The translations under genes were made by a program, and so were the position numbers. From Mytilus trossulus (lineage: Eukaryota), in contig NC_086380.1 in assembly GCF_036588685.1 (NCBI RefSeq), positions 26,226,001 to 26,290,000 on the forward strand: a DNA stretch of 64,000 bases, written 5' to 3'. Positions 1-64,000 of this stretch are shown here, in pieces; the first letter of the stretch is position 1; every line of letters starts with the position of its first letter. The notes beneath the pieces were generated by a model. The model was not told the DNA's origin. It searched no databases and saw nothing but the letters and a program-made list of their open reading frames with translations.

Positions 1-1350
1 ATAAAAGGATTATCATGTTGAAGAAATGTGTCCCTGTGAGTTTCAAGTAACAATGGTTTACAACTAGTATATAATTTTTTATAAAACTGTTTTTGCTCAT
101 TTCTAATAGAACTAGGATCTGTTATCTCAGTCTCGTCCTCCAAAATAAGTTTGGGAATAATTTTTTCTGTGTAATGTTTTTTTTCCCAAATTACAAAAAT
201 AGTTACTTCCCTTTTCCCCCTCTACTTGCCATCTTGCCTTAGCTCTTGTAATTATCCCTTTTACATTTTTTTCCCTCAATATTTTTAATTCTAGTTCCAT
301 CCCTTCCCTTTCTTGGTATACTGATGGCAAGTTATTCTCCAAAAGTTTTTCATCTAATAATGATATCTTATATAGTAAATCTTTTTCTTTTTTCTTTTCT
401 TCTTTTTTCTGGAAAGACGAAAAAGAGATAGCAGACTCACGGACTTTCATCTTAATCATATCCCATAAAAGCTGATAGCTTATATTAAACTGTTTATCCT
501 CTGTCTCAATATCAATAGATGGATCAGACTCATATTCTTCAATGACAGTTTTGATGTCCCCTTTTACTTTCTCAATAAATTCAGTTTCCCTTAAAAGACT
601 GTTATTAAATTTCCATGTACCCTTCCCTCTTATCTGACTAGAAAACTTTAAATTAATCGATACAGGAGAATGATCCGATCTATAACTTATTCCTATATCT
701 GATGAAACTACAAATGCTTCTATATCTGATGTAATCATGAAGTAGTCCAAACGACTTTGTTTGTGATTTGGACCCCGCCATGAGTACCTATTATCAAAAG
801 GGTGCTGCTGGCGCCATATATCTAATAGATCTAGTTCATGCATTACCTCATGAATCTTGGCTTTTGACTTGGGGTTGTTTTCACTTCTATAATGTAATGT
901 GTCCATGTCATAGTCTTGAACAACATTCCAATCTCCCACTACTACAATTGACGAATTGCTGTAGCGGGATATTTTCTGTTTTATGTTCTCAAAAACGACT
1001 GGGTCATCATTATTCGGTCCATATATAGCTGCCAAAGTTATACGGTAGTCCTGAATGGTGATATCTAATATAATAAAATTACCCATCAGGTCTATAGTTT
1101 CATCATGAATCTTGAATTCGAAAGTATTTTTGAAAAGAATAGCTACCCCTCTACTTTTACTAGAATAAGAACTAAATTTCCCCACATATCCCCATTCATG
1201 AAGCCATTGTTTTTCTTTTTCAGATGTGCTATGGGTGTCTACTAATATAGTTATATCATATAAGTCCTTATATTTTGTAAATATATCAATTCTTTTAACT
1301 GTTTCTGATAAACCCCTGCAGTTTACGCTACCAATAGTTATATTCGACAT
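1..1350 (-). mobile_element. Tx1/L1-clade LINE ORF2, N-terminal apurinic endonuclease domain; frameshifted near 180 and running off the window start
   Basis: ORF 127..1350 has APE motifs: SVNCRGL, GVAILF, IYGPN, VVGDWN, SRLDYF, SDHSPV. It is followed by the Tx1/L1 linker WKFNNSLL...RAKARW..EGEKGSNYF. Confidence 0.92.
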
Positions 1351-1554
1351 AATATATTAAAGTGGTTAAAAATGAGTAGCATAGATAATATAAATATCTA
1401 CAAGCACTTAAGACTATTATCTAATTATTTCCATTTGTATACATTCATATTAAAATAAACATGTATTGACTGGGTATGAGGGTAAGACTCCTTACTTTCT
1501 TCATATACGATTACTCATTGCTTTCAAACATATACCAACTTAAAATTGTTAGAT

Positions 1555-2890
1555 TGCTAAGTTGCCAAACAACAATTTACTAGATACACACATACATTTG
1601 ATAAGGTATGTGAATGTGTTGCTTTTTTTAAGAATAAAGATGCACATAATAAGTTTGATCAATAGCACATTAACGAATACTTTTCAACACTTTTATTTGG
1701 AGTTTGAATATTCCTTTTTTTTAAAACTTGTTATATATACAAATAGATATGCTAGTGATGTATAATCTACCGAAGTTTCAGTATGATATAATGATGAATA
1801 GAGATACTGTATTAACAGGTGTGTCCTGCACTGTTGTTTGTAATGTATCAGTTATACATATATTACAAGGAAGATGTATTATATATAAATAACGTTTTTC
1901 ATCATAACAATATTATATCAAATAATAAATTATAATATTATCCTATATTGAAGACTATAAATCCCAGTAATGCAATTTGAACTAAGGTTAATAAAAACGT
2001 TCTATAACACTTGAAAACATTACTTTCGTGTTAAAGGATTTACATATTCTTTTGTACTGTGTTGGACATGATTGATCTATATTAACGTGATTCAAATTGA
2101 GAAACAAATCCATAGTCAATAACAGAAAACAAATCGTACAAATACACAACTATTAACTCCTGACATCATCAAACATAATTTAACAAAATATAACACGTTA
2201 TTTTTATTTTATCCTTTTAATAAACATGTGTTTTCTTATCAATATGTATAAATGTGTTATTTCATAACGTAATTACTACAATAATAGTGACACAATATGA
2301 ATTGCTAAACTTAGTCAATCCTCAAATGTTTTATTACACTTGTATGCACAAACCCGAAATCTTTCACCTACTAAGTTGCAAAATAACAACTCACTAGATC
2401 AACAACTACAACGTATAAGGTATACAAATGCGTTGGTCTTATTAGAATAAAGAGTTACATAACATGCATAATGAGTTTGATCTATTACATATTATGGATA
2501 ACTTTTAAAAAATGATATAGTTTGAATATACTAATTTTTTGTTAAATAACCATGAGCATCGAAAGGTTTAAAGATATGCCCAATTTAATATTCCACTGAT
2601 GGTCAATTAAGATGTTGTAGTTTATTTTTATTATGAATAGAAATAATTCATTGATGGATGTGTGTTATACAAACTGTAGCTTTAATGTAACAGTGATTCG
2701 TTGATACAAAGAAAGATTTATTCTACATGAAATGTGTATTTCATCAAATCATGACAATGTCATGGTAAATTATATTGAAGATAATAAAGATATCACTATT
2801 GATAAATCCCAGTTTTGCAATTTTAAATAAGGTTAAACAAACATGGTGTAACGTTAGAAAACACTGCCTTCGTATTTAAGGTTTGACTTA
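1555..2890. repeat. Diverged ~0.8-kb-spaced direct duplication upstream of the L1 ORF2
   Basis: Blocks such as ctaagttgc..aacaa..actagat..ataaggta..agaataaaga..gtttgatc and aaatcccag..tgcaatt..taaggtta..gaaaaca recur at ~1557-2040 and ~2371-2890. Confidence 0.6.
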
Positions 2891-5141
2891 TTCCTAAGCA
2901 GAAATAACAGATGGATTACTTTCTCACACTTATATCAGTGAATTAGTGCGGGTTCTTAAGTAGTATTAATTCGCAATTTTGAGTATAAGGATTTAAAATT
3001 ATGGTTATTTAAGTATGACAGGCAACTTTTAACTCTCATTTCATTAAACTTTTGAATTACCGATAAGTTGAACTGAATAGGCATAAGTAATGCTATTGTT
3101 TTGACTTTACCCTTTTTATATTAAAAATTATAACCCTAATAAATTCTTTAATAAGTATTTTTTGTTTTCTTCCCTCCAAAATAATTTCCTGCTCTAATTT
3201 TCACTATTGTAAGAAGTTACTTTCTGAATTTAGATTGAGTTTTTTTTTCTGTGTCATATACATGAGATACTTTAATTCAGATGTGACTCTTATATACACA
3301 CACTTCTGCGTATACATGAATAGAAAGACGAACAATACAATGTCTTTAAGTTAATGTTTGGTTGGTTGTTTGAGTTGATAATCACAAATCGGAATACACT
3401 GCTGTTTAAAAAGAAATGCGTTAAGTTAGAGAATTTATGAGAAGCTCCATGATTATCACTTACGAATCTTTATACTTCTTACTCATTATTCATTAAAAAG
3501 ACTTCATCAAGCTAACTGTTGCAAGATATATGATTGATCTTTCATGTTGCATAAGGAAACAACCATGCATACTAAAATCGACTTTCCATTCAAATATCAT
3601 GAAAAGTAAATTTAACGGTCAAACGCAATCGAATGCGATATATGGTAATATAAATTTTCTATTTATATGTTGCTAGATATTTTAAAGTGTACAAAATAGT
3701 TAAAAGTTAACTATATAGGTAAACGTATACTAAATATTTGGGTCAATATGCCAAATTGTTTCTCCATAGGCGGTTATGGTAACGTTTTCTTCCGTAGTTA
3801 GGTCCATATCATAATTTTGAATATGTATGAGGTATTTTCACATGTGTGCTTTAATTTTCGGGGTACGAAATGACATTTCTTTTCGTGATACAGCTCCTCT
3901 ATATGTAAACTCTTCTATATCTATAGGTACATCCGAAACTCTTATTTGTATGTAACCGGATGTGACGTACTATGATTTGGGGGTGTTACACCTTAATACT
4001 ACAAATGTATTCATTTACTGGGTCATATGGTTAAATGTTAAAATATACAGAAGAGTAATTTTCTAAACGTTATCACTCGTATTAAAATAGAAATAGATAA
4101 TTGGACAACTAAATTAATTAAGATATAATATGTAAACTCCAACGCTGTGAGGTGGTGAAAAAAAGCAAAATCACGTTCTCTTCATCATGTTCATTGTTTG
4201 CTTTCATGTGACTTGATAAATAATATAAAAAAACAAGCATAATTCAGTAGTAATAAATTGCTTTGAAACGTTTTTGCCTATCATAATTAATGAACTTTCA
4301 ATCATATCATGCTAAATTGAATGGAGAGGCATCAACCTGATATGGGGAAATATTATACAAATAAGAAAATATAATATGTTTGGCCATTTAGATCAACTGA
4401 CAGGGGCACAAATATGTTAGTATGTAGCTGTTTAAAATTAGAACACCAAAATAATAAGCTTTAAAAAATACCAGACATGAAAAAATGTAAAACATTTACA
4501 TAACAAAGAGATAAGGCTATATGGTCAAAATACAAGCAATCCGTATTTCAAACACACGTCTCAATACTTTGCTGATTCATCATGGTGAACGTTTACACCT
4601 CAAAAAGCTTTCTCGCTCTCCATTAACCGATGATGAAGCAGTAATTAACAGGGCATACTAAGCCAACAGAAGTATATCGCTGTTCAAAACTCGTTAATCT
4701 ATGGACAAAAAACAAAATCGGGGAAACAAACTAAAACGGAAATGGACTAAGCATTAGACAAAATCTGATGAAAATAACAAACATAACATCAAAATGAAAT
4801 ACATGAAATTGGGATAGAAAAGTACCGTGACACGTCTTATAGTAATGTGAATTCACATTCAAATATAAGAGAAAACAAACGACACAACGGAAACACAACG
4901 TTAAAATGTTACACACACAGAAACGAACTATAATATAACAATCATGATGGTAATTTTCCTGACTTAATACATGACATTTGTAATCACCGTATTTGCAATG
5001 AACACACAAATTACTTGGCCATTTAAGCGGTTATAATAATCAAACCATATTCAAATGATACCTTTCTGTTACAAACTTTATAAATAATTGCTTATAACAT
5101 GTATAATATATGATACATTATTTCAGTAATTACTGTACTTA

Positions 5142-6344
5142 CTATAGTTCATCCATGAATCCCCAGGGCTTTACTAAATCGGCAGACACGTGATTTGTCG
5201 AATGCTCTGAACACCGATAATCCTCAGATATTAACTCATCAATTCTCTTTCGATTTATGTTAAAGTCCCCATTTTTACATTTGAATGATTTTGTATATGA
5301 TATTTTTAGACTGTATTTTTTTTGGATTGTTTTAAGGAATCTAAATAGGTTTGTTGCCAAATCTCCAAATTCTTGACCGGACATTCGTGTATCCCATACC
5401 TGAAGGGCAACAACATTTGGTCCCTCACAAACCACTAGTTGTTGACAACGAGAAATGTCTAAATCAAATACACCAATCTGACGATACAATGCCTTCCTGT
5501 TAGTACGGGTTCCCTGTTCATGTATAGCACTCACATGATAATGTTTAATGTACCACGCAATAATGTGATTAAAAAAAGCTGGAGGAAGAAACTCAAACTC
5601 TAAGCATAACCAACTAGTAATGTTAACGGTTTGATTTTTGTTCATTAACTTTTTCTTAACTTTGTTAAAAGAGCAGGAGTCCATCATGCATGGCATGTAT
5701 AATGCGTTTGAATCCAATAGCTTCACAATAATATCGAACCGTTTCATAACTTCAAGTAAATGTTTTTCGTTCTCCAAAAACTTCAATTTTGGTTCTTTCC
5801 GGAACAAAAGACGTATTAGTTCGGAAGTCAGTTCCCCAGTTTCTCTTAGTGTTTGCCAGTCATTTGAAAGTTCGATAGAAAATTCTATTTTATCAGATAC
5901 TAGACATCTAAAAGCATCAATCAGCCATTTTGAGTTCAAAATAACATGATCTTTTAAATTTTCCTCATCAAAGTAAATAACTGTTCCGATGTCATTAAAG
6001 TATTGCAAGCATCGTTTAAATTCATCATCATTGTGTAAGCCAATGCTGTCATGTTTTGCAATTGTACGTAAATTCGTAGTTGTATCAATTGGCACTTGAC
6101 TGTTTTTCAATCTTTCTATAACTTGTTGAAATAAAAGCCATTTAAGTGGACAGTCTCTACCCCAATCTTTCATAGTCATAGCAAGGCTAGATATTTCTTT
6201 TCGTATCTCTTCAAACACAATGTCGTCATCTTCAATATTCGAAACAAAATGAATGTTTCTCAAATGTTCTTTTTGCTGTTCTTTCAGAATCTTGCTTAAA
6301 TTCTTTTTGAATTTGTCTTGACGCTTTGCACGTTTGTGTGGGTC
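5142..6344 (-). CDS. Roco terminal exon: end of Roc (G5) and COR domain
   Basis: Acceptor ttacag|GAC; IHFVSN; PLKWLLF; LQYFNDIGTVIYF..LKDHVILNSKWLIDAFRCLV; FEFLPPAFFNH; stop at 5142-5144. Confidence 0.9.
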   Translation of the reverse strand, partial: DPHKRAKRQDKFKKNLSKILKEQQKEHLRNIHFVSNIEDDDIVFEEIRKEISSLAMTMKDWGRDCPLKWLLFQQVIERLKNSQVPIDTTTNLRTIAKHDSIGLHNDDEFKRCLQYFNDIGTVIYFDEENLKDHVILNSKWLIDAFRCLVSDKIEFSIELSNDWQTLRETGELTSELIRLLFRKEPKLKFLENEKHLLEVMKRFDIIVKLLDSNALYMPCMMDSCSFNKVKKKLMNKNQTVNITSWLCLEFEFLPPAFFNHIIAWYIKHYHVSAIHEQGTRTNRKALYRQIGVFDLDISRCQQLVVCEGPNVVALQVWDTRMSGQEFGDLATNLFRFLKTIQKKYSLKISYTKSFKCKNGDFNINRKRIDELISEDYRCSEHSTNHVSADLVKPWGFMDEL

Positions 6345-9300
6345 CTGTAATATACATATGTGATAACTAATATACAATTGTCGTTACTATTATTGGCAAA
6401 TACGTCATTTCAAATTGTATTCTTCTGACTTTTCAGGCTCGTTCAGTCTCGTTAAAATCTCGTTCTTGTTTAGTTCCAAAACATGTGATACAAGTGGAAA
6501 ATATCAATGAATTTTAAAAATATTATAATCAAACATAACGCTGTAAAAAAATTGTGTATTTACAATGAATAAATTTTAAGTAATCCAGTTACGACCATTC
6601 AAGTCTGGATTTATAGCTAAAATTTTGAGAAAATGGGTGATGGATACAAAATATGATTTTACAAGAATCATGTACATCCCATATTATTTTGGTCTTTTCA
6701 AATTTCTTAGATATATATTTTTCAATTAAATTTGATGTATAAGTCTTATTTTCTGAGATGAACTACATGTAAGTCGTCACACACTATAAGCCATTGCATT
6801 TTTGACAGGCATCGCAATATGCGTTATGATCAGACATGGCAATTCAATTCAATGCTACGGATCTATATTAACTCGATTCTTTTTTTAAACAATGACTGAT
6901 TGTAATTTTTTTAATTTATTTTTGGCATATTTTCTTTTGGCAAATTTAATCTTTTTCATCTTTTTTTCTTTCTTTTGTTACTAGTATCAACACAACTTCA
7001 GTTTTATTTTACGTCTTTATGCATTTTAAAAATATCAAGACAATGTATTGTTAGGCAGAACTTTACCTTTATTTTGTCTTCATTTGTACATACAACAATT
7101 ATTGGAGGATCTAATCTGTTTTCCTTTGTCGTTGACCAGTAACAATGAATCGCGTCAAACCAGAATCTGACATACTCTGTAAAGAAAATGGTCGTTCTAC
7201 AATTGAACATACCATCAGCACATACATGAACAAAATCAAGTACTAAATAATTCTGATAAAAAAATCTTCTTTGACATAAGACATGACACATCTGCTAAAA
7301 ATAAAGGGCAACAGTAGAGCAGAACCTTTCTAATTCCAAAATGTAGTCCATGAAAAAAGGGATATAGTGTTTGTTTCAACTAATTATTTTTTTTATCATA
7401 TTATGATGTAATTCTAGCGGTATTTTAAACATTGCTTATGACAGCGATATTTGGCTAGAAAAACTAAGATTGACCTATGATTTTTTTTTCATGAATGTCC
7501 TGTACAAAGTTAGAAATATCGCAATTATTATCTAATAGTGCGGATCTATGTATGTTGCATTGGCGTTTGATTTGTTATACTTCAGCGTATCCGTTTTTCC
7601 GTTGTTTTCCTCTTGCAGTTGATGTGTTTCTCTCGTTTTCAGTTTGTAACACGAATATGTGCTCTCTCATTCGATTTATGAATTTTGAACAGCGTTAAAC
7701 TACTTGTGTCTTTACTAAGCAATTCAGTACTTGACTAAGGCTATCAACCATAAAAAAACACATTGTATTGGCGTCTTTTTATATTTATTTGTATGTTTAT
7801 AAATACCTTTTGTCAGTTGTGTTTTATGTTTGAGATGTAAGTTTGCACAGTTTTAACGGATATATCCCAAGTATTGCCATATTCACCAGTTACATGTATT
7901 ATGTTTTTCCATGTAGCAACCAAATTTTCTCACCCTAACGGAACAAATTTAACTAACTGTAATATATGTTTGAGGTTCAATTAGATTTTAAACTAGGTTT
8001 AACTCGCCAATTTCGACAATTCCTGTACCAAGACATGTATAGGACATTTAATATTCACTCGTTCTCGTAGTTAATGACGTTTATTTCTATGAGTTTTTAA
8101 GGACTTTCTTTTTAAAATTACCTTGTGCCTTTTTTGCAATTCTTCATGAATGAAAAGATTTTATTATGCATTCAGATTTGTTTCTTTTTGAAATTGAAAA
8201 AAAAGAATTAAACTCAATTCCATTTAAGAACTTACGTGCTGTGTCTTGGAAATCAATCCATAATTTTTCAGCACAACTAGACTCTAAACTGTCTGTCACT
8301 AGAAGAAAAACTGCACACTTTGACAGAAAGACTTGATGTGTAGCATAGAAATCTTTCTGACCAGCAAAATCCCACAATGCACAGAACGCCGACATATCAT
8401 GCGAATCATTTGCATTCCGATGAACACATGACTGCATGATGGAATTAGTCATTTGGGCAATATTCTCCTCACTTTGTATATCTCTTTCATTTTCAACTTC
8501 ATTGCTTTTCATTGGATTGTTTTCAAACCTTTTGAATTTATTTGTTCTCGCTCTTTCCTTCCCATCGTTCATCGTGTTTCCGTTTTCTTTACTTTCGTCG
8601 ATAAAATTATTTGTATTTTCCTCTTTTATTTTATCGACAGATGTGTCAAACATGTCGGAACTATCTTCCGTAAAATTACTAATTCCAACGTTAAAACTGC
8701 TTTCAAAAACTTCTGTTTGATCTGTTTTATCTTGACATGACTTTGTACTCATTTCCATTTGTTCGTCATTTGTCATTTTCTTTTGTAGAATGAGTGCCTG
8801 GTGGATGTCTGCTATTGAGTCGTCTGAACTGAAGCTTGAATTCTTTTGACCAAAATAGCTGTCTTCAATATTTTGTTCGGTCGTCTCGTTTTTATTCTCT
8901 TTCTTCTCTGTATACACCTGTTGAATCAATCTGGCTAGATCGTGATCTATCTCTGTGAGAATGATAAAAAATAAGCAATCAATCTTTAGTTTCAGTGTGC
9001 TTTTTTTTCTGTTGCATTACAATGCTGAGGATAATACAGTCCTTGGATGGTGCAAACTTCCCACTAACACCATACACCATAACACCATACACCATACACC
9101 ATTACACCATACACCTTGTACCATTACACCATACACGTTACACCTTTGCACCATACACCTTACACATTACACCATACACCATTACCCATTCTATCTACAC
9201 GATCCAAAATTACCCATAATGCAATTAAATTTCAAAGATTAAGATTATTATTATTGTTTATGTTTACTATTTGAAAAAAACAAAATAAAAAGAACTTCGT

Positions 9301-12300
9301 TTTCAACTAATGAAATGTCGTAAACCATCATTCACACCATTCCCGATCACACGTTACACAATCACACCATACCTCATACACCATTACACCATTCCCCTTA
9401 CACCATACACCATAGCACCATACACCTTACACCATTGCACCATACACCTAACACCATTACACCATACACGTTTTTTTGGGAGTTTACACCATCCAAGGGC
9501 TGTAACTCTAGTGTTGGTGATAAACGAATAAGAAGAAAAAGATGTGATACAAACTTTACTGTTAGTGCTATTATGTGACATTCGTCAGATGTACAGTTGA
9601 TCATTCTATTGTGCTGTGTGTGTGTTATGTTGAAAATCATTTGTAAGTTTTCGTAGTAATACTGCAGTTTACATGTTGAAATGTACTTTTCTTTTATTCA
9701 TTTATGTATTTCTCTGTCCTGCGTGTTCTTGCATTTATTTATACTATATTCCTCTCACGTAATGTTCATTTAAACGGGTTTTTATTAACATTCCCATATA
9801 AGTGGAAGGTTTGGATAGCCATAAAACCAGGTTGAGCCAACCAGTTTCCTTAAAATGTCATATACCTACTCAGTAATATAGCAGTTGTTGTCACCTCGCC
9901 CGTTTCTATATATTTATGCGTTTGTTTTTTTAAAAGTTTATGTTTACCGAGTTTTGTTTCCTCGTAAAGTTGATGTGTTTCCCTAAGTTTTGATTTGTGA
10001 CCCGGATTAGTTTTAAGTTAATCGATTTATGACGATTAAACGGCGGTAATGTATTATTGTCTTTATATACATCGGTATAACATTATTATACGATACCATG
10101 ATATGTGTCGATCACAATACATGACTCAATAGACAGAGATGTTTATGTGGCTTTATTATCGACTGCTATAATTGTATTTTCGTTTTCTTTCATTATCTTC
10201 AGCTTTCAAGAGAAAACATAAATTTTAGTATTAAAGATTGCTTCTCAAATACAAAAAGTTATGAATATTGAAAATATAGAAAAAAAAAGATGGAGCAGAG
10301 CTGCTTTACTTTTTCTCCAAAGCCTTTGATTCCCTAGACTGGGAATTCATGTATCAATCACTAACAAAATTTGGTATTGAAAATTCTATGTTAAGATTTT
10401 AAAACCCTGTATACAAATATCAAGGCATGTATCTCAAACAATGGATGGATTTCAAGCCCACTGAAAAATGTTAGAGGAATTCGCCAAGGATGTCCTTTAA
10501 GCGCCATTTTATTTGTCTTTGCAGTCGAAATATTAGCCTGTATAATAAGAAACGACAATAATCTTAAAGGAATAAATATATAGTTAGATGGAAAAACGCA
10601 CAGTCTAATAATAAGCCTGTTAGCTGATGATACCATGTTGTTTCTCTGCTCTAAAGACGAAATCTCTCAGTCACTTAATATAATTGAAGTATATGGTTCT
10701 CTATCAAGACTTATTTTAAATCGAAGTAAACTTATTTTAAAACTAAAGGATTAGGTTACGGTGAATTAAAACACATTCAGAAAAACTTTGAGAATATTAA
10801 CTGGAGCAAGGAGACTGTTAAAAGCTTAGGTATTCACTTTGGATATAATAAATCTCAATGTATGAATTTAAAAATAGAAAAACAACTTCAAAAATCTGAA
10901 AAAAATTCTTAACTCATGGAAAAAGAATTATCGGAAAAGTAGCTGTTGTGAAATCTCTAGTTATACAAAATATAACATATTTAGCTTATGTAACTGATAT
11001 TGACAAAGATTCACTATTTAAGTTTAAAAAAATGATTTATGAATTCATTTGGGACCATAAAAAAGAAAAAAGTGACAGAAAAACAATTAAAATGAAAAAA
11101 ACTGAGGGAGGACTTGGAATGATAGATATCGACAAGTTTATTGATGCGATAAAAATTAAATGGGCGAAAAGATTAATAGGAGGTGAACAGTCAAATTGGA
11201 AAATTATTCTCACATTATACTTTAATCAATATGGATCAATTTTTTTAATATTTCACATGAATCTGATTAATTTAAAATCAATAAATATAAAAAACAACAA
11301 AATCCCTAATTTTACTTTGAAATACTTAAAACCTGGGTAAAATATGGCGGTGGTCAAACAAATAAACCAGAAAACTTTAGAACCATTAGACAACAAATTA
11401 TATGGGGTAACAAATACATAAAGTTAAATGGGCACAGTTTAGTTTTTAATCATTGGATAAAAGACAACATAATCTATGTCAATGACATAATTGATGACAA
11501 AGGTAAAATATCAAAAGAAAAAATACTCAATAAGTTAAAATGTAAAAGAAATTGGATTGCAAAAATAATACAAATAAGAAAGATAAAATTGACAATGGAA
11601 ATGGGGAATGTGTCAAAGAGACAACAACCCGACCAAATAAAAAACAACAGCAGAAGGTCACCAACAGGTCTTCAATGTAGCTAGAAATTCCCGCACCCGG
11701 AGGCGTCCTTCAGCTGGCCCCTAAACAAATATATACTAGTCAAGTGATAATTAACGCCATACTAATTTCCAAATTGTACACAAGAATTCAAAATAAAATA
11801 AAACAAGACTAACAAAGGCCAGAAAAAAGCTCTTGACTTGGGACAGGCGCAAAAATGCGGCGGGGTTAAACATGTTTGTGAGATCTCCTCCTATACCTCT
11901 AACCGATGTAGAAAAGTGAACATGCCAAATCATTGGAAAGATATATTACAAAAACAAAACTCATCAAAAACTATTGTTATGTGTAAAAAACAACTATTGT
12001 TAAAACAAGGCACAATTATATATGATTTACAAAAAATTAGTAATAAAGATATTTATGTAATCCTATCAAATTTAAGTAAAGATATTCCTATAGGATTTTA
12101 AAAATGAAGGAAAGAACTAAATATAGATAAAATTAACCAAAAATTAAATACACATTAAATCTTATTTTTAATAATTTAGAAGACAAAAAATTAAAAATGG
12201 TTCGATGGAAATTATTACATTATATGTTACATGTACGTACACATCTTTTCACATGGAAAATTAAGAACACCAATTTGTGTTCAGTGTGTGGGGTACCAAA

Positions 12301-15300
12301 TACTTATCAACACAACTTCCGGATATGTACTTATTTTTATTTTTTTTGGAATAAAATGTGTATCCTATTAAATAAGCTTCATGTTGGTGAGCATATAGTT
12401 ACTTTAAACCACTTAGTAGTAGGATATAAAATGGAAGAGGACTCATTAAATGATATTAATTATCTCTTAACAGACATTTTATTCACTCTACACAAATGCA
12501 ATTGTGTTTCAAATAATAAGATAAATCAAGTTAATGTTTATGAAATATTCAAACAAGAATATAAATATAGATATTATCTGATGGAGTATAAAAATAAAAC
12601 AATAAGTAAGCTGCTTAAAAATATTCAAAAATATATGTAATTGAAATGTATACCAACGGGGTTAAATTTAATAGCTATGCTAGACTTTATATTGTATATG
12701 TATATTTTGTGAAAATGAAAAGCTATGCTAGACTTTATATAATACATACTGTAGTGTTTGGTTTTTCATTTTTTGTATGTTTAAACAAACTAAACAAGAC
12801 ACTTTATTTATTATACTATTTAAAAACTAAAATGATTATAATTCAACACTGATTTGTTTTGTACCAAATATCATCAAGTAATTGTGTGTATGTTGGTATC
12901 AAATCACATGTTAAAACCTTTATTCTTTCTATAATATTTCCAGAAACATTTAATCTGTTTCTCTTTAGATACATTTATTTTGTTTCTATGACAAAATTGA
13001 TAAAGAATAGTATATAACACTTACCAAACAAGTGTTATCGAATCCAACAATGTATTTTCACAACAAACATGCACTAGCTTTCGGACAATGATTTGTAACT
13101 AACCCAGCACAAAAGGTCAAGTACAAATAATTGCGTCAAAGATTATAAACATGGGAAAAGAAATACAAATTCGGAAGGCAAATTCATTTTCCGTAAACAT
13201 GTGATTTATACTATGAAATTTTATTCTTCATATTTATACACTGTATTTAAAAGAATGTATATGTTATATATATAATTAACACTTTAATACTTTAGTTTAC
13301 TTTACTGAACTTTTCCCCTGGAAATTCAGTAACTAATTTCAGGGATACTCGGACTAACGCTGTAATCCGAGTAAATTGTTAAAACAGCAAATATATAATA
13401 AAAGATATTTACTTGGGGAAAAAAAGAAAATATTCTTACTATACGCGTTAATAAAAACAGTTGAAGCAGGTTATATTTTAGGCATATGAAAGTATTCGTA
13501 CGTATTCATTTGAATTCATTTAACATGTATTTTACAGAGCAGTAGTTGAAAATGTGACTCCTAACACTTGCACTGTTTATATTTGGTTAAAAACGGAATT
13601 TAAATTATGCCAAGCTTTGATATAAGTAATGACATTTTTCAATAATGAAAACAATCAAATCTGAAATAGATAGTTTAAAGATTGATTTATTTAGATCAAG
13701 AGAGAAAGATAAGGAACATTGAAATGCTTAAACGGAAATAAGAACGTTAAGTATTTGCTGTCTCAGTGCTTATTGACAATCGATACTACACGTACGTGTT
13801 TGGTGTTTAATATATATACAAATAATATGATGTGGTATGATAGATAATAATACAACTATGCACCAAAGTTCAAACTCATCAGAGATACTTAATTTTTACA
13901 AAAGTAAACAATCACTGGTAAATTATTGAGTTAGGGATTTCGTAACCATTTTTACATTTTTTAAAACATTTACTAAATTCATTCATAAATACAAAGATAT
14001 GAGATGTGAAATTTGCTGTACCTAAAAAAATAAACTTGTTTAAAACGGAATTTCACATGCTGAAATACACGGGAACATTGTACTAAAACCAAGGAAATTA
14101 CTATGTGATCTAAGTACACTCATCGAATCTTTAAAATATTATCTAATTCATTTTGAAATAAGATCTTTCAATATTGTTTACATGGCCACTAACATCGATT
14201 TTGTCAAAGAAAAACAAAACTATGATTTCTTTCGATTTTCTTTTTCGGGGAGGGTTATAAATACAGAATCACGCTCATTTTCTATTTAGAGATTGCTTTA
14301 GTTACATATATCATGATACATATCTATTATTAGATAGCATCTATTAGATCCTTCTGTCTATCCATACTTTTATGTTGTCAAAACTTCTTTGACTGTCCAT
14401 AGCTAAATTCCTAGGATGTGTTTGAGTTGTTATTAGTCTCTAGTTTCGTATGGTTGTTTATTGTATTTGGCTTTTAACTTTTAGTAGCTGCGATTACTCT
14501 TAAATTGTACTTTCGTGTTTATTAGTTCTGTTGTAATACATTAATGTAATCCCATAATTAAGTCTACGCCAAGTTTTCTTATTGAAACTCTTCATATATC
14601 TTTTTATTACTACCCGTACGGTCTATGTTATATAGGCACCAACATTTTTTTAATATTGTTTTAAATTGTGTCATTGATTAATTTGTTTCGTTAATAGTCT
14701 GTTTACGTCTTTTTGTTTAAATGTCTATTTGAGGAGACTCGCGGATAAACAAAAATCACCAAACATTGAAACATTTGGGTTTTTTCATTACAAATTTTAT
14801 TTATTGCACTATTAGTTAGTAATTAATTACATGGTACAAAAATCAATTCATTCTAGTCCCAAGTGAATTTTAAAACATTTATGTCATTGAAAAAGCTCCA
14901 AATTATATCTCTCTTGAGAAAAAAAAAACTTTTTTCATTAAATTTAAAATAAATTTTAAAACTCATCGATGACCCATATTTGTAATTATTTTTTTGCAAA
15001 AAAACTGTACTTAAATTAAACTATTATAAATATTAAGCGATTTCTGTAATTTAGTTCTTTTTTATTTTCGATAATTCTTTTTTTTCTCCTAATAGTTCAA
15101 CAGAAAAAAAAATCTCAATAAAAATGCATACTTATTTCGAGGAAAATTGTGAGCTTAAATTAACCCCGTATCTTTATTTCTTTTTTCCCTTTAGAATAGG
15201 ATAAAATTTATTTATAGAAAAAATTCACAAAATCCTATAGATTTTAGATTTTATTTTATTTAAAGTGCAACCTGATACAATATACATAAAATTACAATTA

Positions 15301-18300
15301 CATTTCAATACATTAGCAATAGTATACCATATCGGCCAGCCTTTAGAGGCTTATGAAGCACTAACAATATTCATACAAGATTATAAACATACAAAGAATA
15401 TATATTAACTCGATTATTCATTCTGAGATCTGAGGTTGTTTTAAGTTTTTATAAAAATATTTCTCTCTTTTTTAGTGTTTGTTCTTTTACACCATTGCAT
15501 AAGTGGTGGTTTTAATATGTTAATTGTGAAATTCTCATTTAAAATAGATCTGTAATAATATAAATATGTATTTACAAATTATATAAAAAAAAATAGTTAT
15601 ACCCGCGAGCCTCCTTAATCCATTTCTTTTGCTATTTTATAGTTAGTCTTTTACATTTGTAATGGGACACTACTGTCTAAGGGCGAAGATCTTTTTTTTT
15701 ACAGACAAGACCGTTGGTTTCCTGCTTGAATTGTTTTACACTAGTCATGTTAATGCCCTTTATAGCGAGCGGTTTAGCGAGCGTAATGGCTCCGTGTTTA
15801 AGGCCGTACTTTGACATATACTTTTTATTTTTATACATTGTGACCTTGACAAAATATTGTATCATTGACAATACACCAAATCTTCTAATATATATTTTTT
15901 TAATTGAATCAATATATTTGTATATTATTAACAATTCCTGACGTGTCCAAGTAAAATTTATAATTATGAACATATTTTAAAATGATAAATCAAGTCAACA
16001 CAGAAGTGCCGACTACTTGGCTGGTACTACCTTCGGGGAATTAAAAACTACACCAGCAGTGGCATCGACCCTTTGGTTGTAAAATAAACATATTATAGAT
16101 ACCAGAGTTGACATTTTATATTAAAGCCAAACACGCGTTAAATGAAGGGTAATATTTTAGGTGCATTTACATGATTATATATCTAAATCATGATTGTTAA
16201 ATAAGTTAATCGTTATCAAATATCACAAAAACGTTCGTTTCCAACTATTTTCGAAAAGCATGACAAGAAAATTTTAATATGACGTGCTTCTTTCGCTTTG
16301 TAAACAACACTGTGATAAAATTCTCGATATATCTTTACTTAGCGCAGACTCCGAGATGTACATAATAATAGTTGTTACAATATACTTCCCACATAAACCC
16401 ACATGTATTGAAACCTATTTGCAAACCCTTTGCCGATTTTATTGTTTAAAAAATTGCAACTAAAAAAGACACTTTTATTCTTATTCGGATGCATAATAAA
16501 CAGAAGTAATTTAATGCACAAGAGCTCGGAGAAACAAACAAAAGAAATAAAAATAAAATAAAATTCCGCGAAAGTTTATTTATGTTTTTGCGCTATTAAA
16601 GTCATTTCAAAACATGACGTCATACAAATGAAAACGCTAGAGTTGCAAGTTTTCTGTTACGTGAACCATTTAATGTCGTTTACTATTGTATTAAAATTGA
16701 TTCTCAAGGTAGGTTTTGTTTGATTTTCTATTCTATCGCATTATTCGCATAACTACTGATTTCAGCAAGTCAACATGGCGGCTCCTTAGTTACGAAATGT
16801 CAACTTTGGATTTGACGGTAGCTTTCGAGAAAAACATGTGAATTTAAATGGCAATTGTTGGTTTTGAAAATGAAACAGATTTTTGTTCGGCTGTTGTTCA
16901 TGAAATAATCAATGCAAGCTACGGATTTTATTAGAATGTTCGAGCTTTATCTAACAGGGAGTAAAAAAGAAAAGCTACACTCGCAGCATACCCACCCTCG
17001 CTACAGTTGTTTTAATGATCAGATTTGTCCTATTAGAATCGAAACAATTCATGGAAGGCATAGATAATTGGAAATTTATACATGGCCTGGGCCGTGATAT
17101 TCGTTAATTTTATCCATCGCTTACGCTCAGAATAAATTCGAATATCACGGCCTAGGCCAATAATCTATTACTAAATCGAACAATACCAATTTCACTGCAC
17201 AGGCGCGAATTTCGAAAACTAACGTCTTTTCATCAATGATCGATGTAGAATTTGAAAAATTTGAAAACAAAGTTGAAGGGCTTATACACCATAATGGAAC
17301 TTAATAATAATCATAACCGGAAAAAACGAATAAGAGCTGAGCATAATGATAGTATATTCCTGAACATAATCGTATCACCACGAGTTTACAACAGCTCATT
17401 TCAACTATACAATATCTTTATAACAGAACCGAGTTTTTTGTTCTTCGGCTAGTGATTTCATTACGGACTAACAGTATTATTTGTGATGTAGCTCTTTTCC
17501 ATCTTTTCAAACCAGTAAGATCTGAACCTTTACATGAAGAAAAGAGGAGATTCCTTCCTGTTGATTTTGCCAATAGAGGAATCGATGCAATCAATATCTG
17601 CAACGTTCTACATCACAAGGAGGTAACATCTAAAATTCCTATTTATTTTCAAAATCAGTATGTTCCTATTGTATCCTACAGTTACACCAAAACTATTGCA
17701 CCTAAAATATATAACTATAAACAGGCATTGCAGGACCTTGACTTAGAACAATACCTTAAAAACCCTCAGACATGTGACTGTTCCCACTCGCCTTATAATT
17801 ACAGCCCCTCTGGTCATGTTATAACTGGGGATCTAAATATAATTCAACATGAAAATCTCCGAAAGGTGATTTCTCATGGTCCTAAGTTTAGAGAACCCCA
17901 ACACATCAATTGGAACCATAACTTCAAAATAATTATGGATTCTATTAAGGACTACTCCAGAGCATGGGCTTAGCGAGAAGAAGTTGAACTGGACACTTTG
18001 TCAGAATGGGTTAAAACTATCGGTTTCTGATAAAACGTCGCATTCACAAGTTGAAAAACTGTGTGAACGATCGACCAAAGTCCGTTTTCAGAGACAAAGA
18101 GGTCATGAAATGTCTATCAACTCTTCATGATAAGTATGTTGTTGTTCCTGCGGACAAATCTTCAAATAATATTGTCTTTGTATGTAAATCGTATTACTAC
18201 GAATGTCTTGAAAAAGAATTGGGTATAACGGAGCACTCAGGTAATCCCACATACAAAGACATATCATTTGACAAGGATGAGATTTTAGCAAATCATAAGT

Positions 18301-21300
18301 CCTTCATGGCTTCAATAAACATTACATTGAACACCAAATCGGAGGACTTACCTTGTTTGTATTGGATACCAAAGCATTAAATTCCGTACAAACAACGGTA
18401 TATTGGTGGCTCATCTTCATGTTCCACTAAAGAATTGTCTATTAGATTGACTAAAATTCTGTCCGCAGTGAAAGAGGGTCTTCAGAAATACTGTGAAACT
18501 GTTTACTCGCGTAGTGGTATTAACCATATGTGGATTTTTAAAAATTCTAAAGAACTTCTAGACAATTTCAAATCTCGGTCTCTTTCTGAAATAAGTTCCA
18601 TCAAAACTTTTGATTTTTCAACCCTGTATACCACCATTCCCCATGTAAAATTGAAAAATCGCCTAAAAGAAATTATCCACATTGCCTTTCAACATAAAAA
18701 TTGTAGCATACGCTATAAATTTATTACTTTGGGATTTCATAAAGCAAATTCGTTAATAGTGACAAACAAAAAGGTAAATCATAAACGTATACAATCAAAT
18801 GCATCGATTCCTCTATTGGCAAAATCAACAGGAAGGAATCTCCTCTTTTCTTCATGTAAAGGTTCAGATCTTACTGGTTTGAAAAGACGGAAAAGAGCTA
18901 CATCACAAGTCAGGAATATGACAGTTGTTACCCATTCGTTTGATGTGTTTGGACTTTTGATTTTTGATTTTCCTTTTTGAATTTTCCTCGGAGTTCGGTA
19001 TTTTTGTGTTTTTACTTTTTATGCTACACAGAAGAACAAGTAGTCAGTATGCTGGAGTTTCTTATCGACAACATATTTGTTGAGTTTGGAGGTAGACTTT
19101 TCCAACAAGTTGTCGGCATTCCTATGGGAACAAACTGTGCGCCTCTTCTTTCCGACCTCTTCTTATTTTCATATGAATCGGAGTTTCTCCAGACACTTGT
19201 CAAAAACAAAAAGATCAAAGAAGCCAGATTATTTAATTTCACTTTCAGATATATTGATTATGTTCTTTCCTTAAACAATCCGAACTTTTCTGATTGGGTT
19301 CCATTAATATATCCCCCAGAACTCGAGATTAAAGAAACAACAGACACGGCTTCCTCCGCCTCATTTCTAGACCTTTATCTCGAATTTGACTTACACAGTC
19401 ATCACAGTACCAGAATCTATGACAAACGAGACGATTTTAATTTCGAAATTATAAATTTCCCCCACCTTAGTAGCAATATACCAACTTCACCTGCATATGG
19501 GATATATATTTCCCAACTTATTCGATAGTCAAGAGCTTGCAGCTCCTACTCAGACTTTGTGAAACTTCATCAGTGTCTGAGTAGAAAGTTGATGAACCAG
19601 GGGTATGTCAAAGAACGTCTCGTCCTTTTTCTAAAAAAGTTCATCGGAAGGTACCAAGACCTTGTTGATAAATATTCCGTATCAACTTCTCAAATGATAC
19701 ACGATGGTCTTGATGTATAGATTCTGCGTACTGATGTTGTGTATCATTTTAACAACATGTTTTATTGTTCTTTTATTTGTTTTTGTTCTATTATTAAGAT
19801 TACTTTTACTATTGAATGGTTGTATGTGATATCCGTTTGACGTGGCTCGGTACTCATACATATCGTCAAAGTGTTTGTATTGGCTTTCATTTTTTGATGA
19901 TTTGTTTTGTATATGTGACTCTTTGTATTTCTTTTGTGCTTATAACGTGACTCTGTACTTTAAAAGATCCCGTTAGTATGATATTTGTCTATAATATGTC
20001 ATTATGATATATTTCTATTATGAATTACTATATACGTTGAACCACAAACGTCAAAATCAATCAATGGCGTAGTGGAATTAACATTTTTTGGATTCTCATA
20101 AATTCTATGTATAACTTTTGGACTAGTTTGAATCTCGGTCTATTTCTGTAATTTATTCTTACATACTTTTGTTTTTTTAACCCTGTATGCGTACATTGCC
20201 TATGAAAATTCTAAAATTGTTTGTATGCACATTGAACGACAAATTTATGTGACGTATATAAATTTTCTGACGTCAGACACTCAAATCAATCCATGTGTTC
20301 GTAGATTGTAGATGTTATTGTGTCCTGTTAAATTGTTCCTTTTAAAAGTTTTGGATTCTGATAAATTCTATGTATTACTTTTGGACTAGTTTGAATCTCG
20401 GTCTATTTCTGTAATTTATTCTCACATACTTTAGATTTTTTAACCCTGTATGCGTTCATTGCATATGTAAATTTTAAAATTGTTTATAATCCTGGTACTT
20501 TTGATAACTATTGTATGCACATTGAACGACAAATTTATGTGACGTATATAATTTTTCTGACGTCAGACACTCAAATCAATCCATTTGTTCGAAAATAGTA
20601 GATGTTTTTGTGTCCTGTTAAATTGTTCCTTTTAAAATTTTTATACGATGATGACTGATGTACCCATATTTTGACTATTTTATTAATTGTGACTGTTTAT
20701 TTAACGCATCATGTAAATGTAGCGGAATTTGATGAGACTGTTATTAAAGTGAGAGGGTTAGCGCTATAGAACCAGGTTTAATCCACCATTTTCTACATTT
20801 GAAAATGCCTGTTCCAAGTCAGGAATATGACAGTTCTTGTCCATTTGTTTTTGATGCGTTTTGATTTTGCCATGTGATTATGGACTTTCCAAATTGATTT
20901 TCCTCTGAGTTCGGTATTTTTGTGATTTTACTTTTTTCAAAAGAACACAAATTGACCCATTGGTGGTTATAGCATTAACCATAAAAGTTTTATTACACAA
21001 GCTTTGCATTTTGCAATATAATTTGTCTAAGGTGATGTACGTGGTCAAAATATTTTACAAAAGTAATTCTATATTTGTATAGAGTTTTTCTTTCTATTAT
21101 CTTTTATGTGAATATATGATAAATGGAGAATAATACATGGCAACATCCGTATCATATGTCGTATCATCCTGATACACCAAAACCAGCCCAAGGGCATTTA
21201 GGCCCGAGGGATGATATTGGTCGAGGGTGATACGGCATGTAATACGGATTTTGCCATGTTTAATATGCTTTATCATATATTTCAACAGTAGAGTATTATA

Positions 21301-24300
21301 TTGAATTAACTGTTTTCTAATCCATAGCACTTGGTTACCTTCAGTTCTATTTTTGTCTTGTTTTGAAAGCCTTAAAAGAGCTGCTCAATTACTTATCCAA
21401 GGCACCTGGGTTACCTTACAATTCGCGGGTTGTTGTTTTTAAAAATTTTGTTTATTTTTGTATTTTTTGGTGTGTTTTGTATTTTTTATAGTTGCGTTTA
21501 GTGTGTAAAAAGATATGAAAATTTGACGTTCGTGACTTCACATGTACGTACCAAATAATGACCTCATTAAATAAATTTCGTCTTGCCTGAATGATCGTTC
21601 TATTGGAACTCTTTTTATGAAAAATATTTCTTAAGCTTACATAGATAAAAACTGACTTTTATAGAAAAAAGTAGGGGGTATGATAATAGGTATGCGATAA
21701 AGGGTGCGCATCAAAGTTGCGCGAAATGGATTAAACAGCAGGCTTTTTATCAAATATTTAAAACTACTGTATTTACCATGTTTACTACTAAACATATGAT
21801 AAAATAGTATAATTTGAATAAGAGCTTCTTACTATTGCATGGGCTCCAACTTCCATCTTCAATATTGATATTGCATTTCTTAATATCGATACCATCTGTA
21901 CTTTGGGTAGATGATGACTGGTCTTTTGTCCCCCACAGTAATCTACGCATTAAACTGGTTTTCCCGACTCCATTTTTACCAATAATAATAACTCTTGCAA
22001 AATAATGTTTTCCACACTCTTCATTTTGAAAGAGTTCATGTATATCCGTGTGTATATCTTCATGTGTTGATGACAGTAGGGGCTCTTGAAACAAAATTAA
22101 AGAGAACAAAAATTTTGAACAAGGAACTCATTTTTTAATCTTTCAGCTTTAAACGTTCACTTAAAATGAACAAAAAACGTAATGCGATTTGCTAGACTGA
22201 GTCCTCTTTTCAAACTTATTTAGTTGGGTTTTTTTTTTGGAAGTTCACCGTAAAATTATCATGTTGTTCTGAAGATTATTTACATTTCTCTAGTAATTGT
22301 GTTTATGAATTGATGCTGTTCTGATGGCGTTGTGTACTTAGTATAATGATGATTCAGAATTTATATTTTTATTGCAACACTATATTATGATTATAACCAA
22401 TAATATATACCGTCATTTTCTTTTTCATTCAGCTGTACAGGTAGACTTTCCACGGCGCCAATTATGTTACTAGCCTTGCATTTGTATATATCGTATTGAA
22501 GTTCATCAGATGTCTCAAAAATAACTGTCCTCAGTCCTTTGCCGTTCGATTCCAAACTTGACTTTGTGTCCACAAATTCGTTATTCAAAAGAAGTCTACA
22601 CCATCCAGCAGACGTAAGTGGTAAATAAGATCGAACATAACATTTCAATACAGTTGTTTTTCCTCCTTGATCATATGTAATAGTTTCTTGAGAAAGAATT
22701 GTTGGTAAGACTAAAAAGCAAATAAACATTTTAGTTCATTCTGTAAGTTTTGTTTTTAAAATATATAAAAATGAGAAGAGACTTTTCCAAAAGTCACATG
22801 AAAGTTTAAATAACATGATATAAAGATTATAATTAAACATGCTGCCAGTTCCACTTACATAGTATGAATTAAGTGTCAGTCATTTCCTTTCACAATGTTT
22901 ATCCCCTAATTATCACATTAGTTGTAAAATATAAAACAAATGTAATAATATCTTTTTACGCAATTTAGATTGTTGTTTTGCATAATTTGAAAGAGGATTG
23001 CTGCTCAGTAGGAAGCTATTAAACCAAAAGTTCCAAATAGAGAAGTTGAAATCATCTCTTCGTAAATTTTACAGACGCCGTCAAGAGTTGGTTGACCGTT
23101 ATGGAATAATCGTTTCACATATGATATCGGGTATGTTCATTATGTCGTAGCTCCAATACCTTTCCCTTTTCACGAATTTTACCTACGAATTAGACTATTT
23201 ATCGGATTTACAAAAACAGAAGCAACACGACTATGGAGCAGGTTCTGCCTACTCTTCCGGAGCACCTGAGATCACCCGAAGTTTTTGTGGGGTCTGTTGT
23301 GCTTTTGTCTTTTGTTTTCTATGTTTTAGCCATGGCGTTGTCAGTTTATTTCCAATCTGTGCGTTTGACTGTCCCTCTAGTATCTTTTGTTCCTCTTTTG
23401 TAAGTCAGAGTATTCTGTTACATCGAACTATACTGGACTGTACTTCCTATACCAACTATGAAAAATACATTTGGACATCTCTCAAAATGTACAGCTTATG
23501 CGTATTTTAGTTTATTATAGTAGTGATAAAATAAGGAACTTACCAAAGACATAACACTTCAACGATGTAATTATGATAATGGCAATATAAACTGAAATAT
23601 AAAATGGTAATCAAATATGAGTATAAAAGAGGGACAAAAGATACGAAAGGGACAGTCAAACTCATCAATCGAAAACAAACTGACAACGCCATGGCTAAAA
23701 ATGAAAAGGACAAACAGAAAAAACAATAGTACACATGTCACAACATAGAAAACTAATGTATAAACAACACGAACCCCACCAAAAACTAGGGGTGATATCG
23801 GGTGCTCCGGAAGGGTAAGCCGATCCTGCTCTTCATGTGGCACCCGTCGTGTTGCTTATGTGATTACAGTAGGTCACATTCACTATCCATAATAAACTAC
23901 CATTTTCCATTTTTAGATGGCAACGTTCCAAAAATTCAAAACAATTGTGCCATATGCGGATATAGTCATAGGGTCTTGGCATCGGAAATACACACATTTA
24001 TTCTAAAACCTGTTGTTGGCGTGACACGGGTTATGTTTTTTTATATATATTTTATGATAGTGTGATACTAAACCCCTGGAGCTGGCATATCAGTAACTGC
24101 TAGTTGTCATTTGTTAATATATGTACAATTGTCATTTATTCTGCATTGGCTAGAGGAATAGGGGAATGTTTAGATATAAAAAAAACATGTTTAAGTATCG
24201 ATGCATTTTTTCGTCTGACCCAAATCAGGGACGTTTGGCCTTTGATAATATCATTTTTTTTTTGTATTCGTTAATTTATATTGGTTTGGGTTCATGTTCA

Positions 24301-27300
24301 GCGAACTATAAAAAAGAAGGTGTGGTATGATTGCCAATGAGACAACTATCAACAAAAGACAAAATGACACGGACATTAACAGCTTTACGGCCCTCAACAA
24401 TGAGCAAAGCCCATACCGCATAGTCAGCTATAAAAGCCCCTGATAAGACAATGTAAAACAATTCAAACGAGAAAACTAACGGCCTTATTTATGTGAAAAA
24501 AATAAACGAAAAACAAATATGTAACACATAAAACAAACGACAACCACTGAATTACAGGCTCCTGACTTTGGACAGACACATACATAAAAAATGTGGCGGG
24601 GTTAAAAATGCAAGCGGGATCCCAACCCTCCCCTACCCTAGGATAGTGGTATAACAGTACAACATAAGAACGAAGTATAAAAATCAGTTGAAAAAGGCTC
24701 AACTCATCAGATGGACAAAAATACAAGTGGACGTGGCCGGGTACTAATACATCCGGACAAAGAAGGACACACACAATGAACAGATATGAGAGTACTCGCA
24801 GTTATCTGACAGCTAGTACAAAGCCACTAACAACTAATTAAAAAAAAACATGCATCTAAGACTTAACTATCAATCCGTACATATCCACCTTCCAATGGAT
24901 TTAGTGTAAAAACGTACAAAACAACCAGAGAAAAACATGACATTGTGCTATGCCAAGTTACAGGTATCGACAGAGTGTAGATTCATGAATATGTATATGT
25001 ATATAACATACTAGTAATATTAAGTTAGCTTTTAATTTACTGTTAACAAAATCAATATGTATACCAACAAAAACAATATTCAATGATCTTATTACAGTGT
25101 TGAATAGGCACCTTTTATAATAAGTTTATTTAAAGAAGCGACAAGTGAACATGGGTCATTTCTAAATTTCCGCGCACGGTTAACAACATTTTTGTAAAAA
25201 TGAGGAAGTGTTATCCCGTTTGAAATAAGTACAACCAAACTTCAAAACCAAAATGGAAAAAAATAGTAAACATGGTAAAGGTATAAAAGTAATTTATGGT
25301 AACGATATTCCTGGTTTAATAATTTACCAGTAATACATAAGTTGCGTTTGTTAAAATCAAAAACGTCACAACAAACACGGGCATAGCGAACAAGTTGTGA
25401 CACATAAACACCTTAAGATGGTGCCAAAGAAACATCACCATCTAAAAATGGAAAATTAACAATAGGGAACGAAAAATCGTATCTTTTCTCGTAAATTTTA
25501 GTGTGGAGTTTCCCGTTTAAAATCGAAATATCTAAATCCAGGAAAGGAGAGTTATAACATTTTAGAAAGAAATAAGTACACATTAATAATAAAGGTCAGC
25601 TGCTGACCACTTCAGGCTGCTGATTTTTCACGTTGTGTTGAAGATTTATTTTACCTTCGGTTGATGTCTGCTCTTTGGTCGGGTTGATGTCTTTTTGACA
25701 CATTACCCATTTCCATTCTCATTTTGATACCATATATTTTGGATCTTAAGTACATGTTCGTAAATAACTGTCTCATTAAAAAGACTTAACATTATGTGTT
25801 AACAAATCCAAGACGAATTTTTGAGTTGATACCAATAAGTTCTATAAAATTGGACAACATTGTGTATTGACACATTTTAGATTTTTTTTTATGTTGTATA
25901 TACTATCACATGGTGTATCAACAGAACTGCATTTTACAACATCGCAGTATTTTCTAGAACAAATGAATGTGGTATGCGATATACTATCTACTCACCAGCA
26001 ATTATGAAAATAATGATATATGAAACTTGGTATGCATCGGAGACTCCTGAAATTACAATGTATTGAAATATACTAATTTGATAGTATGGCTTTTTTCAAT
26101 TTGTTATAACTTTTATAATGCGATCACTGATATAAACACTTTTTATAAGACTTCTGGAAAATATATCTTTCTTCGGTATTTTGTTATTTATAGCTTCAAT
26201 TCTTGGGTTAGTATGGATCACATGTAAAGACAACAGGTTATAACACATGTCGCCTAAAGAATAACCTGTTTTACTGACTGCATTTCAACAAGAAATCTAT
26301 AAGAGATTGTGTTAACATTCAACAAAGGTAAAACCTATGTCGACGCATATATGCTTGGTCACATAATCTTCGAATCGTACGAAAAACAATTAAGCACAGC
26401 AACTGTAGCAATAGCATCAGCAACACTTCCTCCTTATATAGCAGATACAACAACAGCAGCAACAACCGCAGCAGTTCCCTCCTTTAAAATATGTTATAAA
26501 ATGTCCTCGGCAGCAACAGCAGCAGTTCCCTCTTTTGAAAACATATTTGTTTCGTTTGGAGAACGTGTTTTTCAACAGACTGTCGACATTCCAATAGGAA
26601 CAAACTGTGCCCCTCTACTTGTCGACTTGTTTCTTTATTATTATGAGGCTGATTTCATGCAGGAACTTCTTAGAAAGAAAGATAAAAAGTTTTATCGGTC
26701 GTCCCACTGTTTATATCACTCTGTCCAGCTCTTAATATTATTCCGTATCATGTTTTTGTAACGTTCGTAAATGGTGAAGTTGAAATCATTCCTTCGTAAA
26801 TTTTACGGACGCCATCACGAGTTTGAATAACCGTTTCACAAATGATATCGGATATGTTCCTTTCGTTGTATCTACAATCCCTTTCCCTTTCATGAATGTG
26901 ACCTACCGAATAAGACTATTAACCAGATTTGTTAACACATAAGTAACACGACGGGTGCCAAATGTGGAGCAGGATCTGCCTACCCTTCCGGAGCTTCTGA
27001 GATCACCCCTAGTTTTTGGTGGGGTTCGTGTTGTGTATTCTTTAGTTTTCTATGTTGTGTCATGTGTACTATTGTTTTACTGTTTGTCTTTTTCATTTTT
27101 AGCCATGGTGTTGTCAATTTATTTTAGATTTATGAGTTTGAATGTCCCTTTGGTATCTTTTGTCCCTCTTTTAAGGAAAAGAATTAATTTCCTCAGCAGC
27201 AGCAGTCGTCTGAAGGAAGAGGACAAATTTTATCAACCCTGTGATTTTGTTTTTAATAAATCGAGTTTTTTTTTTCCATGATGGTATATTGACCGTCTTC

Positions 27301-30300
27301 GTGATGAAAGACGAATTTTATGAAAAACAAGCTACAACGAGTATTTGCTATTCGTTCCCAAAAAGAATCGTGTGGTTAATACACTGTACAATATATTTTT
27401 ACCCTCAATGCTCTCCAACTTCGTACTTTATTTGGCTCTTTACATCTTTTTTAACTCGACCGTCACTGGTGAGTCTTTTGTAGACGAAACGCGCGTCTAG
27501 CGCAAAAACAAAATTTCAATCCTCGTGTCTTTGATGAGATTATTGGACAAGAATGGTAGCCACTCTATGGAGAAAAACAGAAAATTGTGCTTTCCCAAAT
27601 AAAAATTTCCCACGATATCCCGGTTTGAGAAAGCGACGAATTTTATAATCACAAGAAGAGGAATATGAAAATTTTGAATGATCTGCAGCGCTGAAGATGA
27701 AAGAATCAACAATCTATTTACGGAAGGCGACACGAGTAAGTAATAAATTGTTAATAAACAAATTTAATCACAGAAATTTATCGGTAGTGGTAACTTACCA
27801 AAAACGAAACTGACATAAACTTATGCTTTTTACAATATCATTGACCGTCAAACCGTCATGTTTCCGTCTAGGGTGGACTTTTTCAACAATCATTTGAAGA
27901 AGCGACGAACAGACCCTGCGGATTCCTTCTTGTTAATCTTATACTCGGAACGACGAAATCGTAAATACGGTGAACTGATGTTTTGCAGACTAGCAAAGAA
28001 AACAACATTTCTGACGATCTAAATTGAGGGCATTGAAGGTGCAACATCAGACATATTGGATAACATAGAGGATTTTATAGCACATCTACAGTGTGGATTG
28101 GCGTTTGCACCGGACCAAAATTGTCAAGATAAATCTAGTCTTCATGTAGATCGTCATTTTTATTTGAAATTGTGATGCACTTGTCATAGATCTACTTATA
28201 ATTTGTTTATTAACAATTTATTACTTACTCGTGTCACTGTGTGTATTACTGTCAATGTACTGAACTGTTAGGTTGTCGTTTTTGAGCGATCTGAAAAGGG
28301 TAACAACAAAATAAATTTCATATTAACAAAAAAAAACAAAGAGGCTATGGCCTTCATGTTTCAGTGCCACGATATGGTCGTTACTATTAACATTCTATGT
28401 TTTATGAAGTCAAAGAATCTTATTTCAATTTGAGATACCTACAAACAAATATGTATACATGTTTGAATAGTAAAACGTCTGAGTTATAAGCACAAGTAAA
28501 CTTGCTTATATATTTTAATAGTGCAAATACCCTCAATTAATATACTTAATTCAATTATACAGCGTTAGTATTTAGATGTGTTTATATAATATCATCGTCT
28601 CCATAGAAAATATGTGTCCAAGAAAAGGATATGTGCTGTAACTGACAACGAACATACAAAACCACTGAATAAACGCTATTGCTTGTCAAGAGTGTGAACT
28701 GAAATAGCAAATAATTTTGTTACTTTTAATTATGTTACTGCATTGATAAAATGTGTTTGATTTTTTCTTATTTAGTTTGGCGATACAAAATAAAGATAAC
28801 ACTCCTCAATTAAGCTTTGAGGTGCCAATATAACATAAATAACGAATCAGTTTCTTCACTACAAAGATAAATATTTTGTTTGCAAACTTAAAAAGCCAGT
28901 AATGCGTCTTATACTCACCCAAATTAAAGATGCAATTGATCAGGTACTAAGAGATGAACAAGCAGGTTTCAGATCAAACAGAAGCTGCACTGACCAAAAA
29001 GCAACACTACGTACCATCATTGAACAATCAGTAGAATTGCAATTATTCCTCTACATCAACTTTGTCGATTTTGAAAGGGTGTTTGATAAAGAACAAAGTC
29101 GGGATGTGACAATTGCTAAGGCATTATTGTATACAAACAAAATGGTGAACATGATCAAGGCAATGCACGAGGATTTCATAGTACAGTTGATACAATAATC
29201 ATCATTCACAAACCCTTTTCAATGGAAATAATGGTGTGAAACAAGGCTGCCTACTCTCCCCTACATCATTCTTGATAGCTATTGACTTGGTAACTAAGCA
29301 TGAACTAGACACTACACCAAGAGGTATACACTGGAACTTCGCACAAAGGCTAGAAGACCTAGATTTGGCAGATTATCTGGCTTTGTTATCTCACCGTTTG
29401 AAAGACACGAGAGACAAAATCCCTCCATGAAACAGGCAAAAACTAGAGCTGCAAATCAAAATCTAGAAACAAAAAGTATGACAGTAAAGACCAGAAAAGG
29501 AGGAACAGTGTCAATTGCTTCTACGAAAAATTTAAAATATTCATGACATTCACCGAGCTACAGACTAGATAGAATTAAAGTAAGCTTTTCAGTCTTTTTT
29601 CAACTTTTCCATTTGACTTTAAGCAAGAAACAATCAGCCTACTAATTTTCTCACATATCACTTTTCATTAGGTCATTGCAGTCCTACTGCTACGTTTATT
29701 ACCATCCCTTATTATTCTGAATACTTCATTGTGGTTGTTAATAACAAAAAGATGAACAGTAAGTGTTTAATTTTAGCATATTTTCAATTTAAAAAAATAA
29801 ATGTATGCAATCAATAACATACATCAAACAGTGGTTTGGTAATAACCTGTTGTATTTTAGTCAATGACGTGTAGTGTTGTTATTTTTGTATCTGAAATTC
29901 AAAAGGTACTAAGCAAGAACTTCCATGCAAAGGCTGCATATCTAAAATATCACATTGTCTTGTAATGATGTAACTTACACTTGTTGGTATATTTCCTGAC
30001 ATGGTTTCGTCGCTTTTATATCTCCATCGGTGATGCATTGATAATCTATAGAAAAAAAAACAAATAATGGAATTGATAAATTAATTCATTCATCACATTA
30101 AATGTGTACTTTAAATGTTAATGTACAGTGATTTTCCTTTAATTACTTCAATTTTCGCTATTAATTTGATGTGTTCATACATGTTATATGTGACGATAAT
30201 CTTGATTTCAATTAAGTTGTAGTATGTTGATATTCGTTACATTAAATATTCAAATACTGTTCGTAAAAGAAGATTAATTCAGCTTTGCTACAACATACTC

Positions 30301-33141
30301 TGCATTTCTAGTTAGCATTATGGAAGTAGTCCTTTAATATAGAGTTATGTGTATACGTGACCCTCAGATGTTGTCTGCTCTATGGTCGGGTTGTTGTCTC
30401 TTTGACACATTCCTCATTTTCATTCTTAATTCTATATCTTGTTTTTGAAACAATGTTCCTGAGATTATGTCTCCAAACTGTATTTCATTTTCAATATACT
30501 AATCATATATAGTAGCCTAAAAACATACATCAGTTTTTATCAATTTCCAAACACTTTGTTCGTAGATAAATTAACTTGTGTCTAAACTTTAAAAAGTTAT
30601 GTTATCAATTTTGGTCGTCTGAATCTATCTTTTGTAACACTGTAACGTCATTTTTCAAATTGATGTTTATTATAATGATTTGAAGTTCAAACATTTGTCC
30701 ATTAGATCAGTAGAAAACAATTAATTGGATAAAGCTCAAACACATCAAACGAACGGACAATGCTTGGTAATAAATCATACACATACAAGGTGATATGTTA
30801 TCGTTTCACATGAACATTTTCAATTGTTTATAGCAACAATTATGTCAATTGAAACTCACCAGATGATAGGTTGGAACATTTCACTTTGAAACACGAGCAA
30901 TCTTCCGTTGATGGTTTACAGAAACAAGTGTTATTTGGTCTTGAAACGAACGCATATCCCCGTGTGTAGTCACAGCGACAAGCTGTATCAATACTATATG
31001 ACTCATTGCTGTAAACAATCTGTCCTTCTTCGTCACACTTTGATTTTCTAAGGATACATTCACTGTTTCCATGGGTAGTGAATACAACAGGTTGATATCT
31101 TCCGTCATTACATTTTGCTAGATTAAACAACGGTTGGAACACTAGCTTACTCCCTTAAAGTAGAAGACCTTAATGCTATATTCTAAATTATGTACTATCG
31201 AAGACTTCTGTGCAATTTTTATTTTACTGTTACATTTTTTATAATCAAGTTTTATTTTGTATTCAATGTTTTTGCCCGTTCTTGTATTGTAGTGCTTTTT
31301 TGTGGAAAAAATGTAGTATCGGTTTTAGTCAAGATTTTTGGGGAAAGTTTCAGATTCGAAACCATTTCGAAATACCTTGCTACAATTGTCTATATCTATA
31401 TAAATAACAAGGATTATTTAATGCAGACATAGCAATTATAACAACTTGTCATGGCGACAATTTTTAGTCCGGATAACAAGTTACAAACAAGGACCAATTT
31501 GATACACATGTTAAATTTCAAAGACAATAATTTTGCTCTCTTAACACTTATACCTTATTCGTTATTCATAGAGATATTCTAAGCATTGAATACATATGTT
31601 TTATAAAAAATAAACTAACAAACCTTATTTTTCAATATATAAATTGTGTAATGTTGATATCGGTAAAAACTAAACGTGTGCAATTAGCACTCATCATGCA
31701 GAGCATTGAAAACGGAATCAAACTACGGAATTCAAATAAGGGCTATTACAACTGCATGTAACGTTTTTGTCCCTAAATTTTAAAATTGTAGGTGCAATTG
31801 AACAACTAATTTACACTTTTACCATGCTAATATTATTTTTAGTAAATGTGCAAAAGTATGCCTCAAAGTTGGTCATCAATTTTGAACATTTTTCTTTCTT
31901 TATCTAGACCTGAAAGATTCAGTGATGCTGGTAGAGGTATCCAGCTGTAGCCTGCATGTAGAGTGGACCCCAGTTAACAAATTGAATCCAACAGTTGGAC
32001 TGATCTTGGTTCAGCAGTCTACAGAAGGTCCGAATTTGTGCTTAAAATGCAATTTATACAAGAGAAACATGACCATAGATAGCCTCAAGGTGACGGAACA
32101 TACATACATGTAACTTTCGAGATAAGTACTATTATGCTGACTTCTCAAAGTGTGGAGCCAAATAACAGTGGTCTGGGTACGCCCATCATATGAAGGTCAC
32201 CGCATGGTAAGGGTTCAGAACTTATTAGTTCCATAAAAAAACTGACCTATATCAACTACATTATGGAAATCTCAATTTTTGAGAGAAAAAAACGTGTTTC
32301 AACCAGTTTTACCTATACTACTTTGATCTGAACCTAAACAACTCTCCTCGTATTTTTCTCCCAGTAAATTGAACAAACACACGTATTTTGATTCCGAATA
32401 ACACGAAATATTTGCTCTCAATCTCCATTCTGCTTTGGTTGGACATTTAAGGTCAAATCCAGTTACTGTTCCAATCATCTAAAATAAAGATATGAATTAT
32501 CTATTTCCCTCATTTTAAATCATGTTAGTTAATCATAATTTATAACAAAGAAGTTACATTCAAGGAAAAACAGTATGTCATTAAACGATGTGATATGCTG
32601 AAATCAGAAAAACAAGCCTGGTATACTATTTTATTTGTTTAAACTACTTTTAAGATTTAGCATTTAAAGATTTCACTGTAACTTGTACTCATCTGGGATT
32701 TATTGATCAAGGATGAAATGTTTTCACAAACGGGTATTAATTTACCTATATAGTCCATAAATAACATATAATGACAATATTATTAACACTATCAGATTTA
32801 CTGCATGTTGAGTATGAATATTAATTTGTACAAAATGCATTTGATATATGATATATAACTTTCGAACACTCAAATGAATTGTGTGAATCTAACAAGTACT
32901 TGAATATTGTATTTTTACTTCCATTGCCTATGACTTGATCTTCAATTTCCTATGCTGAATCGGGTATATTTTATTAAGTATACTACTATTTTAGACATAG
33001 ATTACAGTGGATAAGATGAGTTCATATATACTTTTGATTTTTCATAGAATCAAAATATTGCGACGTCAACAATTTTAATTGTTGATATCGTTCGCAGAAT
33101 AATTTTGATCAAACATTTACCAAGATCAGTAGAATGACCAT
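5142..33141 (-). CDS. Transmembrane receptor-type Roco protein (SP, TNFR-like Cys-rich ectodomain, TM, Ig, Roc GTPase, COR), ~1080 aa, at least 11 coding exons
   Basis: GT-AG exons: 33121-33141, 32313-32478, 30860-31153, 29979-30045, 25996-26046, 23544-23591, 22411-22710, 21833-22084, 8236-8952, 7067-7176, 5142-6344. All junctions are phase-compatible except 29979->26046 (phase 2 vs 1). Motifs: GKNGVGKT, STDGIDI, WDFAGQ, VCTNED, FVSN, then COR. Confidence 0.8.
7067..7176 (-). CDS. Roco exon with Roc G4 region
   Basis: tttacag|..YVRFWFDAIHCYW..PPIIVVCTNEDKIK|gtaaag; phase 1 to 0. Confidence 0.88.
8236..8952 (-). CDS. Roco exon: low-complexity insert followed by Roc G3
   Basis: ctcacag|..IDHDLARLIQQV...ALWDFAGQKDFYATHQVFLSKCAVFLLV..DTA|gtaag; phase 1 to 1, 717 nt. 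Confidence 0.9.
9037..9502. mobile_element. MITE with TA target duplication and internal (ACACCAT)n arrays (Tc1/mariner-like ends)
   Basis: TIR cagtccttggatggtgcaaact / agtttacaccatccaagggctg, TA on both sides (9035-9036, 9503-9504), two degenerate heptamer arrays. Confidence 0.8.
9690..10065 (+). repeat. Interspersed repeat (probable PLE terminal fragment); related copies at ~7540-7715 (+), ~4660-5030 (-), ~7300-7350 (-)
   Basis: Shared gttgatgtgttt..tttgt(a/g)ac..cgatttatga..aac(a/g)gcg motif. Confidence 0.55.
10240..12760 (+). mobile_element. 5'-truncated, decayed Tx1/L1 LINE (RT and C-terminal Cys region) in the large Roco intron
   Basis: KAFDSLDWEF, GIRQGCPLSAILFVFAVEILA, LADDT, EGGLGMIDI, CSVCG..H...C; many stops and frameshifts. 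Confidence 0.88.
11582..11918 (+). mobile_element. Short interspersed repeat inserted into the L1; further copies at ~48736-49050, ~49872-50185 (+) and ~25595-25727, ~30365-30432, ~45515-45581 (-)
   Basis: aaaattga(c/g)aatggaaatggggaatgtgtcaaagagacaacaacccgacc...gacttgggacaggcgcaaaa..gcggggttaaaca recurs; it interrupts the L1 reading frame. Confidence 0.8.
14733..15614. mobile_element. Kolobok-like MITE
   Basis: TIR ggagactcgcggata / tacccgcgagcctcc, RR termini, flanked by ttga / ttaa. Confidence 0.65.
15990..16138 (-). repeat. Fragment of the hammerhead-bearing repeat family, truncated at the ribozyme
   Basis: Reverse complement reads acgcgtgtttggc..aactctggtatctataat..gtcgatgccactgctggtg, similar to the region 3' of the HHR at 39281. 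Confidence 0.5.
17083..17159. repeat. Palindromic hairpin element
   Basis: tggcctgggccgtgatattcg ... cgaatatcacggcctaggcca. Confidence 0.8.
17470..20937 (+). mobile_element. 5'-truncated Penelope-like retroelement (Naiad-type RT, no C-terminal GIY-YIG), inactivated
   Basis: CDC..SP...GHVITGDL, GPKFREP, VPADK, YWIPK, TFDFSTLYT, QVVGIPMGTNCAPLL, FRYIDY (YIDD mutated), YDKRDDF, YGIYISQLIR. ORF ends ~19720, then a long 3' region ending in ...gattttactttttt. Confidence 0.9.
20086..20637 (+). repeat. ~263-bp tandem direct repeat in the PLE 3' region
   Basis: 20086-20348 and 20349-20637 are near-identical; the second copy has a 27-nt insert. Confidence 0.9.
21110..21281. repeat. Long palindromic element
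   Basis: catggcaacatccgtatcatatgtcgtatcatcct ... agggtgatacggcatgtaatacggattttgccatg, with extended flanking arms. Confidence 0.8.
21833..22084 (-). CDS. Roco exon with Roc P-loop (G1) and G2
   Basis: FARVIIIGKNGVGKTSLMRRLL..STDGIDI; tttcaag| ... |gtaag; phase 1 to 1. Confidence 0.92.
22411..22710 (-). CDS. Roco exon encoding an Ig-like domain
   Basis: LKCYV..AGW...DIYKCKASNIIG pattern; symmetric phase 1 exon of 300 nt. Confidence 0.82.
22990..23399 (+). mobile_element. PLE 3'-end fragment (family also at 26540-27172 +, 56420-56620 +; 23626-23870 -, 55170-55310 -, 56880-57420 -)
   Basis: LLSRKLLNQ..KLKSSLRKFY.R remnant followed by the ggagcagg..cttccggagc..ttagccatggcgttgtcag..cctctttt tail. 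Confidence 0.8.
23544..23591 (-). CDS. Roco micro-exon, second half of the TM helix
   Basis: tatatttcag|..YIAIIIITSLKCYVF|gtaagt; 48 nt, phase 1 to 1. Confidence 0.75.
23626..23870 (-). mobile_element. PLE 3'-tail copy, inverted relative to 22990-23399 and 26540-27172
   Basis: Reverse complement matches 23324-23399 and ~26950-27172. Confidence 0.8.
24310..25590 (-). mobile_element. Decayed PLE (3' RT end plus terminal repeat)
   Basis: Minus strand gives PFLDLDI, DFSFPIVNFPFLDGDVSLAPS*GVYVSQLVRYARVC; the tail contains gtggtatgattgccaatgagacaac. Confidence 0.8.
25996..26046 (-). CDS. Roco micro-exon, first half of the TM helix
   Basis: gtaatttcag|..VSDAYQVSYIIIFIIA|gtgagt; 51 nt, phase 1 to 1. 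Confidence 0.75.
26540..27172 (+). mobile_element. Internally deleted PLE (RT fragment plus 3' tail)
   Basis: NIFVSFGERVFQQTVDIPIGTNCAPLLVDLFLYYYEADF, then KLKSFLRKFYGRHHE and the family tail. Confidence 0.85.
27240..27990 (+). pseudogene. Polinton/Maverick packaging ATPase fossil, interrupted by a hammerhead repeat
   Basis: Across stops and frameshifts: FSMMVY*PSS**KTNF (decayed Walker A), PKRIVWL, GQEW*PLY, RNMKILNDL, DERINNLFTEG, HRNLSVV, FEEATNRPCGFLLVNL..TDVL. Confidence 0.7.
27461..27503 (+). ncRNA. Degenerate type I hammerhead ribozyme (core CUGGUGA)
   Basis: cgtca ctggtga gtct tttgt agac gaa acgcgcgt c tagcg. Confidence 0.55.
28900..29520 (+). mobile_element. RTE-clade LINE RT fragment
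   Basis: LRDEQAGFRSNRSCTDQ..LRTIIEQS..YINFVDFE; GVKQGCLLSP; LEDLDLAD.LALLS. Confidence 0.85.
29979..30045 (-). CDS. Roco exon, end of the Cys-rich ectodomain
   Basis: ttctatag|DYQCITDGDIKATKPCQEIYQQ|gtaagt. Confidence 0.75.
30860..31153 (-). CDS. Roco exon, TNFR-like cysteine-rich ectodomain
   Basis: CNDGRYQP..GNSECILRKSKCDEEGQ..DTACRCDYTRGYAF..CFCKPSTEDCSCF; phase 1 to 1. Confidence 0.85.
32313..32478 (-). CDS. Roco exon 2 (end of signal peptide, first four Cys)
   Basis: tattttag|MIGTVTGFDLKCPTKAEWRLRANISCYSESKYVCLFNLLGEKYEESCLGSDQSSI|gtaaaa. Confidence 0.82.
33121..33141 (-). CDS. Roco first coding exon (signal peptide start)
   Basis: aaaATGG context with in-frame upstream stops; MVILLIL|gtaaat joins exon 2 to give MVILLILMIGTVTG. 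Confidence 0.65.
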
Positions 33142-33776
33142 TTTGCCTCATCATATGTCAATGAACCAGTATTTTACTGTTCTCTTTCGAATCTGAACAT
33201 CTGTATTGAAGAGAAAAAAACTGAGTTATTATACATGACATACAATTTAGAATATGGAACACCTTTATTTACAGGATTTATAACAAACAAATCATACGAA
33301 TGGCGTACAAAGTACAAATAATGTATGTAAACTATCCAACATGAGTGTTTTATATATGTTCTGCATCTTCAAACTGATTTTTTAAAAATAAGAATAATTC
33401 TGGTTTTGCATTTTTCAGACATTTGATATCTGACATATGTAAGGAATAATGTTGAGAGAAGAAAGTTACATTATTGATGTTAATCGCAATTTCCAACAGT
33501 GGTAAGTAATGTTCAATGGTATGGATTCCTGCTATATATGTTTTAAAACAGTTGAAATTACTAATTTCTATAAAAGTGTAATGATGTATAGGTCTATTAT
33601 TATACTATTCTATTTTCCTAAAAATAAGCTGATGTATGATTTTGAAACGTCAAATGTTGCACTTTATATTCCATGGGTTAAATACCGACACAAAAAAAAC
33701 TCAAAACATAAAAAAGCCATTATAAGTGAAAGATATGCATTGTCAATGACAGATCTGCATAGTTCGTGTGTGCATG

Positions 33777-34718
33777 TGTTTCAGACCATACCCATATGGT
33801 CATGACCATATGCGTATACTCATTTGGTCTGACCATACGTGTATTTTCCGACCGTACGCGTATGGTCAGACCATATGAGTATAATACACGTTTGGTTATT
33901 AAAGGTCCGGACCATATAGGTATTTTTGTTTAAATTACATTATAAAAATTTCAATAAAACAAAAACTGTATCTAAAAAAAGAATGACGGTTTCATGACAA
34001 TGTATTATTTTCATAGTTCAAATACTACGTAAAAATTAAACATTGATGCCATAGATTTTTTTCCCCTTATTACATTCTTGCATGTAGGCTTGGGTGAAAT
34101 TTACCTCCACATGGTATCATAGATTTTTTTTGCAATTGCAAGTCTTGATTGTGCACAACCCTTTTCATTTACACCTTAAAACCTAGTCTTTTTGTAGCTG
34201 CGTACAGTGATACAGAAGTCTTGTGCCATTCCGATATGTCTACGGTGTTTTAAGAAGCTCTATATCTTACATATCGTAACATGATTGCAATACAACACAT
34301 TCACAAGACAACTTAAACAAACTACGTTAGTTTCAAGTGATCTTTTGTGTAGCAGTTCATAAAGACATTTTTGGAATTTATTTATTGAAGTCGACAAATT
34401 GCCATTCACTCGTAATAATAAATCGGTAATGACTATCGGTAATGACCATCGATATACAATGTGTTTATTATAGTTTTGACAGTTAAGTAAAATTAACAAT
34501 GTGAAACTTTTAATTTTCATTTAGCTAATCTTTTATTATAATATAATAATTAAATTACCTATACGATAGAGTCTTTTTAATAAACAGTGACATATGAAGA
34601 TTTTAGAAGTATCAAAAGTAAACTGTAACAGATTGTTAATTACCCCGACCATATGATTATATACCCATATGGTCATGACCATACGCGTATGGTCCAAATC
34701 CTCATATGGTCCGGAACA
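33777..34718. mobile_element. Non-autonomous TIR element with 8-bp TSD and palindromic subterminal repeats
   Basis: TIR tgtttcagaccata / tatggtccggaaca; flanks tgtgcatg / tatgcatg; repeated gaccata..tatggtc units at both ends. Confidence 0.75.
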
Positions 34719-35045
34719 TATGCATGGACAAGACTTTCCACTTCTGTGATTTAAGAATATAAGTCAGTAATTGTATATCAGCAGTTGTATTGGAGTGATA
34801 TCATGCATCATAGAATATCGTGATTATATATATTGAATAAGGTTCAAATCCCGAATGTGTTTTTTAGAGTCAAAAACATTATGGGCTTATAGCTACGAAT
34901 TTCAATAAAAAAGAAAAACATGCAGTTAGAACAAAAGTTCTAAACTGCCATCACCTATAAATTACTAACTCTAAATAAAATGAATCTACAAAGAATTTAG
35001 TCCTATCTCTTGCGTCAAACTTTAAATAGAAAAAAATATACCAAT

Positions 35046-35272
35046 TACATGTGGTTATTTTTATAATTTTCCTGTTTACAAAATTTTCAACTTTTGGAAA
35101 AACTAAGGATTTGCTTATCCCAGGCATAGATTACCTTAGCCGTATTTGGCCCAACTTTTTGGAATTTTGAATCCTCAATGCTCTTCAAAATTTGTTTGGC
35201 TTTAATAATATTTTGATATGAGCGTCACTGATGAGTCTTATGTAGACGAAACGCGCGTCTTGCGTACTAATT
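35046..35272 (+). mobile_element. Short hammerhead-bearing repeat (retrozyme or PLE pseudo-LTR-like)
   Basis: Highly similar to 39090-39360; partial copies at ~27400-27545, ~49688-49765, ~54960-55120. Confidence 0.8.
35222..35265 (+). ncRNA. Type I minimal hammerhead ribozyme (intact core)
   Basis: GCGTCA-CTGATGA-GTCT(tatgt)AGAC-GAA-AC(gcgc)GT-C^TTGCGT; one stem I mismatch. Confidence 0.75.
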
Positions 35273-38200
35273 TATATGTCGAAGAAACTATTGAAACACT
35301 TAAAAGTCTTATTCAAGTGATAAAATTAGTTAATGTGAAAGATTTTAGCTGATTTACTTTTTAAAAATGCTCCGAATCAAGCTTAAATATAAAAAATCTA
35401 ACAAATATACCATAAAATGTAACTTTTCAGATGGTTTTTGTCAAAAATGAACGTGGACGCATCCGTGTTCATCCTCAACCTTTATATATGTTATGATCTG
35501 TAATGAAATACAAATTAAATTTCAATATAAAGAATGAACACAAATGCGGCCATTTTCATTTAAGACGGAAACCGTCTAAAATATAATTAAAATGCTAACT
35601 TGTGAAGATTGCAGTAATTTAACATGACTTAATTGATGCTAGTACCCGATATATGTGCATTATTTTGTAAAAAATCAGCCAATATTTATGCAAAAATCTT
35701 TTAAAATGCCTCAATTAAAGTTTAAAGCTTACACACTCAAATGTCTAGTTTGACCAACATTACAATACTGTTGAACCAATTAGGATCCACATACGAAAAT
35801 GAGTCCGAGTCATCTGCAACCACTTCCACAGCACCAATGTAATGAGTTACTGATACGATAATAGATTCAAATTGGTACCAACTTAAAATAAGACGATTAA
35901 GATTCACACTTGTGTTTTAGTATTCATGTACACAATTATGCATCTAATTATCTCATCCAACCTGCTTATTCAATTAGAAATAATAACAAGACATAGAAAT
36001 CCACAATCATTTAGACAACAACAGACACTAATTTTGTCTGCCCGCAGCTGAACATTCGAATTAATTGCCACAACAAATTGATCCAATCAGTACAGTAGAA
36101 AGTTGAATACCAAACTCAGCTATTATCCTCTTCTCTTTTCTGGTTATGATTTAGTTTTATCTACATGTAATTCTCATTAACGAGTTATGCGCCACAGGGC
36201 CAATAAATTGACCTAAGCAATATCTGAAATATGCCAGAGGGCCAATATTATGGACCTTAATTGGTAAAAATATTTATCACATTTTTACAACAATTACGGC
36301 TTTATGTTTTTATGAAAATAAGCTGTTTGATAACTACGACAGTTAAATTCAAATAATTCAACGGTTTGATTATGTATACTGTAAACAATATTTTGACGTT
36401 GAAGTTTATATCGTCACTTTCACAACAACAACAGGTACCCGCGCAGGAGCAACCCAAACGTTAGAATACTAAAGTCATATATATGAAAATTCAAATTTAC
36501 AGAAAAATTTATTATTACTTATAGACTTGCGTACACAGATTTTACTGTAAACAATGTAAGAAAATCCTTTGTACGTGTTCTGTTATCAAATTATTATCTA
36601 TATGTTATAAAATCACGAAAACAAAAGTAAGGATTGTAGGGTCAAAATTTTTAAAAAAAATCCGAGAGTAACGAACTGTGGTGATCATTGCAAGTACTAG
36701 GGGAAATTCGTGACGAACGAATGTAAACAAACGTACACTGCAATCAAAATAATAATAAAGATTTTTTAAATAAAGACTAATCATTCAACAATCTGTTAAA
36801 AGGAAAAGCGTTTGATTAAACAAAAGGAAACTCATGGAAAATATATTAAAAAAAAATATGTTATTCTTTTATTTTTCATATGCTAGCTACGCGTGCTATG
36901 TTTGATTGTTTATCAATGCCAAAATCCGGTAAACTCCGACAAAACACTCGATTAATAACCTTGAAATCATCAACCATTTACTGAAATATTAATTGTCGAT
37001 AATACGTTATAGATTCGTAATAAATTTTAGCAACGTGCATACATGCATAATTTCCGGAAAAAAAATGTATGCATACATTAGTTCAATATTTTTTATAACC
37101 CTATAGTGCAATAAACTCGTTCCCTGCAAAATACAATTTCATGACTAAACATACACTGTTGCGATCTATAGAACAAATGGTGTTTATTTTAACCATTTAC
37201 ATGTTTATTGATAAAAAATATCTCACCGGCATTTACAAGTTCTTCTATTAAGCTTTTCTTTGCATTTGCAAAATTGCCATTTTTCCAAAGAAGAATTGTG
37301 AGAAAAACTACGGGAAATTGCACGAATATGAAAGTCGTCCAAGAATATATAACGGGAGCGTTGAGAAATGCGGCAAATATGGCAAATATGGCATCTCCTT
37401 GGTTCCGTTTTTTTCTGCCGGAAGAAATCGTTGAAGACCCCGAATTTATTGGTGAAAGTGGTGTAAAGAATATGCCAGACAGAGGAGCTCCTGCAATAAC
37501 AAACAAATAAGAAATCTCGCTATTCTGGCATTTCTATCTTCATAAAACCGAAACAATATTATTGATAGAGTATATATCTGTTTTGTCATACTTTCTCATG
37601 GAGATAATTTAGTTGGTTCATATCTTTGCTTTTCCTACAAAATGTGTATGTATCAGTATAATTTAACAAACACATTTTTCGTCTGCATGCGAATTTCCTA
37701 AAATCTTATCTTATGATTATTTTTAACCTCCCCCAAATCCATCCTCATTTAAAAAAAAAGAAATATTAGCACAATTTCCCGATGTTTAAAATAACTACAA
37801 AAGAAGTGAAAAGTCTAGTAGAATTATCAAAGTAAATAGATCTACAACCAAAGGCATTATTAAAAATTGTTTCAGTATGATAAGTTGGAGTATTTTTTTT
37901 TCTTTTGGATGCGCGTGTCATGAATATAAACTGTATAATAATGATTGTGTGTAACTACTTTTTCCCGTTTTGTGAACGCAATTTAGGAACGTCGATGTCC
38001 AATTCCTTGTTTGCCGCCGAAAATAATGTACTTCTATAAAGACCTACAAACCTTTTAATGTAATATTTGTTTTGAATTAACGAAAATCATTTACTTCCAT
38101 GAACGTATTCATGTTTCATTTCATTAATTAGATAAGTGAGAAACCCCCTTTTATTTTAAAGACATTAAATATGTAGTTAATATTTATAGGTTTATAATTA

Positions 38201-39089
38201 CCCACGGTCCGAGCCCCAAGTAGAACAAAAACGCCTCAGAAGAATCTTCATAGAACCTCAAAAATATTTACGAAAATATTGCTTATTTCATAAACATAAA
38301 ATTAACGGACCGCACCGGACCGGAATATTAGCAGACATTTGAATATATGATGCAGCTAGAAAAAAAAATGATTAATTTCTTATTCTATATTGACTTATTT
38401 ACAGCTCGATAAATACAGTGCGGTATTACAAAACGAACATTCAAATAATAAGCATGCAGATAGAATTTTTTGATTTTTGTTTTTAATAAATTTACAGTTA
38501 AACTATTTTACATCATTTAGCGTACATATTTTCTGATGTGGTGACATTTATATTTCAGATATTCCCGATCATTTATCAAAACAACACGCAAAGGATCAAC
38601 AGATGTAGACATTCATGTGTCCACCAATGGATTAAGATTGGGCCGCTCACAATTATTGAATTCAAAGGGTTTCTTGTCACTATTTACAATATTGGACTGA
38701 ATAAGAGACCGACACTACAGTGCTACTGGAAAAAAGGGAAACAAAAATACAAGTGGTTAAGAAAGATGTTTCCAAGAAATAGGTTTCAATTAATTTTAAA
38801 ATTTGTACATGTTGTTGGTAATCGTAAAGTGTCAGGCAGAAATGATACAAAATACTACCCATCGGCCAAGATTAACCCGATTCTTGAATCATTGAACATG
38901 CGATCCAAATTTCTGTATACACCTAAAAGAAACCTAAAAGTCTACTGAACGTTAGTTGTTTATTTGATAAAGAATACCATGTGTTTTTTTCTAGTCTATC
39001 ACTAGCATCAGAACTGCTTTTAAATATGACATTTATGACTGGAAGTAACCGACCAATGCCACAAAGAATTAAAAAAAGCAGAATTACAT

Positions 39090-39360
39090 GAATATCAATT
39101 ACATGGTCATTTTTATAAATTTTCTGTTTTCAATAACTTTGAATTTTTCGAAAAACTAAGGATTTTCTTACCCCAGGAGTAGATTACCTTAGCCGTATTT
39201 GGCACAATTTTTTTGGAATTTTGAATCCTCAATGCTCTTCAACTTCGTCTTTATTTGGCTTTTTAACAATTTTGATCTGAGCGTCACTGATGAGTCTTAT
39301 GTAGACGAAACGCGCGTCTGGCGTATTAAATTATAATCCTGGTACTTTTGATAACTATTT
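39090..39360 (+). mobile_element. Hammerhead-bearing short repeat inserted in piggyBac
   Basis: Splits the transposase segment KKAEL|RPDEYVF and ends in ttataatcctggtacttttgataactatt. Confidence 0.8.
39281..39324 (+). ncRNA. Type I minimal hammerhead ribozyme (intact)
   Basis: GCGTCA-CTGATGA-GTCT(tatgt)AGAC-GAA-AC(gcgc)GT-C^TGGCGT; all three stems pair; predicted cleavage after 39318. Confidence 0.85.
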
Positions 39361-39826
39361 ACGTCCGGATGAATATGTATTTATGAGAAGACAAGAAACA
39401 TTAGTATGTGAATACAGACAAACCAAACGGAAACCATCTCGCCTTATGTCTACATTTTGCACAGCACGAGTTTCAACTCAACAGCAAACATATGGGAGGA
39501 GTCGATCGAAATGACATGTTCACAACATTCTACAGCGATGAAAGGAAAACCATCAAAATGTGGAAAAAAAATATGTTTAATCTTTTTCAAAGATTCATGA
39601 TGAACGCGTACATTCTTTACCTAAAAAACTCAAACAACCCTCATCCACTTTCACGCCTCCAGTTTATTAACGAGGTAGTTGGAAGTTTGTCAATGGAACA
39701 CATGAGAGATAGATTTCCGGGTCAGTTAGAAAATTAAAAAAAAGAACCTCGAGGATAAGCCAACGGCAAAGTGACAGATTGTGTTGTATGTTCATATCGA
39801 AGTAAGGAAGCGATCAAGATTACAAT

Positions 39827-41505
39827 CACTACAAACCATTAAAGTCTGAAATGGCCTATATTTGTACTCAACTGTACTGATTTTTACTCAACCAGTCTGA
39901 ATTGGTCTGACTTTTACTTGACATTACTCGACCCCAGTCTGAACCATACTTGACTGTACTGAATCGTACCTGACCCTTATCTTTGCCGTTGAAAATAGTC
40001 TGATATATTCCTCGACCAGTCTGAAACAGTCTTATCCCATTCTCGACATGAACTGGACCTATTTTTCCAGTCTAAACCATACTTAACCAAAGGTCTGAAC
40101 TGTACTCGACCAGTCTGAACCATAATAGACCAAAACACTCTACTTTTTTTAACTGTTAAAAATAAAAAAATAAATAAATTTCTTTTTAACTGACATATGC
40201 ATGTATAACAACAGTCAACAAAATTTATAAAAAAAATAACCTTATATTTGAAATATATCTATGATTGTATTAAGGATGAGAAAAAAAATATATTATATAT
40301 AACTTATATCAAAAAGGGATAAAATTAAATAAATAAATAAATTTGTTTTTCTGATTTGTGGTGAAATATAAAGAATAACCTCTGCTTGGGGCAAACTCAT
40401 AAATAAGATCACACCTGGTTAGAGGTATTAAATTTTAAATAACATTGATTCAAAATTGCAACATCCTGTTTAAGTTAAATAACAAGGCCTTTCGAATATA
40501 CATGTATGTACTAGATAAGTAATACACGAATTTAAGAAAATAGGGCTTTCTTTTTACCTGTAAAACACACATGTACTGAGGTAGTTAGAACATATTAAAG
40601 TGCTTTATGTATGCCATGTTAATTTGACAAAAAAATTACATAAATTAATTGAAATAAAATTTTACTGTTACTTTGGAATAAATTTCCTTTTTTTAAAAAG
40701 GTTATCAAGGATTGCTATGGAAATTCTATTATCATGATTACATTAAATTCTTGGTTTAATAAATAAAACAATTAAGCTCTCATTTCTTTTTAAATTTATT
40801 AAGTTATTTTGTATACTATTTTATATGTATATTAATAAAAAAACATTCATTAATTAAACTCAACTAAATCTATACTAGGCCTTTAGTTAATGGTGAAAAT
40901 AGTCCAGTTACCATAAAATACTTCCGAAATATTCATAAAATTTTGAATAAATATTGAAAATATTAGTCATTTGTTAGTCACAATTCATATTTTTAGATTA
41001 TTTGATCAGCTTGTTTTATTTATATTTTAAAAATTGATACTATTACGTAAGTGTTGATTAATATTGTGTTGAAGTTATATTATGATTGATTATTGTGATA
41101 TTTCAATTTCAATACTGTATTGAATACATTTTTAATAGTTCTTTAATTTCATATTTATTTTAAAACAATCCTAAATTGATAAAATTCAGTTGATAGATAC
41201 AAAGAATAGATCTAGGATGGTTAAGATTTGGTCGAGTATGGTTCAGACTAGGTCGAGTATGGTTCAGACTAGGTCAAGTACTGTTCAGACTAGGTCGAGT
41301 ACGGTTCAGAATAGGTCGAGTACGGTTCAGACTAGTATAAAATGGTTAAGTACTGGTCAAGTACACATTCAGACTGTTGAGGTATGGTTTAGACTACAGT
41401 CGAGTATAACTAAGTAAATCTCAGACTAATTCAGACTGGTCGAGTAAAAATCAATACAGTCGAGTACAGATATAGACCATTTCAGACTTTTAATGGTTTG
41501 TAGTG
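39827..41505. mobile_element. Non-autonomous CACTA (EnSpm/CMC) element with 3-bp TSD
   Basis: Ends CACTACAAACCATT / AATGGTTTGTAGTG, ~75-bp imperfect TIR, TSD AAT, 21-nt subterminal repeats (ggtcgagtatggttcagacta). Removing it restores the piggyBac RLQCGRC. Confidence 0.92.
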
Positions 41506-42123
41506 AATGTGGTAGATGTCTCCGCGGAGTGCATAGTTTTTGCCTTAACCGCCATTTAGTTCTGTGCGACGAACAGTAACATTTTGGCATTTACAAATAA
41601 TAAAGATTGTCACATGTTATAAATTTTAATTATTTTTTTTAAAATAAGGATATCTAAAATAAACAAGTATTATCAGTTGTTAAGAGACTGACAAAAAAGA
41701 AAAACAAGGTAGTTAACTTAAATAACATGTTGTCCAACAGTAAGATCTCTCGCGGAGGGGATCCTCTGGCTTTCCTAAAACAAAACTGACGTCACAAAAT
41801 AGTTCAGGGAACGTTTTTCAATTTTACGGTGAATTCATAACATTATGTTAATATTGATACATCTATGACCCCCCCCCCCCCCCCCATTACACACACAACT
41901 ATAGTGAACCAGTTTACCAGCTGTTGCATGATGTTATTATATATAACACATATGAAACTGCAGGACACCATCAAGACAAATTACAAAACAAGCAAATTAT
42001 GTTCACGGCAATTAGAAAATCCTTCACGTATGTCGAACATTGGGTTGGGTTCTTCAACTTATATATGTGTTGTCATCAACTACCTAGACTGAAAAATAAC
42101 ATTAAGTCAGGGGTAATCCGTGA

Positions 42124-42277
42124 TATATGTGTAATTCAGGTCTCAGACAGGGTACATATATATAATGTGACATTTTCGGCTGAGGGCTTATTTTCCCTTC
42201 GCTTCGGCTCAGGGAATATAAACTCTAAGCCGGGTATGTCACATTGTATACTCTGTCTGAGACCTGAATAACATATA
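42124..42277. repeat. Long palindromic element
   Basis: attcaggtctcagacag..aatgtgacat ... atgtcacatt..ctgtctgagacctgaat, centre ttcgcttcggctc. Confidence 0.8.
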
Positions 42278-45200
42278 ATATTCAGGAAACTGCCATGGTA
42301 TACACGACGTATTTATTCCCTATTGGAACCTCAAAAACATCACTATAAAAACGGGTTACTATATATGTGACGTAGTCAAAAGCTATGCAGAATAGTCAGG
42401 AATGTCAGAGGCTCACCGACGGAAAATAATGACGTGCTTCAGTCAATACTAGTAATACATTTTTAATACACAATCACGCAATTTGCGTTTTTAATACTTT
42501 TAAAATTCAATGTTATAAGTGTTATAATAAATTATTTTATACACAAAAAAATTATGCTCACAGCAAATAAGAAAATCTTTCACGTATGCCGAAGATATCA
42601 GGTCAAGTTGGGTTTTTTAATATATGTATTGTAAAAAACATATCCACACACACATATACAAACACAAAATATGTTATCTTAAAACTATTTTTAACGGAAA
42701 AACAGTCAACCTTGATACAAAAATAAATGGAAATATTTCATAACTTATGCAAATATCCTCTTTTCAGGAAATTAGTTTATTTTGTGCTGATCAGTACTCA
42801 TCAGATAAAAACTAGTTAAAACTAAAACACAGACCGGACGTAGAATAATAATACACCCCTACAACAAAAAAGATCAGATCTGTGCTTGGCGAATTCGACA
42901 TCAAATCCAATAAAAAATGTTAAAAAACACGTATCTTTGACTAAATGAAGCTCAACTTAAGTTAATACAGAAATAAGTATTTGGTTTTATGTTCTAAAAT
43001 TGATACTTTAAAAATATTTTTATCAAATATGTAAGAAAGAGAACATGTGATTTGTAACAAAATAATCTTTTATTAGCACTAAAAAAAAGACGATATCTAA
43101 ATGCCTCTTATTACACTTTATGTACAGGTATGTTTATTGTGAGGATCTTATCTAGAATACGTTTAAACCTTTATCATGTTAAAACAAGTGAGTCAATCAT
43201 ACGCTCTAAAATATCTATTTTAGATTTGTTTTGTTTGAAAGATATCACTTGAGGTTAGCGTAATTTAAGGTATTTACAAGTTTGGTTTTCCACACCAATT
43301 TCTTTTTAAACAAGGTCTCGAAACGGAGGTCTATCATTTCTGTATTCTTTAACCGATAAGGTTATTTAGCTTTTATTCTTTGTTTACACTTGTAGCATCC
43401 TATTATTAAGTACTGGGGTGTGGTTTTTGTTCTCCTTCGTTCAATTTTCGTTTTTTAAGGGTTCCATGTTGGGGAAGATTTGACTCATTTTTCTCTTTTT
43501 AAACAAACTCATTTTAACCTCCATGCAACGTATATTTCGATTGAAATATTTAGGGAAAATGGTTTTTCGATGGTGTTTTGTTATTTACCATAACAGTACT
43601 GAAATCATAAAAAAAAGTTGTCACGTCCCTTATATTTTTTCTTTTTCTTCAAATAATGAAGTCATATACCATGCGTGCAGCTGATTTATATACGACACAT
43701 ACATTGCAATAACGAAAGTGCAACAATAGTTTGATACATATTATTGACAAAAAAATATAAACCTTACTATGATTTGTTGTTAACAAAAGATTTCCTCGAC
43801 TCCCTTATTCCTTTCTTCTTCAAGAAATATTCTATTTTGAAGAATTACAATCTTCGTTGTTTATTGTATGTGAACTTCTATGTCGGTCAAATGACTACAC
43901 AGGTTATTTCCCGTTATCGTGTGTAGTATGATTTCATTTTATCTTTCAGGGACAGTTTACATATAACTATTACTATAATCTACCTTTTATTTGGTACGTG
44001 ACATTAGTTGGCAAAAATGTTTATTACATACTGATAAAATTAAAGCTATGTTTACTGTTCAATTTTTTAAATTGATTGATTCTCCTCGGAGTGACCGAAT
44101 ATAAATGATATCAATTATAACACGTTGGAATTCAAATAAAAGTGATACATTGGAATGTAGTTTGTTGATTTCAAAATTATTGCAACTTAATATTTTTGTT
44201 TGGTATTTTTTGATTTGATAAGGAACCAAAAGTAGACACATTTCTCTTAATTCAAGAATCATTTCCGTCCTTGAAATTTATCAATTGGTAGCAATATATT
44301 TGTGCATACATGTACATGATGTATGTATATTCAAATATCTTTTTGAATAGCATTAAATGTACCAACTGTTATGATCAAATTTGCACTCCGACAATGGATG
44401 TACCATCTGTGATGTGTTAGGCCACAAATATTTCAAAATCCAAAGCTTCTTTTTAAATGTTTTACAAATAAACAGCATATAAACCGAGAATTAATTAAAA
44501 TCACAGTCGTTCAAGCCACCACGAGATATTAACATGGATATTATATTGCTTGTTTATTCTGTATTGTGGCTTTTACTGATATAAGTGGAGTCCTTTTATT
44601 TAAATGACTTATTTCATAGAAAGACGAACACATGTTCACTTCCAACCAAAAATGTGTCATAACACTCTATCAGCCTAAAAATCTAGAAAATGTGAGCATC
44701 TAAATGTGTTTGTGTTGTGTGAATATATGAGTACCATTCTATGTCCTATTTATGTTTTTGTTAGATGTATTTTTATTTCCATTCATCTGATCAGTTGAAA
44801 TATTTAAACTAACGTTGTATAGAGTTTGATCTTATGTTGGTTCTTTTTCTGTTACACCACTGCCCCTATATAACTAGGTAAGGGAAAAATTGAGCGCTCA
44901 AACACATGTTTGATCCCGCCTTATTCTACCCGAAGTCAAAATTCTGTAATCCAGTGGTTGTCGTTGGATCATGTCCGTAATTTTGTCTTTCGTAAACGTT
45001 TATTAGTAAGGTCGATAATTTTCTCAAGTGAAATGTTACATTTGAGAATATAGCCAAAATATAGGTGATCATACGGTATTTTGTTTTATTATTATTAATA
45101 GCCATACGGTTGCTTATAGGTGCCTACATTGACTTCATGTGAATTTTCGTGGTTGGTTGTTACTATATGACATCTCCGAATTCATGGTATTTGCATATCT

Positions 45201-46379
45201 ATAGTTGTTGGTTTTTTTCTTTTTTATAAATATGCATTTTCTGCAGGAGTCGAATGTTGGTTATTTCAGTAATGCATGAAGTGTGTTGTGCTGTCAATTA
45301 TTTTTTGTTTTATTCCTACCGTCCTTTTTCATAATTACACATTCCATATTGTGCTGGTGTCTTATTTATTGCATTGTCCACTGTCTGTGTCTTGATCCAA
45401 GATCCTTCTTATGTCATCGAAATTTATATTGTTGCCAATTTGAACCTGTTGTTTGAAGGGGTGAAATGGTATGCAACTCCATAGTTTAGCCTGTTTTATA
45501 GACACCTATAACACCTGCTGTTGTTTTTTCTATGGTCGAGTTGTTGTCTCTTTGACACATTCGCCATTTCCATTCTCAATTCTACCTTGACAAATGTATT
45601 CATATCTGCAGATAGGTATATTTAGTTTTTTATTAGTACTTTATGTATTTGCCATGTGTTCTATGTATAACCATTTCCTTCTTAAGATGTGGTTTACTCT
45701 ACATGTTTATGTTCTTTGTTTTATAAGGATATTTAAACATAAGAATTACGATCAGGCATTTTTTCTAAAATATAGTAATACAATTAATAATAACGGAGTG
45801 GTTTATACAATAGGACGAGCACGGAGCTTTGAACTATCAAGTAAAACAAAACTACACGATTTTGTAAGCAAGTACAGTTACAAATGCCTATCAGAAAACT
45901 ATTTGGAATGAAATCTTTACTTGTAAATTGACTGAAATGTTGCCATGTATGTAGTTTTTATAATGCGTTTTAAACCAAGATATTTATATTTCTTACAAAC
46001 ACGACAAAAGCAATTCTAGTTCACACATTTGTCTGATTTTGTTACACCTCAAATAACGTTTCCTTAAATAAATGATTTTATTTTACTTTTTTCAAAGTCC
46101 TCAAATATATACTCAGATACGTTTGTTCGGCTGGTCTATATAATCGTCGTAATATGTTGAAATGATATCGACGTTGCTTTTTAGCATATTAGTTTTACTT
46201 AAGGAACGTTGTCGAATTAGAGGTTTGAAATCGTCAAGAGAAAAATGTGTTAGGGTTCCGCGGAACCCAGTTGTTCGCCTACTTTTGCTGTTAATCACAC
46301 TCAACAAAAATGATAAAAAAATTTCAATAAAAATATTCCTCTCGATGCTATCGTTTGATTGTAAGAAGCCTCTGTCCAA

Positions 46380-46740
46380 GTTTGGTACAAATCCGGGCTA
46401 GTTTAATAATCTTAAAAATGTTTTAAAAACTTTAACTGCAGACTGTATGTAATGTTAACTGGAAGAAAGTCCATCAGCAATGATATATTTTAAAAGTAAA
46501 ATAGGGACAAAATTGAATTTTATTTTCACAAAATTTACACCTGGATACTATCTTATGAACATCAACTTCTGTACAAGTTTGATAGAAATCCAGGATAGTT
46601 CAAGAAAGTAATTAAAAATTCAAAAACTTTAACCATAGAGTGAATATTTGTGGACGCCGACAACGAATCCGACGCCGAAGAAATGTAGGATCGATATGTC
46701 TCGTTTTTTTTTTTACTAAAGTCGAAGGCTCGACAAAAAT
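46380..46740 (-). mobile_element. Helentron-associated (HINE/DINE-like) element fragment
   Basis: Reverse complement begins tttttgtcgagccttcgacttt..gagacat..gatcctaca and has (gtcggc)n-like repeats. Confidence 0.5.
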
Positions 46741-47562
46741 GTATAATCTTATTGTGAATAAAAAAACTAAGAAAAATGAAGAATTGAAAAGACATTACTG
46801 GGAATTATGACAAACAACAGACATGTAAACTGCCACAAAAATACGCAATGCTGAAAAAAAGACTCACAAATGTTTAACTACCAATATATGATAACGAAAA
46901 CAGATAGCAATGCGTCAAAAGGAGTATATATAAGTATATGCAAAAAGTGGGGAATATAAATTCGATATCTACAATTTACATTAAAAACAATCTGTGTTAT
47001 TTGAAAAAAATTGTTTGCATTCCTTTCTGAGATCTACTGGCAAAAGAAAAAATGTTTCGATTATGGCTAGAAAAGACGACAACTCTTGTAAATGAATATT
47101 AACGACAATTTTAAGTTTCATCTGTAAAACCTTTACATTTTTCGACAAACCAAAATCTGGTTACCTAATTCACGACAGTTAATTGACCTCGTCAACTTAA
47201 CGCTCGAAAGCTTAAAACGGTCTTTTTAATCGTCCAAATCATCATATTATAAGGAAAGTCGTGGTATGCCCACTTGTACCAACATCGGGTGTAACGTCCT
47301 TGCAGTATGACGTAACGTAGATATCAGACATACAAATGACGCCACTGACAAATCAGTTTGATTTATATTTGCAACGTAAAAAACACATATTATATTGCCT
47401 TTCAATCCCTGCAATGAAAAACAAATTAAATGCCCTTTATAACAGTTGATGTCACATACAGGTATGATACCGTTAACTGTTTAGGAAACAGCGTTATTGC
47501 AAATTAGATCAGGTTATGTTTCAGCTGTCTGGATGTTTAATAAAACTTGGATTTGGATTGTG

Positions 47563-50500
47563 TTATATTTCTTCTGTATTTGTAGAATTGTTCATATCTA
47601 AATAATCTGTCGAAATATCGAAACGTTGAACGTGTTCATGGTCTTCGTCGCAGTCCCAGGAATACACCCTTTGGTGTTTATCTGTGTTATATGATTTATC
47701 AGTGGAGTCAATGCAATCGTTGTCTTCATTGAGTAACTTCTTTGATACTCCATGACAAGCATCCCCTATTGTTTGTCCAAAGAATAAATGTGAATGAAGC
47801 TGCCCTTTTTCATTATCTATTCTATCGGTTTTCTTCCTATTTAGCAACTCGATAGATTCTATGTCCGTACTGTTTTTATTTCTACAGTCATGTATTTTAT
47901 TTTTCAAATTAATATTCATTTCATTCGACGTTGTTGTTGCTTTCTCATATTCGTGATTATGAGTACTTCGATCTTTTTGCAGTTGTTGATAAACGTGAGA
48001 ATATTTATAACTAGAACTCATATCTTCTGACGACTCGGATCCAGATGAACTCTCGGAATGTTTATGAACATGAACCGTAACTTCATAGCCATCTGATATT
48101 TGTTGTCTTTCACGAAGAGGTTGGTAGGGATTGAGATATGCTGTATGATCGATAATAATAGGATCAAAGTTCGATGAATCACTAGAACTTGATTCCTTCA
48201 ATGTGCTTGGGTTTTCCGTTTCTTCCTCTGCAAAATATGGATCAAGATAACTTGAGGCATCATCGTGACTACTTGTTGATTTATCAGAACAAGTCTTTGA
48301 TACAGCTGCATTGATATTCCTTAATTGTGGTGTTACTGCAGTCTCCTTGTTGACCTCTGCTATTAAGTGCTCGTCAATTTCATCGTATATTTCAATGTAT
48401 GGTGGTTCAGCTATCTCTTGTCTTATTTCTATATCTTCTCCTCCATTTTGTCTTGGTATTTTAATTGAAGATCGTTTTCGATATGAACGAATAAAATGAC
48501 TTAATCCAATAATTATCAGAAATCCAATAACGCAGAGTGTGTATACAATCAATTCCATGTTTGAAGGTCCTACAAGATCAACAACATAAAGCGTTAAAAT
48601 AAAATAGCAGAACTCATGAAGAGTAAAACATTAAAAGTGTAATGACTCAGAATTTGTGACATAACAAAATGATTAAAACGATACATAGGGGAAGAACAAA
48701 AATTGTGCTCACGTCATAATTTTCTGTGCAAGTTGAAATTGAGAACGGAAATGGGAATATGTCAAAGAGACAACCAACCCATGGGACCACCAACGAACAG
48801 ACAACAGCCGTGGCCACCAATGAGTCTTCAACGCAGCAATAAAATGCCGCATCTGGTGGTGGTCCTCAGCTGGTCCTCAAATAAAATTGTGTACTAGTTC
48901 AATGAAAATGGGCCTCACACTAAACTCCAATACTTATACATGAACTAAAATAGAAAAACTTACAAGACTAACAAAGGTCAATAGCTCCTGACTTGGGACA
49001 AGCGCAAACATGCAGCGGGGCTAAAATTATTTTGTGAGATCTCATTCTACCTCATTAGCAAATGCTTTTATCTATATGACTATGAATGTTTTTTAATCAT
49101 CGATCCTTTTATTCATTTTTCAAACAAATTTCAGAAATGTTCGATGAAATACCGATAGTTTCTACATTGTGTATTTTGTTTTGTTTTGAACACTTCTACT
49201 CTGAAGTGTTTTAGAAATGTTTCATTGGTTTATAAAATTAACTTAAGTAATATGTTTTGTCGTGTCTTGTAATTTTCTTTAATTTCAGCTCTCAATGATA
49301 AAACCTACATACGGATGCATTTCAAATCTGTGATTATAAGTATGCTACAAGTAGATTTCATGGTTTACTACTCTTAATTGTGTTATAATACTGAAGTTGG
49401 GGTGAAAAATGCAAAATCAAATTAAACTGCTTGTTGCATTATGGTTTTCGTTTTATGAACATCCTATGAATAATACTATTAAACCTTTTTGGATTGCAGA
49501 AAAGTATTTAACCATAATTGAATTATTACTAGTTTCTTAGAGACGTCAAACTCAAAAATTATTACGAGTTGCTTAAACGAACAAGGGGTAATTTTGGAAA
49601 ACTATATATTACTACAGAAAAGTAATTTGACAAACTGTATGCACATCTTTGGATATAGTTAGGCATTATCTTAAAAGTTCCTTTTTTAGATTACCTTAGC
49701 TGTATTTGTCACATTTTTGGGGAATTTCCTCAATGCTCTTCAACTTTCAACTTGTTTTGGCTTCTAACTGGTTAAACTTTTGAGGAAAATCCCTTTATTT
49801 TACATTCCATTGGACTTACGTCAGTTAATATAAAATGAAGCTTATCGTATGCGTAATAATTATAGCATGAGAAAATTGAGAAAAGAAATGATGAATGTGT
49901 AAACGCGACAAGAACCCGACAATAGTTCAGACAACAGTCGAAGGCCACCAATGGGTCTTCAATGTAGCGAGAATTCCCGCACCCGTTGGTATCCTTCAGC
50001 TGGCCCCTAAAATATGTATACCAGTACAGTGATAATGGTCGTCATACTAAACTCCGAATTATACACAAGAAATTGAAATTAAAAATCAAACAAGACTTAC
50101 AAAGGCCAGAGGCTCCTAACTTGGGACAGGCGCAAAATTGCTGCGGGGTTAAACATTTTAATGAGATCTCAGCCTCCCCTATACCTCTTTATTGTCTTTA
50201 GATACACATAAACGAGTTTATTTTGAATTTTCCTTGGTTTTAAGTATTTTTGTACTTTTACTTTTTTTTTTATGAAAGACTTTTGTTTTAGTAGCAGCAC
50301 ATCATTGGTTTCGTGGTTAAATATTTACATTTTCTTTCAGTCATGTAGCCTGATAGAAAAACAGTTGTATACCTCTGGTATATTTCGCTCCTCTTTCAAT
50401 TCAGAATAATAATAACCTATTTCAAGTTCCTTTGCATATATAATCATAAGTAACGTAACCCAACTAATAAAATTTAGCATGAAAATGAGGACAACAACCC

Positions 50501-53500
50501 GACTAAAGAGGGGATAACAGCCGAAGGCCACCAACACATCGAAAAAAAACCTTACATTCTCATAAAATGCATATAATTTCTAATATTTAAGTTGTTTAAC
50601 TCAAAATGGTTTTGGTTCTCTTACTGTAGGCCGTTTCCACAACTGCATAAACTACAACCGGAATTAGAGTATGTTCATCATTACGGAATACATATAATTC
50701 ATTTGCTCAAACTTCATATAAGAAATAACATTACGGTGCAAATCAAAAGTAATTGTTTAATGAAAGGTTTTATGCAACTTCTGTTAATTCATTTATTTTT
50801 GTTGATACGAATCTTCATTTCGTGGATATTTATGTTTGTAGTTTTGTCAAAGTCTGCATACATTCCTTTAGAAAATTTGTAATTCGTTTAATATTAAAAT
50901 TTGTGGTTCCCCAACCAGCTGTCCCCAACACCCACGAAATATACGAAAATTGGTATCAAACTAATATTAATGAATCTACCGTATATATTAACTTACCTTC
51001 TCTGTTTGAAGCCGTGTCTTGGAACAGATAAGTGGTAGTACCATTCTGTGTTGTGAAGCTATATTCTAATAATAAAACAGTTTTATTTAAAAAAAAAAAA
51101 AAAAAAAGCATCCTTACAAACTTTATCAGATTTTATAACAAACAGATTTTTATATTCTTATGATTTGTTTTCAATGATAGATGTTTCTAATAGAGAACAT
51201 CATATTTTTTAAATGAACTGGTCTGAAATGTCTTCTCCTGCCCAACACACCGATTGTATGATGATAGTTTAATACATTAAAACTGACAATCCTCTGAGAA
51301 TATTAACAGAATAGTTTTTGTTTTTATTTTCGATTTTTCAATGAACCATGGCAGTGATCTTTAACATTAAACAAGTGAGTTTTAATTTTTCATTGGATCG
51401 TATTTTCTAGTTGTATCTTTTATAAAGTATTGTCCAAAGATTACGTATGCAAATTAATTTGACTGCTATTCTTTATGTTCTTCAAGAAAAAAGCCTGTAG
51501 TCCAGTGTTTGTCGATATTAATGGCTGTCATATTGTTTCGTAAATAGATTTGGCACATAAAATATTTCATACCAGATCATTCACCTGTTTCATACAAAGT
51601 AGTTTCAAATTTGTACTTGCTCTTAAATTAAAAGAACATACCTTTATTTCCGGTGTCTGTTGTTGTTACTGTCATCATAATACATCCTACTTTTGCATCG
51701 CACCTTGAAAACAAAAATAAGAATCGCAATCTCAAAAGGTATGCAGCCTTTAAATTTAAACGATCAAAATAAGAAAATAACAGATTTCTTTCTGATTTAT
51801 CTAAAATCAGCTAGCTTCCATTTTGTGTATTTACCTTCAAATATTATCATGGATTTACTGTGCACCAGGAGAGGTATCCATTCAGTGTCAGTAAGAGGTA
51901 ACGGTTTCAACTGTTCTGCTCGGGATGCTTCAAATTTCGAAAACATTTTTTGTTTTTGGTTAATGCTTGATTTTTTAATTCAGAATTTTCTAAATTCAAA
52001 AACGAAATTCCAATTTTGAAGAGTTGTTATAACATAACTAAAGGCTCTCAAGAGCCTATGTAACTCATCTGACCCTACTCTGGTTATGGAAATCATGTAA
52101 AAATAGATAAAAAAAAAAACATAACAGATACCCAAAAAACTATTGAAACCAAATTTGATTAAATATACAAGTCCAGTAAATTAATCAAAAAATATTGGTG
52201 GTCATCTTGAATAGTAAATCGGCATCAAAGTAGCAACACTACGTCAACACCTCGTAAGAACATGTATGCCCTGTTTGGTTTCATACCATTCAGTAATTTT
52301 ATAGACGCCATTTGTTTGTATTTCCTATAGTGTCCTATGTTTTACTATGTCTGCCGCTAGCGGCAATCTTTGATGATTGGTCGGCTTCAATGTAACAACA
52401 CTTGGCTAACACATCATAATGCTTGCCTTTATACTTTTCAGTGGTTCTTCAAAAGACGACATGTGTTATATTTTCCGTATGGTCCTATGTTTAACTATTT
52501 CCCCCACTGGCAGCCATCTCGGATGATGGATCGGCTTCAAAGTACCAACCTTGATCAACACCTCATAAGGAAAATTCATGCCATGTTTGATTTCATTCCA
52601 TTCAGTACATTTGTAAGTATTTATTATAGATTCCTAAGTTAAACTAAGTACCCTGCTAGCAGCCGGTTCCAACGAAACAACACTTGTTCGGCATTCCATG
52701 AGGTGCATACATGCCATGGTTGGTTCCATTCCATTTAGTAGTTATCTAAGTGAAGCTCAAAGTGTAAAAGGTTAACGACGACGGACGACAACAACAGACA
52801 AGTATTCCTTCGGCCCAGGTGAAAAAAAGAGACACCAGGTTGTGAAAATATATCAAATGTACTTCCACTGCTTCGACAACAATTACGATAGACGTTCGGT
52901 GACTGGGGTTACCACTGGCCATGCGTACGTGCTTGTGTGCCTATATGGATTTTACCAAATGTGGTTATTAGCCCTAATAAATTGTATATAAAATATTTAT
53001 TTCATTCATTCAAACTTTTTGTTTTCTTACCCCTGATATCGATAGTCTGAGACAGCTTTTACAGAACTCTTTTGACATTTCATCATGTTCATTGATTTGT
53101 ATACTTTACGGTAAATTGATATGTAGAATATGGCATAGTGAAAGATGTTTGCAGGGCAAGCTACTCTCCCTTTACCAGAAACATGATTGCAATAAATTAA
53201 GATGCTTTAGAATCTTTGAAAATGGGCTAGATTTATCAGACTGATACAAAGCTTCAAACTCATAATAAAACGATAATAACCTGAAGTACCAATACAGTAG
53301 TAATAACTGTTATTAATCAAAGATAATTCAAAGAAAACTACAACAAATAACTAAAACAAGAAAGGTTCCATTATTACACATCCAATATATGTATATAAAC
53401 CGACATTTAATAAAATTGACCTATACAAACAAACTAACTAAAAGTACCAATCTTAAAGCAAACAACCACATTTTTAAATGCATCTGATATATAAGGTTTG

Positions 53501-55919
53501 TCCTAGATAGCAATTACCTCTCTGATTGATTGCATATACAATCATTCAAGCATTTGTAGCCGTACTTGTTGTCGTTACATGGAAGACATAGTCCGTCCTG
53601 CAGGGAAACAGTTCCAGTTTCGCACGCTGAAATTGAGCCAAAATGATTTGTTACAAAATAAACATGATAAACGGGTTTAATCTTGTCTATCAGACAATTA
53701 GCTAAGTGTTCGTCCGTTTTCAAATTGTGAAAAATTGTTGAGATGCTTTTGACGTTATCGTTTTGTCGAACTTGACCTTTTTTCAAGATTTTGTTTTGCT
53801 TGATCAGATCAGTTTGTTTATCTGCATGTAACTATTGTAAATTTTGATTATTCACTCATACAAATCAATCCGTAAATGGACTCGACAGACTAGAATATTG
53901 AAATGCATTAAATGATAAATCATATCACACAGATATACATTGGTGGTTCCCTATGTCGTGCTTTTATATTTTACTCGCCCTTCAAATCCGAAAATAAAAG
54001 GTTTCAAACAATTAAACCTCAGTTAATAATATTTAAACCATAACTAGGCCGATAATGTATATGCTGTCAACAATTTTTTCAGAATTCCAATAATGTATTT
54101 CATAATGATTTTCACTATAAGAATAATAACCACTTACGTGTACAAACATCGTTGATATTTTGAAAGTTATAACAACATACATCATTACTGTAAAAATAAA
54201 ATGATAATCAGAATATCGTTTGTTCAATTTTCTAAATTCATAATATCTTTCTGGGTATTTAGTATTTCTGTCCTGTGTTATTCATTTATAGCTGTTCAGT
54301 ATACAAGATTAATAATAAACGAACTCCAAGTCAATTTCAAAAGGTTAAGTCCAAATCAACCGATATAAAGAAACGGAATAAGCTATAAACAGATACCATA
54401 CTCTTGCGTTGTTTCGTTAAATTTCCCAAAAAAGAGGTGGCTTCAATTAAGTTTCTGGTTAGCTCAACCTTCAACTCGTATTACAAGTTTTTGTGCTAAC
54501 TGATTCCACGACAAATTCTTTCAATAGATTAGACATTTTGGACATTTCATTTACGTTTGGTAGGCATGAAGGCTTGCCACGAATAACAACAAGAATGTTG
54601 TCAACTAAATGGATATAGCATCATCATTTAAAAAAAAAGTTTTTGAATTAACCTCAAAAGAAGTCTAGATTATGTACGAGTATGGCATGTTTGTTTAAAC
54701 ATGTTAACAAAAAATGATTTTTCATTAATTCTAGCTTTAATATTTGGGTCGGGGAATCACTTGTAATGTATGGATTTATTTATTGTCTCTGGGACCTTCA
54801 TGTATGCTGTTCCTTTGTCGCACTCAACCTGTAAATAGACGGACGAATTTTGCGATAGTTTGTTTTTTTCACATACATGTTGCATAACAAAAGAAAATTA
54901 ATGTACGAAACTTAAATTCGAAGAACCTCTCAATTTACGCATTTTAGGGTACAAGTAACAAAATATCAGGAATAGATCATCTTGGCTGTATTTGGCAAAG
55001 CTTTGGTTCTCAATGCTCTTAAACTTCGTAGGTTATTTGGCCTTTTCAAAAAAATGATGCGAGCGTCATTGATCAGTCTTTTTGTAGACGAAACGCGCGA
55101 CTGGCGTAAATATGGAATTTTATGTGTATATATGTATCAATTTGTTAGTTATCAGGAATCTACATTACGGAAGAGGGACGACATACACCAGACGGACATT
55201 CAGACTCATAAATCCAAACTAAACTGAAACGCCATGGCTTAAATGAGAAGGACAACGACGCGAACAATAGTACACAAAAAATAACATAGAAAACTAATGA
55301 CTAAGCAACATTTACCATTTAGCACATTTTTCTTATGGGATTGCAAAAGAGACATCGGTGGCCGAGTAATCACAAGGCAGCCAACACTGAGGTGAGTTCG
55401 AACCCCGCCTGTGCAGGTGCACTCTACTCAAATCTTAATTGACTAAGATTTTCAGTTTTCCTATCGAAGGTCAGTGGTTTTCTCAGTGCACTCCGGCTTC
55501 CTCCACAAAAAAACCCTTGCCAACACAAAATAGCCTAAATGCGGTTCTATAGAGTGGCGTTAAAACACCAAAAAACAACAGGTCAATTCAATTCAGCAAG
55601 CCTAAAGATAAGATACGACATTCAAGCGAAGTACCCCGGTAACAATTTTATATCAGTTTTGGATTATTACTTAAATTGGTTTATTTCTATTTATCCTACA
55701 TATTATTCAATTTTTGAGTTTCCTACACTATTATGAAAGTAGAAAAATGTATGGTATGAGTGTCAAATGAGACAAAATTCCATCCAAGTCACAATTTGTA
55801 AATCTATTCAAATACAATTTAACATACCCATTTTTCTTGCAAACGCCACCACTAAGTTGCAAAGAAACCTGGATTTTACTTAACACAATTAACATATTTG
55901 CCAGATAAATAATATTCAT
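47563..55919 (-). CDS. Single-pass MEGF10/CED-1/SCARF-like receptor with short EGF-like ectodomain and Tyr-motif-rich tail, 462 aa, 6 exons
   Basis: Exons 55828-55919, 54138-54187, 53518-53626, 51642-51703, 50997-51065, 47563-48569 are all GT-AG and phase-compatible (1389 nt). Product: signal peptide, C..CCYNF..C..C..G..C..C...YGYKC..C.C....C....GC, Thr-rich stalk, TM LIVYTLCVIGFLIIIGL. Confidence 0.85.
52036..52828 (-). mobile_element. HINE (Helentron-associated) element with internal ~150-bp repeats
   Basis: Terminal hairpin ggctctcaagagcc, other end cttcggcccaggtga, gacgacggacgac microsatellite, three gcc(a/c)tg.ttg.tt.cat.ccatt.agta units. Confidence 0.65.
55063..55107 (+). ncRNA. Degenerate hammerhead copy (core TTGATCA)
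   Basis: gcgtca ttgatca gtct ttttgt agac gaa acgcgcga c tggcgt. Confidence 0.45.
55352..55580 (+). mobile_element. tRNA-derived SINE with V-type central domain
   Basis: A box tggccgagt, B box gagttcgaaccc, core ggttttctc..cactccggcttcctccac, tail agtggcgttaaaacacc. Confidence 0.72.
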
Positions 55920-57747
55920 AATTGTTTCATAGCCATACAATGTCAATTGCTTGTTACAGGAAATGGAACAATGAGAAGTTTGAAAACAATTCAACGATAA
56001 GGAAGAATTTAACTTGTGTGTCATATATATAATACTAGCATGTAAAGTGATTCATAACAACATATGTCAACAACATATTAATATATTACTTATCAATTGC
56101 AAGAACGGACTTGCTATTTGTTTTCTTTGCCATGCCAATTCATCTTAAGTTACGAAGGAGCATTGCTGAGGAAGTTATATATAATCGTAACCTATCACCA
56201 ATATTGTTAATGTATGAAATAGAAATATTAAAATAAAAATGTGTACGATGTGTTTCGTTATGATTGGGAAATGAACTGTTTAAATAACATATTGTTGATC
56301 CACCGTGATTGTAACCACTGAATGAATGTTCATTTTAATTTTTGTTATTAACAAATTGCAATATTTGAAATATTAACAGAACATGAAAAGTATCTATTAG
56401 TATTGGCATCCATACCATATGAGGAGCAGTATTTGCCTACTTATCTGGTGCGCATGAGATCAACACCAGTTTTAGTAGGGTTCGTGTTGCTTAGTCTTTA
56501 GTTTTCTAGTGTCCTGTGATCTATTACATCTTACTGCTTTAATTTTTTCTTTTTTTCCATGGCGTTGTCAGTTAATTTAATGATTTTACCTGTTCCTCTA
56601 GCATCTTTCGCCCCTATTTTTTAAACTGAAATGATGATAATCCCCAAAACCATGTAACAAACTACTCAGTACAGACACACCTTTGCGTTTGAAAACTTTG
56701 TATCTACTAGATTTAATATATATTTATATATTAAATCAATATATATTGGGTTTCAGAAAAATAAAATATGTTTTTGAGTTTTATTGAACTTTTTATAATC
56801 GTTGGAGATGATGGTAAAACAAAAATATACACAATGATTGGATTTGATACTGTCTGCTAAGAACTTGTAACACAATTTTAAAAGAGAGACGAAAAATACC
56901 AAATTGACATTCGAATCCATAAGTAAATTACCAATTGACATACGGAATGGCTAAAAAAAACAATACTGAACAAAAGCCAACATAGAACACTAAGGACTGA
57001 GCAACACAAAACCAATCAGAAAACCAGGAGTGATCACAGGTGTTCCAGAATGGTAAGCCGATTTTGCTCCACATGTGACACTCGTCGTGTTGATCATGTT
57101 AGTCAATAGCACATAGACGGTAACAAATATAATTCCGTATGTCACATTCCTGGAAAAAGGTACGGGGTTGTAGTTTTGAACATTTGTAACATATCTGTTG
57201 ATATTCCATAATGATCAACTAATTCGTAATGCCGTCCGTTTAATTTATGAAGGGATGATTTCAACTTCACTACTTAGAACTCTTGGTTTGATAGCCTATG
57301 TGAGTAGCAACCCTCATGCAAGGAAATCATGATAGGAAATACAAGAACCTTAATATTGTATTAACTGGAATATGTAAACTCCGCATGCACGCACAACTGG
57401 AATGTTGCTATATAGAAATTGAACATATGTTAATTCTAAATTGTAATTGTAATCATAAAATTTAGTTTATATTGGTTTGGTATAGGTAGAAGAAATGATA
57501 CGCAAAGACTGATCTTTTAAAAAGGAGTATTTTTCCTCAAGTAAATTGGTTTATGATGAAGAGAAGTTGTGAAGCTGCTGGCAACGAGGCCTTTATTGTT
57601 AAAATAAAGGTTTGCTTCCATAATGCTCTTCAACATCGTACTTTACTTTGACATTTTTAAGGTTAAAGATATATTATAAATGAAGTACATTTCATTGCGG
57701 TATTTATTTCATCAAAGCAGTTAGTTAGAATCATTTGTCTATTGACA

Positions 57748-58712
57748 TTAAATGCTGACATAGGTACTGATTCATGACCTGAACGATGTCAGTCTGGCGT
57801 AGACGCTGGGAAAGCTTCCAGAGCATGTGCTAATTCCCCAAGATTTTGATCCAGCGAGATATGGAGTATTTCCAGAGAAGCATGTCATTGGACCACCGCT
57901 ATCACCCTATGGTAAATAATTTAAAAAAAATATCAGTTTAAAATATTATCATAAGATATACATAATCAACACATATGCATATATGTCGGATTATATTGTC
58001 AATTAATTTTTTGAGGTACTATATGTGTGGTTTTACAGGAGCATTCACAGTAACAATTGTATTGTACCAGATACAGATTTCAACAAACAATGTCTCTTAT
58101 ATAAAACTCGAGGCCAATATATTTAACCTCCACAAACCAATACAAACGCTGAAGACATCGGATATCATAACTCTAGTCGGCACTCTTCTTTTTTAGTTAA
58201 GAGTTTATTAAATACATTAATGGCATCAACATATTTTTGCATGGTTTCAAACCGCTCCTACCATATCAGTGCAACATAAAAGTACATATAACATTCATCT
58301 TCATTTTTTTTTATAGATTGTGTTTTCATAAAAACACTTTATTAACAAAAATTAAGGGCTAATACGACGTTTAACGTTTTTATTTTATTCTGTTCCTCTT
58401 TCATGTGTGTATCTTTTTTATAGTGTATGATGTACATGTATTTATTCAACATCTGTTTTCTTTATCTCTGAGCTTTATTTACGAATGCTAGCTCAGCAAA
58501 GCGATTGCGGGACACTTTATTGAATCTGAAAACTTCATGTAATGATTAATAACTAAAGCAACTTACCCTGCATGCGGATTTACCAGTTTCGTGGATACAA
58601 ATGTGTCCACTATTGATTGTAGATCCACTGACAAATGCCCATCTGGTTGTACATTCCGAATTGCTAATAACAGTCATCTCGACATCTTGTAAAATGTCCG
58701 GGCTGCTTCCAT
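57748..58712 (-). pseudogene. Last two exons of a chymotrypsin-like (S1) serine protease with a premature stop
   Basis: Exon 58567-58712: PDILQ..VISNSEC..W..GHICI..GKSACR. Exon 57748-57906: [27 protein letters not shown], with TGA (57772-57774) at the conserved Trp. Confidence 0.85.
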
Positions 58713-59991
58713 CTGATAATGGGTAAACTTGTAAAATCTTGCTTTATTTGTAATTTAACTGGTCTTTTATTCAGACTACGAACAAAACAGTCTTTTACCT
58801 TATTCTTCAACGCTAATACAATGATTAAAAAGTAACAAATGCTATCTCAATGTCTGATTTTGTCCAGCTAGAGATATGAGAATATACGCTTTAAACGATT
58901 AAGTGAAACGGTATATACATTTGCAATGAGAGGATGAAATACAATAGGTAAAATCTGAGACACAGTTTTGAAGGTCAAAATAAACCAGTGACAAATCTGA
59001 TTCTATTTGTATCAAACTCGTTAAAATCAAATCAGAATTGACTTCACAATACAATTTTAAAATCATAATTTAAAATGAAATTCACAGTATTGTTACGCTC
59101 TGGCCCTTGGCCTTATTTCATAAACTTAAACGTGTATGTTTCATCATGTGTAATTTGTGACCCCCGTTCAACACTTCTCCATGTACGCCTCGTATGTTAT
59201 TTTTATGAGAGGAGTTGTTTACCTATACCTAAACCTATCTAATGATTCTATTTAATCGATGTGTCATCTTCATTTGACGGTGCATTTGCCCAAGTTTGTC
59301 TTAGTTTATCGTTACTATGTAACTTTCACTTATCGGCGCCATTCCTCGTGTTTAGTTTTTCTTGTGTATTACGTCAGATTTTTGGGCGGGCCAAAGTATA
59401 AATAGCAAGGTTTGCGTGATCCGAGTAGGATTTTCACCTCAATGCAGAACGATCGCAGAACTGAACTTGCAATCGAAATTATATTGCACCAAGCAAAATT
59501 ATATTAAAATGCATGCAGTAACATGACGTAAAACCATTTAAGATTCAACCAGTGATTGGTAATTGTTTATTTTGAAACTTTGTGAAGAGAATTTAATTCA
59601 TTGTTCAGTAATTTCATAAAACCTGCGTCTGCCGTATCGCACCAAGTAGCGTACTCGGTGTTCACATTTTGGCTAGCACCAAGCAGATTTGCTCGGTGCT
59701 GCACCGAGTGGAATTACTTGGTGAAAAGTATTTTTCTTTTATAGAAAGCTTTAAGATATTTAACTATTAGTCTTTTATGATCCTTATAAAACTATGAGGT
59801 TAAAAATACATAACCTGCACCAAGCAGTATCTGAAATTATTTGCTCGGTGTGCACCAACTAAATTTCTAGCACCGACTAGATTTGCTTGTACCGACTAGA
59901 TTTCTTTGAACCGAGTGCAATAGGAATTATAATATTGCAGTTAGGAATGAAACGTATCTTTGTTTATATTAAGATTACTCTATTCAGTTAT

Positions 59992-60134
59992 AGATAATGC
60001 ATATTTTAAGGTTTTTTTTGTCGTAGAACAAACCGAGGGGTATCAGAATTGATCAATTGAAAGACCGACCGTAGCAATCCGGACACCACGAGGTGTGTTC
60101 TACGACAAGAAAAACCTTAAAATATGCATTATCT
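59992..60134. repeat. Long palindromic element
   Basis: agataatgcatattttaaggttttttttgtcgtagaaca ... tgttctacgacaagaaaaaccttaaaatatgcattatct. Confidence 0.85.
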
Positions 60135-60938
60135 GACTTATATAACCGTCACAAAATATTATTTTTTATAGAGATTTGCAAAATTTAGTATCCTATATTA
60201 CCGACAACACTAAATTGGCATATCCTTTCAAATTCAGGATATTAATATATCCCTCCGCACCCGACCCTTTTCTAAGTTACGTTAATGTTATTCAATAGAA
60301 TATAAAACTATCTTATTAGTTGATCATTTGATAGAGTAATAGGTACACATAAATTTTAAAAAGTTAAGAACTGACACAAAGACGAATGTAAATACATGTA
60401 GGTCACAGTATGATTTCCTATTCAGCGTTTATCCTGAATATGCATGAAGTATTTGCCACTGCACGTTAAGCAAGCTACCAAAAATCAACTGACCTATTCA
60501 ATGTGACTCAATAAGATTTTCAAAATCTAACACACGAATATGTTAAATCTGGCTTTTTCTTTATGAAAGTCTAAATTAAAATTCTTCTCACATATATGAT
60601 ATATTTCTTTATTGTAGCGATAAATTAACAAAACTTCACGCGTTATTTGTTTCTAAAATAAAAAAAAACGGGCAATGAAGGTTTCTTTTACATCTATCAT
60701 CGATTGAACTTTAAAATATAGATTTCCAAATCGGCAACAAAAAACTATCAGACGAATAAAATTTTGAAGTAAATTATAGATTGCATTTTTATCAAGGAAA
60801 ATAATGACCTCACACAGGTTAATTATTTTATGCCTTTGAGCATATTTCATTGAAACATGGTATCGTCAGGGTTGATTCTGAAAAAGAATGACCTGTCGTT
60901 CTGAAAAAAAATAACTCCATATAGGTATATAATGTGTT

Positions 60939-61003
60939 TTATGAACTACTGTATCTGTTATGAACCACTGTATATGTTATGAACCACTGTATCTGTTGTG
61001 AAT
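60939..61003 (+). repeat. 19-bp tandem repeat x3
   Basis: tgttatgaaccactgtat(c/a) units. Confidence 0.8.
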
Positions 61004-64000
61004 TACTTATGCTGAGTTGATAATAATATTTAATACAACTTGTGAACTCCATTATGGTTTTTATTATTACTTTCTTCACCAGAGGCCCACAAAAGTAATT
61101 ACGGGTGTATATCCTGTGGGATTTAAAATTTTAAAATTATTAAAAAAAAAATTATCTGGTGACGTTTGAAAAATAAAATCATTTTAAAATGGATGATTCT
61201 TTGCAGTCAGATTTAATTCAATTCATCCAACAGATATATTATTAATTGCTAGTGATGATACAGTGGTAAATGATACACATGGAATGAGAACAGGCTCGCA
61301 GAGTTCTTATGAGTCTACTCAAACAGACAATCAATCTAATAGTTTACCAGCTATATCACCTGCAGTAGGAGACATATTTGAATCACTCACAAATCAAATA
61401 AGATATACATTTAATATGGTGACACAACAAAATGCAGAAAAACTTTCTATGATGGAAGACAAATTTCAAAATCAAATCATGCGGGAGAAAAATCATTTGG
61501 AAGAACAAATATTTATTTTAAGAAAGAATTTGATAGATAAAGGTCTAAATCTGATCAAATACAATCTGAAAGATCAGAAAGTATTGCTATAGAAGCTCAA
61601 ATTATAAAAACGCATGCAGTACAAGAACAAAAACCGCTCCAGAATACAATATGTTCACTTCAATTTCTAAAACATGCAGTTATCAAAATTACAATACTAG
61701 TAAAATACAAGGGGTATGCAATCTCATCCTAGTTTATATCTTGCTGATGTTACACAAAAACACAAAGGTAATATGAAGCCGCAACCGTATGATGGTACTG
61801 ATGATATTGAAGAATATCTCAGTCAGTTTAAAATTTTAGCTGAAGTTAATTGTTGGGATTATAATAAAATGTCACTCTGTCTGGCTAGCAGTTTGAAAGG
61901 TGATGCTAGAGCCATTTTTAATGAATTGGATGAGTTTAAAACATGTAAAAGGCGATATTTTGATAGTCTTGTTGATGCCCTTCATAATAGATTGGGTCAG
62001 TTCATAGGTCCGAGATATTCAGAGCTCAGTTACAGACCAGAATAAGAAAAGATAAGGAATCTCTATCTGCCCTCAGCCAAGATATTAAAAAAATTACTCG
62101 CTGTGCTTATCCTGGTGCCCCTTCCTCTGTAACAGATATATTGGCTTTGGACCAATTTATAGATGCATTACATGACCCTGAAATGCGTCTCAGAATAAGA
62201 GAAGCAAGGCCAAAAAATATAAATGAGGTTGAAGTTTTAGCTGTTAGGTTTGAAACCTTAACACAAGCTGATAACCGTAAACATTTGATTGGTTCAAATG
62301 AAACAAAAGCAGTGTTCCCAGTTGGTGCAGATACTCCAAACCAAGCTGATGAATTACCTCAATTAGATAATAAAGAGGGTAATGAGTTGAAAGAATTGTT
62401 AGGTGATATGACAAAGAAAATATATAATGTGTCACAAGAAATAAAGAGTATAAAGGGGATTAACAATAATTTCGGAAACCAGGGGAGACACCAGCAGCAA
62501 AACCAAAATTCTTATAACAACAATCAAAATAAGGGGAATAATTGGTACAACAACAGAAATAATCAAAATTTTAAGAGAAAAGATTCGCACAGGGACAATA
62601 ATTACCAAAATTCCAATGAGGGTCAGGGAAATTACCAGCAGTCGAACTCATGGGGCAGAGGTCAACAACAACAGAATGGCCCTCCACAGTCAGGATAAAT
62701 AATTCAAAGACATCTGAGGAAGGAATTTTTTTAGATATGACTATATGCTGTAAACTCATTACTATGTTGGTTGACACGGGAGCCAGTATTACCATTTTAA
62801 GTAAAAAAAATCTAAAAACAATAAATCCATCCTCAATGCCAGAAATTACACCGGTAAAAATGAATATGATGACTGCAACGGTAGAAATCTCACCATTCAT
62901 TGGTGAATTTGAAGCATATCTTATTGGGGGAAAATTTGATTAAACATAAAGTTTTGGTTGCAGATATGATTTTCTTACAAATAATGAGATGATAATGTGA
63001 TGTTCTATGAAGTGAAAGCTGTATACCATGTATAAGATATAGAGGTCAGGAATCGCCATGTTTTAAATACACACATGCTGGACAAGTTTCCTGTTGCAGA
63101 ATTTCAATATATGAAACAATTGTCCTACCCCCATCTAGTGAAACTATTGTTTTTGGTATAGCTGTAGACCCAATAGTAAGGGGAAAACAGGGTTAGTGGA
63201 ACCTGTTAAAAATTTTGTAGAAAAATATGGACTATTAATAGCAAAAGCTGTTGTGCGTAGTACGGAAGCCCTGGAGTGCCATGCAAAAAAAAAATTTCAA
63301 CTTGTGCGCACAAGTTCCCAACACACAAAGTTAGGCCGAGTTACAATTTGGGCAGTAATTTTTTTGGACAATTATGCCCCTTTATAACTTGGAAAATTGA
63401 AAATTCTAAGCGGGAGCATTCGTGTTTTCAGACTTTTTTTATACAGGTTTTATGTTTTATTAGTAAAAACATTAGTAAGAGACGAATGCACTTTGTCGAG
63501 TGGGAATAATCTATAAACAGTGAATGTAAAATTTCATAGAGTGAGACCAAGGTATTACTGTCCAGCGATGGCGAAAACTATTTCTATAGAGCTTTATATT
63601 CGGTATTAAGATAGGATACCTGGATGCTTCATACTTTGTTTGTAATAGCCTTATGTTTCGAAGTTTCCGACTGTCATATGTTCTTTGGACTTGACCTATT
63701 ATAAATGGTACAGCAACTGGTTGAACACATTTTTTTTTTCTCATGTGAATTTCTCCCTTTTTTATGAGTGACCAATGTTAAAATTAAGTTATTATGTACG
63801 ATTTTCAGATGTAATAACGCAGTAGGTCAACTATATGTGGCACATTTTCATGATTCATAATTCTTTGGTCAATGTTAATTTTTTTCTAAAAGAGTGTATT
63901 AGAATGGCCCACTGAATTTCTTGATGTCTTTAAAAAGATGCCTATTATCAAAATGTGAATCATAATCAAAATGTAGATATGTCAAACGTATTTAAAGGGG

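What the first reader, a model, noticed from the sequence alone, without database searches (positions are those of the whole stretch)
5142..33141. Receptor-type Roco GTPase: TNFR-like ectodomain + TM + cytoplasmic Ig + Roc-COR, no kinase
Seen: spliced exons give signal peptide MVILLILMIGTVTG, a 16-Cys ectodomain, the TM YIIIFIIAVYIAIIIITSL, an Ig domain, a Roc GTPase and COR, then a stop. Known: characterised Roco proteins (LRRK1/2, DAPK1, MFHAS1, Dictyostelium Rocos) are soluble and are regulated through Roc-COR dimerisation. Inference: this is a single-pass 'receptor GTPase' in which ligand-driven ectodomain clustering directly switches a Roc-COR dimer, possibly a lineage-specific innate-immune signalling system. 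The ORF track shows it only as unrelated fragments.
Basis: partly seen in the sequence, partly recalled or inferred. Interest (0 to 1): 0.92.

Follow-up and report, generated by a model that had tools for sequence, protein, structure and literature searches.

The report
Mussel TNFR-like transmembrane Roco GTPase
This mussel gene really does encode a single-pass membrane protein that joins a TNF-receptor-like outer domain to an inner Roc-COR GTPase switch, and it belongs to a very large, mussel-specific and apparently undescribed receptor family.

Summary
On the minus strand, 12 exons (33141-5142) chain with canonical AG/GT sites and consistent phases into an open 1096-codon frame. The parts in order are: signal peptide, 16-Cys ectodomain, short stalk, one TM helix split over two micro-exons, an I-set Ig domain, a Roc GTPase with a ~186-aa acidic insert, a complete COR-A+B, then a stop.

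Three lines of evidence support this single-gene model.
- RefSeq and other gene models in five Mytilus species show the same order, including the TM before the Ig.
- Transcript-like contigs from two public runs end exactly at the Ig exon borders and continue elsewhere. Their depth also fits the 51-nt TM exon.
- All seven paralogous loci examined are colinear.

The genome is Mytilus trossulus. The AlphaFold model of a homologue's ectodomain matches only TNFR-superfamily ectodomains at the top of two independent fold searches, with modest scores and no sequence signal. The last exon folds as the COR of C. tepidum Roco and LRRK1/2.

The ectodomain exon has at least 150 copies in this genome. In paralogues it is fused to nSTAND3-ankyrin, HEPN, AIG1 or Ig arrays with a weak B-box match instead of Roc-COR.

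Ligand, GTPase activity and clustering-driven switching remain untested. Oyster Cys-rich receptor expansions and Aplysia TLR-ROCO fusions are partial precedents, so this is a new variant of known kinds.

The parts
33121..33141 (-). Coding exon 1: the ATG plus the first 7 codons of the signal peptide (MVILLIL), with donor gtaaat.
   Evidence: It matches the N-terminus MIILLIL of RefSeq XP_076107521.1.
32313..32478 (-). Exon 2: the rest of the signal peptide (MIGTVTG) and the first 4 Cys of the ectodomain. It ends in phase 1.
   Evidence: tblastn of Mytilus homologues gives 67-85% identity.
30860..31153 (-). Exon 3: the core of the Cys-rich ectodomain (10 Cys), the part with a TNFR-like fold.
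   Evidence: The acceptor at 31153 restores the conserved GSKLVFQPLFNLA motif. There are at least 150 copies in the genome.
29979..30045 (-). Exon 4: the last 2 Cys of the ectodomain (DYQCITDGD...CQEIYQQ), with donor gtaagt. Reading through the donor gives V and then TAA.
28229..28290 (-). Exon 5: a short extracellular stalk.
   Evidence: The sequence match to the stalk of P0151 is weak, but the phases fit.
25996..26046 (-). Micro-exon TM-A: the juxtamembrane residues and the first half of the TM helix (…YIIIFIIA).
   Evidence: It is 81% identical in paralogue C8:26.35 Mb and homologous to the P0151 TM. The depth in run X1, 1.58, equals 6.2 x 51/200 for that bin.
23544..23591 (-). Micro-exon TM-B: the second half of the TM helix plus the basic stop-transfer residue (YIAIIIITSLKCYVF).
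   Evidence: Conserved exons occur in paralogues (SIAIIVITAFRCYVF; …FLKTYVF). The X2 contig carries 47 nt beyond the Ig exon.
22411..22710 (-). Ig (I-set-like) domain exon, lying on the cytoplasmic side of the TM.
   Evidence: Pfam Ig_3 scores only 0.044. The best PDB sequence match is MuSK Ig1 at 1.7e-4, followed by titin. Paralogue P0164 passes the Pfam cut-offs. Contigs from X1 and X2 lie exactly on 22411-22710 with 1 mismatch.
21833..22084 (-). Roc exon 1: the P-loop GKNGVGKT and switch I.
   Evidence: Pfam Roc 1.5e-6.
8236..8952 (-). Roc exon 2: a ~186-aa acidic, low-complexity insert followed by beta3 and switch II (WDFAGQ).
   Evidence: Pfam Roc 1.5e-8.
7067..7176 (-). Roc exon 3: the G4 region (VVCTNEDK).
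5142..6344 (-). Last exon: the complete COR-A and COR-B, then a stop. No kinase or other output domain follows.
   Evidence: Pfam COR-A 1.5e-13. The AlphaFold model has pLDDT 89. Foldseek matches C. tepidum Roco COR at 7e-13, and also LRRK1 and LRRK2.

Best explanation
This is an intact, transcribed Mytilus trossulus gene for a 1096-residue type I membrane protein.

Proposed layout (topology inferred, see below):
- Outside the membrane: a cleavable signal peptide, a 16-Cys ectodomain with the ladder-like fold of TNF-receptor cysteine-rich domains, and a short stalk.
- In the membrane: one TM helix.
- Inside the cell: an I-set Ig domain, a Roc GTPase interrupted by a disordered acidic insert, and a full COR-A/COR-B. 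The protein ends there.

Family context:
- The gene is one member of a tandemly clustered subfamily.
- That subfamily sits inside a Mytilus-specific family with more than 150 members. In that family the same ectodomain is plugged onto interchangeable cytoplasmic switch or effector modules: Roc-COR, nSTAND3-ankyrin, HEPN, AIG1, or Ig arrays with a weak B-box match.

Most likely function:
- It is a surface sensor of the innate-immune or cell-death type.
- An oligomeric extracellular ligand would change the spacing of the receptor chains.
- That in turn would change the monomer/dimer and GTP/GDP state of the Roc-COR switch.
- The Ig domain and the acidic insert would serve as docking surfaces.

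What is shown: the exon structure, the domain identities, the folds, the family expansion, and splicing around the Ig exon.

What is inferred: the topology, surface localisation, the ligand, GTPase activity, dimerisation and an immune role.
For: Gene model:
- 12 exons with canonical splice sites chain to 1096 codons.
- RefSeq XP_076107521.1 (M. galloprovincialis, 1103 aa) aligns exon by exon and has a single TM at 213-231, ahead of the Ig.
- Nine full-length models were checked, from M. galloprovincialis, M. californianus, M. trossulus and M. coruscus. All nine have a TM at about 210-275, a P-loop, DxxGQ and COR-A. Eight start with a hydrophobic signal-like N-terminus, eight have exactly 16 Cys before the TM, and six give an Ig match.

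Transcript evidence:
- Contigs of 634 nt (run X1) and 527 nt (run X2) lie exactly on the Ig exon with one mismatch and continue for 329/5 nt and 180/47 nt that are not adjacent in the genome.
- Intron bins 22100-22299 and 26100-26499 have zero depth in X1.
- The depth of the TM-A bin fits a 51-nt exon.

Genomic linkage:
- 7 of 7 paralogous loci are colinear.
- 28 of the 101 scored COR exons have a same-strand Cys-rich exon 12-58 kb upstream. The controls give 8 downstream and 0 on the opposite strand.

Folds:
- The ectodomain model is of homologue P0001, which is 80% identical (pLDDT 79). Its top Foldseek hits and the top 25 VIA-align hits are all TNFR-superfamily ectodomains, with Z up to 5.8.

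Module swapping is shown. Restriction to Mytilus among named hits is shown.
Against: - RefSeq annotates the near-identical copy on contig C17 only as a truncated 678-aa 'roco6' that starts inside the Roc exon. No full-length database model of the window's own gene was found.
- The run labels are 'RNA?', which is a guess. The relevant splice joints were not printed because repeats filled the joints table. I therefore did not directly see one molecule spanning from the Cys-rich exon 3 to Roc.
- The TNFR match is fold-only and modest (Foldseek E 6e-3, Z below 8). There is no Pfam or PDB sequence signal.
- The Ig exon itself is below the Pfam thresholds.
- G4 is a variant (TNED).
- Nothing here tests ligand binding, GTP hydrolysis, dimerisation or an immune function.
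Confidence: 0.6

Rival explanations
1. These are two separate products: a short secreted or membrane-anchored Cys-rich protein (a decoy or adhesion molecule) from the upstream exons, and a soluble Ig-Roc-COR protein from the downstream exons. On this view the full-length model is a prediction artefact.
For: - Many database entries hold the ectodomain alone. Examples are the 183-aa proteins P0207, P0210, P0220 and P0223.
- In the window, read-through of the exon 4 donor gives V and then TAA, which would yield exactly 183 aa.
- RefSeq models the C17 twin as Roc-COR only.
Against: - The Ig exon starts in phase 1 at an acceptor site and so needs upstream coding exons.
- The X1 and X2 contigs extend 329 and 47 nt upstream of the Ig exon, and depth fits TM-A.
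- Independent gene models in five species join both halves.
- The order is colinear and strand-specific at 7 of 7 fetched loci and at 28 or more pairs genome-wide.
- A short isoform may well coexist with the long one.
Confidence: 0.07
2. The architecture is real, but the protein is not a ligand-clustered cytokine-type receptor. Either it sits in an internal membrane and its Roc-COR acts in trafficking, as with LRRK1/2. Or its ectodomain mediates cell-cell, self/non-self or pathogen adhesion rather than binding a soluble oligomeric ligand.
For: - Characterised animal Rocos act on endomembranes (review PMC6337361).
- Kaur et al. (PMC8195603) proposed adherence of pathogens or transmissible tumour cells as the trigger for the oyster receptor-like expansion.
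- The very large copy number and the tandem arrays are typical of recognition families.
Against: The only fold relatives found are TNFR ectodomains, which bind oligomeric ligands. No localisation signal was examined, and no data here discriminate between these options.
Confidence: 0.22
3. This particular copy is a dispensable or decaying member of a fast-turnover family and has no function of its own.
For: - It has a 94-100% identical twin on C17.
- No full-length database model of the window's own gene was found, and contig depth is low (about 5-6).
- The introns are full of transposons.
Against: All 12 exons are open with intact splice sites and intact G1 and G3 motifs. Spliced contigs that are 99.7% identical exist in two runs.
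Confidence: 0.1

Closest known systems
Roco family (C. tepidum Roco, LRRK1, LRRK2, DAPK1, MFHAS1)
   Same: It has a Roc GTPase immediately followed by COR-A and COR-B, with G1 GxxxxGKT and G3 DFAGQ. The COR fold matches PDB 3dpu, 3dpt and 6hlu and the LRRK1/2 structures.
   Different: It has a signal peptide, an ectodomain and a TM. There are no LRR, ankyrin or kinase domains. It has a ~186-aa acidic insert between beta2 and beta3 of Roc, and its G4 reads TNED. The 2019 Roco review never uses the word 'transmembrane'.
TNF receptor superfamily ectodomains (HVEM, Fas, CD40, 4-1BB, TNFR1)
   Same: It is a type I membrane protein with an elongated disulfide-ladder ectodomain. These ectodomains are the top hits of two independent fold searches, with about 90-110 residues aligned.
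   Different: There is no sequence-level similarity: no Pfam TNFR_c6 hit and no PDB profile hit. The cytoplasmic part is Ig-Roc-COR rather than a death domain or TRAF-binding tail. Any ligand is unknown.
Crassostrea receptor-like TRADD-N expansion (Kaur et al. 2021, PMC8195603)
   Same: It is a bivalve lineage-specific expansion with a constant Cys-rich extracellular domain, a TM, and a variable intracellular set of immune or apoptosis modules. Those modules (STAND NTPases, HEPN, AIG GTPases, ankyrins, B-box) are the same kinds seen fused to the Mytilus ectodomain.
   Different: There is no DED or TRADD-N module after the TM here. Roc-COR is not among the modules listed for oysters. Homology between the two ectodomains was not tested. 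The named hits for the Mytilus domain are all Mytilus.
Aplysia TLR-ROCO and MyD88-ROCO fusions (PMC9334734)
   Same: These are predicted molluscan immune receptors or adaptors that carry a Roc-COR module. They are a precedent for a membrane receptor with Roc-COR.
   Different: Their ectodomain is LRR and they carry a TIR domain. They are a few genes, not a large family.
Mytilus ANK-Roc-COR-Death-Death family (earlier scan finding s1-820561)
   Same: It is a kinase-less Roco expansion in the same genome. The last COR exon has at least 475 candidate copies.
   Different: Those proteins are soluble, with an ankyrin array and death domains. This one has an ectodomain, a TM and an Ig, and it ends at COR.

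Membership tests
Roco proteins | A Roc (Ras-of-complex) GTPase domain with G1 and G3 motifs | tested here: met
   Pfam Roc scores 1.5e-6 and 1.5e-8 on two exons. GKNGVGKT and WDFAGQ were read.
Roco proteins | A COR domain (A and B) directly C-terminal to Roc | tested here: met
   Pfam COR-A scores 1.5e-13. A model of pLDDT 89 aligns over 342-367 columns to C. tepidum Roco COR (E 7e-13) and to LRRK1/2.
Roco proteins | Canonical G4 [NT]KxD guanine-specificity motif | tested here: inconclusive
   The motif reads TNED. The Asp is kept and the Lys is replaced. Nucleotide specificity was not testable.
Roco proteins | COR-mediated homodimerisation coupled to the GTPase cycle | not testable with these tools
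   This needs SEC-MALS or crosslinking of purified Roc-COR in the GDP and GTP states.
TNF receptor superfamily | The sequence signature of TNFR cysteine-rich domains (Pfam TNFR_c6) | tested here: not met
   No Pfam hit at E <= 1 on the ectodomain exons. No PDB chain was hit by a 101-sequence profile at E <= 1.
TNF receptor superfamily | The ladder-like CRD fold | tested here: met
   The Foldseek top hits are all TNFRSF (E 6e-3 to 0.1, TM up to 0.62 on the target). The top 25 VIA-align hits out of 48,161 chains are all TNFRSF, with Z 3.4-5.8. The scores are modest, and the model is of an 80%-identical homologue.
TNF receptor superfamily | Binds a trimeric TNF-fold ligand and signals through a death domain or TRAF motifs | not testable with these tools
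   The ligand is unknown. The cytoplasmic part is Ig-Roc-COR with no Death domain hit.
Immunoglobulin I-set domain | A profile match and the conserved Cys pair | tested here: inconclusive
   The window exon scores Ig_3 0.044 and I-set 0.11, both below cut-off. MuSK Ig1 scores 1.7e-4 and titin 0.012-0.018. Paralogue P0164 passes the cut-offs in the same position. Two Cys are present, in LKCYV and YKCKA.
Oyster Cys-rich/TM/DED/TRADD-N receptor-like expansion | A DED plus an NCOA6-type TRADD-N module after the TM | tested here: not met
   No DED or TRADD-N Pfam hit on any exon at E <= 1. The segment after the TM is an Ig domain.
Oyster Cys-rich/TM/DED/TRADD-N receptor-like expansion | A homologous Cys-rich ectodomain | not tested
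   No oyster sequence was in hand. The named hits of the Mytilus profile are all Mytilus.

The most novel reading that the evidence does not exclude
Mytilus has built a family of more than 150 TNFR-fold surface receptors. One sensor ectodomain is wired to interchangeable cytoplasmic switches (Roc-COR, nSTAND3-ankyrin, HEPN, AIG1, Ig with a weak B-box match).

The Roc-COR branch would be the first natural 'receptor GTPase', in which an extracellular oligomeric ligand sets the dimer/GTP state of a Roco switch. Candidate ligands are members of the equally expanded TNF/C1q-fold families, or non-self cells such as transmissible neoplasia.
Probability: 0.25. Interest if true: 0.85.

Novelty: new variant of a known kind. 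Interest (0 to 1): 0.62.

Why it matters
Roco GTPases, including the Parkinson's disease protein LRRK2, are thought to cycle through nucleotide-dependent dimerisation. What sets that cycle in cells is still debated. A natural protein that tethers a minimal Roc-COR to a single-pass receptor, with no kinase and no repeats, would be a simple system for testing whether enforced proximity switches a Roco.

For invertebrate immunity, it reveals a very large mussel-specific receptor family with a TNFR-like fold and swappable intracellular modules. This parallels the oyster expansion described by Kaur et al. It also gives a concrete set of candidate receptors for the expanded soluble recognition proteins of mussels.

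Tried and rejected
- Complex prediction on two copies of COR-B (residues 236-400 of the last exon) returned 'no answer'. It is not evidence either way.
I therefore could not confirm that the Logan contigs encoding P0012, P0153 and similar proteins come from RNA runs.
- In read laying, the joints table was filled by intronic repeats. The splice joints of interest were not printed, and I relied on contig pieces and bin depths instead.
- A sequence search of PDB with the ectodomain profile found nothing. Pfam found nothing on the ectodomain exons.
- Rfam at gathering score found nothing in the window.
- Five literature searches and a term look-up in the mussel pan-genome paper found no paper describing this Mytilus family.
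Exons were used by reference, and database homologues (P0151, P0001) stood in for the joined product.
- My first reading of the exon 3 acceptor (31117) was rejected in favour of 31153, which restores the conserved motif.

Full report
ORGANISM AND SETTING

The window is G000:C8:26226001-26290000 of a 1.3-Gb, 31%-GC, transposon-rich animal genome. Four RefSeq proteins labelled Mytilus trossulus sit on contigs whose lengths equal those of C12, C11, C8 and C5 of G000. The genome is therefore M. trossulus.

CHECKING THE OBSERVATION

I read the minus strand exon by exon. A script then checked each exon separately for splice sites, phase and stops, without joining them. Twelve coding exons carry AG acceptors and GT donors. 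Their phases chain correctly, none has an internal stop, and the total is 1096 codons plus a stop.

The exons are:
- E1, 33141-33121 (MVILLIL).
- E2, 32478-32313.
- E3, 31153-30860.
- E4, 30045-29979.
- E5, 28290-28229 (stalk).
- TM-A, 26046-25996.
- TM-B, 23591-23544.
- Ig, 22710-22411.
- Roc1, 22084-21833.
- Roc2, 8952-8236.
- Roc3, 7176-7067.
- COR, 6344-5142.

Pfam confirms Roc (1.5e-6 and 1.5e-8) and COR-A (1.5e-13). It gives only a weak Ig_3 match (0.044) and nothing for the Cys-rich exons.

ARE THE TM MICRO-EXONS REAL?

AT-rich introns offer chance hydrophobic peptides, so this needed testing. A scan of the 8.8-kb interval found other candidates inside a repeat. Four independent lines support the real exons.

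1. RefSeq XP_076107521.1 (P0151, M. galloprovincialis, 1103 aa) aligns to the window exon by exon. Between the stalk and the Ig it reads ...VSQSHEVSNIIILLIA|VYLAIIVIAVFKSYV..., which is clearly homologous to the window's two micro-exons.

2. Paralogues keep both exons. TM-A is 81% identical at C8:26.35 Mb. TM-B-like exons occur there and at C11:13.30 Mb. In the distant paralogue at C12:39.04 Mb (COR only 31% identical), the second half of the TM of RefSeq XP_063408958.1 is again a separate micro-exon.

3. Nine full-length models from M. galloprovincialis, M. californianus, M. trossulus and M. coruscus all show one TM at about 210-275, a P-loop about 75-160 residues after it, DxxGQ about 210 residues further on, and COR-A. 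Eight begin with a hydrophobic signal-like N-terminus, and eight have exactly 16 Cys before the TM. Six give an Ig match directly after the TM.

4. Public-run contigs:
- A 634-nt contig in run X1 and a 527-nt contig in run X2 lie exactly on 22411-22710, each with one mismatch.
- They continue for 329/5 nt and 180/47 nt that do not lie next to the exon in the genome. That means they are spliced at precisely the predicted borders.
- The intron bins 22100-22299 and 26100-26499 have zero depth in X1.
- The bin holding TM-A has depth 1.58, which equals 6.2 x 51/200. That is the depth of the X1 contig over a 51-nt exon.
- X2, whose contig has only 47 nt upstream of the Ig (TM-B is 48 nt), has zero depth in that bin, as expected.
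- Caveats: the runs are labelled 'RNA?', repeats filled the joints table, and exons 1-5 lay outside the 6-kb stretch I was allowed.

ONE GENE OR TWO?

- All seven paralogous loci that I fetched are colinear from E3 through Roc1-3 to COR on one strand, and six of them also show E2 upstream of E3. Their COR identity runs from 85% down to 31%.
- Among the scored genome hits, 28 of 101 COR exons have a same-strand Cys-rich exon 12-58 kb upstream. Only 8 have one downstream (expected from tandem arrays), and none has one on the opposite strand.
- Of the 26 long database proteins that carry this ectodomain subtype, 22 carry Roc and/or COR, and all 26 are from Mytilus.
- Against this, RefSeq models the 94-100% identical copy on C17 as a 678-aa 'roco6' that starts after the P-loop. 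No full-length database model of the window's own gene turned up.
- Ectodomain-only entries of 183 aa also exist. In the window, read-through of the E4 donor gives V and then TAA, which would make exactly such a product. A soluble isoform is therefore possible alongside the long form.

WHAT THE DOMAINS ARE

Ectodomain:
- An exhaustive HMMER search with E3 found 339 proteins at E <= 0.001.
- An AlphaFold model of the 80%-identical homologue P0001, built with 100 relatives, reached pLDDT 79, and above 90 over the core.
- The Foldseek top hits are uniformly TNFR-superfamily ectodomains such as HVEM, CD40, TNFR1, OX40, 4-1BB, DR5 and RANK (best E 6e-3, target TM 0.62).
- An independent all-against-representatives aligner put TNFR-superfamily chains in its top 25 of 48,161 (Fas and HVEM at Z 5.8, 89-92 residues aligned at 3.1-3.2 A).
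- The scores are modest, and there is no sequence signal. 'TNFR-like fold' is supported. Membership of the TNFR superfamily is not shown.

Ig exon: its best PDB sequence match is MuSK Ig1 (1.7e-4), followed by titin and NCAM2. With one TM, an oxidising-side Cys-rich domain and a GTPase that must be cytosolic, the Ig has to be cytoplasmic, as I-set domains are in muscle proteins.

Roc:
- G1 is GKNGVGKT, G3 is WDFAGQ and G4 is TNED.
- It carries a 186-residue insert between beta2 and beta3 that is rich in N, E, S and D and has a net charge of -18.
- A similar P-loop to DxxG spacing of 147-195 residues occurs in soluble Roc-COR proteins, several of them with death domains, from other molluscs and a coral, and in a chytrid Roco. 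The Roc-COR module therefore probably came from that clade.

Last exon: it models at pLDDT 89. It matches the whole COR of C. tepidum Roco (E 7e-13, 342-367 columns), LRRK1, LRRK2 and M. barkeri Roco2. The protein stops right after COR-B.

THE FAMILY

- The E3 exon has at least 150 scored copies (210 candidates) in this genome, 55 of them on C14.
- The COR exon has at least 101 scored copies (475 candidates).
- The Ig exon has only 6.
- The Ig-type subfamily forms tandem arrays: four genes about 100 kb apart on C8, four on C11 and two on C17.
- In other Mytilus proteins the same N-terminal module and TM are fused to nSTAND3 plus ankyrin repeats, DZIP3-type HEPN, AIG1, or Ig arrays with a weak B-box match.
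- Every named hit of the ectodomain profile is from Mytilus.

HOW IT PROBABLY WORKS

The anatomy is that of a type I receptor whose intracellular part is a minimal Roco switch. From what is known of Rocos (GTP-dependent monomer/dimer cycling through COR; review PMC6337361) and of TNFR-fold receptors (activation by oligomeric ligands), I favour the following model. Ligand-imposed proximity shifts the Roc-COR nucleotide/dimer state, and the Ig domain and acidic insert act as docking sites. The interchangeable cytoplasmic modules are those typical of immune and cell-death systems. Every step of this model is inference. The single complex prediction allowed gave no verdict and is not used.

COMPARISON WITH WHAT IS KNOWN

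- The Roco review contains no mention of transmembrane Rocos.
- Aplysia TLRs and MyD88-like proteins with Roc-COR have been noted (PMC9334734).
- Kaur et al. described an oyster expansion of about 50 proteins with a constant Cys-rich ectodomain, a TM, DED and TRADD-N, and variable STAND, HEPN, AIG, ankyrin or B-box modules (PMC8195603).
- The Mytilus family shares that logic but lacks DED/TRADD-N, has a TNFR-like fold, and includes a Roc-COR branch.
- An earlier scan report (s1-820561) describes a separate soluble ANK-Roc-COR-death family in this genome.
- Five literature searches and a term look-up in the mussel pan-genome paper found no description of the Mytilus receptor-Roco family.

VERDICT

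I class it as a new variant of known kinds, with interest 0.62.

Noticed in passing
window 8393-8950 (-): The Roc domain is split by a ~186-aa insert between beta2 and beta3. The insert is rich in N, E, S and D and has a net charge of -18. A similar P-loop to DxxG spacing (147-195 aa) occurs in soluble Roc-COR proteins of Dreissena, Mya, a land snail, a coral and a chytrid.
   Followed up: partly
window 29973-29980 (-): Reading through the exon 4 donor gives one Val and then TAA, which predicts a 183-aa secreted ectodomain-only product. Database entries of exactly 183 aa that end the same way exist in M. edulis (P0220, P0223). RefSeq 183-aa models with a different tail exist in M. edulis and M. 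californianus. This may be a soluble decoy isoform.
   Followed up: partly
G000 C8:26.23-26.62 Mb; C11:13.27-13.74 Mb; C17:2.95-3.11 Mb: There are tandem arrays of the Ig-type receptor-Roco genes, all in the same orientation within each array: four on C8 about 100 kb apart, four on C11 and two on C17. The C17 copy is 94-100% identical to the window gene and may be a haplotig or a very recent duplicate.
   Followed up: partly
P0176 (RefSeq, M. trossulus 'roco6'), aligned to window 21831-21950 and downstream: The RefSeq model of the twin copy starts at an internal Met after the P-loop and has a different C-terminal 47 residues. It appears to be a truncated annotation.
   Followed up: partly
window 23233-23403 (+), 23540-23843 (-), 26955-27281 (+): Three copies of a repeat that encodes a hydrophobic '...FLAMALSVYF...VSFVPLL' ORF lie in the introns. 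One ends about 30 nt upstream of TM-B. These regions have very high contig depth in all four runs and cause the spurious 'joints' of about 3.7 kb.
   Followed up: no
window 17452-19528 (+), 26309-26761 (+), 28902-29430 (+); 127-1350 (-): The introns and the flank hold retroelement remnants. ORF 127-1350 has an Exo_endo_phos endonuclease domain. The ORFs at 17452-19528 look reverse-transcriptase-like by eye, but the two I scanned have no Pfam hit at E <= 0.001.
   Followed up: partly
An Rfam scan of the whole window at gathering score returned no family at all. I did not try a more permissive threshold.
   Followed up: partly
P0012 / P0153 (Logan contigs of 2.0-2.6 kb): These intronless contigs encode the ectodomain and TM joined directly to the C-terminal part of COR (42% identical to window 5145-5951) with no Roc. 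They are either a Roc-less paralogue or an isoform.
   Followed up: partly
L026-L032 versus the window: Between the window gene and its paralogues, the Ig exon (74% and 46% identity) and the Roc exon that carries the acidic insert (67% and 62%) are the least conserved. Compare the Cys-rich exon E3 (81% and 69%), Roc1 (90% and 69%) and COR (85% and 63%). This hints at relaxed or diversifying selection on the cytoplasmic Ig.
   Followed up: no

Follow-up and report, generated by a model that had tools for sequence, protein, structure and literature searches.

Truncated hammerhead repeats in Mytilus trossulus are retrozyme insertions, likely copied by a Naiad PLE reverse transcriptase

Introduction

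Two short non-coding repeats, here termed copies A and B, each carry a type I hammerhead ribozyme on the same strand of a 64-kb stretch of Mytilus trossulus DNA (the window, meaning the whole stretch analysed), and a PLE lies nearby. What are these repeats, and which enzyme copied them? According to a 2020 review, animal retrozymes lack a conserved motif that would reveal their autonomous element (PMC7761336). The original prediction took the repeats for a retrozyme-like family moved by the nearby PLE reverse transcriptases, perhaps via circular RNA. Our analysis indicates that both are in all probability 5'-truncated, likely dead insertions of the 355-bp Mytilus non-LTR retrozyme, copied likely by a Naiad PLE reverse transcriptase. 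Statements on published systems refer to the accessible portions of the cited sources.

Results

Hammerhead ribozymes in the window

Both type I hammerheads are real, as a profile search with Rfam Hammerhead_1 (RF00163) found the one at 39281-39324 with 33.0 bits (E 2.4e-4) and the one at 35222-35265 with 28.1 bits (E 0.0095), scores just below the gathering score of 34. The core, stem II, stem III palindrome and GUC triplet described before agree with our pair check (stem II of 4 bp, stem III of 2 bp with a GCGC loop), and in copy B 18 of 18 drawn pairs are standard pairs. We reproduced the predicted cut after 39318, whose equivalent in copy A is predicted after 35259. The copy at 35222 had been called intact in its core, which holds for the core itself but not for the stems: a C-U mismatch occupies the second pair of stem I, adjoining the core, and two more mismatches lie in the distal stem. 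Searching with the core 15-mer at up to 3 mismatches gave four sites in the window, all on the plus strand (27483, 35245, 39304 and 55087), and these matches together with unit alignment confirmed the two decayed copies expected near 27461 and 55063.

The ribozymes had also been described as minimal and as requiring a dimer for cleavage. By the definition of PMC4209133, however, their helices are canonical (helix I 6, helix II 4, helix III 1-2 bp, palindromic loop), and the traits of minimal PLE hammerheads, i.e., helix III absent or a single pair, a long helix II and an adjoining RT ORF, were not found in the window ribozymes. Nor is a dimer needed, as a mussel monomer has been reported to cut co-transcriptionally at ~0.1 per min. 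Folding gives the hammerhead no support: it differs from the minimum-energy fold in either copy (z +1.07 and +0.21), and circular monomer folding was no better than that of shuffles (z -1.1). Matches to miRNA families at 33805-33896 and 35431-35578 scored far under the gathering scores and were taken as plain hairpins.

The repeat is a member of the published Mytilus retrozyme

The repeat length, first put at ~270 bp, had to be revised, as the full unit measures 355 bp and the window repeats are truncated pieces of it. Each unit carries one type I hammerhead, has a GC content of 38% and contains no ATG frame longer than 34 aa. The copy-number and tandem-array check found 9,462 + 9,173 = 18,635 exact cores in the genome and 0 with the reversed-pattern control, thus the cores are not due to chance. 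Family copies are both dispersed, at a fragment density of ~31 per 400 kb in 40 random 10-kb stretches, and arranged in tandem arrays, the longest with ~44 units; one array locus shows a 355-bp period with 19.6 copies. No LTR structure was seen at the array ends inspected. In unit length, array size, GC content and lack of coding capacity, the family fits the metazoan non-LTR retrozymes, a class with tandem units of 150-450 bp, from dimers up to large multimers, a GC content under 50% and no LTR, PBS or PPT.

The family is not new. It is the same as the published Mytilus retrozyme (350-390-bp mussel repeats), with which it matches over the stretches printed in PMC4918200 Additional file 11, compared by eye and including the whole hammerhead core. 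Judged by sequence, the window repeats belong to this already published non-LTR retrozyme.

Within most arrays, units are nearer to one another than to units of other arrays. One 14-unit array is near-uniform: its units, of a 354-nt variant private to it, differ by 0.4 on average, whereas other arrays are ~22 differences away. Long arrays are uneven: one has 14 distinct units among 19 and mixes lengths of 355 and 360, which is not expected from a single monomer circle without later change. Mixed unit types recur in the arrays.

A 548-bp sister family carries a homologous hammerhead and ends in (TA)n. Loop III, which occurs in three different sequences, is a palindrome in 155 of 172 contexts of the main family and in 26 of 29 of the sister family. 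Covariation of the stems among copies, named in the original prediction as a refuting test, is almost absent inside the family but present between the sister families: 4 of 12 pairs in stems I-III are changed on both sides, and 96.2% of 371 cells are paired versus 16-46% when slid, a signal that represents few events in sister copies chosen with a pattern.

Copies, fragments and neighbouring elements

Four copies had been counted in the window; this was incomplete, as we found four further fragments (Table 1).

Table 1 Retrozyme-related features and neighbouring elements in the window (unit positions relative to the cut site = 0).
Feature	Position	Strand	Description
Old fragment	15953..16083	-	unit +40 to +162, 79% identity; Naiad-type hairpin region, no hammerhead
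Naiad PLE, 5'-truncated, interrupted	17464..20936	+	RT to ~19717, 3' UTR to 20936 (fixed end)
29-nt exact piece of retrozyme 3' end (+13 to +41)	20484..20512	+	inside Naiad 3' UTR repeat, ~425 nt before Naiad end
Decayed fragment	27403..27502	+	core change at A6, stem I mismatch
Copy A, older 5'-truncated insertion	35038..35292	+	starts at unit +131; aligned to 35276 (+17), 86% identity to array unit
Hammerhead of copy A	35222..35265	+	core intact; predicted cut after 35259; Rfam 28.1 bits
piggyBac-like DNA transposon, decayed, host of copy B	36917..39826	+	left limit set by the extent of the fetched match
Copy B, young retrozyme insertion, truncated 5'	39086..39362	+	unit +125 to +44, 277 nt, 97% identity to array unit
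Hammerhead of copy B	39271..39330	+	6-bp stem I with a 4-nt bulge and 6 distal bp; 4-bp stem II; 2-bp stem III with a GCGC loop
Old fragment	49687..49769	+	unit +218 to +305, no hammerhead
Decayed fragment	54967..55108	+	core altered at C3 and G8, cleavage triplet also changed
Old fragment	57611..57660	+	unit +257 to +303, no hammerhead

Copy B contains one hammerhead, lacks the Naiad-type hairpin and has a 4-nt target sequence on both flanks. Its host transposon, with Pfam DDE_Tnp_1_7 on 38502-38945 (E 8.4e-12), was matched by other copies, and the empty site was found in 11 flank matches including these copies and the second haplotype. Because the second haplotype has the empty site, the insertion of copy B is recent. 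Copy A likewise lacks the hairpin and is present in both haplotypes; its 3' end probably lies at 35292, after a short internal replacement. With one ribozyme each and a length below that of a unit, copies A and B are likely dead.

The PLE at 17464-20936 is 88-97% identical to intact Naiad frames and showed no match to four C-terminal-endonuclease PLEs. It had been suggested as the mobiliser, but being truncated and interrupted it cannot make the enzyme; intact Naiad frames exist elsewhere. The junction of the 29-nt piece in its UTR has 71 exact genome copies, and 30 of 30 fetched copies run on into the Naiad UTR with the Naiad end ~425 nt further, which rules out that the piece is Naiad's own end.

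Insertions end at a fixed position past the cut site

Retrozyme insertions have a common 3' end ~40-44 nt past the cut site. In the 40 random 10-kb stretches, 17 of 31 3' ends fell at +32 to +51 compared with 1 of 30 5' ends; at an identity of at least 85% these numbers were 12 of 15 and 0 of 14. Among 55 insertions, the match to the element drops off at +41 to +44. By contrast, 5' starts do not pile up at the cut site (40 insertions versus 51 and 40 at neighbouring positions), and we rejected insertion from cleaved linear monomers on this lack of a 5'-end excess.

In a coarse test, (TA)n was found at 0 of 59 retrozyme ends and 4 of 67 Naiad ends versus 12 of 12 loci of C-terminal-endonuclease PLEs; a separate list of 55 insertions had a short TA run at 2 ends. 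Target duplications of at least 6 nt occurred in 6 of 55 insertions (null mean 1.3) and of at least 10 nt in 0 of 55. Empty sites were found for 12 of 90 insertions and mostly indicated a 0-4 nt overlap. An adjacent 5' inversion (head-to-head pair), a common PLE trait, was seen at none of the retrozyme loci scanned. Chimeric junctions with Naiad-type ends numbered 2 of 132 against 0.16 expected, which is too few, and D6, one of the three motifs, is not established as Naiad.

A hairpin common to the retrozyme and Naiad

The fixed 3' end sits at the foot of a hairpin of ~60 nt at unit +45 to +108 that is homologous to the hairpin opening Naiad PLEs. When the unit is compared with two full Naiads, leaving retrozyme inserts aside, it matches each of them best at the element start (28 of 34 nt, E ~8e-4), the Naiad start having been examined in one lineage of this genome; no hairpin match was found in five C-terminal-endonuclease PLEs. 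In the stems common to both, three double and three single changes all keep pairing, and the fold z values are -2.75 and -4.05. The motif also opens the published Naiads Mgal, Mcor, Bpla, Pmar, Skow, Pfla and Cmel (PMC8557442).

In retrozyme as in Naiad insertions, the end lies ~8-14 nt ahead of one and the same hairpin motif; of 68 Naiad ends, 50 are located 5-7 nt into the read-through. The retrozyme comprises two subfamilies with the motif at +53 in one and +59 in the other. Since the ends shift with the motif between them, the insertion end tracks the hairpin and not the cut site. Mimicry of Naiad ends by the retrozyme 3' terminus, convincing at first sight, was not significant, as terminal scores were equalled or beaten at 5-69 other places in two long Naiads; for the last 24 nt of the main subfamily, one C-terminal-endonuclease family outscored the Naiad ends.

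RNA reads

The retrozyme is transcribed at the family level, with 5,555 of 8,710,588 records in one raw RNA run bearing the same species label. First mates were ~2-5 times more frequent on minus, indicating transcription mainly of one strand if the library is of the usual stranded type. Loose read ends occur at the same place as the fixed insertion 3' end. The unit joint is spanned by 417 + 61 reads, in which circle and multimer look alike, and RNA depth shows no dip at the cut site. No pile of read ends was listed there, the library being fragmented and uninformative for cleavage.

Discussion

Taken in parts, the original prediction stands in that the repeat is a non-autonomous retrozyme and its mobilisation very likely the work of a PLE reverse transcriptase, with the fixed end and the insertion shape pointing to a template continuous across the cut site; it fails as regards the nearby PLE as the enzyme. 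The retrozyme is likely copied by the Naiad RT. With somewhat less confidence, we read it as a parasite of the hammerhead-free Naiads that moves as circular RNA: a hairpin bound by the Naiad RT, conserved from bivalves to hemichordates, would set the start at its foot, and the RT would roll round a ligated circle. The family is transcribed, mainly from one strand, and tandem transcripts would self-cleave, with monomers ligated to circles, likely by a host ligase, as published for mussel retrozymes. The Naiad protein would bind the +45 to +108 hairpin, which is homologous to the Naiad opening hairpin and has the same placement relative to insertion ends, nick AT-rich DNA and begin cDNA internally at the 5' foot. 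Copying crosses the cut site, as the insertion shape shows, early stops giving stubs and long runs giving arrays; such copying implies either a ligated circle or an uncut multimer as template. Copies A and B would have stopped short of the hairpin with one ribozyme each. As they lack the hairpin and have a single ribozyme, they presumably yield no unit circle and insert no further copies. The common hairpin could also mean descent from a Naiad without present use.

The same Naiad enzyme might instead copy an uncut multimeric array transcript, making circles and cleavage unnecessary and leaving arrays to grow by DNA-level exchange. Ribozyme mutants without effect on anole PLE insertion in vitro (PMC11167929), the recurring mixed unit types and the steady RNA depth across the cut site speak for such a template; the near-uniform 14-unit array, the closeness of units within most arrays, the stem covariation between families and circles as the main published form of mussel RNA speak against it, so that we regard it as possible but doubtful. 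A different partner, either a LINE or a C-terminal-endonuclease (Neptune-like) PLE that bears a hammerhead, appears unlikely; the Naiad-like hairpin would then be an inherited relic. Published proposals do favour hammerhead-bearing PLEs, and the sister family with the homologous hammerhead ends in (TA)n as those PLEs do; but these end in (TA)n at all 12 loci while the retrozyme does not, and they lack the hairpin. With a score of 26 against the end of one family, of 911 aa, the terminal 24 nt of the main subfamily equalled its best place, yet 18 such comparisons were made, all on AT-rich sequence. A tail and a long target duplication are traits of LINE-1 or RTE insertions, and the retrozyme shows no tail and no long duplication of that type.

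Very unlikely, in our judgement, is the variant originally put forward, with minimal dimer-only hammerheads in solo pseudo-LTR pieces of a PLE. Keeping a palindromic loop III with three different sequences is what selection for a dimer fold would lead one to expect, but the helix sizes are canonical and the mussel monomer cuts by itself; moreover, the unit is tandemly repeated without an ORF, and the ORF-linked PLE ribozymes of the same genome differ in sequence. We give hardly any credence to the idea that the two ribozymes, 4,059 nt apart, excise or circularise the RNA between them at this locus. Their orientation is identical and both cores are intact, but copy B is missing from the other haplotype, the stem I mismatch of copy A adjoins the core, and at the observed fragment density such pairs arise by chance.

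The circular-RNA reading can be set against known systems. The Mytilus galloprovincialis non-LTR retrozyme (Cervera and de la Pena 2020, PMC7229834; Cervera et al. 2016, PMC4918200) likewise consists of low-GC repeats of 350-390 bp with a type I hammerhead, falls into two similar subfamilies, has no coding capacity and is expressed. It was reported at ~5,000 copies compared with the 18,635 exact cores found here; the printed 375-nt example resembles the second subfamily, whereas the window copies are of the 355-nt subfamily. Target duplications appear to be mostly 0-4 nt here, compared with more than 4 bp, where present, in metazoan non-LTR retrozymes, and the fixed 3' end and partner signal are undescribed in the accessible parts of that account. 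Naiads (Craig et al. 2021, PMC8557442) share the start hairpin with compensatory changes and the same relative end position, and in this genome they resemble the retrozyme in 5' truncation and mostly non-microsatellite AT-rich targets. They encode N-terminal GIY-YIG and RT without canonical hammerheads, whereas the retrozyme has a hammerhead, no ORF and, at the loci scanned, none of the adjacent 5' inversions.

An anole PLE is known to initiate internally, downstream of a hammerhead (Frangieh et al. 2024, PMC11167929). This element, Poseidon PAc of Anolis, also starts past the hammerhead cut on AT-rich DNA, its genomic ends mark start sites, and it has no RNA-seq ends at the cut site; unlike the retrozyme it is autonomous, belongs to a different PLE clade and has its start ~85-92 nt beyond the cut, not 40-44. 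For vertebrate non-LTR retrozymes with dispersed monomers and clustered multimers, PLE machinery was likewise proposed as mobiliser (Li et al. 2026, bioRxiv 10.64898/2026.07.22.740005); that proposal rests on Xenopus pseudo-LTR homology, and the parts available describe no mollusc, initiation site or Naiad partner. We found no retrozyme-Naiad partner link in print. Minimal PLE hammerheads (Cervera and de la Pena 2014, PMC4209133) share the type I topology, palindromic loop III and possible dimer fold, but have helix III absent or nearly so, a longer helix II and a flanking ORF, in contrast to the canonical, ORF-less mussel retrozyme.

The element is already published and the window copies are ordinary stubs; the partner is the more important point. 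With a hairpin common to Naiads at the exact insertion end, a single protein and a single short RNA are enough to put the partner question to the test. Homologous hammerheads occur on both Naiad-type and (TA)n-targeted repeats, and the ribozyme module may thus have moved from one host element to another. If the proposed partnership is true, it would name the enzyme, cis signal and start site for an animal retrozyme. It would also identify, for the first time, a cis signal in Naiad reverse transcription, defining the initiation signal of the Naiad clade, and offer a compact means of writing a small circular RNA into DNA.

Identity of the repeat family and its hammerheads

The retrozyme unit is 355 bp long, with a GC content of 38% and a longest ORF of at most 34 aa, rather than the ~270 bp of the original prediction. 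Copies A and B, two insertions in the window on contig C8 of the 1.3-Gb genome, each carry a single ribozyme and less than one unit. A genome-wide search for the exact core, which addresses the proposed check of copy number and tandem arrays, returned 18,635 matches compared to 0 for a control pattern, occurring as singles and in arrays of up to ~44 units; a random sample of 40 stretches of 10 kb contained 31 fragments, covering 1.4% of bases. In contrast, Mytilus galloprovincialis is described as having ~5,000 type I hammerheads, set in repeats of 350-390 bp, together with abundant circular RNA and a mussel monomer cleavage rate of ~0.1 per min (PMC7229834). The core and other stretches of a 375-nt Mytilus sequence (PMC4918200, Additional file 11) agree with the repeat in a by-eye comparison. 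The retrozyme is an already known, published element, and its copies in the window are ordinary.

Four core matches, every one on the plus strand, bear out the two intact-core and two decayed copies reported before. Both intact-core copies match Rfam Hammerhead_1 as anticipated, but their scores both fall slightly short of the gathering score of 34. All 18 drawn hammerhead pairs are formed in copy B. Its stem I has 6 bp and, beyond a 4-nt bulge, another 6 bp distally; stem II has 4 bp, and stem III has 2 bp capped by a GCGC loop. The second stem I pair of copy A is a C-U mismatch. Judged by the helix sizes that separate canonical from minimal hammerheads in PMC4209133, the ribozyme is canonical and not, as initially described, minimal. 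Minimum-energy folding did not return the hammerhead as the lowest-energy fold for either copy.

Covariation among copies, suggested as a test, was almost absent inside the family (172 contexts) and appeared between sister families. A structure scan turned up a sister family with compensatory differences, 4 of 12 pairs being altered on both sides, across all three stems; the sister copies were gathered with a pattern, and the covariation amounts to few events. Within a set of 31 sequences, hand-chosen from 98 distinct ones plus the window copies, 96.2% of 371 cells were paired, compared to 16-46% with partners slid. Loop III is palindromic in three differing sequences, which fits the dimer option.

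Features of the window and related loci
Feature	Coordinates	Strand	Remarks
Copy A	35038-35292	+	Starts at unit +131; 3' end at 35292 probable
Copy A hammerhead	35222-35265	+	Hammerhead_1, 28.1 bits
Copy B	39086-39362	+	Unit +125 to +44
Copy B hammerhead	39281-39324	+	Hammerhead_1, 33.0 bits; predicted cut after 39318
Decayed copies	27403; 54967	+	Changes in core
Inverted repeats/palindromes adjoining copy A	33784-34694; 35425-35581		Weak miRNA family matches; likely MITE-like
Naiad	17464-20936	+
Naiad 3' UTR repeat	20349-20490		~72-76% identity to part of own RT coding region, 18509-18657
Retrozyme 3'-end piece, 27-29 nt	20484-20512		Fixed in a Naiad subfamily's 3' UTR repeat, with which it was amplified; 71 exact junction copies in genome
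Short Naiad 3'-end piece	18783-19020		Part inverted, inside older Naiad; absent from C17 version
Roc-COR gene exons	5142-9016; 21750-22735	-
Possible upstream extracellular exons of Roc-COR gene	22391-22735; 30840-31154
Retroelement remains	127-1356 (minus); 10900-12640; 61704-62943		Include endonuclease ORF, LINE RT and zinc-finger pieces, gag-like frame with aspartyl protease piece
Region repeated on contig C17	10717-57517		C17:2960001-3010000, 87-99% identity, many indels
Sister repeat, ~550 bp	L228:1535-2082; related loci L213-L242		Homologous covarying hammerhead; ends at ~+375
Third subfamily	L263:3170-3545		Full terminally redundant copy; sister-type hammerhead, main-family-like body with Naiad hairpin
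Tandem Naiad start motifs	C12:27544283-27545096		7 copies, 131-bp spacing; possibly, like the next, a small repeat without ribozyme that the same enzyme has made
Tandem Naiad start motifs	C10:46617703-46617870		2 copies, 140-bp spacing

Insertion of copy B

Copy B lies in a decayed piggyBac-like element, other copies of which display the empty site. Its target is a 4-nt sequence, doubled in the filled site and identical to the retrozyme's own +41 to +44 (unit positions are counted from the hammerhead cut site). The version of the region on contig C17, 97-99% identical over ~25 kb and 87-96% farther right, contains copy A and both decayed copies and lacks copy B. From this alignment we infer that C17 is the likely uncollapsed second haplotype, and copy B would thus be a recent insertion.

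Retrozyme insertions share a 3' end

Insertion 3' ends are clustered, whereas 5' ends are scattered. Ends at +32 to +51 accounted for 17/31 3' ends versus 1/30 5' ends in random DNA, 12/15 versus 0/14 at an identity of at least 85%, and 44/53 versus 5/53 in loci picked by their hammerhead. Several of the 3' ends outside this zone belong to a second subfamily, divergent from the reference after +7. The match drops off at +41 to +44 in a set of 55 distinct insertions picked for ending in that zone; duplications of at least 6 nt were present in 6 of these (null mean 1.3) and of at least 10 nt in none. Empty sites were located for 12 of 90 insertions, with an overlap of mostly 0-4 nt. At three loci (L022, L024 and L215), another dispersed repeat carries the insertion at one and the same T/A-rich position, and the first two may be one duplicated event.

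Insertions starting exactly at the cut site (40) were not in excess of those starting one base before or after it (51, of which 12 lie in one array, and 40), so the template was continuous across the cut site. It is possible that this template was an uncut multimeric transcript of an array rather than a ligated circle. Arrays with mixed units favor the multimer and count against the proposed circle-based mechanism, whereas one 14-unit array is almost uniform (mean 0.4 differences); thus, both templates are possible. Expression data, which describe the whole family and not copies A or B, come from one raw RNA run under the same species label, with 5,555 retrozyme reads among 8,710,588. The unit joint was crossed exactly by 478 reads, as circles and multimers alike would give, read depth showed no dip at the cut site, and no pile of read ends was listed for this run. 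First mates were ~2-5 times commoner on the minus strand, a pattern that for the usual type of stranded library indicates transcription of the ribozyme strand.

A hairpin shared with Naiad elements

The PLE RT pieces of the window match Naiads without exception and in no case the C-terminal-endonuclease PLEs. The original prediction of mobilization by a PLE RT is very likely right, but the large Naiad nearby is truncated and interrupted and cannot itself supply the enzyme. Elsewhere in the genome, 16 of 149 GIY-YIG matches lie inside 1056-aa open frames, and a frame of this length matched the motifs of the published Naiad_Mgal and Naiad_Mcor, which points to a Mytilus host.

The sequence after the pseudo-LTR end in full Naiads equals retrozyme +62 to +95 in 28/34 nt (E ~8e-4), with further matches upstream; in five C-terminal-endonuclease PLEs such a match was absent. 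A separate candidate, retrozyme mimicry of the last 24 nt of Naiad, failed its significance test. According to the PMC8557442 supplement, the motif stands at the start of seven Naiads (Mgal, Mcor, Bpla, Pmar, Skow, Pfla and Cmel). By their name codes, these seven span bivalves and hemichordates. Two stacked stems are common to the retrozyme and Naiad folds, and their pairing is preserved through three double and three single changes (fold z-scores of -2.75 and -4.05).

The motif is located at +53 in the main subfamily (146/152) and at +59 in the second (4/5), and in both the retrozyme ends ~8-14 nt ahead of it; the one full copy of the third subfamily likewise ends just ahead of it. Naiads end 10-11 nt ahead of the motif in 44/68 cases. 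A (TA)n tract follows 0/59 retrozyme and 4/67 Naiad ends, with a short TA run at 2/55 in another insertion list, but it follows 12/12 C-terminal-endonuclease PLE loci. The 548-bp sister repeat, without the Naiad hairpin, is a natural control and ends in (TA)n. Some C-terminal-endonuclease PLEs (L202, L207 and L199) have hammerhead-like motifs of their own in their 3' UTRs, as seen by eye; in some of these the core is a variant and stem III is missing.

On these sequence comparisons, Naiad is the probable enzyme partner of the retrozyme. The shared hairpin may alternatively be a relic, and the lack of 5' inversions among retrozyme insertions at the loci scanned counts against a Naiad partner.

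Proposed mechanism

Arrays would be transcribed, cut and circularized, as published for mussel. The Naiad protein likely binds the hairpin and nicks AT-rich DNA; cDNA would start at the 5' foot of the hairpin and copying proceed across the ligated junction. Copies A and B, both without the hairpin and probably dead, would be stubs left when copying stopped early. An anole PLE initiates internally, downstream of its hammerhead, and does not need cleavage in vitro (PMC11167929). According to PMC7761336, no conserved motif is known that would reveal the autonomous element of animal retrozymes, and a 2026 preprint (bioRxiv 10.64898/2026.07.22.740005) treats vertebrates. Literature searches returned neither the fixed 3' end nor the Naiad hairpin, and the supplements of PMC7229834 may bear on their novelty. 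Together, these two features provide a strong, testable clue to the retrozyme mechanism.
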